Assembly: GCA_964057225.1 (NCBI GenBank)
Contig: OZ059900.1
Location: 12,896,001 to 12,960,000 of the forward strand
From: Auanema rhodensis
Lineage: Eukaryota > Animalia > Nematoda
Direction: 5' to 3'
Length of the DNA: 64,000 bases
Below, piece after piece: positions 1 to 64,000 of the stretch. A program made the translations under genes and the position numbers. The notes beneath the pieces are model-generated. The model ran no database searches, had not been told where the DNA came from, and saw only the letters and a program-made list of their open reading frames with translations. Positions within the stretch are counted from its first letter, which is position 1. Each line of letters begins with the position of its first letter.

Positions 1-3000
1 ATCAATATTTGATATATTATATATGTAGTAGATATACATTCATCATAAACAATACTTTTTAACAAAATCTTTTCACAATTTATTATTTTACAGAAATCAA
101 CAACAGAAAAGAAAAATAATTTAGTCTCAATAATAAGAGTTAAAACATAACTAATATAAAACAGAAACCAAATAGTCTATAGATATGAAACATACGTGAC
201 AGTTATCTGTTGAAGTTAATTAGGATTCCATTGTTAGGTTTATATCAAATTTCAGTTTACTTATCATAAATTAATTCAAGTAATCAGAAGAGATTCTGAT
301 TTATTTTCAATTAGATTCTTAGTTATCTTCTTAGTTACAATACTCATTCGTTAAAACTATCAATATTTGATATATTATATATGTAATAGATATACATTCA
401 TCATAAACAATACTTTTTAACAAAATCTTTTCACAATTTATTATTTTACAGAAATCAACAACAGAAAAGAAAAATAATTTAGTCTCAATAATAAGAGTTA
501 AAACATAACTAATATAAAACAGAAACCAAATAGTCTATAGATATGAAACATACGTGACAGTTATCTGTTGAAGTTAAATAGGATTCCATTGTTAAGTTTA
601 CTTCAAATTTTAGTTTACTTATCATAAATTAATTCAAGTAATCAGAAGAGATTCTGATTTATTTTCAATTAGATTCTTAGTTATCTTCTTAGTTACAATA
701 CTCATTCGTTAAAACTATCAATATTTGATATATTATATATGTAATAGATATACATTCATCATAAACAATACTTTTTAACAAAATCTTTTCACAATTTATT
801 ATTTTACAGAAATCAACAACAGAAAAGAAAAATAATTTAGTCTCAATAATAAGAGTTAAAACATAACTAATATAAAACAGAAACCAAATAAGCTATAGAT
901 ATGAAACATACGTGACAGTTATCTGTTGAAGTTAATTAGGATTCCATTGTTAGGTTTATATCAAATTTCAGTTTACTTATCATAAATTAATTCAAGTAAT
1001 CAGAAGAGATTCTGATTTATTTTCAATTAGATTCTTAGTTATCTTCTTAGTTACAATACTCATTCGTTAAAACTATCAATATTTGATATATTATATATGT
1101 AATAGATATACATTCATCATAAACAATACTTTTTAACAAAATCTTTTCACAATTTATTATTTTACAGAAATCAACAACAGAAAAGAAAAATAATTTAGTC
1201 TCAATAATAAGAGTTAAAACATAACTAATATAAAACAGAAACCAAATAGTCTATAGATATGAAACATACGTGACAGTTATCTGTTGAAGTTAAATAGGAT
1301 TCCATTGTTAAGTTTACTTCAAATTTTAGTTTACTTATCATAAATTAATTCAAGTAATCAGAAGAGATTCTGATTTATTTTCAATTAGATTCTTAGTTAT
1401 CTTCTTAGTTACAATACTCATTCGTTAAAACTATCAATATTTGATATATTATATATGTAATAGATATACATTCATCATAAACAATACTTTTTAACAAAAT
1501 CTTTTCACAATTTATTATTTTACAGAAATCAACAACAGAAAAGAAAAATAATTTAGTCTCAATAATAAGAGTTAAAACATAACTAATATAAAACAGAAAC
1601 CAAATAAGCTATAGATATGAAACATACGTGACAGTTATCTGTTGAAGTTAATTAGGATTCCATTGTTAGGTTTATATCAAATTTCAGTTTACTTATCATA
1701 AATTAATTCAAGTAATCAGAAGAGATTCTGATTTATTTTCAATTAGATTCTTAGTTATCTTCTTAGTTACAATACTCATTCGTTAAAACTATCAATATTT
1801 GATATATTATATATGTAATAGATATACATTCATCATAAACAATACTTTTTAACAAAATCTTTTCACAATTTATTATTTTACAGAAATCAACAACAGAAAA
1901 GAAAAATAATTTAGTCTCAATAATAAGAGTTAAAACATAACTAATATAAAACAGAAACCAAATAGTCTATAGATATGAAACATACGTGACAGTTATCTGT
2001 TGAAGTTAAATAGGATTCCATTGTTAAGTTTACTTCAAATTTTAGTTTACTTATCATAAATTAATTCAAGTAATCAGAAGAGATTCTGATTTATTTTCAA
2101 TTAGATTCTTAGTTATCTTCTTAGTTACAATACTCATTCGTTAAAACTATCAATATTTGATATATTATATATGTAATAGATATACATTCATCATAAACAA
2201 TACTTTTTAACAAAATCTTTTCACAATTTATTATTTTACAGAAATCAACAACAGAAAAGAAAAATAATTTAGTCTCAATAATAAGAGTTAAAACATAACT
2301 AATATAAAACAGAAACCAAATAGTCTATAAATATGAAACATACGTGACAGTTATCTGTTGAAGTTAAATAGGATTCCATTGTTAAGTTTACTTCAAATTT
2401 TAGTTTACTTATCATAAATTAATTCAAGTAATCAGAAGAGATTCTGATTTATTTTCAATTAGATTCTTAGTTATCTTCTTAGTTACAATACTCATTCGTT
2501 AAAACTATCAATATTTGATATATTATATATGTAATAGATATACATTCATCATAAACAATACTTTTTAACAAAATCTTTTCACAATTTATTATTTTACAGA
2601 AATCAACAACAGAAAAGAAAAATAATTTAGTCTCAATAATAAGAGTTAAAACATAACTAATATAAAACAGAAACCAAATAGTCTATAAATATGAAACATA
2701 CGTGACAGTTATCTGTTGAAGTTAAATAGGATTCCATTGTTAAGTTTACTTCAAATTTTAGTTTACTTATCATAAATTAATTCAAGTAATCAGAAGAGAT
2801 TCTGATTTATTTTCAATTAGATTCTTAGTTATCTTCTTAGTTACAATACTCATTCGTTAAAACTATCAATATTTGATATATTATATATGTAATAGATATA
2901 CATTCATCATAAACAATACTTTTTAACAAAATCTTTTCACAATTTATTATTTTACAGAAATCAACAACAGAAAAGAAAAATAATTTAGTCTCAATAATAA

Positions 3001-6000
3001 GAGTTAAAACATAACTAATATAAAACAGAAACCAAATAGTCTATAAATATGAAACATACGTGACAGTTATCTGTTGGAGTTAAATAGGATTCCATTGTTA
3101 AGTTTACTTCAAATTTTAGTTTACTTATCATAAATTAATTCAAGTAATCAGAAGAGATTCTGATTTATTTTCAATTAGATTCTTAGTTATCTTCTTAGTT
3201 ACAATACTCATTCGTTAAAACTATCAATATTTGATATATTATATATGTAATAGATATACATTCATCATAAACAATACTTTTTAACAAAATCTTTTCACAA
3301 TTTATTATTTTACAGAAATCAACAACAGAAAAGAAAAATAATTTAGTCTCAATAATAAGAGTTAAAACATAACTAATATAAAACAGAAACCAAATAGTCT
3401 ATAAATATGAAACATACGTGACAGTTATCTGTTGAAGTTAAATAGGATTCCATTGTTAAGTTTACTTCAAATTTTAGTTTACTTATCATAAATTAATTCA
3501 AGTAATCAGAAGAGATTCTGATTTATTTTCAATTAGATTCTTAGTTATCTTCTTAGTTACAATACTCATTCGTTAAAACTATCAATATTTGATATATTAT
3601 ATATGTAATAGATATACATTCATCATAAACAATACTTTTTAACAAAATCTTTTCACAATTTATTATTTTACAGAAATCAACAACAGAAAAGAAAAATAAT
3701 TTAGTCTCAATAATAAGAGTTAAAACATAACTAATATAAAACAGAAACCAATTAGTCTATAAATATGAAACATACGTGACAGTTATCTGTTGAAGTTAAA
3801 TAGGATTCCATTGTTAAGTTTACTTCAAATTTTAGTTTACTTATCATAAATTAATTCAAGTAATCAGAAGAGATTCTGATTTATTTTCAATTAGATTCTT
3901 AGTTATCTTCTTAGTTACAATACTCATTCGTTAAAACTATCAATATTTGATATATTATATATGTAATAGATATACATTCATCATAAACAATACTGTTTAA
4001 CAAAATCTTTTCACAATTTATTATTTTACAGAAATCAACAACAGAAAAGAAAAATAATTTAGTCTCAATAATAAGAGTTAAAACATAACTAATATAAAAC
4101 AGAAACCAAATAGTCTATAAATATGAAACATACGTGACAGTTATCTGTTGAAGTTAATTAGGATTCCATTGTTAAGTTTACTTCAAATTTTAGTTTACTT
4201 ATCATAAATTAATTCAAGTAATCAGAAGAGATTCTGATTTATTTTCAATTAGATTCTTAGTTATCTTCTTAGTTACAATACTCATTCGTTAAAACTATCA
4301 ATATTTGATATATTATATATGTAATAGATATACATTCATCATAAACAATACTTTTTAACAAAATCTTTTCACAATTTATTATTTTACAGAAATCAACAAC
4401 AGAAAAGAAAAATAATTTAGTCTCAATAATAAGAGTTAAAACATAACTAATATAAAACAGAAACCAAATAGTCTATAAATATGAAACATACGTGACAGTT
4501 ATCTGTTGAAGTTAATTAGGATTCCATTGTTAAGTTTACTTCAAATTTTAGTTTACTTATCATAAATTAATTCAAGTAATCAGAAGAGATTCTGATTTAT
4601 TTTCAATTAGATTCTTAGTTATCTTCTTAGTTACAATACTCATTCGTTAAAACTATCAATATTTGATATATTATATATGTAATAGATATACATTCATCAT
4701 AAACAATACTTTTTAACAAAATCTTTTCACAATTTATTATTTTACAGAAATCAACAACAGAAAAGAAAAATAATTTAGTCTCAATAATAAGAGTTAAAAC
4801 ATAACTAATATAAAACAGAAACCAAATAGTCTATAAATATGAAACATACGTGACAGTTATCTGTTGAAGTTAATTAGGATTCCATTGTTAAGTTTACTTC
4901 AAATTTTAGTTTACTTATCATAAATTAATTCAAGTAATCAGAAGAGATTCTGATTTATTTTCAATTAGATTCTTAGTTATCTTCTTAGTTACAATACTCA
5001 TTCGTTAAAACTATCAATATTTGATATATTATATATGTAATAGATATACATTCATCATAAACAATACTTTTTAACAAAATCTTTTCACAATTTATTATTT
5101 TACAGAAATCAACAACAGAAAAGAAAAATAATTTAGTCTCAATAATAAGAGTTAAAACATAACTAATATAAAACAGAAACCAAATAGTCTATAAATATGA
5201 AACATACGTGACAGTTATCTGTTGAAGTTAATTAGGATTCCATTGTTAAGTTTACTTCAAATTTTAGTTTACTTATCATAAATTAATTCAAGTAATCAGA
5301 AGAGATTCTGATTTATTTTCAATTAGATTCTTAGTTATCTTCTTAGTTACAATACTCATTCGTTAAAACTATCAATATTTGATATATTATATATGTAATA
5401 GATATACATTCATCATAAACAATACTTTTTAACAAAATCTTTTCACAATTTATTATTTTACAGAAATCAACAACAGAAAAGAAAAATAATTTAGTCTCAA
5501 TAATAAGAGTTAAAACATAACTAATATAAAACAGAAACCAAATAGTCTATAAATATGAAACATACGTGACAGTTATCTGTTGAAGTTAATTAGGATTCCA
5601 TTGTTAAGTTTACTTCAAATTTTAGTTTACTTATCATAAATTAATTCAAGTAATCAGAAGAGATTCTGATTTATTTTCAATTAGATTCTTAGTTATCTTC
5701 TTAGTTACAATACTCATTCGTTAAAACTATCAATATTTGATATATTATATATGTAATAGATATACATTCATCATAAACAATACTTTTTAACAAAATCTTT
5801 TCACAATTTATTATTTTACAGAAATCAACAACAGAAAAGAAAAATAATTTAGTCTCAATAATAAGAGTTAAAACATAACTAATATAAAACAGAAACCAAA
5901 TAGTCTATAAATATGAAACATACGTGACAGTTATCTGTTGAAGTTAAATAGGATTCCATTGTTAAGTTTACTTCAAATTTTAGTTTACTTATCATAAATT

Positions 6001-9000
6001 AATTCAAGTAATCAGAAGAGATTCTGATTTATTTTCAATTAGATTCTTAGTTATCTTCTTAGTTACAATACTCATTCGTTAAAACTATCAATATTTGATA
6101 TATTATATATGTAATAGATATACATTCATCATAAACAATACTTTTTAACAAAATCTTTTCACAATTTATTATTTTACAGAAATCAACAACAGAAAAGAAA
6201 AATAATTTAGTCTCAATAATAAGAGTTAAAACATAACTAATATAAAACAGAAACCAAATAGTCTATAAATATGAAACATACGTGACAGTTATCTGTTGAA
6301 GTTAAATAGGATTCCATTGTTAAGTTTACTTCAAATTTTAGTTTACTTATCATAAATTAATTCAAGTAATCAGAAGAGATTCTGATTTATTTTCAATTAG
6401 ATTCTTAGTTATCTTCTTAGTTACAATACTCATTCGTTAAAACTATCAATATTTGATATATTATATATGTAATAGATATACATTCATCATAAACAATACT
6501 TTTTAACAAAATCTTTTCACAATTTATTATTTTACAGAAATCAACAACAGAAAAGAAAAATAATTTAGTCTCAATAATAAGAGTTAAAACATAACTAATA
6601 TAAAACAGAAACCAAATAAGCTATAGATATGAAACATACGTGACAGTTATCTGTTGAAGTTAAATAGGATTCCATTGTTAAGTTTACTTCAAATTTTAGT
6701 TTACTTATCATAAATTAATTCAAGTAATCAGAAGAGATTCTGATTTATTTTCAATTAGATTCTTAGTTATCTTCTTAGTTACAATACTCATTCGTTAAAA
6801 CTATCAATATTTGATATATTATATATGTAATAGATATACATTCATCATAAACAATACTTTTTAACAAAATCTTTTCACAATTTATTATTTTACAGAAATC
6901 AACAACAGAAAAGAAAAATAATTTAGTCTCAATAATAAGAGTTAAAACATAACTAATATAAAACAGAAACCAAATAGTCTATAAATATGAAACATACGTG
7001 ACAGTTATCTGTTGAAGTTAAATAGGATTCCATTGTTAAGTTTACTTCAAATTTTAGTTTACTTATCATAAATTAATTCAAGTAATCAGAAGAGATTCTG
7101 ATTTATTTTCAATTAGATTCTTAGTTATCTTCTTAGTTACAATACTCATTCGTTAAAACTATCAATATTTGATATATTATATATGTAATAGATATACATT
7201 CATCATAAACAATACTTTTTAACAAAATCTTTTCACAATTTATTATTTTACAGAAATCAACAACAGAAAAGAAAAATAATTTAGTCTCAATAATAAGAGT
7301 TAAAACATAACTAATATAAAACAGAAACCAAATAAGCTATAGATATGAAACATACGTGACAGTTATCTGTTGAAGTTAAATAGGATTCCATTGTTAAGTT
7401 TACTTCAAATTTTAGTTTACTTATCATAAATTAATTCAAGTAATCAGAAGAGATTCTGATTTATTTTCAATTAGATTCTTAGTTATCTTCTTAGTTACAA
7501 TACTCATTCGTTAAAACTATCAATATTTGATATATTATATATGTAATAGATATACATTCATCATAAACAATACTTTTTAACAAAATCTTTTCACAATTTA
7601 TTATTTTACAGAAATCAACAACAGAAAAGAAAAATAATTTAGTCTCAATAATAAGAGTTAAAACATAACTAATATAAAACAGAAACCAAATAGTCTATAA
7701 ATATGAAACATACGTGACAGTTATCTGTTGAAGTTAATTAGGATTCCATTGTTAAGTTTACTTCAAATTTTAGTTTACTTATCATAAATTAATTCAAGTA
7801 ATCAGAAGAGATTCTGATTTATTTTCAAATTGATTCTTAGTTATCTTCTTAGTTACAATACTCATTCGTTAAAACTATCAATATTTGATATATTATATAT
7901 GTAATAGATATACATTCATCATAAACAATACTTTTTAACAAAATCTTTTCACAATTTATTATTTTACAGAAATCAACAACAGAAAAGAAAAATAATTTAG
8001 TCTCAATAATAAGAGTTAAAACATAACTAATATAAAACAGAAACCAAATAGTCTATAAATATGAAACATACGTGACAGTTATCTGTTGAAGTTAATTAGG
8101 ATTCCATTGTTAAGTTTACTTCAAATTTTAGTTTACTTATCATAAATTAATTCAAGTAATCAGAAGAGATTCTGATTTATTTTCAATTAGATTCTTAGTT
8201 ATCTTCTTAGTTACAATACTCATTCGTTAAAACTATCAATATTTGATATATTATATATGTAATAGATATACATTCATCATAAACAATACTTTTTAACAAA
8301 ATCTTTTCACAATTTATTATTTTACAGAAATCAACAACAGAAAAGAAAAATAATTTAGTCTCAATAATAAGAGTTAAAACATAACTAATATAAAACAGAA
8401 ACCAAATAGTCTATAAATATGAAACATACGTGACAGTTATCTGTTGAAGTTAATTAGGATTCCATTGTTAAGTTTACTTCAAATTTTAGTTTACTTATCA
8501 TAAATTAATTCAAGTAATCAGAAGAGATTCTGATTTATTTTCAATTAGATTCTTAGTTATCTTCTTAGTTACAATACTCATCCGTTAAAACTATCAATAT
8601 TTGATATATTATATATGTAATAGATATACATTCATCATAAACAATACTTTTTAACAAAATCTTTTCACAATTTATTATTTTACAGAAATCAACAACAGAA
8701 AAGAAAAATAATTTAGTCTCAATAATAAGAGTTAAAACATAACTAATATAAAACAGAAACCAAATAGTCTATAAATATGAAACATACGTGACAGTTATCT
8801 GTTGAAGTTAATTAGGATTCCATTGTTAAGTTTACTTCAAATTTTAGTTTACTTATCATAAATTAATTCAAGTAATCAGAAGAGATTCTGATTTATTTTC
8901 AATTAGATTCTTAGTTATCTTCTTAGTTACAATACTCATTCGTTAAAACTATCAATATTTGATATATTATATATGTAATAGATATACATTCATCATAAAC

Positions 9001-12000
9001 AATACTTTTTAACAAAATCTTTTCACAATTTATTATTTTACAGAAATCAACAACAGAAAAGAAAAATAATTTAGTCTCAATAATAAGAGTTAAAACATAA
9101 CTAATATAAAACAGAAACCAAATAGTCTATAGATATGAAACATACGTGACAGTTATCTGTTGAAGTTAATTAGGATTCCATTGTTAGGTTTATATCAAAT
9201 TTCAGTTTACTTATCATAAATTAATTCAAGTAATCAGAAGAGATTCTGATTTATTTTCAATTAGATTCTTAGTTATCTTCTTAGTTACAATACTCATTCG
9301 TTAAAACTATCAATATTTGATATATTATATATGTAATAGATATACATTCATCATAAACAATACTTTTTAACAAAATCTTTTCACAATTTATTATTTTACA
9401 GAAATCAACAACAGAAAAGAAAAATAATTTAGTCTCAATAATAAGAGTTAAAACATAACTAATATAAAACAGAAACCAAATAAGCTATAGATATGAAACA
9501 TACGTGACAGTTATCTGTTGAAGTTAATTAGGATTCCATTGTTAAGTTTACTTCAAATTTTAGTTTACTTATCATAAATTAATTCAAGTAATCAGAAGAG
9601 ATTCTGATTTATTTTCAATTAGATTCTTAGTTATCTTCTTAGTTACAATACTCATTCGTTAAAACTATCAATATTTGATATATTATATATGTAATAGATA
9701 TACATTCATCATAAACAATACTTTTTAACAAAATCTTTTCACAATTTATTATTTTACAGAAATCAACAACAGAAAAGAAAAATAATTTAGTCTCAATAAT
9801 AAGAGTTAAAACATAACTAATATAAAACAGAAACCAAATAGTCTATAAATATGAAACATACGTGACAGTTATCTGTTGAAGTTAATTAGGATTCCATTGT
9901 TAAGTTTACTTCAAATTTTAGTTTACTTATCATAAATTAATTCAAGTAATCAGAAGAGATTCTGATTTATTTTCAATTAGATTCTTAGTTATCTTCTTAG
10001 TTACAATACTCATTCGTTAAAACTATCAATATTTGATATATTATATATGTAATAGATATACATTCATCATAAACAATACTTTTTAACAAAATCTTTTCAC
10101 AATTTATTATTTTACAGAAATCAACAACAGAAAAGAAAAATAATTTAGTCTCAATAATAAGAGTTAAAACATAACTAATATAAAACAGAAACCAAATAGT
10201 CTATAAATATGAAACATACGTGACAGTTATCTGTTGAAGTTAATTAGGATTCCATTGTTAAGTTTACTTCAAATTTTAGTTTACTTATCATAAATTAATT
10301 CAAGTAATCAGAAGAGATTCTGATTTATTTTCAATTAGATTCTTAGTTATCTTCTTAGTTACAATACTCATTCGTTAAAACTATCAATATTTGATATATT
10401 ATATATGTAATAGATATACATTCATCATAAACAATACTTTTTAACAAAATCTTTTCACAATTTATTATTTTACAGAAATCAACAACAGAAAAGAAAAATA
10501 ATTTAGTCTCAATAATAAGAGTTAAAACATAACTAATATAAAACAGAAACCAAATAGTCTATAGATATGAAACATACGTGACAGTTATCTGTTGAAGTTA
10601 ATTAGGATTCCATTGTTAGGTTTATATCAAATTTTAGTTTACTTATCATAAATTAATTCAAGTAATCAGAAGAGATTCTGATTTATTTTCAATTAGATTC
10701 TTAGTTATCTTCTTAGTTACAATACTCATTCGTTAAAACTATCAATATTTGATATATTATATATGTAATAGATATACATTCATCATAAACAATACTTTTT
10801 AACAAAATCTTTTCACAATTTATTATTTTACAGAAATCAACAACAGAAAAGAAAAATAATTTAGTCTCAATAATAAGAGTTAAAACATAACTAATATAAA
10901 ACAGAAACCAAATAGTCTATAGATATGAAACATACGTGACAGTTATCTGTTGAAGTTAATTAGGATTCCATTGTTAGGTTTATATCAAATTTTAGTTTAC
11001 TTATCATAAATTAATTCAAGTAATCAGAAGAGATTCTGATTTATTTTCAATTAGATTCTTAGTTATCTTCTTAGTTACAATACTCATTCGTTAAAACTAT
11101 CAATATTTGATATATTATATATGTAATAGATATACATTCATCATAAACAATACTTTTTAACAAAATCTTTTCACAATTTATTATTTTACAGAAATCAACA
11201 ACAGAAAAGAAAAATAATTTAGTCTCAATAATAAGAGTTAAAACATAACTAATATAAAACAGAAACCAAATAGTCTATAGATATGAAACATACGTGACAG
11301 TTATCTGTTGAAGTTAATTAGGATTCCATTGTTAGGTTTATATCAAATTTTAGTTTACTTATCATAAATTAATTCAAGTAATCAGAAGAGATTCTGATTT
11401 ATTTTCAATTAGATTCTTAGTTATCTTCTTAGTTACAATACTCATTCGTTAAAACTATCAATATTTGATATATTATATATGTAATAGATATACATTCATC
11501 ATAAACAATACTTTTTAACAAAATCTTTTCACAATTTATTATTTTACAGAAATCAACAACAGAAAAGAAAAATAATTTAGTCTCAATAATAAGAGTTAAA
11601 ACATAACTAATATAAAACAGAAACCAAATAGTCTATAGATATGAAACATACGTGACAGTTATCTGTTGAAGTTAATTAGGATTCCATTGTTAGGTTTATA
11701 TCAAATTTTAGTTTACTTATCATAAATTAATTCAAGTAATCAGAAGAGATTCTGATTTATTTTCAATTAGATTCTTAGTTATCTTCTTAGTTACAATACT
11801 CATTCGTTAAAACTATCAATATTTGATATATTATATATGTAATAGATATACATTCATCATAAACAATACTTTTTAACAAAATCTTTTCACAATTTATTAT
11901 TTTACAGAAATCAACAACAGAAAAGAAAAATAATTTAGTCTCAATAATAAGAGTTAAAACATAACTAATATAAAACAGAAACCAAATAGTCTATAGATAT

Positions 12001-15000
12001 GAAACATACGTGACAGTTATCTGTTGAAGTTAATTAGGATTCCATTGTTAGGTTTATATCAAATTTTAGTTTACTTATCATAAATTAATTCAAGTAATCA
12101 GAAGAGATTCTGATTTATTTTCAATTAGATTCTTAGTTATCTTCTTAGTTACAATACTCATTCGTTAAAACTATCAATATTTGATATATTATATATGTAA
12201 TAGATATACATTCATCATAAACAATACTTTTTAACAAAATCTTTTCACAATTTATTATTTTACAGAAATCAACAACAGAAAAGAAAAATAATTTAGTCTC
12301 AATAATAAGAGTTAAAACATAACTAATATAAAACAGAAACCAAATAGTCTATAGATATGAAACATACGTGACAGTTATCTGTTGAAGTTAATTAGGATTC
12401 CATTGTTAGGTTTATATCAAATTTTAGTTTACTTATCATAAATTAATTCAAGTAATCAGAAGAGATTCTGATTTATTTTCAATTAGATTCTTAGTTATCT
12501 TCTTAGTTACAATACTCATTCGTTAAAACTATCAATATTTGATATATTATATATGTAATAGATATACATTCATCATAAACAATACTTTTTAACAAAATCT
12601 TTTCACAATTTATTATTTTACAGAAATCAACAACAGAAAAGAAAAATAATTTAGTCTCAATAATAAGAGTTAAAACATAACTAATATAAAACAGAAACCA
12701 AATAGTCTATAGATATGAAACATACGTGACAGTTATCTGTTGAAGTTAATTAGGATTCCATTGTTAGGTTTATATCAAATTTTAGTTTACTTATCATAAA
12801 TTAATTCAAGTAATCAGAAGAGATTCTGATTTATTTTCAATTAGATTCTTAGTTATCTTCTTAGTTACAATACTCATTCGTTAAAACTATCAATATTTGA
12901 TATATTATATATGTAATAGATATACATTCATCATAAACAATACTTTTTAACAAAATCTTTTCACAATTTATTATTTTACAGAAATCAACAACAGAAAAGA
13001 AAAATAATTTAGTCTCAATAATAAGAGTTAAAACATAACTAATATAAAACAGAAACCAAATAGTCTATAGATATGAAACATACGTGACAGTTATCTGTTG
13101 AAGTTAATTAGGATTCCATTGTTAGGTTTATATCAAATTTTAGTTTACTTATCATAAATTAATTCAAGTAATCAGAAGAGATTCTGATTTATTTTCAATT
13201 AGATTCTTAGTTATCTTCTTAGTTACAATACTCATTCGTTAAAACTATCAATATTTGATATATTATATATGTAATAGATATACATTCATCATAAACAATA
13301 CTTTTTAACAAAATCTTTTCACAATTTATTATTTTACAGAAATCAACAACAGAAAAGAAAAATAATTTAGTCTCAATAATAAGAGTTAAAACATAACTAA
13401 TATAAAACAGAAACCAAATAGTCTATAAATATGAAACATACGTGACAGTTATCTGTTGAAGTTAATTAGGATTCCATTGTTAAGTTTACTTCAAATTTTA
13501 GTTTACTTATCATAAATTAATTCAAGTAATCAGAAGAGATTCTGATTTATTTTCAATTAGATTCTTAGTTATCTTCTTAGTTACAATACTCATTCGTTAA
13601 AACTATCAATATTTGATATATTATATATATAATAGATATACATTCATCATAAACAATACTTTTTAACAAAATCTTTTCACAATTTATTATTTTACAGAAA
13701 TCAACAACAGAAAAGAAAAATAATTTAGTCTCAATAATAAGAGTTAAAACATAACTAATATAAAACAGAAACCAAATAGTCTATAAATATGAAACATACG
13801 TGACAGTTATCTGTTGAAGTTAATTAGGATTCCATTGTTAAGTTTACTTCAAATTTTAGTTTACTTATCATAAATTAATTCAAGTAATCAGAAGAGATTC
13901 TGATTTATTTTCAATTAGATTCTTAGTTATCTTCTTAGTTACAATACTCATTCGTTAAAACTATCAATATTTGATATATTATATATGTAATAGATATACA
14001 TTCATCATAAACAATACTTTTTAACAAAATCTTTTCACAATTTATTATTTTACAGAAATCAACAACAGAAAAGAAAAATAATTTAGTCTCAATAATAAGA
14101 GTTAAAACATAACTAATATAAAACAGAAACCAAATAGTCTATAGATATGAAACATACGTGACAGTTATCTGTTGAAGTTAATTAGGATTCCATTGTTAGG
14201 TTTATATCAAATTTTAGTTTACTTATCATAAATTAATTCAAGTAATCAGAAGAGATTCTGATTTATTTTCAATTAGATTCTTAGTTATCTTCTTAGTTAC
14301 AATACTCATTCGTTAAAACTATCAATATTTGATATATTATATATGTAATAGATATACATTCATCATAAACAATACTTTTTAACAAAATCTTTTCACAATT
14401 TATTATTTTACAGAAATCAACAACAGAAAAGAAAAATAATTTAGTCTCAATAATAAGAGTTAAAACATAACTAATATAAAACAGAAACCAAATAGTCTAT
14501 AGATATGAAACATACGTGACAGTTATCTGTTGAAGTTAATTAGGATTCCATTGTTAGGTTTATATCAAATTTTAGTTTACTTATCATAAATTAATTCAAG
14601 TAATCAGAAGAGATTCTGATTTATTTTCAATTAGATTCTTAGTTATCTTCTTAGTTACAATACTCATTCGTTAAAACTATCAATATTTGATATATTATAT
14701 ATGTAATAGATATACATTCATCATAAACAATACTTTTTAACAAAATCTTTTCACAATTTATTATTTTACAGAAATCAACAACAGAAAAGAAAAATAATTT
14801 AGTCTCAATAATAAGAGTTAAAACATAACTAATATAAAACAGAAACCAAATAGTCTATAGATATGAAACATACGTGACAGTTATCTGTTGAAGTTAATTA
14901 GGATTCCATTGTTAGGTTTATATCAAATTTTAGTTTACTTATCATAAATTAATTCAAGTAATCAGAAGAGATTCTGATTTATTTTCAATTAGATTCTTAG

Positions 15001-17766
15001 TTATCTTCTTAGTTACAATACTCATTCGTTAAAACTATCAATATTTGATATATTATATATGTAATAGATATACATTCATCATAAACAATACTTTTTAACA
15101 AAATCTTTTCACAATTTATTATTTTACAGAAATCAACAACAGAAAAGAAAAATAATTTAGTCTCAATAATAAGAGTTAAAACATAACTAATATAAAACAG
15201 AAACCAAATAGTCTATAGATATGAAACATACGTGACAGTTATCTGTTGAAGTTAATTAGGATTCCATTGTTAGGTTTATATCAAATTTTAGTTTACTTAT
15301 CATAAATTAATTCAAGTAATCAGAAGAGATTCTGATTTATTTTCAATTAGATTCTTAGTTATCTTCTTAGTTACAATACTCATTCGTTAAAACTATCAAT
15401 ATTTGATATATTATATATGTAATAGATATACATTCATCATAAACAATACTTTTTAACAAAATCTTTTCACAATTTATTATTTTACAGAAATCAACAACAG
15501 AAAAGAAAAATAATTTAGTCTCAATAATAAGAGTTAAAACATAACTAATATAAAACAGAAACCAAATAGTCTATAAATATGAAACATACGTGACAGTTAT
15601 CTGTTGAAGTTAATTAGGATTCCATTGTTAAGTTTACTTCAAATTTTAGTTTACTTATCATAAATTAATTCAAGTAATCAGAAGAGATTCTGATTTATTT
15701 TCAATTAGATTCTTAGTTATCTTCTTAGTTACAATACTCATTCGTTAAAACTATCAATATTTGATATATTATATATATAATAGATATACATTCATCATAA
15801 ACAATACTTTTTAACAAAATCTTTTCACAATTTATTATTTTACAGAAATCAACAACAGAAAAGAAAAATAATTTAGTCTCAATAATAAGAGTTAAAACAT
15901 AACTAATATAAAACAGAAACCAAATAGTCTATAAATATGAAACATACGTGACAGTTATCTGTTGAAGTTAATTAGGATTCCATTGTTAAGTTTACTTCAA
16001 ATTTTAGTTTACTTATCATAAATTAATTCAAGTAATCAGAAGAGATTCTGATTTATTTTCAATTAGATTCTTAGTTATCTTCTTAGTTACAATACTCATT
16101 CGTTAAAACTATCAATATTTGATATATTATATATGTAATAGATATACATTCATCATAAACAATACTTTTTAACAAAATCTTTTCACAATTTATTATTTTA
16201 CAGAAATCAACAACAGAAAAGAAAAATAATTTAGTCTCAATAATAAGAGTTAAAACATAACTAATATAAAACAGAAACCAAATAGTCTATAGATATGAAA
16301 CATACGTGACAGTTATCTGTTGAAGTTAATTAGGATTCCATTGTTAGGTTTATATCAAATTTTAGTTTACTTATCATAAATTAATTCAAGTAATCAGAAG
16401 AGATTCTGATTTATTTTCAATTAGATTCTTAGTTATCTTCTTAGTTACAATACTCATTCGTTAAAACTATCAATATTTGATATATTATATATGTAATAGA
16501 TATACATTCATCATAAACAATACTTTTTAACAAAATCTTTTCACAATTTATTATTTTACAGAAATCAACAACAGAAAAGAAAAATAATTTAGTCTCAATA
16601 ATAAGAGTTAAAACATAACTAATATAAAACAGAAACCAAATAGTCTATAAATATGAAACATACGTGACAGTTATCTGTTGAAGTTAATTAGGATTCCATT
16701 GTTAAGTTTACTTCAAATTTTAGTTTACTTATCATAAATTAATTCAAGTAATCAGAAGAGATTCTGATTTATTTTCAATTAGATTCTTAGTTATCTTCTT
16801 AGTTACAATACTCATTCGTTAAAACTATCAATATTTGATATATTATATATATAATAGATATACATTCATCATAAACAATACTTTTTAACAAAATCTTTTC
16901 ACAATTTATTATTTTACAGAAATCAACAACAGAAAAGAAAAATAATTTAGTCTCAATAATAAGAGTTAAAACATAACTAATATAAAACAGAAACCAAATA
17001 GTCTATAAATATGAAACATACGTGACAGTTATCTGTTGAAGTTAATTAGGATTCCATTGTTAAGTTTACTTCAAATTTTAGTTTACTTATCATAAATTAA
17101 TTCAAGTAATCAGAAGAGATTCTGATTTATTTTCAATTAGATTCTTAGTTATCTTCTTAGTTACAATACTCATTCGTTAAAACTATCAATATTTGATATA
17201 TTATATATGTAATAGATATACATTCATCATAAACAATACTTTTTAACAAAATCTTTTCACAATTTATTATTTTACAGAAATCAACAACAGAAAAGAAAAA
17301 TAATTTAGTCTCAATAATAAGAGTTAAAACATAACTAATATAAAACAGAAACCAAATAGTCTATAGATATGAAACATACGTGACAGTTATCTGTTGAAGT
17401 TAATTAGGATTCCATTGTTAGGTTTATATCAAATTTTAGTTTACTTATCATAAATTAATTCAAGTAATCAGAAGAGATTCTGATTTATTTTCAATTAGAT
17501 TCTTAGTTATCTTCTTAGTTACAATACTCATTCGTTAAAACTATCAATATTTGATATATTATATATGTAATAGATATACATTCATCATAAACAATACTTT
17601 TTAACAAAATCTTTTCACAATTTATTATTTTACAGAAATCAACAACAGAAAAGAAAAATAATTTAGTCTCAATAATAAGAGTTAAAACATAACTAATATA
17701 AAACAGAAACCAAATAGTCTATAGATATGAAACATACGTGACAGTTATCTGTTGAAGTTAATTAGG
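1..17766 (+). repeat. 358-bp AT-rich tandem satellite, about 49.6 copies, continuing off the left edge
   Basis: ATCAATATTTGATAT recurs at 1, 359, 717 ... 17543 (=1+49x358), so there is no net indel. The monomer is about 22% GC by hand count. Copies differ only at a few substitution sites, e.g. AGGTTTATATC vs AAGTTTACTTC, TATAGAT vs TATAAAT, GTTAATTAGG vs GTTAAATAGG. Confidence 0.99.
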
Positions 17767-17767
17767 C

Positions 17768-20700
17768 TTTAACTCTTATTATTTTAACTCTTATTATTGA
17801 GACTAAATTATTTTTCTTTTCTGTTGTTGATTTCTGTAAAATAATAAATTGTGAAAAGATTTTGTTTAAAAGTATTGTTTATGATGAATGTATATCTATT
17901 ACATATATAATATATCAAATATTGATAGTTTTAACGAATGAGTATTGCAACTAAGAAGATAACTAAGAATCAATTTGAAAATAAATCAGAATCTCTTCTG
18001 ATTACTTGAATTAATTTATGATAAGTAAACTAAAATTTGAAGTAAACCTAACAATAGAATCCTAATTAACTTCAACAGATAACTGTCACGTATGTTTCAT
18101 ATCTATAGACTATTTGGTTTCTGTTTTATATTAGTTATGTTTTAACTCTTATTATTGAGACTAAATTATTTTTCTTTTCTGTTGTTGATTTCTGTAAAAT
18201 AATAAATTGTGAAAAGATTTTGTTTAAAAGTATTGTTTATGATGAATGTATATCTATTACATATATAATATATTAAATATTGATAGTTTTAACGAATGAG
18301 TATTGCAACTAAGAAGATAACTAAGAATCAATTTGAAAATAAATCAGAATCTCTTCTGATTACTTGAATTAATTTATGATAAGTAAACTAAAATTTGAAG
18401 TAAACCTAACAATAGAATCCTAATTAACTTCAACAGATAACTGTCACGTATGCTTCATATCTGTAGATTATTTGGTTTCTGTTTTATATTAGTTATGTTT
18501 TAACTCTTATTATTGAGACTAAATTATTTTTCTTTTCTGTTGTTGATTTCTGTAAAATAATAAATTGTGAAAAGATTTTGTTAAAAAGTATTGTTTATGA
18601 TGAATGTATATCTATTACATATATAATATATTAAATATTGATAGTTTTAACGAATGAGTATTGCAACTAAGAAGATAACTAAGAATCAATTTGAAAATAA
18701 ATCAGAATCTCTTCTGATTACTTGAATTAATTTATGATAAGTAAACTAAAATTTGAAGTAAACTTAACAATAGAATCTTAATTAACTTCAACAGATAACT
18801 GTCACGTATGTTTCATATCTATAGACTATTTGGTTTCTGTTTTATATTAGTTATGTTTTAACTCTTATTATTGAGACTAAATTATTTTTCTTTTCTGTTG
18901 TTGATTTCTGTAAAATAATAAATTGTGAAAAGATTTTGTTAAAAAGTATTGTTTATGATGAATGTATATCTATTACATATATAATATATTAAATATTGAT
19001 AGTTTTAACGAATGAGTATTGCAACTAAGAAGATAACTAAGAATCAATTTGAAAATAAATCAGAATCTCTTCTGATTACTTGAATTAATTTATGATAAGT
19101 AAACTAAAATTTGAAGTAAACCTAACAATAGAATCCTAATTAACTTCAACAGATAACTGTCACGTATGCTTCATATCTGTAGATTATTTGGTTTCTGTTT
19201 TATATTAGTTATGTTTTAACTCTTATTATTGAGACTAAATTATTTTTCTTTTCTGTTGTTGATTTCTGTAAAATAATAAATTGTGAAAAGATTTTGTTAA
19301 AAAGTATTGTTTATGATGAATGTATATCTATTACATATATAATATATTAAATATTGATAGTTTTAACGAATGAGTATTGCAACTAAGAAGATAACTAAGA
19401 ATCAATTTGAAAATAAATCAGAATCTCTTCTGATTACTTGAATTAATTTATGATAAGTAAACTAAAATTTGAAGTAAACTTAACAATAGAATCTTAATTA
19501 ACTTCAACAGATAACTGTCACGTATGTTTCATATCTATAGACTATTTGGTTTCTGTTTTATATTAGTTATGTTTTAACTCTTATTATTGAGACTAAATTA
19601 TTTTTCTTTTCTGTTGTTGATTTCTGTAAAATAATAAATTGTGAAAAGATTTTGTTTAAAAGTATTGTTTATGATGAATGTATATCTATTACATATATAA
19701 TATATTAAATATTGATAGTTTTAACGAACTAATATTGTAACTAAGGAGATAACTAAGAATCTAATTGAAAATAAATCAGAATCTCTTCTGATTACTTGAA
19801 TTAATTTATGATAAGTAAACTAAAATTTGAAATAAACCTAACAATACAGTCCTAGTTAACTTCAACAGATAACTGTCACGTATGCTTCATATCTGTAGAT
19901 TATTTGGTTTCTGTTTTATATAAGTTATGTTTTAACTGTTATTATTGAGACTAAATTATTTTTCTTTTCTGTTGTTGATTTCTGTAAAATAATAAATTGT
20001 GAAAAGATTTTGTTAAAAAGTATTGTTTATGATGAATGTATATCTATTACATATATAATATATCAAATATTGATAGTTTTAACGAACTAATATTGTAACT
20101 AAGGAGATAACTAAGAATCTAATTGAAAATAAATCAGAATCTCTTCTGATTACTTGAATTAATTTATGATAAGTAAACTAAAATTTGAAATAAACCTAAC
20201 AATACAGTCCTAATTAACTTCAACAGATAACTGTCACGTATGCTTCATATCTATAGATTATTTGGTTTCTGTTTTATATTAGTTATGTTTTAACTCTTAT
20301 TATTGAGACTAAATTATTTTTCTTTTCTGTTGTTGATTTCTGTAAAATAATAAATTGTGAAAAGATTTTGTTAAAAAGTATTGTTTATGATGAATGTATA
20401 TCTATTACATATATAATATATCAAATATTGATAGTTTTAACGAACTAATATTGTAACTAAGGAGATAACTAAGAATCTAATTGAAAATAAATCAGAATCT
20501 CTTCTGATTACTTGAATTAATTTATGATAAGTAAACTAAAATTTGAAATAAACCTAACAATACAGTCCTAGTTAACTTCAACAGATAACTGTCACGTATG
20601 CTTCATATCTGTAGATTATTTGGTTTCTGTTTTATATAAGTTATGTTTTAACTGTTATTATTGAGACTAAATTATTTTTCTTTTCTGTTGTTGATTTCTG

Positions 20701-20960
20701 TAAAATAATAAATTGTGAAAAGATTTTGTTAAAAAGTATTGTTTATGATGAATGTATATCTATTACATATATAATATATCAAATATTGATAGTTTTAACG
20801 AATGAGTATTGTAACTAAGGAGATAACTAAGAATCAATTTGAAAATAAATCAGAATCTCTTCTGATTACTTGAATTAATTTATGATAATTAAACTAAAAT
20901 TTGAAATAAACCTAACAATACAGTCCTAGTTATCTTCAACAGATAACTGTCACGTATGTT
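17768..20960 (-). repeat. Inverted block of the 358-bp satellite, about 9 copies, more diverged
   Basis: Reverse complement of the left array (TTTAACTCTTATTATTGAGACTAAATTA...), same 358-bp period. It carries variants not seen in the forward block (TATTGCAACT, GAACTAATATTG, AATACAGTCC, TAAGGAGAT). Confidence 0.98.
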
Positions 20961-21342
20961 ACATTTTGGAAAGCACACCACAAGTGTGCAGTCTTGAAAA
21001 CTGTCTGTCTTAGTATGATTATATAACACTATAGATGATTAAGTAATATGAATTTGAATATGAACATGACGTGTCTTTCACATTATACTTTGACCTGATC
21101 AAGCTTTGTATAGCTTTGTACACTGATCACATATACGGCGATAGGCTATAACAGTTTATAAGTTAACTGAATAGATTTGGTTTAATTACCCAAGTTAGAG
21201 GTAGTATCTCAATCTATCCAGAGAACTTCTGAGTTGGAAATACATTTTGGAAAGCACACCATGAGTGTGCAATATTGAAAACTGTCTGTCTTAGTATGAT
21301 TATATGACACTATAGATGCTAAAGTAACACGAATTTGAATAT
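20960..21342 (+). repeat. 1.4 diverged copies of the 281-bp SL-RNA repeat unit, inverted relative to the main array
   Basis: TACATTTTGGAAAGCACACC at 20960 and 21241 (281 bp apart) is the reverse complement of the unit at 24996-64000. Homology ends at GAATTTGAATAT (21342). Confidence 0.95.
21179..21273 (+). ncRNA. SL1: Spliced leader RNA gene (SL1-like), single complete plus-strand copy
   Basis: GGTTTAATTACCCAAGTTAGAG (21179-21200) matches nematode SL1 GGTTTAATTACCCAAGTTTGAG at 21/22 positions. It is followed by a GTA donor, a stem-loop, ACATTTTGGAA (Sm-type site) and a terminal hairpin GCACAC-CATGA-GTGTGC. The 3' end is approximate. Confidence 0.9.
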
Positions 21343-21349
21343 AATACTA

Positions 21350-21600
21350 TGTATTTTGCCGTTCTAGTGCAACTTTTCGCCCATCATTTTGCCGTTCTAG
21401 TGCATCTTTTCGCCCAATTTTCACGTATTTCAGTCATTTTAAGGCTCATTTTTATTGATTTTGTGTCTTATCTCTTCAAAAATGTGTCATTTTAAACATT
21501 TTTCAAAAATGGTAAAAAGGTGGAATGCGCTACCTCGAAAATGTGGTCGAAATGGATGGTCGAAATGGTCGAGACAAGTGCGCTAGAACGGTGAATAAAA
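21350..21600. mobile_element. Putative 251-bp MITE, possibly Mutator/MULE-type
   Basis: Imperfect 22-bp terminal inverted repeats, TGTATTTTGCCGTTCTAGTGCA and TGCGCTAGAACGGTGAATAAAA (16/22 match, core CCGTTCTAGYGCA). Flanked by ATAATACTA (21341-21349) and ATAATGCTA (21601-21609), an 8/9 direct repeat. There is a 33-bp subterminal tandem repeat at 21353/21386 and three TGGTCGA repeats near the right end. Confidence 0.45.
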
Positions 21601-21809
21601 ATAATGCTAAATGAATGGATTTTAATAAATTCCAAGGATCTGAGAATCTATGATTCGATAAGCCCTAAAGCCGTTCACCAATTTTCAACAGTCAAAACAA
21701 AGCATTACAAAAATTGCGTCCACCGGAGTTTATAGGCGGATAGCAAAATAACAAGTAACAGCCATTCCAAATGTAAGTTTTAAAATCTGTGATAATGAAT
21801 CGGACTTGG

Positions 21810-22311
21810 TCACGACGATTTGTCGATTGCCCTACGCTTGGCTTGAAGACCTCCACTTTTTCGTTCTTGCCGGACTTTTATCATCTCTTGAGAAACTTGC
21901 CAAGTCTAAAAAATATTATGTGTGAATTTATAGGTTTTAAAATAACTCACTCGATATGCTTCTAATATACGGTCTCCTGGTGTAATCAAGGTATCAGCAG
22001 GACTGCAGGAGGCATCTCTTAACTCATCTTCCACTTCTTCAAACTCGTACTCAGGTCCAAGTGCAGGATCTGTCGTAGTTGATGATACAATAATCCCTAT
22101 CAGTGATCTGTCTTCTGAGAAACACGGTCCACCGGAATCACCACCGTCAACATATACACTGGCTAACATTTGTCCACGATAGTCCACCATAATCGAACAG
22201 ATCTTGTCCGAGCGAAAGGTGATTTGTTGTCCTTCTTTATTTTTGAAACTCAATCCGTAGCCGACGAACCATTTGAAGTTTCGCGGAGAACGGCATGTGA
22301 ACGGATAATCG
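21810..22311 (-). pseudogene. Duplicated 3' portion of the protease gene (partial exon 5, intron 5, ancestral last exon 21905-21810)
   Basis: Retains GDSGGP but lacks the His and Asp motifs and has no ATG start. It is out of frame with the spliced upstream gene (479-45=434 nt). The last exon reads TWQVSQEMIKVRQERKSGGLQAKRRAIDKSS-stop. Confidence 0.75.
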
Positions 22312-22790
22312 AACGCTTGGCTTGAGGACCTCCACTTTTTCGTTCTTGCCGGGCTTTTATCATCCCTTGAGAAACTTGCCAAGTCTAAAAGATATTATGT
22401 GTGAATTTATAGGTTTTAAAATAACTCACTCGATATGCTTCTAATATACGGTCTCCTGGTGTAATCCAGGTATCAGCAGGACTGCAGGTGGCATCTCTTA
22501 ACTCATCTTCCACTTCTTCAAACTCGTACTCAGGTCCAAGTGCAGGATCTGTCGTTGTTGATGATACAATAATCCCTATCAGTGATCTGTCTTTTGAGAA
22601 ACACGGTCCACCGGAATCACCACCGTCAACAGATACACTGGCTAACATTTGTCCACGATAGTCCACCATAATCGAACAGATCTTGCCCGAGCGAAAGGTG
22701 ATTTGTTGTACTTCTTTATTTTTGAAACTCAATCCGTAGCCGACGAACGATTCGAAGTTTCGCGGAGAACGGCATGTGAACGGATAATCG
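21834..22790. repeat. 479-bp direct tandem duplication of the 3' part of the protease gene
   Basis: 21834-22311 matches 22313-22790 at offset 479 with only scattered substitutions. This explains the two near-identical ORFs in the supplied track. Confidence 0.97.
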
Positions 22791-23678
22791 TCAAAGATAT
22801 CGTTACCGGACACAGAGTACAATAGGACAAAGTCGTGATGATGATCTGTCACAATCACCTACAAAATATTGAATCAATTATTGAAAAATTTCTTTTGAGA
22901 AACCTTCATGTTGTGTCGGTTGCTTGGATTGTCGCATTGACGAATTTCAACAATTGCATGTTCATTTTCTTGCAAATTTCCTCCTTCATTAAAAACTCGA
23001 AGCAGTTTGTGCGATCGGTGTGCGTATGTGACTGCCGCTCTTGGTGAAATGGGTGATACAACGCCGCCTTCGATCTCATTTTCATTTTCAGAAGGCTTTT
23101 CTGAATTATCAAAAGCCTTCTGTGCTTGAGGAATAAAGAACAGACGGTTTCGAAGCTCCATAGCCAATCTTTCTGAAAACCAGCAATAATTTGTTAGACT
23201 ATTTGAAATATGATACCATCCAGGATCCGCGGAGATTCCGATCGGTTTTGGTGGTGCTCGTCAAAACTTCCTAAAATGCATATTAAGTAAAATCTCAATT
23301 GTTGTATGAAACATAGAAATTAAAGATGGTTAATGAAAGAAAATTGTTCAATCGTAAATTATAAAAACCTTTTAATGATGATGCTGGTATCGATGGTATT
23401 CTGTTTGCCTCAAGGTAATAATCATCGTGATAATCGGTAGGGAGAAGAAACAAATCGCCCACAGTGTTCATCCTGAATCAATTCAAACAAATCAGAAATA
23501 ATTCACATGTGACTTACTCGCAAAAGATCAGTAAGTCATTAAGTTTATAAGACAACGAAACTATCGTTTTTGGAGAGAGCAAAAAAGCCGCAAGTATGGA
23601 AGACTTGGCGATCGAATTCTCAGCCAGCGCTATATTAACTTCTTTGTCCAGAAATCGAATTCGAATGAGTCTAGCCAT
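22250..23678 (-). CDS. Six-exon chymotrypsin-like (clan PA) serine protease, about 383 aa, no signal peptide; candidate wosp-like Maverick cargo protease
   Basis: Exons 23678-23518, 23472-23369, 23270-23217, 23172-22904, 22858-22430 and 22384-22250 join in frame (1152 nt) across GT..AG introns of 45, 98, 44, 45 and 45 nt. The protein begins MARLIRIRFLDKEVNIALAENS. Triad motifs: VTYAH (His), HDFVLL (Asp), DGGDSGGPCF...LIGI (Ser). The family assignment beyond clan PA is inference. Confidence 0.85.
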
Positions 23679-23691
23679 AATCAGATATTAT

Positions 23692-23698
23692 CTGAAAA
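23692..23698 (-). promoter_or_regulatory. Probable trans-splice acceptor (TTTTCAG) of the protease gene
   Basis: The minus strand reads TGTTTTCAG|ATAATATCTGATT-ATG. This is the nematode consensus acceptor 13 nt upstream of the start codon, preceded by an AT-rich outron-like tract. Confidence 0.65.
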
Positions 23699-24303
23699 CA
23701 AAGAATTAGTTATTCTTCAATATTTTTTGAGAGAAAGTGTTTTAAATAAGCTAGTTGAATATTAGGGAAGTAAGAAAAGCAGTTAACAAACTCAAAGTTA
23801 AGGATAAAATAACAATGATAATCACGAATGAGAAATTATGAAATCAACGCGAACTACAGAAGAAAGGAAGTCTCTTTTCTATAGTTAATGGAAGAATGTG
23901 ATGTTGGCAGTCTCTCTCCTTATTCTGCGTCTCTGCTCACGTGTCACTCTCATCACCCTTCCACTCTACATAGTCCAACGCGTTTGCGTCGCGTGCGCCT
24001 AGTTCAACTGGGACAAATGTGTGATTGTGCTCGGTCACAGTGAGGAAGAGAAAAGAAGGTCACACAAAGAGAAAGAGAAATTGCCAGGTTGTTATTTTAT
24101 CTTCTTGGTTTGTTTCGAAAAGGCAAAACAAATATCTTATTTGATTGAAGTCAAGTGAACAAAGTTAATACCTCAGGTGAGGTAGCCATGTTTGGGGTTC
24201 ATGGCTAGGTGGAAGTGAATTCACTTTCTAGTGAAGACATCCATTTTCACTGAACGTCCCCATTTCACAAAATTAAATAAGATATTTGTACCCAAAATTA
24301 TAA
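23699..24303. promoter_or_regulatory. Divergent intergenic region between protease and integrase; candidate bidirectional promoter or element end
   Basis: The two genes point away from each other. A CG-rich core ACGCGTTTGCGTCGCGTGCGCC (~23978-23999) is flanked by a pyrimidine-rich tract on the left and a purine-rich tract on the right. Confidence 0.35.
24169..24251. other. Four abutting short inverted repeats
   Basis: TACCTCA-gg-TGAGGTA (24169-24184), TAGCCATG-9nt-CATGGCTA (24183-24207), AAGTGAATTCACTT (24213-24226) and AGTGAA-10nt-TTCACT (24230-24251). Confidence 0.7.
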
Positions 24304-24999
24304 AATAAAAAAAAAACAAAAAAAAAAGAATTAGTATACTGTTTTAAATGTAAAAAATATAGTGATACTACTTACATATTTAATGTTGAAACAAGCTCGA
24401 AACGTTCTATGATAAAAGGGTTATGCCAAGATTGTAATACAATGAAGTGTAAGCTAATTCCAACAATCACAGGAGGTTCTGGATTAGAAGATATCAAGGA
24501 GGTTGAAATTCTTAGACAATCCACAAGATCCGAAGGTGAAAGAGATCTTTTAGAAAAAGCTTATTATTCTCCTAAAACAGGTTTCTGCGGTATCAATGAA
24601 CTATCAAGAGTAGCAAAGGTGTCACAGAAAAAGGTTAAAGAGTTTCTGAATGAACAAGATGTTTACACTCTATACAAACCAATTAGGAAGAACTTCAAGA
24701 GTCAAAGAGTTTACTTCAATGGAATTAATGATCAATGGCAATCAGATCTCGTAGAAATGATTTCCTACGCGGAAGAAAATAAAGGCTATAGATATCTTTT
24801 AACAATTATAGATTGTTTCAGTAAGTTTGCATGGGTAGTACCATTAAAAACTAAGACAGGTAAAGAAACTACAGATGCTTTGGAATCTATCTTTACAAAA
24901 AGTAAAAGAAAACCAAAAAAGATGCAAACTGATAATGGTAAGGAATATTATAATAAAGAAATGAATAAATTATTTAAATCTTTAGAAATTAATCACTAA
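24304..24999 (+). pseudogene. Maverick/Polinton-type retroviral-like (rve, DDE) integrase, 3'-truncated, with N-terminal CxxC..CxxC Zn-ribbon (first ATG at 24409)
   Basis: The motifs YYSPKTGFCG, QDVYTLYKPIRKNF, NDQWQSDL, YRYLLTIIDCFSKFAWVVPLKTKTG and PKKMQTDNGKEY match the Polinton integrase pattern. Two catalytic Asp are present; the Glu-bearing helix is missing. The TAA stop is supplied by the SL repeat. The frame is open from 24304 and encodes YCFKCKK before the ATG. Confidence 0.9.
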
Positions 25000-25015
25000 C
25001 TTGGGTAATTAAACC
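24996..25015 (-). ncRNA. Truncated SL gene: first 20 nt of leader fused to antisense integrase sequence
   Basis: The minus strand reads GGTTTAATTACCCAAGTTAG|TGATTAATTTCTAAAG. The upstream spacer (25016-25201) is intact; the donor, Sm site and hairpins are absent. Confidence 0.9.
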
Positions 25016-25201
25016 AAATCTATTCAGGAAACTTATGAACTGTTCTAGCCTATCGCCGTATATGTGATCAGTGTACAAAGCTATACAAAGCTTTATCCGG
25101 TCAAACTATAATGTAAAAGACGCGTCATGTTCATATTCAAATTTGTTTTGCTTTGGCATCTATAGTGTCATATAATCATACTAAGACAGACAGTTTTCAA
25201 T

Positions 25202-25296
25202 ATTGCACACTCATGGTGTGCTTTCCAAAATGTATTTCCAACTCAGAAGTTCTCTGGTTAGATTGAGATACTACCTCTAACTTGGGTAATTAAACC
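25202..25296 (-). ncRNA. SL1: First complete SL1-like RNA gene of the main array (representative copy)
   Basis: Minus strand: GGTTTAATTACCCAAGTTAGAG|GTAGTATCTCAA-TCTAACCAGAGAACTTCTGAGTTGGA-AATACATTTTGGAAA-GCACACCATGAGTGTGC-AAT, about 95 nt. The order of parts matches C. elegans SL1 RNA: leader, donor, stem II, Sm site, stem III. Confidence 0.92.
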
Positions 25297-28200
25297 AAAT
25301 CTATTCAGGAAACTTATGAACTGTTCTAGCCTATCGCCGTATATGTGATCAGTGTACAAAGCTATACAAAGCTTTATCCGGTCAAACTATAATGTAAAAG
25401 ACGCGTCATGTTCATATTCAAATTTGTTTTGCTTTGGCATCTATAGGGTCATATAATCATACTAAGACAGACAGTTTTCAATATTGCACACTCATGGTGT
25501 GCTTTCCAAAATGTATTTCCAACTCAGAAGTTCTCTGGTTAGATTGAGATACTACCTCTAACTTGGGTATTTAAACCAAATCTATTCAGGAAACTTATGA
25601 ACTGTTCTAGCCTATCGCCGTATATGTGATCAGTGTACAAAGCTATACAAAGCTTTATCCGGTCAAACTATAATGTAAAAGACGCGTCATGTTCATATTC
25701 AAATTTGTTTTGCTTTGGCATCTATAGTGTCATATAATCATACTAAGACAGACAGTTTTCAATATTGCACACTCATGGTGTGCTTTCCAAAATGTATTTC
25801 CAACTCAGAAGTTCTCTGGTTAGATTGAGATACTACCTCTAACTTGGGTAATTAAACCAAATCTATTCAGGAAACTTATGAACTGTTCTAGCCTATCGCC
25901 GTATAAGTGATCAGTGTACAAAGCTATACAAAGCTTTATCCAGTCAAACTATGATGTAAAAGACGCGTCATGTTCATATTCAAATTTGTTTTGCTTTGGC
26001 ATCTATAGTGTCATATAATCATACTAAGACAGACAGTTTTCAATATTGCACACTCATGGTGTGCTTTCCAAAATGTATTTCCAACTCAGAAGTTCTCTGG
26101 TTAGATTGAGATACTACCTCTAACTTGGGTAATTAAACCAAATCTATTCAGGAAACTTATGAACTGTTCTAGCCTATCGCCGTATATGTGATCAGTGTAC
26201 CAAGCTATACAAAGCTTTATCCGGTCAAACTATAATGTAAAAGACGCGTCATGTTCATATTCAAATTTGTTTTGCTTTGGCATCTATAGGGTCATATAAT
26301 CATACTAAGACAGACAGTTTTCAATATTGCACACTCATGGTGTGCTTTCCAAAATGTATTTCCAACTCAGAAGTTCTCTGGTTAGATTGAGATACTACCT
26401 CTAACTTGGGTAATTAAACCAAATCTATTCAGGAAACTTATGAACTGTTCTAGCCTATCGCCGTATATGTGATCAGTGTACAAAGCTATACAAAGCTTTA
26501 TCCGGTCAAACTATGATGTAAAAGACGCGTCATGTTCATATTCAAATTTGTTTTGCTTTGGCATCTATAGTGTCATATAATCATACTAAGACAGACAGTT
26601 TTCAATATTGCACACTCATGGTGTGCTTTCCAAAATGTATTTCCAACTCAGAAGTTCTCTGGTTAGATTGAGATACTACCTCTAACTTGGGTAATTAAAC
26701 CAAATCTATTCAGGAAACTTATGAACTGTTCTAGCCTATCGCCGTATATGTGATCAGTGTACCAAGCTATACAAAGCTTTATCCGGTCAAACTATAATGT
26801 AAAAGACGCGTCATGTTCATATTCAAATTTGTTTTGCTTTGGCATCTATAGGGTCATATAATCATACTAAGACAGACAGTTTTCAATATTGCACACTCAT
26901 GGTGTGCTTTCCAAAATGTATTTCCAACTCAGAAGTTCTCTGGTTAGATTGAGATACTACCTCTAACTTGGGTAATTAAACCAAATCTATTCAGGAAACT
27001 TATGAACTGTTCTAGCCTATCGCCGTATATGTGATCAGTGTACAAAGCTATACAAAGCTTAATCCGGTCAAACTATAATGTAAAAGACGCGTCATGTTCA
27101 TATTCAAATTTGTTTTGCTTTGGCATCTATAGTGTCATATAATCATACTAAGACAGACAGTTTTCAATATTGCACACTCATGGTGTGCTTTCCAAAATGT
27201 ATTTCCAACTCAGAAGTTCTCTGGTTAGATTGAGATACTACCTCTAACTTGGGTAATTAAACCAAATCTATTCAGGAAACTTATGAACTGTTCTAGCCTA
27301 TCGCCGTATATGTGATCAGTGTACAAAGCTATACAAAGCTTTATCCGGTCAAACTATAATGTAAAAGACGCGTCATGTTCATATTCAAATTTGTTTTGCT
27401 TTGGCATCTATAGTGTCATATAATCATACTAAGACAGACAGTTTTCAATATTGCACACTCATGGTGTGCTTTCCAAAATGTATTTCCAACTCAGAAGTTC
27501 TCTGGTTAGATTGAGATACTACCTCTAACTTGGGTAATTAAACCAAATCTATTCAGGAAACTTATGAACTGTTCTAGCCTATCGCCGTATAAGTGATCAG
27601 TGTACAAAGCTATACAAAGCTTTATCCAGTCAAACTATAATGTAAAAGACGCGTCATGTTCATATTCAAATTTGTTTTGCTTTGGCATCTATAGTGTCAT
27701 ATAATCATACTAAGACAGACAGTTTTCAATATTGCACACTCATGGTGTGCTTTCCAAAATGTATTTCCAACTCAGAAGTTCTCTGGTTAGATTGAGATAC
27801 TACCTCTAACTTGGGTAATTAAACCAAATCTATTCAGGAAACTTATGAACTGTTCTAGCCTATCGCCGTATAAGTGATCAGTGTACAAAGCTATACAAAG
27901 CTTTATCCAGTCAAACTATAATGTAAAAGACGCGTCATGTTCATATTCAAATTTGTTTTGCTTTGGCATCTATAGTGTCATATAATCATACTAAGACAGA
28001 CAGTTTTCAATATTGCACACTCATGGTGTGCTTTCCAAAATGTATTTCCAACTCAGAAGTTCTCTGGTTAGATTGAGATACTACCTCTAACTTGGGTAAT
28101 TAAACCAAATCTATTCAGGAAACTTATGAACTGTTCTAGCCTATCGCCGTATAAGTGATCAGTGTACAAAGCTATACAAAGCTTTATCCAGTCAAACTAT

Positions 28201-31200
28201 AATGTAGAAGACGCGTCATGTTCATAATCAAATTCATATTGCTTAATCATCTATAGTGTCATATAATCATACTAAGACAGACAGTTTTCAATATTGCACA
28301 CTCATGGTGTGCTTTCCAAAATGTATTTCCAACTCAGAAGTTCTCTGGTTAGATTGAGGTACTACCTCTAACTTGGGTAATTAAACCAAATCTATTCAGG
28401 AAACTTATGAACTGTTCTAGCCTATCGCCGTATAAGTGATCAGTGTACAAAGCTATACAAAGCTTTATCCAGTCAAACTATAATGTAGAAGACGCGTCAT
28501 GTTCATAATCAAATTCATATTGCTTAATCATCTATAGTGTCATATAATCATACTAAGACAGACAGTTTTCAATATTGCACACTCATGGTGTGCTTTCCAA
28601 AATGTATTTCCAACTCAGAAGTTCTCTGGTTAGATTGAGATACTACCTCTAACTTGGGTAATTAAACCAAATCTATTCAGGAAACTTATGAACTGTTCTA
28701 GCCTATCGCCGTATATGTGATCAGTGTACAAAGCTATACAAAGCTTTATCCGGTCAAACTATAATGTAAAAGACGCGTCATGTTCATATTCAAATTTGTT
28801 TTGCTTTGGCATCTATAGGGTCATATAATCATACTAAGACAGACAGTTTTCAATATTGCACACTCATGGTGTGCTTTCCAAAATGTATTTCCAACTCAGA
28901 AGTTCTCTGGTTAGATTGAGATACTACCTCTAACTTGGGTATTTAAACCAAATCTATTCAGGAAACTTATGAACTGTTCTAGCCTATCGCCGTATATGTG
29001 ATCAGTGTACAAAGCTATACAAAGCTTTATCCGGTCAAACTATAATGTAAAAGACGCGTCATGTTCATATTCAAATTTGTTTTGCTTTGGCATCTATAGT
29101 GTCATATAATCATACTAAGACAGACAGTTTTCAATATTGCACACTCATGGTGTGCTTTCCAAAATGTATTTCCAACTCAGAAGTTCTCTGGTTAGATTGA
29201 GATACTACCTCTAACTTGGGTAATTAAACCAAATCTATTCAGGAAACTTATGAACTGTTCTAGCCTATCGCCGTATAAGTGATCAGTGTACAAAGCTATA
29301 CAAAGCTTTATCCAGTCAAACTATGATGTAAAAGACGCGTCATGTTCATATTCAAATTTGTTTTGCTTTGGCATCTATAGTGTCATATAATCATACTAAG
29401 ACAGACAGTTTTCAATATTGCACACTCATGGTGTGCTTTCCAAAATGTATTTCCAACTCAGAAGTTCTCTGGTTAGATTGAGATACTACCTCTAACTTGG
29501 GTAATTAAACCAAATCTATTCAGGAAACTTATGAACTGTTCTAGCCTATCGCCGTATATGTGATCAGTGTACCAAGCTATACAAAGCTTTATCCGGTCAA
29601 ACTATAATGTAAAAGACGCGTCATGTTCATATTCAAATTTGTTTTGCTTTGGCATCTATAGGGTCATATAATCATACTAAGACAGACAGTTTTCAATATT
29701 GCACACTCATGGTGTGCTTTCCAAAATGTATTTCCAACTCAGAAGTTCTCTGGTTAGATTGAGATACTACCTCTAACTTGGGTAATTAAACCAAATCTAT
29801 TCAGGAAACTTATGAACTGTTCTAGCCTATCGCCGTATATGTGATCAGTGTACAAAGCTATACAAAGCTTTATCCGGTCAAACTATGATGTAAAAGACGC
29901 GTCATGTTCATATTCAAATTTGTTTTGCTTTGGCATCTATAGTGTCATATAATCATACTAAGACAGACAGTTTTCAATATTGCACACTCATGGTGTGCTT
30001 TCCAAAATGTATTTCCAACTCAGAAGTTCTCTGGTTAGATTGAGATACTACCTCTAACTTGGGTAATTAAACCAAATCTATTCAGGAAACTTATGAACTG
30101 TTCTAGCCTATCGCCGTATATGTGATCAGTGTACCAAGCTATACAAAGCTTTATCCGGTCAAACTATAATGTAAAAGACGCGTCATGTTCATATTCAAAT
30201 TTGTTTTGCTTTGGCATCTATAGGGTCATATAATCATACTAAGACAGACAGTTTTCAATATTGCACACTCATGGTGTGCTTTCCAAAATGTATTTCCAAC
30301 TCAGAAGTTCTCTGGTTAGATTGAGATACTACCTCTAACTTGGGTAATTAAACCAAATCTATTCAGGAAACTTATGAACTGTTCTAGCCTATCGCCGTAT
30401 ATGTGATCAGTGTACAAAGCTATACAAAGCTTAATCCGGTCAAACTATAATGTAAAAGACGCGTCATGTTCATATTCAAATTTGTTTTGCTTTGGCATCT
30501 ATAGTGTCATATAATCATACTAAGACAGACAGTTTTCAATATTGCACACTCATGGTGTGCTTTCCAAAATGTATTTCCAACTCAGAAGTTCTCTGGTTAG
30601 ATTGAGATACTACCTCTAACTTGGGTAATTAAACCAAATCTATTCAGGAAACTTATGAACTGTTCTAGCCTATCGCCGTATATGTGATCAGTGTACAAAG
30701 CTATACAAAGCTTTATCCGGTCAAACTATAATGTAAAAGACGCGTCATGTTCATATTCAAATTTGTTTTGCTTTGGCATCTATAGTGTCATATAATCATA
30801 CTAAGACAGACAGTTTTCAATATTGCACACTCATGGTGTGCTTTCCAAAATGTATTTCCAACTCAGAAGTTCTCTGGTTAGATTGAGATACTACCTCTAA
30901 CTTGGGTAATTAAACCAAATCTATTCAGGAAACTTATGAACTGTTCTAGCCTATCGCCGTATAAGTGATCAGTGTACAAAGCTATACAAAGCTTTATCCA
31001 GTCAAACTATAATGTAAAAGACGCGTCATGTTCATATTCAAATTTGTTTTGCTTTGGCATCTATAGTGTCATATAATCATACTAAGACAGACAGTTTTCA
31101 ATATTGCACACTCATGGTGTGCTTTCCAAAATGTATTTCCAACTCAGAAGTTCTCTGGTTAGATTGAGATACTACCTCTAACTTGGGTAATTAAACCAAA

Positions 31201-34200
31201 TCTATTCAGGAAACTTATGAACTGTTCTAGCCTATCGCCGTATAAGTGATCAGTGTACAAAGCTATACAAAGCTTTATCCAGTCAAACTATAATGTAAAA
31301 GACGCGTCATGTTCATATTCAAATTTGTTTTGCTTTGGCATCTATAGTGTCATATAATCATACTAAGACAGACAGTTTTCAATATTGCACACTCATGGTG
31401 TGCTTTCCAAAATGTATTTCCAACTCAGAAGTTCTCTGGTTAGATTGATATACTACCTCTAACTTGGGTAATTAAACCAAATCTATTCAGGAAACTTATG
31501 AACTGTTCTAGCGTATCGCCGTATAAGTGATCAGTGTACAAAGCTATACAAAGCTTTATCCGGTCAAACTATGATGTAAAAGACGCGTCATGTTCATATT
31601 CAAATTTGTTTTGCTTTGGCATCTATAGTGTCATATAATCATACTAAGACAGACAGTTTTCAATATTGCACACTCATGGTGTGCTTTCCAAAATGTATTT
31701 CCAACTCAGAAGTTCTCTGGTTAGATTGAGATACTACCTCTAACTTGGGTAATTAAACCAAATCTATTCAGGAAACTTATGAACTGTTCTAGCCTATCGC
31801 CGTATATGTGATCAGTGTACCAAGCTATACAAAGCTTTATCCGGTCAAACTATAATGTAAAAGACGCGTCATGTTCATATTCAAATTTGTTTTGCTTTGG
31901 CATCTATAGGGTCATATAATCATACTAAGACAGACAGTTTTCAATATTGCACACTCATGGTGTGCTTTCCAAAATGTATTTCCAACTCAGAAGTTCTCTG
32001 GTTAGATTGAGATACTACCTCTAACTTGGGTAATTAAACCAAATCTATTCAGGAAACTTATGAACTGTTCTAGCCTATCGCCGTATATGTGATCAGTGTA
32101 CAAAGCTATACAAAGCTTAATCCGGTCAAACTATAATGTAAAAGACGCGTCATGTTCATATTCAAATTTGTTTTGCTTTGGCATCTATAGTGTCATATAA
32201 TCATACTAAGACAGACAGTTTTCAATATTGCACACTCATGGTGTGCTTTCCAAAATGTATTTCCAACTCAGAAGTTCTCTGGTTAGATTGAGATACTACC
32301 TCTAACTTGGGTAATTAAACCAAATCTATTCAGGAAACTTATGAACTGTTCTAGCCTATCGCCGTATATGTGATCAGTGTACAAAGCTATACAAAGCTTT
32401 ATCCGGTCAAACTATAATGTAAAAGACGCGTCATGTTCATATTCAAATTTGTTTTGCTTTGGCATCTATAGTGTCATATAATCATACTAAGACAGACAGT
32501 TTTCAATATTGCACACTCATGGTGTGCTTTCCAAAATGTATTTCCAACTCAGAAGTTCTCTGGTTAGATTGAGATACTACCTCTAACTTGGGTAATTAAA
32601 CCAAATCTATTCAGGAAACTTATGAACTGTTCTAGCCTATCGCCGTATAAGTGATCAGTGTACAAAGCTATACAAAGCTTTATCCAGTCAAACTATAATG
32701 TAAAAGACGCGTCATGTTCATATTCAAATTTGTTTTGCTTTGGCATCTATAGTGTCATATAATCATACTAAGACAGACAGTTTTCAATATTGCACACTCA
32801 TGGTGTGCTTTCCAAAATGTATTTCCAACTCAGAAGTTCTCTGGTTAGATTGAGATACTACCTCTAACTTGGGTAATTAAACCAAATCTATTCAGGAAAC
32901 TTATGAACTGTTCTAGCCTATCGCCGTATAAGTGATCAGTGTACAAAGCTATACAAAGCTTTATCCAGTCAAACTATAATGTAAAAGACGCGTCATGTTC
33001 ATATTCAAATTTGTTTTGCTTTGGCATCTATAGGGTCATATAATCATACTAAGACAGACAGTTTTCAATATTGCACACTCATGGTGTGCTTTCCAAAATG
33101 TATTTCCAACTCAGAAGTTCTCTGGTTAGATTGAGATACTACCTCTAACTTGGGTAATTAAACCAAATCTATTCAGGAAACTTATGAACTGTTCTAGCCT
33201 ATCGCCGTATATGTGATCAGTGTACAAAGCTATACAAAGCTTTATCCGGTCAAACTATGATGTAAAAGACGCGTCATGTTCATATTCAAATTTGTTTTGC
33301 TTTGGCATCTATAGGGTCATATAATCATACTAAGACAGACAGTTTTCAATATTGCACACTCATGGTGTGCTTTCCAAAATGTATTTCCAACTCAGAAGTT
33401 CTCTGGTTAGATTGAGATACTACCTCTAACTTGGGTAATTAAACCAAATCTATTCAGGAAACTTATGAACTGTTCTAGCCTATCGCCGTATAAGTGATCA
33501 GTGTACAAAGCTATACAAAGCTTTATCCAGTCAAACTATAATGTAGAAGACGCGTCATGTTCATAATCAAATTCATATTGCTTAATCATCTATAGTGTCA
33601 TATAATCATACTAAGACAGACAGTTTTCAATATTGCACACTCATGGTGTGCTTTCCAAAATGTATTTCCAACTCAGAAGTTCTCTGGTTAGATTGAGGTA
33701 CTACCTCTAACTTGGGTAATTAAACCAAATCTATTCAGGAAACTTATGAACTGTTCTAGCCTATCGCCGTATAAGTGATCAGTGTACAAAGCTATACAAA
33801 GCTTTATCCAGTCAAACTATAATGTAAAAGACGCGTCATGTTCATATTCAAATTTGTTTTGCTTTGGCATCTATAGTGTCATATAATCATACTAAGACAG
33901 ACAGTTTTCAATATTGCACACTCATGGTGTGCTTTCCAAAATGTATTTCCAACTCAGAAGTTCTCTGGTTAGATTGAGATACTACCTCTAACTTGGGTAA
34001 TTAAACCAAATCTATTCAGGAAACTTATGAACTGTTCTAGCCTATCGCCGTATAAGTGATCAGTGTACAAAGCTATACAAAGCTTTATCCAGTCAAACTA
34101 TAATGTAGAAGACGCGTCATGTTCATAATCAAATTCATATTGCTTAATCATCTATAGTGTCATATAATCATACTAAGACAGACAGTTTTCAATATTGCAC

Positions 34201-37200
34201 ACTCATGGTGTGCTTTCCAAAATGTATTTCCAACTCAGAAGTTCTCTGGTTAGATTGAGGTACTACCTCTAACTTGGGTAATTAAACCAAATCTATTCAG
34301 GAAACTTATGAACTGTTCTAGCCTATCGCCGTATAAGTGATCAGTGTACAAAGCTATACAAAGCTTTATCCAGTCAAACTATAATGTAGAAGACGCGTCA
34401 TGTTCATAATCAAATTCATATTGCTTAATCATCTATAGTGTCATATAATCATACTAAGACAGACAGTTTTCAATATTGCACACTCATGGTGTGCTTTCCA
34501 AAATGTATTTCCAACTCAGAAGTTCTCTGGTTAGATTGAGATACTACCTCTAACTTGGGTAATTAAACCAAATCTATTCAGGAAACTTATGAACTGTTCT
34601 AGCCTATCGCCGTATAAGTGATCAGTGTACAAAGCTATACAAAGCTTTATCCAGTCAAACTATAATGTAGAAGACGCGTCATGTTCATAATCAAATTCAT
34701 ATTGCTTAATCATCTATAGTGTCATATAATCATACTAAGACAGACAGTTTTCAATATTGCACACTCATGGTGTGCTTTCCAAAATGTATTTCCAACTCAG
34801 AAGTTCTCTGGTTAGATTGAGATACTACCTCTAACTTGGGTAATTAAACCAAATCTATTCAGGAAACTTATGAACTGTTCTAGCCTATCGCCGTATAAGT
34901 GATCAGTGTACAAAGCTATACAAAGCTTTATCCAGTCAAACTATAATGTAGAAGACGCGTCATGTTCATAATCAAATTCATATTGCTTAATCATCTATAG
35001 TGTCATATAATCATACTAAGACAGACAGTTTTCAATATTGCACACTCATGGTGTGCTTTCCAAAATGTATTTCCAACTCAGAAGTTCTCTGGTTAGATTG
35101 AGATACTACCTCTAACTTGGGTAATTAAACCAAATCTATTCAGGAAACTTATGAACTGTTCTAGCCTATCGCCGTATAAGTGATCAGTGTACAAAGCTAT
35201 ACAAAGCTTTATCCAGTCAAACTATAATGTAGAAGACGCGTCATGTTCATAATCAAATTCATATTGCTTAATCATCTATAGTGTCATATAATCATACTAA
35301 GACAGACAGTTTTCAATATTGCACACTCATGGTGTGCTTTCCAAAATGTATTTCCAACTCAGAAGTTCTCTGGTTAGATTGAGATACTACCTCTAACTTG
35401 GGTAATTAAACCAAATCTATTCAGGAAACTTATGAACTGTTCTAGCCTATCGCCGTATAAGTGATCAGTGTACAAAGCTATACAAAGCTTTATCCAGTCA
35501 AACTATAATGTAGAAGACGCGTCATGTTCATAATCAAATTCATATTGCTTAATCATCTATAGTGTCATATAATCATACTAAGACAGACAGTTTTCAATAT
35601 TGCACACTCATGGTGTGCTTTCCAAAATGTATTTCCAACTCAGAAGTTCTCTGGTTAGATTGAGGTACTACCTCTAACTTGGGTAATTAAACCAAATCTA
35701 TTCAGGAAACTTATGAACTGTTCTAGCCTATCGCCGTATAAGTGATCAGTGTACAAAGCTATACAAAGCTTTATCCAGTCAAACTATAATGTAAAAGACG
35801 CGTCATGTTCATATTCAAATTTGTTTTGCTTTGGCATCTATAGTGTCATATAATCATACTAAGACAGACAGTTTTCAATATTGCACACTCATGGTGTGCT
35901 TTCCAAAATGTATTTCCAACTCAGAAGTTCTCTGGTTAGATTGAGATACTACCTCTAACTTGGGTAATTAAACCAAATCTATTCAGGAAACTTATGAACT
36001 GTTCTAGCCTATCGCCGTATAAGTGATCAGTGTACAAAGCTATACAAAGCTTTATCCAGTCAAACTATAATGTAAAAGACGCGTCATGTTCATATTCAAA
36101 TTTGTTTTGCTTTGGCATCTATAGTGTCATATAATCATACTAAGACAGACAGTTTTCAATATTGCACACTCATGGTGTGCTTTCCAAAATGTATTTCCAA
36201 CTCAGAAGTTCTCTGGTTAGATTGAGATACTACCTCTAACTTGGGTAATTAAACCAAATCTATTCAGGAAACTTATGAACTGTTCTAGCCTATCGCCGTA
36301 TATGTGATCAGTGTACAAAGCTATACAAAGCTTTATCCAGTCAAACTATAATGTAAAAGACGCGTCATGTTCATATTCAAATTTGTTTTGCTTTGGCATC
36401 TATAGTGTCATATAATCATACTAAGACAGACAGTTTTCAATATTGCACACTCATGGTGTGCTTTCCAAAATGTATTTCCAACTCAGAAGTTCTCTGGTTA
36501 GATTGAGATACTACCTCTAACTTGGGTAATTAAACCAAATCTATTCAGGAAACTTATGAACTGTTCTAGCCTATCGCCGTATATGTGATCAGTGTACAAA
36601 GCTATACAAAGCTTTATCCGGTCAAACTATAATGTAAAAGACGCGTCATGTTCATATTCAAATTTGTTTTGCTTTGGCATCTATAGTGTCATATAATCAT
36701 ACTAAGACAGACAGTTTTCAATATTGCACACTCATGGTGTGCTTTCCAAAATGTATTTCCAACTCAGAAGTTCTCTGGTTAGATTGAGATACTACCTCTA
36801 ACTTGGGTAATTAAACCAAATCTATTCAGGAAACTTATGAACTGTTCTAGCCTATCGCCGTATAAGTGATCAGTGTACAAAGCTATACAAAGCTTTATCC
36901 AGTCAAACTATAATGTAAAAGACGCGTCATGTTCATATTCAAATTTGTTTTGCTTTGGCATCTATAGTGTCATATAATCATACTAAGACAGACAGTTTTC
37001 AATATTGCACACTCATGGTGTGCTTTCCAAAATGTATTTCCAACTCAGAAGTTCTCTGGTTAGATTGAGGTACTACCTCTAACTTGGGTAATTAAACCAA
37101 ATCTATTCAGGAAACTTATGAACTGTTCTAGCCTATCGCCGTATAAGTGATCAGTGTACAAAGCTATACAAAGCTTTATCCGGTCAAACTATAATGTAAA

Positions 37201-40200
37201 AGACGCGTCATGTTCATATTCAAATTTGTTTTGCTTTGGCATCTATAGTGTCATATAATCATACTAAGACAGACAGTTTTCAATATTGCACACTCATGGT
37301 GTGCTTTCCAAAATGTATTTCCAACTCAGAAGTTCTCTGGTTAGATTGAGATACTACCTCTAACTTGGGTAATTAAACCAAATCTATTCAGGAAACTTAT
37401 GAACTGTTCTAGCCTATCGCCGTATAAGTGATCAGTGTACAAAGCTATACAAAGCTTTATCCAGTCAAACTATAATGTAAAAGACGCGTCATGTTCATAT
37501 TCAAATTTGTTTTGCTTTGGCATCTATAGTGTCATATAATCATACTAAGACAGACAGTTTTCAATATTGCACACTCATGGTGTGCTTTCCAAAATGTATT
37601 TCCAACTCAGAAGTTCTCTGGTTAGATTGAGATACTACCTCTAACTTGGGTAATTAAACCAAATCTATTCAGGAAACTTATGAACTGTTCTAGCCTATCG
37701 CCGTATAAGTGATCAGTGTACAAAGCTATACAAAGCTTTATCCAGTCAAACTATAATGTAAAAGACGCGTCATGTTCATATTCAAATTTGTTTTGCTTTG
37801 GCATCTATAGTGTCATATAATCATACTAAGACAGACAGTTTTCAATATTGCACACTCATGGTGTGCTTTCCAAAATGTATTTCCAACTCAGAAGTTCTCT
37901 GGTTAGATTGAGGTACTACCTCTAACTTGGGTAATCAAACCAAATCTATTCAGGAAACTTATGAACTGTTCTAGCCTATCGCCGTATAAGTGATCAGTGT
38001 ACAAAGCTATACAAAGCTTTATCCAGTCAAACTATAATGTAAAAGACGCGTCATGTTCATATTCAAATTTGTTTTGCTTTGGCATCTATAGTGTCATATA
38101 ATCATACTAAGACAGACAGTTTTCAATATTGCACACTCATGGTGTGCTTTCCAAAATGTATTTCCAACTCAGAAGTTCTCTGGTTAGATTGAGATACTAC
38201 CTCTAACTTGGGTAATTAAACCAAATCTATTCAGGAAACTTATGAGCTGTTCTAGCCTATCGCCGTATAAGTGATCAGTGTACAAAGCTATACAAAGCTT
38301 TATCCGGTCAAACTATAATGTAAAAGACGCGTCATGTTCATATTCAAATTTGTTTTGCTTTGGCATCTATAGTGTCATATAATCATACTAAGACAGACAG
38401 TTTTCAATATTGCACACTCATGGTGTGCTTTCCAAAATGTATTTCCAACTCAGAAGTTCTCTGGTTAGATTGAGATACTACCTCTAACTTGGGTAATTAA
38501 ACCAAATCTATTCAGGAAACTTATGAACTGTTCTAGCCTATCGCCGTATAAGTGATCAGTGTACAAAGCTATACAAAGCTTTATCCAGTCAAACTATAAT
38601 GTAAAAGACGCGTCATGTTCATATTCAAATTTGTTTTGCTTTGGCATCTATAGTGTCATATAATCATACTAAGACAGACAGTTTTCAATATTGCACACTC
38701 ATGGTGTGCTTTCCAAAATGTATTTCCAACTCAGAAGTTCTCTGGTTAGATTGAGATACTACCTCTAACTTGGGTAATTAAACCAAATCTATTCAGGAAA
38801 CTTATGAACTGTTCTAGCCTATCGCCGTATAAGTGATCAGTGTACAAAGCTATACAAAGCTTTATCCGGTCAAACTATAATGTAAAAGACGCGTCATGTT
38901 CATATTCAAATTTGTTTTGCTTTGGCAACTATAGTGTCATATAATCATACTAAGACAGACAGTTTTCAATATTGCACACTCATGGTGTGCTTTCCAAAAT
39001 GTATTTCCAACTCAGAAGTTCTCTGGTTAGATTGAGATACTACCTCTAACTTGGGTAATTAAACCAAATCTATTCAGGAAACTTATGAACTGTTCTAGCC
39101 TATCGCCGTATAAGTGATCAGTGTACAAAGCTATACAAAGCTTTATCCAGTCAAACTATAATGTAAAAGACGCGTCATGTTCATATTCAAATTTGTTTTG
39201 CTTTGGCATCTATAGTGTCATATAATCATACTAAGACAGACAGTTTTCAATATTGCACACTCATGGTGTGCTTTCCAAAATGTATTTCCAACTCAGAAGT
39301 TCTCTGGTTAGATTGAGATACTACCTCTAACTTGGGTAATTAAACCAAATCTATTCAGGAAACTTATGAACTGTTCTAGCCTATCGCCGTATAAGTGATC
39401 AGTGTACAAAGCTATACAAAGCTTTATCCAGTCAAACTATAATGTAAAAGATGCGTCATGTTCATATTCAAATTTGTTTTGCTTTGGCATCTATAGTGTC
39501 ATATAATCATACTAAGACAGACAGTTTTCAATATTGCACACTCATGGTGTGCTTTCCAAAATGTATTTCCAACTCAGAAGTTCTCTGGTTAGATTGAGAT
39601 ACTACCTCTAACTTGGGTAATTAAACCAAATCTATTCAGGAAACTTATGAACTGTTCTAGCCTATCGCCGTATAAGTGATCAGTGTACAAAGCTATACAA
39701 AGCTTTATCCAGTCAAACTATAATGTAAAAGACGCGTCATGTTCATATTCAAATTTGTTTTGCTTTGGCATCTATAGTGTCATATAATCATACTAAGACA
39801 GACAGTTTTCAATATTGCACACTCATGGTGTGCTTTCCAAAATGTATTTCCAACTCAGAAGTTCTCTGGTTAGATTGAGATACTACCTCTAACTTGGGTA
39901 ATTAAACCAAATCTATTCAGGAAACTTATGAACTGTTCTAGCCTATCGCCGTATAAGTGATCAGTGTACAAAGCTATACAAAGCTTTATCCAGTCAAACT
40001 ATAATGTAAAAGACGCGTCATGTTCATATTCAAATTTGTTTTGCTTTGGCATCTATAGTGTCATATAATCATACTAAGACAGACAGTTTTCAATATTGCA
40101 CACTCATGGTGTGCTTTCCAAAATGTATTTCCAACTCAGAAGTTCTCTGGTTAGATTGAGATACTACCTCTAACTTGGGTAATTAAACCAAATCTATTCA

Positions 40201-43200
40201 GGAAACTTATGAACTGTTCTAGCCTATCGCCGTATAAGTGATCAGTGTACAAAGCTATACAAAGCTTTATCCAGTCAAACTATAATGTAAAAGACGCGTC
40301 ATGTTCATATTCAAATTTGTTTTGCTTTGGCATCTATAGTGTCATATAAGCATACTAAGACAGACAGTTTTCAATATTGCACACTCATGGTGTGCTTTCC
40401 AAAATGTATTTCCAACTCAGAAGTTCTCTGGTTAGATTGAGATACTACCTCTAACTTGGGTAATTAAACCAAATCTATTCAGGAAACTTATGAACTGTTC
40501 TAGCCTATCGCCGTATATGTGATCAGTGTACAAAGCTATACAAAGCTTTATCCAGTCAAACTATAATGTAAAAGACGCGTCATGTTCATATTCAAATTTG
40601 TTTTGCTTTGGCATCTAAAGTGTCATATAATCATACTAAGACAGACAGTTTTCAATATTGCACACTCATGGTGTGCTTTCCAAAATGTATTTCCAACTCA
40701 GAAGTTCTCTGGTTAGATTGAGATACTACCTCTAACTTGGGTAATTAAACCAAATCTATTCAGGAAACTTATGAACTGTTCTAGCCTATCGCCGTATATG
40801 TGATCAGTGTACAAAGCTATACAAAGCTTTATCCAGTCAAACTATAATGTAAAAGACGCGTCATGTTCATATTCAAATTTGTTTTGCTTTGGCATCTAAA
40901 GTGTCATATAATCATACTAAGACAGACAGTTTTCAATATTGCACACTCATGGTGTGCTTTCCAAAATGTATTTCCAACTCAGAAGTTCTCTGGTTAGATT
41001 GAGATACTACCTCTAACTTGGGTAATTAAACCAAATCTATTCAGGAAACTTATGAACTGTTCTAGCCTATCGCCGTATAAGTGATCAGTGTACAAAGCTA
41101 TAAAAAGCTTTATCCAGTCAAACTATAATGTAAAAGACGCGTCATGTTCATATTCAAATTTGTTTTGCTTTGGCATCTATAGTGTCATATAATCATACTA
41201 AGACAGACAGTTTTCAATATTGCACACTCATGGTGTGCTTTCCAAAATGTATTTACAACTCAGAAGTTCTCTGGTTAGATTGAGATACTACCTCTAACTT
41301 GGGTAATTAAACCAAATCTATTCAGGAAACTTATGAACTGTTCTAGCCTATCGCCGTATAAGTGATCAGTGTACAAAGCTATACAAAGCTTTATCCAGTC
41401 AAACTATAATGTAAAAGACGCGTCATGTTCATATTCAAATTTGTTTTGCTTTGGCATCTATAGTGTCATATAATCATACTAAGACAGACAGTTTTCAATA
41501 TTGCACACTCATGGTGTGCTTTCCAAAATGTATTTCCAACTCAGAAGTTCTCTGGTTAGATTGAGATACTACCTCTAACTTGGGTAATTAAACCAAATCT
41601 ATTCAGGAAACTTATGAACTGTTCTAGCCTATCGCCGTATAAGTGATCAGTGTACAAAGCTATACAAAGCTTTATCCGGTCAAACTATAATGTAAAAGAC
41701 GCGCCATGTTCATATTCAAATTTGTTTTGCTTTGGCATCTATAGTGTCATATAATCATACTAAGACAGACAGTTTTCAATATTGCACACTCATGGTGTGC
41801 TTTCCAAAATGTATTTCCAACTCAGAAGTTCTCTGGTTAGATTGAGATACTACCTCTAACTTGGGTAATTAAACCAAATCTATTCAGGAAACTTATGAAC
41901 TGTTCTAGCCTATCGCCGTATAAGTGATCAGTGTACAAAGCTATACAAAGCTTTATCCAGTCAAACTATAATGTAAAAGACGCGTCATGTTCATATTCAA
42001 ATTTGTTTTGCTTTGGCATCTATAGTGTCATATAATCATACTAAGACAGACAGTTTTCAATATTGCACACTCATGGTGTGCTTTCCAAAATGTATTTCCA
42101 ACTCAGAAGTTCTCTGGTTAGATTGAGATACTACCTCTAACTTGGGTAATTAAACCAAATCTATTCAGGAAACTTATGAACTGTTCTAGCCTATCGCCGT
42201 ATAAGTGATCAGTGTACAAAGCTATACAAAGCTTTATCCAGTCAAACTATAATGTAAAAGACGCGTCATGTTCATATTCAAATTTGTTTTGCTTTGGCAT
42301 CTATAGTGTCATATAATCATACTAAGACAGACAGTTTTCAATATTGCACACTCATGGTGTGCTTTCCAAAATGTATTTCCAACTCAGAAGTTCTCTGGTT
42401 AGATTGAGATACTACCTCTAACTTGGGTAATTAAACCAAATCTATTCAGGAAACTTATGAACTGTTCTAGCCTATCGCCGTATAAGTGATCAGTGTACAA
42501 AGCTATACAAAGCTTTATCCAGTCAAACTATAATGTAAAAGACGCGTCATGTTCATATTCAAATTTGTTTTGCTTTGGCATCTATAGTGTCATATAATCA
42601 TACTAAGACAGACAGTTTTGAATATTGCACACTCATGGTGTGCTTTCCAAAATGTATTTCCAACTCAGAAGTTCTCTGGTTAGATTGAGATACTACCTCT
42701 AACTTGGGTAATTAAACCAAATCTATTCAGGAAACTTATGAACTGTTCTAGCCTATCGCCGTATATGTGATCAGTGTACAAAGCTATACAAAGCTTTATC
42801 CAGTCAAACTATAATGTAAAAGACGCGTCATGTTCATATTCAAATTTGTTTTGCTTTGGCATCTAAAGTGTCATATAATCATACTAAGACAGACAGTTTT
42901 CAATATTGCACACTCATGGTGTGCTTTCCAAAATGTATTTCCAACTCAGAAGTTCTCTGGTTAGATTGAGATACTACCTCTAACTTGGGTAATTAAACCA
43001 AATCTATTCAGGAAACTTATGAACTGTTCTAGCCTATCGCCGTATAAGTGATCAGTGTACAAAGCTATAAAAAGCTTTATCCAGTCAAACTATAATGTAA
43101 AAGACGCGTCATGTTCATATTCAAATTTGTTTTGCTTTGGCATCTATAGTGTCATATAATCATACTAAGACAGACAGTTTTCAATATTGCACACTCATGG

Positions 43201-46200
43201 TGTGCTTTCCAAAATGTATTTACAACTCAGAAGTTCTCTGGTTAGATTGAGATACTACCTCTAACTTGGGTAATTAAACCAAATCTATTCAGGAAACTTA
43301 TGAACTGTTCTAGCCTATCGCCGTATAAGTGATCAGTGTACAAAGCTATACAAAGCTTTATCCAGTCAAACTATAATGTAAAAGACGCGTCATGTTCATA
43401 TTCAAATTTGTTTTGCTTTGGCATCTATAGTGTCATATAATCATACTAAGACAGACAGTTTTCAATATTGCACACTCATGGTGTGCTTTCCAAAATGTAT
43501 TTCCAACTCAGAAGTTCTCTGGTTAGATTGAGATACTACCTCTAACTTGGGTAATTAAACCAAATCTATTCAGGAAACTTATGAACTGTTCTAGCCTATC
43601 GCCGTATAAGTGATCAGTGTACAAAGCTATACAAAGCTTTATCCGGTCAAACTATAATGTAAAAGACGCGCCATGTTCATATTCAAATTTGTTTTGCTTT
43701 GGCATCTATAGTGTCATATAATCATACTAAGACAGACAGTTTTCAATATTGCACACTCATGGTGTGCTTTCCAAAATGTATTTCCAACTCAGAAGTTCTC
43801 TGGTTAGATTGAGATACTACCTCTAACTTGGGTAATTAAACCAAATCTATTCAGGAAACTTATGAACTGTTCTAGCCTATCGCCGTATAAGTGATCAGTG
43901 TACAAAGCTATACAAAGCTTTATCCAGTGAAACTATAATGTAAAAGACGCGTCATGTTCATATTCAAATTTGTTTTGCTTTGGCATCTATAGTGTCATAT
44001 AATCATACTAAGACAGACAGTTTTCAATATTGCACACTCATGGTGTGCTTTCCAAAATGTATTTCCAACTCAGAAGTTCTCTGGTTAGATTGAGATACTA
44101 CCTCTAACTTGGGTAATTAAACCAAATCTATTCAGGAAACTTATGAACTGTTCTAGCCTATCGCCGTATAAGTGATCAGTGTACAAAGCTATACAAAGCT
44201 TTATCCAGTCAAACTATAATGTAAAAGACGCGTCATGTTCATATTCAAATTTGTTTTGCTTTGGCATCTATAGTGTCATATAATCATACTAAGACAGACA
44301 GTTTTCAATATTGCACACTCATGGTGTGCTTTCCAAAATGTATTTCCAACTCAGAAGTTCTCTGGTTAGATTGAGATACTACCTCTAACTTGGGTAATTA
44401 AACCAAATCTATTCAGGAAACTTATGAACTGTTCTAGCCTATCGCCGTATAAGTGATCAGTGTACAAAGCTATACAAAGCTTTATCCAGTCAAACTATAA
44501 TGTAAAAGACGCGTCATGTTCATATTCAAATTTGTTTTGCTTTGGCATCTATAGTGTCATATAATCATACTAAGACAGACAGTTTTCAATATTGCACACT
44601 CATGGTGTGCTTTCCAAAATGTATTTCCAACTCAGAAGTTCTCTGGTTAGATTGAGATACTACCTCTAACTTGGGTAATTAAACCAAATCTATTCAGGAA
44701 ACTTATGAACTGTTCTAGCCTATCGCCGTATAAGTGATCAGTGTACAAAGCTATACAAAGCTTTATCCGGTCAAACTATAATGTAAAAGACGCGCCATGT
44801 TCATATTCAAATTTGTTTTGCTTTGGCATCTATAGTGTCATATAATCATACTAAGACAGACAGTTTTCAATATTGCACACTCATGGTGTGCTTTCCAAAA
44901 TGTATTTCCAACTCAGAAGTTCTCTGGTTAGATTGAGATACTACCTCTAACTTGGGTAATTAAACCAAATCTATTCAGGAAACTTATGAACTGTTCTAGC
45001 CTATCGCCGTATAAGTGATCAGTGTACAAAGCTATACAAAGCTTTATCCAGTCAAACTATAATGTAAAAGACGCGTCATGTTCATATTCAAATTTGTTTT
45101 GCTTTGGCATCTATAGTGTCATATAATCATACTAAGACAGACAGTTTTCAATATTGCACACTCATGGTGTGCTTTCCAAAATGTATTTCCAACTCAGAAG
45201 TTCTCTGGTTAGATTGAGATACTACCTCTAACTTGGGTAATTAAACCAAATCTATTCAGGAAACTTATGAACTGTTCTAGCCTATCGCCGTATAAGTGAT
45301 CAGTGTACAAAGCTATACAAAGCTTTATCCAGTCAAACTATAATGTAAAAGACGCGTCATGTTCATATTCAAATTTGTTTTGCTTTGGCATCTATAGTGT
45401 CATATAATCATACTAAGACAGACAGTTTTCAATATTGCACACTCATGGTGTGCTTTCCAAAATGTATTTCCAACTCAGAAGTTCTCTGGTTAGATTGAGA
45501 TACTACCTCTAACTTGGGTAATTAAACCAAATCTATTCAGGAAACTTATGAACTGTTCTAGCCTATCGCCGTATAAGTGATCAGTGTACAAAGCTATACA
45601 AAGCTTTATCCAGTCAAACTATAATGTAAAAGACGCGTCATGTTCATATTCAAATTTGTTTTGCTTTGGCATCTATAGTGTCATATAATCATACTAAGAC
45701 AGACAGTTTTCAATATTGCACACTCATGGTGTGCTTTCCAAAATGTATTTCCAACTCAGAAGTTCTCTGGTTAGATTGAGATACTACCTCTAACTTGGGT
45801 AATTAAACCAAATCTATTCAGGAAACTTATGAACTGTTCTAGCCTATCGCCGTATAAGTGATCAGTGTACAAAGCTATACAAAGCTTTATCCGGTCAAAC
45901 TATAATGTAAAAGACGCGCCATGTTCATATTCAAATTTGTTTTGTTTTGGCATCTATAGTGTCATATAATCATACTAAGACAGACAGTTTTCAATATTGC
46001 ACACTCATGGTGTGCTTTCCAAAATGTATTTCCAACTCAGAAGTTCTCTGGTTAGATTGAGATACTACCTCTAACTTGGGTAATTAAACCAAATCTATTC
46101 AGGAAACTTATGAACTGTTCTAGCCTATCGCCGTATAAGTGATCAGTGTACAAAGCTATACAAAGCTTTATCCAGTCAAACTATAATGTAAAAGACGCGT

Positions 46201-49200
46201 CATGTTCATATTCAAATTTGTTTTGCTTTGGCATCTATAGTGTCATATAATCATACTAAGACAGACAGTTTTCAATATTGCACACTCATGGTGTGCTTTC
46301 CAAAATGTATTTCCAACTCAGAAGTTCTCTGGTTAGATTGAGATACTACCTCTAACTTGGGTAATTAAACCAAATCTATTCAGGAAACTTATGAACTGTT
46401 CTAGCCTATCGCCGTATAAGTGATCAGTGTACAAAGCTATACAAAGCTTTATCCAGTCAAACTATAATGTAAAAGACGCGTCATGTTCATATTCAAATTT
46501 GTTTTGCTTTGGCATCTATAGTGTCATATAATCATACTAAGACAGACAGTTTTCAATATTGCACACTCATGGTGTGCTTTCCAAAATGTATTTCCAACTC
46601 AGAAGTTCTCTGGTTAGATTGAGATACTACCTCTAACTTGGGTAATTAAACCAAATCTATTCAGGAAACTTATGAACTGTTCTAGCCTATCGCCGTATAA
46701 GTGATCAGTGTACAAAGCTATACAAAGCTTTATCCAGTCAAACTATAATGTAAAAGACGCGTCATGTTCATATTCAAATTTGTTTTGCTTTGGCATCTAT
46801 AGTGTCATATAATCATACTAAGACAGACAGTTTTCAATATTGCACACTCATGGTGTGCTTTCCAAAATGTATTTCCAACTCAGAAGTTCTCTGGTTAGAT
46901 TGAGATACTACCTCTAACTTGGGTAATTAAACCAAATCTATTCAGGAAACTTATGAACTGTTCTAGCCTATCGCCGTATAAGTGATCAGTGTACAAAGCT
47001 ATACAAAGCTTTATCCAGTCAAACTATAATGTAAAAGACGCGTCATGTTCATATTCAAATTTGTTTTGCTTTGGCATCTATAGTGTCATATAATCATACT
47101 AAGACAGACAGTTTTCAATATTGCACACTCATGGTGTGCTTTCCAAAATGTATTTCCAACTCAGAAGTTCTCTGGTTAGATTGAGATACTACCTCTAACT
47201 TGGGTAATTAAACCAAATCTATTCAGGAAACTTATGAACTGTTCTAGCCTATCGCCGTATAAGTGATCAGTGTACAAAGCTATACAAAGCTTTATCCGGT
47301 CAAACTATAATGTAAAAGACGCGCCATGTTCATATTCAAATTTGTTTTGCTTTGGCATCTATAGTGTCATATAATCATACTAAGACAGACAGTTTTCAAT
47401 ATTGCACACTCATGGTGTGCTTTCCAAAATGTATTTCCAACTCAGAAGTTCTCTGGTTAGATTGAGATACTACCTCTAACTTGGGTAATTAAACCAAATC
47501 TATTCAGGAAACTTATGAACTGTTCTAGCCTATCGCCGTATAAGTGATCAGTGTACAAAGCTATACAAAGCTTTATCCAGTCAAACTATAATGTAAAAGA
47601 CGCGTCATGTTCATATTCAAATTTGTTTTGCTTTGGCATCTATAGTGTCATATAATCATACTAAGACAGACAGTTTTCAATATTGCACACTCATGGTGTG
47701 CTTTCCAAAATGTATTTCCAACTCAGAAGTTCTCTGGTTAGATTGAGATACTACCTCTAACTTGGGTAATTAAACCAAATCTATTATGGAAACTTATGAA
47801 CTGTTCTAGCCTATCGCCGTATAAGTGATCAGTGTACAAAGCTATACAAAGCTTTATCCAGTCAAACTATAATGTAAAAGACGCGTCATGTTCATATTCG
47901 AATTTGTTTTGCTTTGGCATCTATAGTGTCATATAATCATACTAAGACAGACAGTTTTCAATATTGCACACTCATGGTGTGCTTTCCAAAATGTATTTCC
48001 AACTCAGAAGTTCTCTGGTTAGATTGAGATACTACCTCTAACTTGGGTAATTAAACCAAATCTATTCAGGAAACTTATGAACTGTTCTAGCCTATCGCCG
48101 TATAAGTGATCAGTGTACAAAGCTATACAAAGCTTTATCCGGTCAAACTATAATGTAAAAGACGCGCCATGTTCATATTGAAATTTGTTTTGTTTTGGCA
48201 TCTATAGTGTCATATAATCATACTAAGACAGACAGTTTTCAATATTGCACACTCATGGTGTGCTTTCCAAAATGTATTTCCAACTCAGAAGTTCTCTGGT
48301 TAGATTGAGATACTACCTCTAACTTGGGTAATTAAACCAAATCTATTCAGGAAACTTATGAACTGTTCTAGCCTATCGCCGTATAAGTGATCAGTGTACA
48401 AAGCTATACAAAGCTTTATCCGGTCAAACTATAATGTAAAAGACGCGTCATGTTCATATTCAAATTTGTTTTGCTTTGGCATCTATAGTGTCATATAATC
48501 ATACTAAGACAGACAGTTTTCAATATTGCACACTCATGGTGTGCTTTCCAAAATGTATTTCCAACTCAGAAGTTCTCTGGTTAGATTGAGATACTACCTC
48601 TAACTTGGGTAATTAAACCAAATCTATTCAGGAAACTTATGAACTGTTCTAGCCTATCGCCGTATAAGTGATCAGTGTACAAAGCTATACAAAGCTTTAT
48701 CCGGTCAAACTATAATGTAAAAGACGCGCCATGTTCATATTCAAATTTGTTTTGCTTTGGCATCTATAGTGTCATATAATCATACTAAGACAGACAGTTT
48801 TCAATATTGCACACTCATGGTGTGCTTTCCAAAATGTATTTCCAACTCAGAAGTTCTCTGGTTAGATTGAGATACTACCTCTAACTTGGGTAATTAAACC
48901 AAATCTATTCAGGAAACTTATGAACTGTTCTAGCCTATCGCCGTATATGTGATCAGTGTACAAAGCTATACAAAGCTTTATCCGGTCAAACTATAATGTA
49001 AAAGACGCGTCATGTTCATATTCAAATTTGTTTTGCTTTGGCATCTATAGGGTCATATAATCATACTAAGACAGACAGTTTTCAATATTGCACACTCATG
49101 GTGTGCTTTCCAAAATGTATTTCCAACTCAGAAGTTCTCTGGTTAGATTGAGATACTACCTCTAACTTGGGTAATTAAACCAAATCTATTCAGGAAACTT

Positions 49201-52200
49201 ATGAACTGTTCTAGCGTATCGCCGTATAAGTGATCAGTGTACAAAGCTATACAAAGCTTTATCCGGTCAAACTATAATGTAAAAGACGCGTCATGTTCAT
49301 ATTCAAATTTGTTTTGCTTTGGCATCTATAGTGTCATATAATCATACTAAGACAGACAGTTTTCAATATTGCACACTCGTGGTGTGCTTTCCAAAATGTA
49401 TTTCCAACTCAGAAGTTCTCTGGTTAGATTGAGATACTACCTCTAACTTGGGTAATTAAACCAAATCTATTCAGGAAACTTATGAACTGTTCTAGCCTAT
49501 CGCCGTATATGTGATCAGTGTACAAAGCTATACAAAGCTTTATCCGGTCAAACTATAATGTAAAAGACGCGTCATGTTCATATTCGAATTTGTTTTGCTT
49601 TGGCATCTATAGTGTCATATAACCATACTAAGACAGACAGTTTTCAATATTGCACACTCATGGTGTGCTTTCCAAAATGTATTTCCAACTCAGAAGTTCT
49701 CTGGTTAGATTGAGATACTACCTCTAACTTGGGTAATTAAACCAAATCTATTCAGGAAACTTATGAACTGTTCTAGCCTATCGCCGTATAAGTGATCAGT
49801 GTACAAAGCTATACAAAGCTTTATCCGGTCAAACTATAATGTAAAAGACGCGTCATGTTCATATTCAAATTTGTTTTGATTTGGCATCTATAGGGTCATA
49901 TAATCATACTAAGACAGGCAGTTTTCAATATTGCACACTCATGGTGTGCTTTCCAAAATGTATTTCCAACTCAGAAGTTCTCTGGTTAGATTGAGATACT
50001 ACCTCTAACTTGGGTAATTAAACCAAATCTATTCAGGAAACTTATGAACTGTTCTAGCCTATCGCCGTATATGTGATCAGTGTACAAAGCTATACAAAGC
50101 TTTATCCGGTCAAACTATAATGTAAAAGACGCGTCATGTTCATATTCGAATTTGTTTTGCTTTGGCATCTATAGTGTCATATAATCATACTAAGACAGAC
50201 AGTTTTCAATATTGCACACTCATGGTGTGCTTTCCAAAATGTATTTCCAACTCAGAAGTTCTCTGGTTAGATTGAGATACTACCTCTAACTTGGGTAATT
50301 AAACCAAATCTATTCAGGAAACTTATGAACTGTTCTAGCCTATCGCCGTATAAGTGATCAGTGTACAAAGCTATACAAAGCTTTATCCAGTCAAACTATA
50401 ATGTAAAAGACGCGTCATGTTCATATTCAAATTTGTTTTGCTTTGGCATCTATAGGGTCATATAATCATACTAAGACAGGCAGTTTTCAATATTGCACAC
50501 TCATGGTGTGCTTTCCAAAATGTATTTCCAACTCAGAAGTTCTCTGGTTAGATTGAGATACTACCTCTAACTTGGGTAATTAAACCAAATCTATTCAGGA
50601 AACTTATGAATTGTTCTAGCCTATCGCCGTATAAGTGATCAGTGTACAAAGCTATACAAAGCTTTATCCAGTCAAACTATAATGTAAAAGACGCGTCATG
50701 TTCATATTCGAATTTGTTTTGCTTTGGCATCTATAGGGTCATATAATCATACTAAGACAGACAGTTTTCAATATTGCACACTCGTGGTGTGCTTTCCAAA
50801 ATGTATTTCCAACTCAGAAGTTCTCTGGTTAGATTGAGATACTACCTCTAACTTGGGTAATTAAACCAAATCTATTCAGGAAACTTATGAACTGTTCTAG
50901 CCTATCGCCGTATATGTGATCAGTGTACAAAGCTATACAAAGCTTTATCCGGTCAAACTATAATGTAAAAGACGCGTCATGTTCATATTCGAATTTGTTT
51001 TGCTTTGGCATCTATAGTGTCATATAACCATACTAAGACAGACAGTTTTCAATATTGCACACTCATGGTGTGCTTTCCAAAATGTATTTCCAACTCAGAA
51101 GTTCTCTGGTTAGATTGAGATACTACCTCTAACTTGGGTAATTAAACCAAATCTATTCAGGAAACTTATGAACTGTTCTAGCCTATCGCCGTATAAGTGA
51201 TCAGTGTACAAAGCTATACAAAGCTTTATCCGGTCAAACTATAATGTAAAAGACGCGTCATGTTCATATTCAAATTTGTTTTGATTTGGCATCTATAGGG
51301 TCATATAATCATACTAAGACAGGCAGTTTTCAATATTGCACACTCATGGTGTGCTTTCCAAAATGTATTTCCAACTCAGAAGTTCTCTGGTTAGATTGAG
51401 ATACTACCTCTAACTTGGGTAATTAAACCAAATCTATTCAGGAAACTTATGAACTGTTCTAGCCTATCGCCGTATATGTGATCAGTGTACAAAGCTATAC
51501 AAAGCTTTATCCGGTCAAACTATAATGTAAAAGACGCGTCATGTTCATATTCGAATTTGTTTTGCTTTGGCATCTATAGTGTCATATAATCATACTAAGA
51601 CAGACAGTTTTCAATATTGCACACTCATGGTGTGCTTTCCAAAATGTATTTCCAACTCAGAAGTTCTCTGGTTAGATTGAGATACTACCTCTAACTTGGG
51701 TAATTAAACCAAATCTATTCAGGAAACTTATGAACTGTTCTAGCCTATCGCCGTATAAGTGATCAGTGTACAAAGCTATACAAAGCTTTATCCAGTCAAA
51801 CTATAATGTAAAAGACGCGTCATGTTCATATTCAAATTTGTTTTGCTTTGGCATCTATAGGGTCATATAATCATACTAAGACAGGCAGTTTTCAATATTG
51901 CACACTCATGGTGTGCTTTCCAAAATGTATTTCCAACTCAGAAGTTCTCTGGTTAGATTGAGATACTACCTCTAACTTGGGTAATTAAACCAAATCTATT
52001 CAGGAAACTTATGAACTGTTCTAGCCTATCGCCGTATAAGTGATCAGTGTACAAAGCTATACAAAGCTTTATCCAGTCAAACTATAATGTAAAAGACGCG
52101 TCATGTTCATATTCGAATTTGTTTTGCTTTGGCATCTATAGGGTCATATAATCATACTAAGACAGACAGTTTTCAATATTGCACACTCATGGTGTGCTTT

Positions 52201-55200
52201 CCAAAATGTATTTCCAACTCAGAAGTTCTCTGGTTAGATTGAGATACTACCTCTAACTTGGGTAATTAAACCAAATCTATTCAGGAAACTTATGAATTGT
52301 TCTAGCCTATCGCCGTATAAGTGATCAGTGTACAAAGCTATACAAAGCTTTATCCAGTCAAACTATAATGTAAAAGACGCGTCATGTTCATATTCAAATT
52401 TGTTTTGCTTTGGCATCTATAGGGTCATATAATCATACTAAGACAGACAGTTTTCAATATTGCACACTCATGGTGTGCTTTCCAAAATGTATTTCCAACT
52501 CAGAAGTTCTCTGGTTAGATTGAGATACTACCTCTAACTTGGGTAATTAAACCAAATCTATTCAGGAAACTTATGAACTGTTCTAGCCTATCGCCGTATA
52601 AGTGATCAGTGTACAAAGCTATACAAAGCTTTATCCGTTCAAACTATAATGTAAAAGACGCGTCATGTTCATATTCAAATTTGTTTTGCTTTGGCATCTA
52701 TAGGGTCATATAATCATACTAAGACAGACAGTTTTCAATATTGCACACTCATGGTGTGCTTTCCAAAATGTATTTCCAACTCAGAAGTTCTCTGGTTAGA
52801 TTGAGATACTACCTCTAACTTGGGTAATTAAACCAAATCTATTCAGGAAACTTATGAACTGTTCTAGCCTATCGCCGTATAAGTGATCAGTTAACAAAGC
52901 TATACAAAGCTTTATCCAGTCAAACTATAATGTAAAAGACGCGTCATGTTCATATTCAAATTTGTTTTGCTTTGGCATCTATAGGGTCATATAATCATAC
53001 TAAGACAGGCAGTTTTCAATATTGCACACTCATGGTGTGCTTTCCAAAATGTATTTCCAACTCAGAAGTTCTCTGGTTAGATTGAGATACTACCTCTAAC
53101 TTGGGTAATTAAACCAAATCTATTCAGGAAACTTATGAACTGTTCTAGCCTATCGCCGTATAAGTGATCAGTGTACAAAGCTATACAAAGCTTTATCCAG
53201 TCAAACTATAATGTAAAAGACGCGTCATGTTCATATTCAAATTTGTTTTGCTTTGGCATCTATAGTGTCATATAATCATACTAAGACAGACAGTTTTCAA
53301 TATTGCACACTCATGGTGTGCTTTCCAAAATGTATTTCCAACTCAGAAGTTCTCTGGTTAGATTGAGATACTACCTCTAACTTGGGTAATTAAACCAAAT
53401 CTATTCAGGAAACTTATGAACTGTTCTAGCCTATCGCCGTATAAGTGATCAGTGTACAAAGCTATACAAAGCTTTATCCAGTCAAACTATAATGTAAAAG
53501 ACGCGTCATGTTCATATTCAAATTTGTTTTGCTTTGGCATCTATAGTGTCATATAATCATACTAAGACAGACAGTTTTCAATATTGCACACTCATGGTGT
53601 GCTTTCCAAAATGTATTTCCAACTCAGAAGTTCTCTGGTTAGATTGAGATACTACCTCTAACTTGGGTAATTAAACCAAATCTATTCAGGAAACTTATGA
53701 ACTGTTCTAGCCTATCGCCGTATAAGTGATCAGTGTACAAAGCTATACAAAGCTTTATCCAGTCAAACTATAATGTAAAAGACGCGTCATGTTCATATTC
53801 AAATTTGTTTTGCTTTGGCATCTATAGTGTCATATAATCATACTAAGACAGACAGTTTTCAATATTGCACACTCATGGTGTGCTTTCCAAAATGTATTTC
53901 CAACTCAGAAGTTCTCTGGTTAGATTGAGATACTACCTCTAACTTGGGTAATTAAACCAAATCTATTCAGGAAACTTATGAACTGTTCTAGCCTATCGCC
54001 GTATAAGTGATCAGTGTACAAAGCTATACAAAGCTTTATCCGGTCAAACTATAATGTAAAAGACGCGCCATGTTCATATTCAAATTTGTTTTGCTTTGGC
54101 ATCTATAGTGTCATATAATCATACTAAGACAGACAGTTTTCAATATTGCACACTCATGGTGTGCTTTCCAAAATGTATTTCCAACTCAGAAGTTCTCTGG
54201 TTAGATTGAGATACTACCTCTAACTTGGGTAATTAAACCAAATCTATTCAGGAAACTTATGAACTGTTCTAGCCTATCGCCGTATAAGTGATCAGTGTAC
54301 AAAGCTATACAAAGCTTTATCCAGTCAAACTATAATGTAAAAGACGCGTCATGTTCATATTCAAATTTGTTTTGCTTTGGCATCTATAGTGTCATATAAT
54401 CATACTAAGACAGACAGTTTTCAATATTGCACACTCATGGTGTGCTTTCCAAAATGTATTTCCAACTCAGAAGTTCTCTGGTTAGATTGAGATACTACCT
54501 CTAACTTGGGTAATTAAACCAAATCTATTATGGAAACTTATGAACTGTTCTAGCCTATCGCCGTATAAGTGATCAGTGTACAAAGCTATACAAAGCTTTA
54601 TCCAGTCAAACTATAATGTAAAAGACGCGTCATGTTCATATTCGAATTTGTTTTGCTTTGGCATCTATAGTGTCATATAATCATACTAAGACAGACAGTT
54701 TTCAATATTGCACACTCATGGTGTGCTTTCCAAAATGTATTTCCAACTCAGAAGTTCTCTGGTTAGATTGAGATACTACCTCTAACTTGGGTAATTAAAC
54801 CAAATCTATTCAGGAAACTTATGAACTGTTCTAGCCTATCGCCGTATAAGTGATCAGTGTACAAAGCTATACAAAGCTTTATCCGGTCAAACTATAATGT
54901 AAAAGACGCGCCATGTTCATATTGAAATTTGTTTTGTTTTGGCATCTATAGTGTCATATAATCATACTAAGACAGACAGTTTTCAATATTGCACACTCAT
55001 GGTGTGCTTTCCAAAATGTATTTCCAACTCAGAAGTTCTCTGGTTAGATTGAGATACTACCTCTAACTTGGGTAATTAAACCAAATCTATTCAGGAAACT
55101 TATGAACTGTTCTAGCCTATCGCCGTATAAGTGATCAGTGTACAAAGCTATACAAAGCTTTATCCGGTCAAACTATAATGTAAAAGACGCGTCATGTTCA

Positions 55201-58200
55201 TATTCAAATTTGTTTTGCTTTGGCATCTATAGTGTCATATAATCATACTAAGACAGACAGTTTTCAATATTGCACACTCATGGTGTGCTTTCCAAAATGT
55301 ATTTCCAACTCAGAAGTTCTCTGGTTAGATTGAGATACTACCTCTAACTTGGGTAATTAAACCAAATCTATTCAGGAAACTTATGAACTGTTCTAGCCTA
55401 TCGCCGTATAAGTGATCAGTGTACAAAGCTATACAAAGCTTTATCCGGTCAAACTATAATGTAAAAGACGCGCCATGTTCATATTCAAATTTGTTTTGCT
55501 TTGGCATCTATAGTGTCATATAATCATACTAAGACAGACAGTTTTCAATATTGCACACTCATGGTGTGCTTTCCAAAATGTATTTCCAACTCAGAAGTTC
55601 TCTGGTTAGATTGAGATACTACCTCTAACTTGGGTAATTAAACCAAATCTATTCAGGAAACTTATGAACTGTTCTAGCCTATCGCCGTATATGTGATCAG
55701 TGTACAAAGCTATACAAAGCTTTATCCGGTCAAACTATAATGTAAAAGACGCGTCATGTTCATATTCAAATTTGTTTTGCTTTGGCATCTATAGGGTCAT
55801 ATAATCATACTAAGACAGACAGTTTTCAATATTGCACACTCATGGTGTGCTTTCCAAAATGTATTTCCAACTCAGAAGTTCTCTGGTTAGATTGAGATAC
55901 TACCTCTAACTTGGGTAATTAAACCAAATCTATTCAGGAAACTTATGAACTGTTCTAGCGTATCGCCGTATAAGTGATCAGTGTACAAAGCTATACAAAG
56001 CTTTATCCGGTCAAACTATAATGTAAAAGACGCGTCATGTTCATATTCAAATTTGTTTTGCTTTGGCATCTATAGTGTCATATAATCATACTAAGACAGA
56101 CAGTTTTCAATATTGCACACTCGTGGTGTGCTTTCCAAAATGTATTTCCAACTCAGAAGTTCTCTGGTTAGATTGAGATACTACCTCTAACTTGGGTAAT
56201 TAAACCAAATCTATTCAGGAAACTTATGAACTGTTCTAGCCTATCGCCGTATATGTGATCAGTGTACAAAGCTATACAAAGCTTTATCCGGTCAAACTAT
56301 AATGTAAAAGACGCGTCATGTTCATATTCGAATTTGTTTTGCTTTGGCATCTATAGTGTCATATAACCATACTAAGACAGACAGTTTTCAATATTGCACA
56401 CTCATGGTGTGCTTTCCAAAATGTATTTCCAACTCAGAAGTTCTCTGGTTAGATTGAGATACTACCTCTAACTTGGGTAATTAAACCAAATCTATTCAGG
56501 AAACTTATGAACTGTTCTAGCCTATCGCCGTATAAGTGATCAGTGTACAAAGCTATACAAAGCTTTATCCGGTCAAACTATAATGTAAAAGACGCGTCAT
56601 GTTCATATTCAAATTTGTTTTGATTTGGCATCTATAGGGTCATATAATCATACTAAGACAGGCAGTTTTCAATATTGCACACTCATGGTGTGCTTTCCAA
56701 AATGTATTTCCAACTCAGAAGTTCTCTGGTTAGATTGAGATACTACCTCTAACTTGGGTAATTAAACCAAATCTATTCAGGAAACTTATGAACTGTTCTA
56801 GCCTATCGCCGTATAAGTGATCAGTGTACAAAGCTATACAAAGCTTTATCCGGTCAAACTATAATGTAAAAGACGCGCCATGTTCATATTCAAATTTGTT
56901 TTGCTTTGGCATCTATAGTGTCATATAATCATACTAAGACAGACAGTTTTCAATATTGCACACTCATGGTGTGCTTTCCAAAATGTATTTCCAACTCAGA
57001 AGTTCTCTGGTTAGATTGAGATACTACCTCTAACTTGGGTAATTAAACCAAATCTATTCAGGAAACTTATGAACTGTTCTAGCCTATCGCCGTATAAGTG
57101 ATCAGTGTACAAAGCTATACAAAGCTTTATCCAGTCAAACTATAATGTAAAAGACGCGTCATGTTCATATTCAAATTTGTTTTGCTTTGGCATCTATAGT
57201 GTCATATAATCATACTAAGACAGACAGTTTTCAATATTGCACACTCATGGTGTGCTTTCCAAAATGTATTTCCAACTCAGAAGTTCTCTGGTTAGATTGA
57301 GATACTACCTCTAACTTGGGTAATTAAACCAAATCTATTATGGAAACTTATGAACTGTTCTAGCCTATCGCCGTATAAGTGATCAGTGTACAAAGCTATA
57401 CAAAGCTTTATCCAGTCAAACTATAATGTAAAAGACGCGTCATGTTCATATTCGAATTTGTTTTGCTTTGGCATCTATAGTGTCATATAATCATACTAAG
57501 ACAGACAGTTTTCAATATTGCACACTCATGGTGTGCTTTCCAAAATGTATTTCCAACTCAGAAGTTCTCTGGTTAGATTGAGATACTACCTCTAACTTGG
57601 GTAATTAAACCAAATCTATTCAGGAAACTTATGAACTGTTCTAGCCTATCGCCGTATAAGTGATCAGTGTACAAAGCTATACAAAGCTTTATCCGGTCAA
57701 ACTATAATGTAAAAGACGCGCCATGTTCATATTGAAATTTGTTTTGTTTTGGCATCTATAGTGTCATATAATCATACTAAGACAGACAGTTTTCAATATT
57801 GCACACTCATGGTGTGCTTTCCAAAATGTATTTCCAACTCAGAAGTTCTCTGGTTAGATTGAGATACTACCTCTAACTTGGGTAATTAAACCAAATCTAT
57901 TCAGGAAACTTATGAACTGTTCTAGCCTATCGCCGTATAAGTGATCAGTGTACAAAGCTATACAAAGCTTTATCCGGTCAAACTATAATGTAAAAGACGC
58001 GTCATGTTCATATTCAAATTTGTTTTGCTTTGGCATCTATAGTGTCATATAATCATACTAAGACAGACAGTTTTCAATATTGCACACTCATGGTGTGCTT
58101 TCCAAAATGTATTTCCAACTCAGAAGTTCTCTGGTTAGATTGAGATACTACCTCTAACTTGGGTAATTAAACCAAATCTATTCAGGAAACTTATGAACTG

Positions 58201-61200
58201 TTCTAGCCTATCGCCGTATAAGTGATCAGTGTACAAAGCTATACAAAGCTTTATCCGGTCAAACTATAATGTAAAAGACGCGCCATGTTCATATTCAAAT
58301 TTGTTTTGCTTTGGCATCTATAGTGTCATATAATCATACTAAGACAGACAGTTTTCAATATTGCACACTCATGGTGTGCTTTCCAAAATGTATTTCCAAC
58401 TCAGAAGTTCTCTGGTTAGATTGAGATACTACCTCTAACTTGGGTAATTAAACCAAATCTATTCAGGAAACTTATGAACTGTTCTAGCCTATCGCCGTAT
58501 ATGTGATCAGTGTACAAAGCTATACAAAGCTTTATCCGGTCAAACTATAATGTAAAAGACGCGTCATGTTCATATTCAAATTTGTTTTGCTTTGGCATCT
58601 ATAGGGTCATATAATCATACTAAGACAGACAGTTTTCAATATTGCACACTCATGGTGTGCTTTCCAAAATGTATTTCCAACTCAGAAGTTCTCTGGTTAG
58701 ATTGAGATACTACCTCTAACTTGGGTAATTAAACCAAATCTATTCAGGAAACTTATGAACTGTTCTAGCGTATCGCCGTATAAGTGATCAGTGTACAAAG
58801 CTATACAAAGCTTTATCCGGTCAAACTATAATGTAAAAGACGCGTCATGTTCATATTCAAATTTGTTTTGCTTTGGCATCTATAGTGTCATATAATCATA
58901 CTAAGACAGACAGTTTTCAATATTGCACACTCGTGGTGTGCTTTCCAAAATGTATTTCCAACTCAGAAGTTCTCTGGTTAGATTGAGATACTACCTCTAA
59001 CTTGGGTAATTAAACCAAATCTATTCAGGAAACTTATGAACTGTTCTAGCCTATCGCCGTATATGTGATCAGTGTACAAAGCTATACAAAGCTTTATCCG
59101 GTCAAACTATAATGTAAAAGACGCGTCATGTTCATATTCGAATTTGTTTTGCTTTGGCATCTATAGTGTCATATAACCATACTAAGACAGACAGTTTTCA
59201 ATATTGCACACTCATGGTGTGCTTTCCAAAATGTATTTCCAACTCAGAAGTTCTCTGGTTAGATTGAGATACTACCTCTAACTTGGGTAATTAAACCAAA
59301 TCTATTCAGGAAACTTATGAACTGTTCTAGCCTATCGCCGTATAAGTGATCAGTGTACAAAGCTATACAAAGCTTTATCCGGTCAAACTATAATGTAAAA
59401 GACGCGTCATGTTCATATTCAAATTTGTTTTGATTTGGCATCTATAGGGTCATATAATCATACTAAGACAGGCAGTTTTCAATATTGCACACTCATGGTG
59501 TGCTTTCCAAAATGTATTTCCAACTCAGAAGTTCTCTGGTTAGATTGAGATACTACCTCTAACTTGGGTAATTAAACCAAATCTATTCAGGAAACTTATG
59601 AACTGTTCTAGCCTATCGCCGTATATGTGATCAGTGTACAAAGCTATACAAAGCTTTATCCGGTCAAACTATAATGTAAAAGACGCGTCATGTTCATATT
59701 CGAATTTGTTTTGCTTTGGCATCTATAGTGTCATATAATCATACTAAGACAGACAGTTTTCAATATTGCACACTCATGGTGTGCTTTCCAAAATGTATTT
59801 CCAACTCAGAAGTTCTCTGGTTAGATTGAGATACTACCTCTAACTTGGGTAATTAAACCAAATCTATTCAGGAAACTTATGAACTGTTCTAGCCTATCGC
59901 CGTATAAGTGATCAGTGTACAAAGCTATACAAAGCTTTATCCAGTCAAACTATAATGTAAAAGACGCGTCATGTTCATATTCAAATTTGTTTTGCTTTGG
60001 CATCTATAGGGTCATATAATCATACTAAGACAGGCAGTTTTCAATATTGCACACTCATGGTGTGCTTTCCAAAATGTATTTCCAACTCAGAAGTTCTCTG
60101 GTTAGATTGAGATACTACCTCTAACTTGGGTAATTAAACCAAATCTATTCAGGAAACTTATGAATTGTTCTAGCCTATCGCCGTATAAGTGATCAGTGTA
60201 CAAAGCTATACAAAGCTTTATCCAGTCAAACTATAATGTAAAAGACGCGTCATGTTCATATTCGAATTTGTTTTGCTTTGGCATCTATAGGGTCATATAA
60301 TCATACTAAGACAGACAGTTTTCAATATTGCACACTCGTGGTGTGCTTTCCAAAATGTATTTCCAACTCAGAAGTTCTCTGGTTAGATTGAGATACTACC
60401 TCTAACTTGGGTAATTAAACCAAATCTATTCAGGAAACTTATGAACTGTTCTAGCCTATCGCCGTATATGTGATCAGTGTACAAAGCTATACAAAGCTTT
60501 ATCCGGTCAAACTATAATGTAAAAGACGCGTCATGTTCATATTCGAATTTGTTTTGCTTTGGCATCTATAGTGTCATATAACCATACTAAGACAGACAGT
60601 TTTCAATATTGCACACTCATGGTGTGCTTTCCAAAATGTATTTCCAACTCAGAAGTTCTCTGGTTAGATTGAGATACTACCTCTAACTTGGGTAATTAAA
60701 CCAAATCTATTCAGGAAACTTATGAACTGTTCTAGCCTATCGCCGTATAAGTGATCAGTGTACAAAGCTATACAAAGCTTTATCCGGTCAAACTATAATG
60801 TAAAAGACGCGTCATGTTCATATTCAAATTTGTTTTGATTTGGCATCTATAGGGTCATATAATCATACTAAGACAGGCAGTTTTCAATATTGCACACTCA
60901 TGGTGTGCTTTCCAAAATGTATTTCCAACTCAGAAGTTCTCTGGTTAGATTGAGATACTACCTCTAACTTGGGTAATTAAACCAAATCTATTCAGGAAAC
61001 TTATGAACTGTTCTAGCCTATCGCCGTATATGTGATCAGTGTACAAAGCTATACAAAGCTTTATCCGGTCAAACTATAATGTAAAAGACGCGTCATGTTC
61101 ATATTCGAATTTGTTTTGCTTTGGCATCTATAGTGTCATATAATCATACTAAGACAGACAGTTTTCAATATTGCACACTCATGGTGTGCTTTCCAAAATG

Positions 61201-64000
61201 TATTTCCAACTCAGAAGTTCTCTGGTTAGATTGAGATACTACCTCTAACTTGGGTAATTAAACCAAATCTATTCAGGAAACTTATGAACTGTTCTAGCCT
61301 ATCGCCGTATAAGTGATCAGTGTACAAAGCTATACAAAGCTTTATCCAGTCAAACTATAATGTAAAAGACGCGTCATGTTCATATTCAAATTTGTTTTGC
61401 TTTGGCATCTATAGGGTCATATAATCATACTAAGACAGGCAGTTTTCAATATTGCACACTCATGGTGTGCTTTCCAAAATGTATTTCCAACTCAGAAGTT
61501 CTCTGGTTAGATTGAGATACTACCTCTAACTTGGGTAATTAAACCAAATCTATTCAGGAAACTTATGAACTGTTCTAGCCTATCGCCGTATAAGTGATCA
61601 GTGTACAAAGCTATACAAAGCTTTATCCAGTCAAACTATAATGTAAAAGACGCGTCATGTTCATATTCGAATTTGTTTTGCTTTGGCATCTATAGGGTCA
61701 TATAATCATACTAAGACAGACAGTTTTCAATATTGCACACTCATGGTGTGCTTTCCAAAATGTATTTCCAACTCAGAAGTTCTCTGGTTAGATTGAGATA
61801 CTACCTCTAACTTGGGTAATTAAACCAAATCTATTCAGGAAACTTATGAATTGTTCTAGCCTATCGCCGTATAAGTGATCAGTGTACAAAGCTATACAAA
61901 GCTTTATCCAGTCAAACTATAATGTAAAAGACGCGTCATGTTCATATTCAAATTTGTTTTGCTTTGGCATCTATAGGGTCATATAATCATACTAAGACAG
62001 ACAGTTTTCAATATTGCACACTCATGGTGTGCTTTCCAAAATGTATTTCCAACTCAGAAGTTCTCTGGTTAGATTGAGATACTACCTCTAACTTGGGTAA
62101 TTAAACCAAATCTATTCAGGAAACTTATGAACTGTTCTAGCCTATCGCCGTATAAGTGATCAGTGTACAAAGCTATACAAAGCTTTATCCGTTCAAACTA
62201 TAATGTAAAAGACGCGTCATGTTCATATTCAAATTTGTTTTGCTTTGGCATCTATAGGGTCATATAATCATACTAAGACAGACAGTTTTCAATATTGCAC
62301 ACTCATGGTGTGCTTTCCAAAATGTATTTCCAACTCAGAAGTTCTCTGGTTAGATTGAGATACTACCTCTAACTTGGGTAATTAAACCAAATCTATTCAG
62401 GAAACTTATGAACTGTTCTAGCCTATCGCCGTATAAGTGATCAGTTAACAAAGCTATACAAAGCTTTATCCAGTCAAACTATAATGTAAAAGACGCGTCA
62501 TGTTCATATTCAAATTTGTTTTGCTTTGGCATCTATAGGGTCATATAATCATACTAAGACAGGCAGTTTTCAATATTGCACACTCATGGTGTGCTTTCCA
62601 AAATGTATTTCCAACTCAGAAGTTCTCTGGTTAGATTGAGATACTACCTCTAACTTGGGTAATTAAACCAAATCTATTCAGGAAACTTATGAATTGTTCT
62701 AGCCTATCGCCGTATAAGTGATCAGTGTACAAAGCTATACAAAGCTTTATCCAGTCAAACTATAATGTAATAGACGCGTCATGTTCATATTCAAATTTGT
62801 TTTGCTTTGGCATCTATAGTGTCATATAATCATACTAAGACAGACAGTTTTCAATATTGCACACTCATGGTGTGCTTTCCAAAATGTATTTCCAACTCAG
62901 AAGTTCTCTGGTTAGATTGAGATACTACCTCTAACTTGGGTAATTAAACCAAATCTATTCAGGAAACTTATGAACTGTTCTAGCCTATCGCCGTATAAGT
63001 GATCAGTGTACAAAGCTATACAAAGCTTTATCCAGTCAAACTATAATGTAAAAGACGCGTCATGTTCATATTCAAATTTGTTTTGCTTTGGCATCTATAG
63101 GGTCATATAATCATACTAAGACAGGCAGTTTTCAATATTGCACACTCATGGTGTGCTTTCCAAAATGTATTTCCAACTCAGAAGTTCTCTGGTTAGATTG
63201 AGATACTACCTCTAACTTGGGTAATTAAACCAAATCTATTCAGGAAACTTATGAATTGTTCTAGCCTATCGCCGTATAAGTGATCAGTGTACAAAGCTAT
63301 ACAAAGCTTTATCCAGTCAAACTATAATGTAAAAGACGCGTCATGTTCATATTCGAATTTGTTTTGCTTTGGCATCTATAGGGTCATATAATCATACTAA
63401 GACAGACAGTTTTCAATATTGCACACTCGTGGTGTGCTTTCCAAAATGTATTTCCAACTCAGAAGTTCTCTGGTTAGATTGAGATACTACCTCTAACTTG
63501 GGTAATTAAACCAAATCTATTCAGGAAACTTATGAACTGTTCTAGCCTATCGCCGTATATGTGATCAGTGTACAAAGCTATACAAAGCTTTATCCGGTCA
63601 AACTATAATGTAAAAGACGCGTCATGTTCATATTCGAATTTGTTTTGCTTTGGCATCTATAGTGTCATATAACCATACTAAGACAGACAGTTTTCAATAT
63701 TGCACACTCATGGTGTGCTTTCCAAAATGTATTTCCAACTCAGAAGTTCTCTGGTTAGATTGAGATACTACCTCTAACTTGGGTAATTAAACCAAATCTA
63801 TTCAGGAAACTTATGAACTGTTCTAGCCTATCGCCGTATAAGTGATCAGTGTACAAAGCTATACAAAGCTTTATCCGGTCAAACTATAATGTAAAAGACG
63901 CGTCATGTTCATATTCAAATTTGTTTTGATTTGGCATCTATAGGGTCATATAATCATACTAAGACAGGCAGTTTTCAATATTGCACACTCATGGTGTGCT

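Follow-up and report, generated by a model that had tools for sequence, protein, structure and literature searches.

The window analysed here, a 64-kb stretch of nematode DNA, is occupied from position 24996 up to its end by a single tandem array with a period of 281 bp, for which Tandem Repeats Finder gave 138.8 copies with 98% matches and 0% indels; the array continues past the window end and the 39 kb are its visible part only. A fuzzy search of the window located 139 leader sequences on the minus strand, all 138 spacings between them being exactly 281 bp. The preliminary description of this locus had recognised in the 281-bp "satellite" a ~39-kb array of spliced-leader (SL) RNA genes, each unit having on the minus strand a leader followed by GTA, two stem-loops and an Sm motif, and this layout was found again in 138 of the 139 head-to-tail units (Table 1). 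The remaining unit, at the low-coordinate edge, is broken inside the leader at nt 20, and the array is bordered there by a truncated rve-integrase ORF (24409–24999, plus strand), the stop codon of which is supplied by array sequence. On the minus strand of the array, AGTTAGAG/GTAGTA and ACATTTTGGAA were counted 138 times each and the exact stem III palindrome 133 times, and no unit has an indel, a broken donor or a broken Sm site. Site-haplotype strings recur in runs of at least 10 units (e.g. copies 11–25, 26–35 and 45–59), and two local sub-families, marked by a downstream variant block, can be distinguished in the array. Such recurring haplotype runs are characteristic of unequal crossing-over of blocks of several units.

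Table 1. Position and strand of the array, of the parts of one example unit and of the inverted fragment in the window.
Feature	Position	Strand	Remarks
Array of 281-bp units	24996..64000	-	139 units: 138 complete and 1 truncated at the low-coordinate edge
Truncated edge unit	24996..25135	-	Upstream region and leader nt 1-20 only; adjoins the integrase ORF
Example SL RNA gene, ~100 nt (3' end inferred)	25197..25296	-	Rfam SL1 alignment 25202-25296; fold -26.3 kcal/mol, z -2.65
Leader, 22 nt, GGTTTAATTACCCAAGTTAGAG	25275..25296	-	A19 instead of T19
GT splice donor directly 3' of the leader	25273..25274	-	AGTTAGAG/GTAGTA in 138 units
Stem-loop II, RNA nt 35-60	25237..25262	-	10 bp, one bulge; constrained fold
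Sm-site region ACAUUUUGGAA, core AUUUUGG	25223..25233	-	Single-stranded between stems II and III; 138 copies
Stem-loop III, RNA nt 76-92	25205..25221	-	Perfect 6-bp stem, 5-nt loop
Candidate promoter block, -78 to -31	25327..25374	-	Best-conserved upstream segment
Inverted fragment, 1.36 units	20960..21342	+	~7% diverged; complete gene with leader at 21179-21200; preceding unit truncated to positions 63-161

SL1 repeats linked to 5S represent the organisation of the C. elegans, Brugia and Ascaris type. The feature that defines such repeats, a 5S gene in the unit, is absent from the 281-bp array, since 281 bp leave no room for it, and at the Rfam gathering thresholds no 5S_rRNA match was obtained anywhere in the 64-kb window.

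The leader sequence is exact in 135 of the 139 copies, the other four having a one-base change each (A8 twice, G6 once and AGTG once, the last in the truncated edge unit). Comparison with the canonical SL1 leader GGTTTAATTACCCAAGTTTGAG demonstrated identity in 21 of 22 positions, the only mismatch being at position 19, where canonical SL1 has T; the leader of the array thus ends with ...AAGTTAGAG and canonical SL1 with ...AAGTTTGAG. The preliminary description had noted this T19A change in every copy read, and A19 is indeed present in all 139 leaders. A canonical leader ending with ...TTTGAG was found on neither strand of the 64-kb window. The spacing GGTTT-5-CCCA-6-AG as well as the terminal GAG agree with the rules that define the SL1 class of leaders (PMC1657053).

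With regard to the RNA downstream of the leader, the GAG/GUAGUA donor of the 138 units is able to pair within stem I, as is characteristic of SL1. Stem I may be formed by nt 7–12 with nt 22–27, the donor being inside the stem and position 19 in the loop, so that the donor helix is left undisturbed by T19A. The predicted Sm site is of the AAUUUUGG type and lies unpaired between the 10-bp and the 6-bp stems, again in the manner of SL1. The Sm region reads AAAUUUUGGAA in the Rfam consensus and ACAUUUUGGAA in the array RNA; the core AUUUUGG is intact and the base preceding it is C in the array RNA vs A in the consensus, in agreement with the CA in place of AA pointed out earlier. For the classical fold of three stems, in which the Sm site is left free, the calculated energy is −23.5 kcal/mol, which is within 2.8 kcal/mol of the minimum (−26.3 kcal/mol, z −2.65). 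The minimum-energy fold pairs leader nt 12–24 with nt 47–59, i.e. with the 3' strand of stem II. This strand is able to pair either with its normal partner or with the leader/donor region (window 25238–25285; RNA nt 12–24/47–59), and therefore the two folds are mutually exclusive. The minimum-energy helix contains an A19-U52 pair, and U at position 19 costs 2 kcal/mol; in the modelled folds A19 thus favours the donor-sequestering one by that amount. Furthermore, in the free 22-nt leader with A19 the pair U5-A19 permits a continuous 7-bp hairpin (nt 3–9 with 15–21), which the canonical T19 leader, having U5/U19 instead, is unable to form.

The preliminary description had proposed a comparison with the Rfam covariance models, the outcome of which is divided. 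With permissive filters applied to 901 nt, the alignment to RF00198, the SL1 model, extends from end to end (positions 1–103 of 103), but the score of 38 bits (E 6.5e-5) remains below the SL1 gathering score of 75 bits, and at the curated gathering thresholds the whole window yields no matches, so that by the gathering score the RNA is not a member of RF00198. All the units tested gave similar values, in the range of 36.5–38 bits with E from 6.5e-5 to 1.4e-4. Posterior probabilities of the alignment are high in the leader, in the Sm region and over stem III, and the fit is poor for the model's stems I and II. S15-leader matches, all weak (E 0.3–2.5), were rejected as chance. Since both the anatomy and the class rules for the leader (PMC1657053) fit, the array RNA is to be classified, as judged from its sequence and predicted folds, as a divergent SL1-type RNA outside the formal Rfam membership.

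The distribution of polymorphism within the unit follows the limits of this RNA. When the 138 complete copies are compared, the per-site nucleotide diversity of RNA nt 1–100 amounts to 0.0027, vs 0.0148 for the 120 nt upstream and 0.0318 for the 61 nt downstream, a 5–12-fold reduction over the stretch that encodes the RNA. A minor allele present in three or more copies was seen at 2 of the 100 sites of the RNA part and at 25 of the 181 spacer sites (p 0.001), and the complete gene of the inverted fragment differs from the array at 1 of 100 positions in the RNA part, namely at nt 39, vs 15 of 183 in the flanks (p 0.013), both p-values being optimistic because the array copies are related by descent and are not independent. 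The leaderless partial unit beside the inverted gene has accumulated 4 changes in the 38 positions of nt 63–100, in which the complete copy has none. The sparing of the RNA part both in the array and in the inverted copy argues for selection on the RNA. Taken together with the SL1 alignment and the anatomy, this depletion of polymorphism bears out the identification of the array as SL RNA genes with a T19A SL1 leader.

Upstream of the gene, comparison of the array with the inverted copy revealed a well-conserved block from −78 to −31, with only 1 of 48 nt changed vs 10 of 72 in the remaining upstream region, which is likely to be a promoter element of the snRNA type. The block contains a 10-bp direct repeat, AGCTTTGTA(T/C), present twice at −77 to −58 (25354–25373). 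A GTTTC motif at −16 was dropped as a promoter element, being changed in the inverted copy. A 291-bp form of the unit, found in a contig of a public sequencing run (X1), has a 10-nt insertion at 25354 representing a third copy of the direct repeat as well as G>A at 25318; its RNA-coding part is unchanged and the differences are confined to the upstream region. The insertion moves the upstream sequence by one helical turn.

On the low-coordinate side, the array is separated from the inverted fragment, which the preliminary description had not mentioned, by a 3.65-kb segment (within 20960–24999) that carries a duplicated serine-protease-like gene on the minus strand and the truncated rve integrase on the plus strand. 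The segment is thus flanked by SL-unit sequence in opposite orientations (20960–21342, plus strand; array from 24996, minus strand) and appears to reflect an inversion or insertion whose breakpoints fall within SL units. At 21834–22790 a stretch of 479 bp is tandemly duplicated (2.0 copies, 97% matches), and with it a protease exon containing the GDSGGP motif, so that two near-identical ORFs of 157–158 aa are present. The nearest relatives of the integrase bordering the array are Maverick-type integrases of Caenorhabditis and Heterorhabditis, a kinship that was not relied on because Maverick-type elements move between species. Positions 1–20958 are filled by an AT-rich satellite of 358 bp (49.6 copies, 99% matches), which reverses at 17766/17782, is followed by 8.9 further reverse copies and ends directly against the inverted SL fragment.

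A search of public sequencing runs returned ten runs in the form of assembler contigs labelled only "RNA?". When contigs were compared with one unit, the array unit was present in two runs and in none of the contigs of two others (X5 and X7). One contig spans the whole unit and its spacer, this being the 291-bp form, and two are derived from the inverted copy and extend into its own flank; these contigs cover the spacer too and do not demonstrate transcription. No loose ends at the donor site were found in the run contigs. One of the inverted-copy contigs stops at leader nt 12, an end uninformative on the transcription start because it fits an assembly-graph branch point around the nt-39 difference. 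The last 20 nt of the leader were found at 13 loci in metagenome contigs, with no SL gene and no trans-spliced mRNA junction among them: one locus lies in a bacterial-looking coding region and the other 12 are members of a single repeat family from another organism, without the preceding GG or following GT. In this repeat (L001–L005 and L007–L013) (A/T)TTTTAATTACCCAAGTTAGAG is followed by TACAAAATCGCG, so that 20 of 22 nt are common to the array leader; it probably represents a chance 20-mer multiplied by the repeat. Viral contigs gave no matches to the leader with its donor, and the Logan contigs of homologues contained no leader. In the relevant papers searched the strings of the leader, its 3' half, the intron, the Sm region and stem III were not found.

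Observed directly were the build of the units, their alignment to the SL1 model and the distribution of polymorphism; from these we infer transcription, Sm binding, trans-splicing and a role as main SL1 as follows. Each 281-bp unit would constitute an entire gene for a small RNA of the nematode SL1 type, its promoter block at about −78 to −31, probably a proximal element of the snRNA type, being read by RNA polymerase II. The product would be an RNA of ~100 nt, in which the first 22 nt serve as the leader and the GU donor is paired into stem I (nt 7–12/22–27), followed by stem II, the unpaired Sm site and stem III; assembled into an Sm snRNP, it would serve in trans-splicing as the donor of the leader that mRNAs receive at their 5' ends. 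Arranged head to tail without 5S, the genes would be homogenised by unequal crossing-over of multi-unit blocks, and selection would purge changes in the RNA-coding part. The preliminary description had considered a main SL locus with a diverged leader, a specialised paralogue family and a selfishly amplified one. That the units of the array are working SL RNA genes is given a probability of roughly 0.8. The further step, that these working genes also supply the main SL1 of the species, still appears probable, if with clearly less confidence.

The constraint on the RNA part would fit equally well with working genes of a secondary paralogue, a canonical SL1 or another major SL being encoded elsewhere and the variant leader being given to part of the mRNAs or used at certain stages. 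Such a pattern is seen in Meloidogyne with Mi-SL1a vs Mi-SL1b/SL1M: among ESTs of M. incognita the variant used most is another than the satellite-borne one (PMC9673304) and SL1M is reported to be differentially used (PMC1657053), and many SL variants are employed by both H. glycines (PMC6362198) and S. ratti (PMC1657053). A secondary role is nevertheless considered unlikely, because the window lacks the canonical leader, a weak negative, and a copy number as high as that of the array is more usual for a main SL.

Slightly less probable still is a dead or selfish satellite, i.e. an SL RNA gene amplified by unequal crossing-over that is untranscribed or unused and intact only through its youth. 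A young homogeneous array would appear intact even if dead, and the copies here are 98–99% alike with recent block duplications; in addition, the surroundings consist of other satellites (the 358-bp array at 1–20958) and transposon fragments, the edge of the array is a rearrangement breakpoint, the Rfam score is sub-threshold and the run contigs gave no demonstration of expression. What speaks against mere youth is that variation is depleted precisely in the RNA-coding 100 nt, that the outside copy, 7% diverged, is equally spared in its RNA part and the adjacent leaderless partial unit has drifted, and that donor, Sm site and length are intact in every unit.

If the units are working genes supplying the main SL1, the A19 leader might even be the only or dominant SL1 of this nematode, encoded in 5S-free arrays, although this strongest form of the proposal is held with somewhat less than even confidence. 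On that reading, the U5-A19 pair of the modelled leader hairpin possibly tunes the translation of TMG-capped mRNAs. The SL1 leader is otherwise highly conserved in nematodes, and it is an old question whether it is conserved for transcription, snRNP assembly or translation. As the main leader, A19 would mark one changeable position in SL1 and would bear on why the leader is conserved; as the sole or dominant one, it would offer a rare natural test of SL1 conservation if the host is a rhabditine, at which the nearest relatives of the integrase weakly hint. The array is in this respect a modest but real natural data point on changeable leader positions, and its practical value lies in annotation. 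Since repeat maskers would hide the array as satellite, the A19 leader has to be supplied when the genome of this species is annotated or analysed with SL-aware pipelines, be it for calling trans-splice sites, for operon prediction or for the design of full-length cDNA primers; a probe for canonical SL1 would have, near its 3' end, a mismatch to the A19 leader.

Among known SL systems, the SL1 genes of C. elegans (RF00198) resemble the array in forming a near-monomorphic tandem array whose RNA has a 22-nt leader, a donor, three stems and an Sm site. The C. elegans array is monomorphic, with ~110 genes in a common repeat with 5S (PMC1657053), and differs in the T19 leader and in the 1-kb 5S-SL1 unit from the A19 leader and the 281-bp unit without 5S described here; outside the leader and the Sm site, the array RNA has diverged from RF00198 enough to account for 38 vs 75 bits. 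In Pristionchus pacificus 187 SL1 loci, a few of them variant, are likewise unlinked to 5S (PMC4138322), but those loci are reported not to be spatially clustered, whereas the array described here is dense. That the SL1 leader is changeable and that non-canonical leaders can dominate is documented by Strongyloides ratti, Globodera and Heterodera glycines (PMC1657053, PMC6362198): S. ratti uses only SL1-like variants and may lack canonical SL1 (PMC1657053), and H. glycines prefers a species-specific leader (PMC6362198). These nematodes possess many hypervariable leaders in dispersed or small gene sets, whereas a single variant is fixed in all copies of the array.

The closest parallel is MelSat01/INC of Meloidogyne, a 295-bp satellite the monomer of which is the Mi-SL1b gene, with the leader ...AAGTTTAAG/GT corresponding to SL1M (PMC9673304); it is moderately transcribed, and its SL RNA part shows little variability, the rest of the monomer more (PMC9673304). 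The array shares all the features of an SL-gene satellite of this type, i.e. a short unit with one SL gene per monomer, a one-base SL1 variant, a GT donor, an Sm site, no 5S and an SL RNA part less variable than the rest. The rarity implied by the preliminary description was thus overstated, SL1 variants and an SL-gene satellite having already been described (PMC1657053, PMC9673304, PMC6362198). The differences concern the variant itself and its documentation: MelSat01 has G20A in 295 bp, known from cDNAs, and the array T19A in 281 bp, known from DNA. A root-knot nematode (Meloidogyne) as the source of the window was rejected, because the MelSat01 consensus carries another one-base change in its leader and its body is unrelated. 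What the two units have in common is limited to the leader and the Sm core, the intron part and the spacer being unrelated, and for this reason the array is regarded as a separate instance of the MelSat01-type organisation. It adds a second, independent example of an SL gene that behaves as a satellite and is unlinked to 5S, and is most likely, from sequence comparison, a further case of the known SL-gene satellite organisation realised in a separate element.
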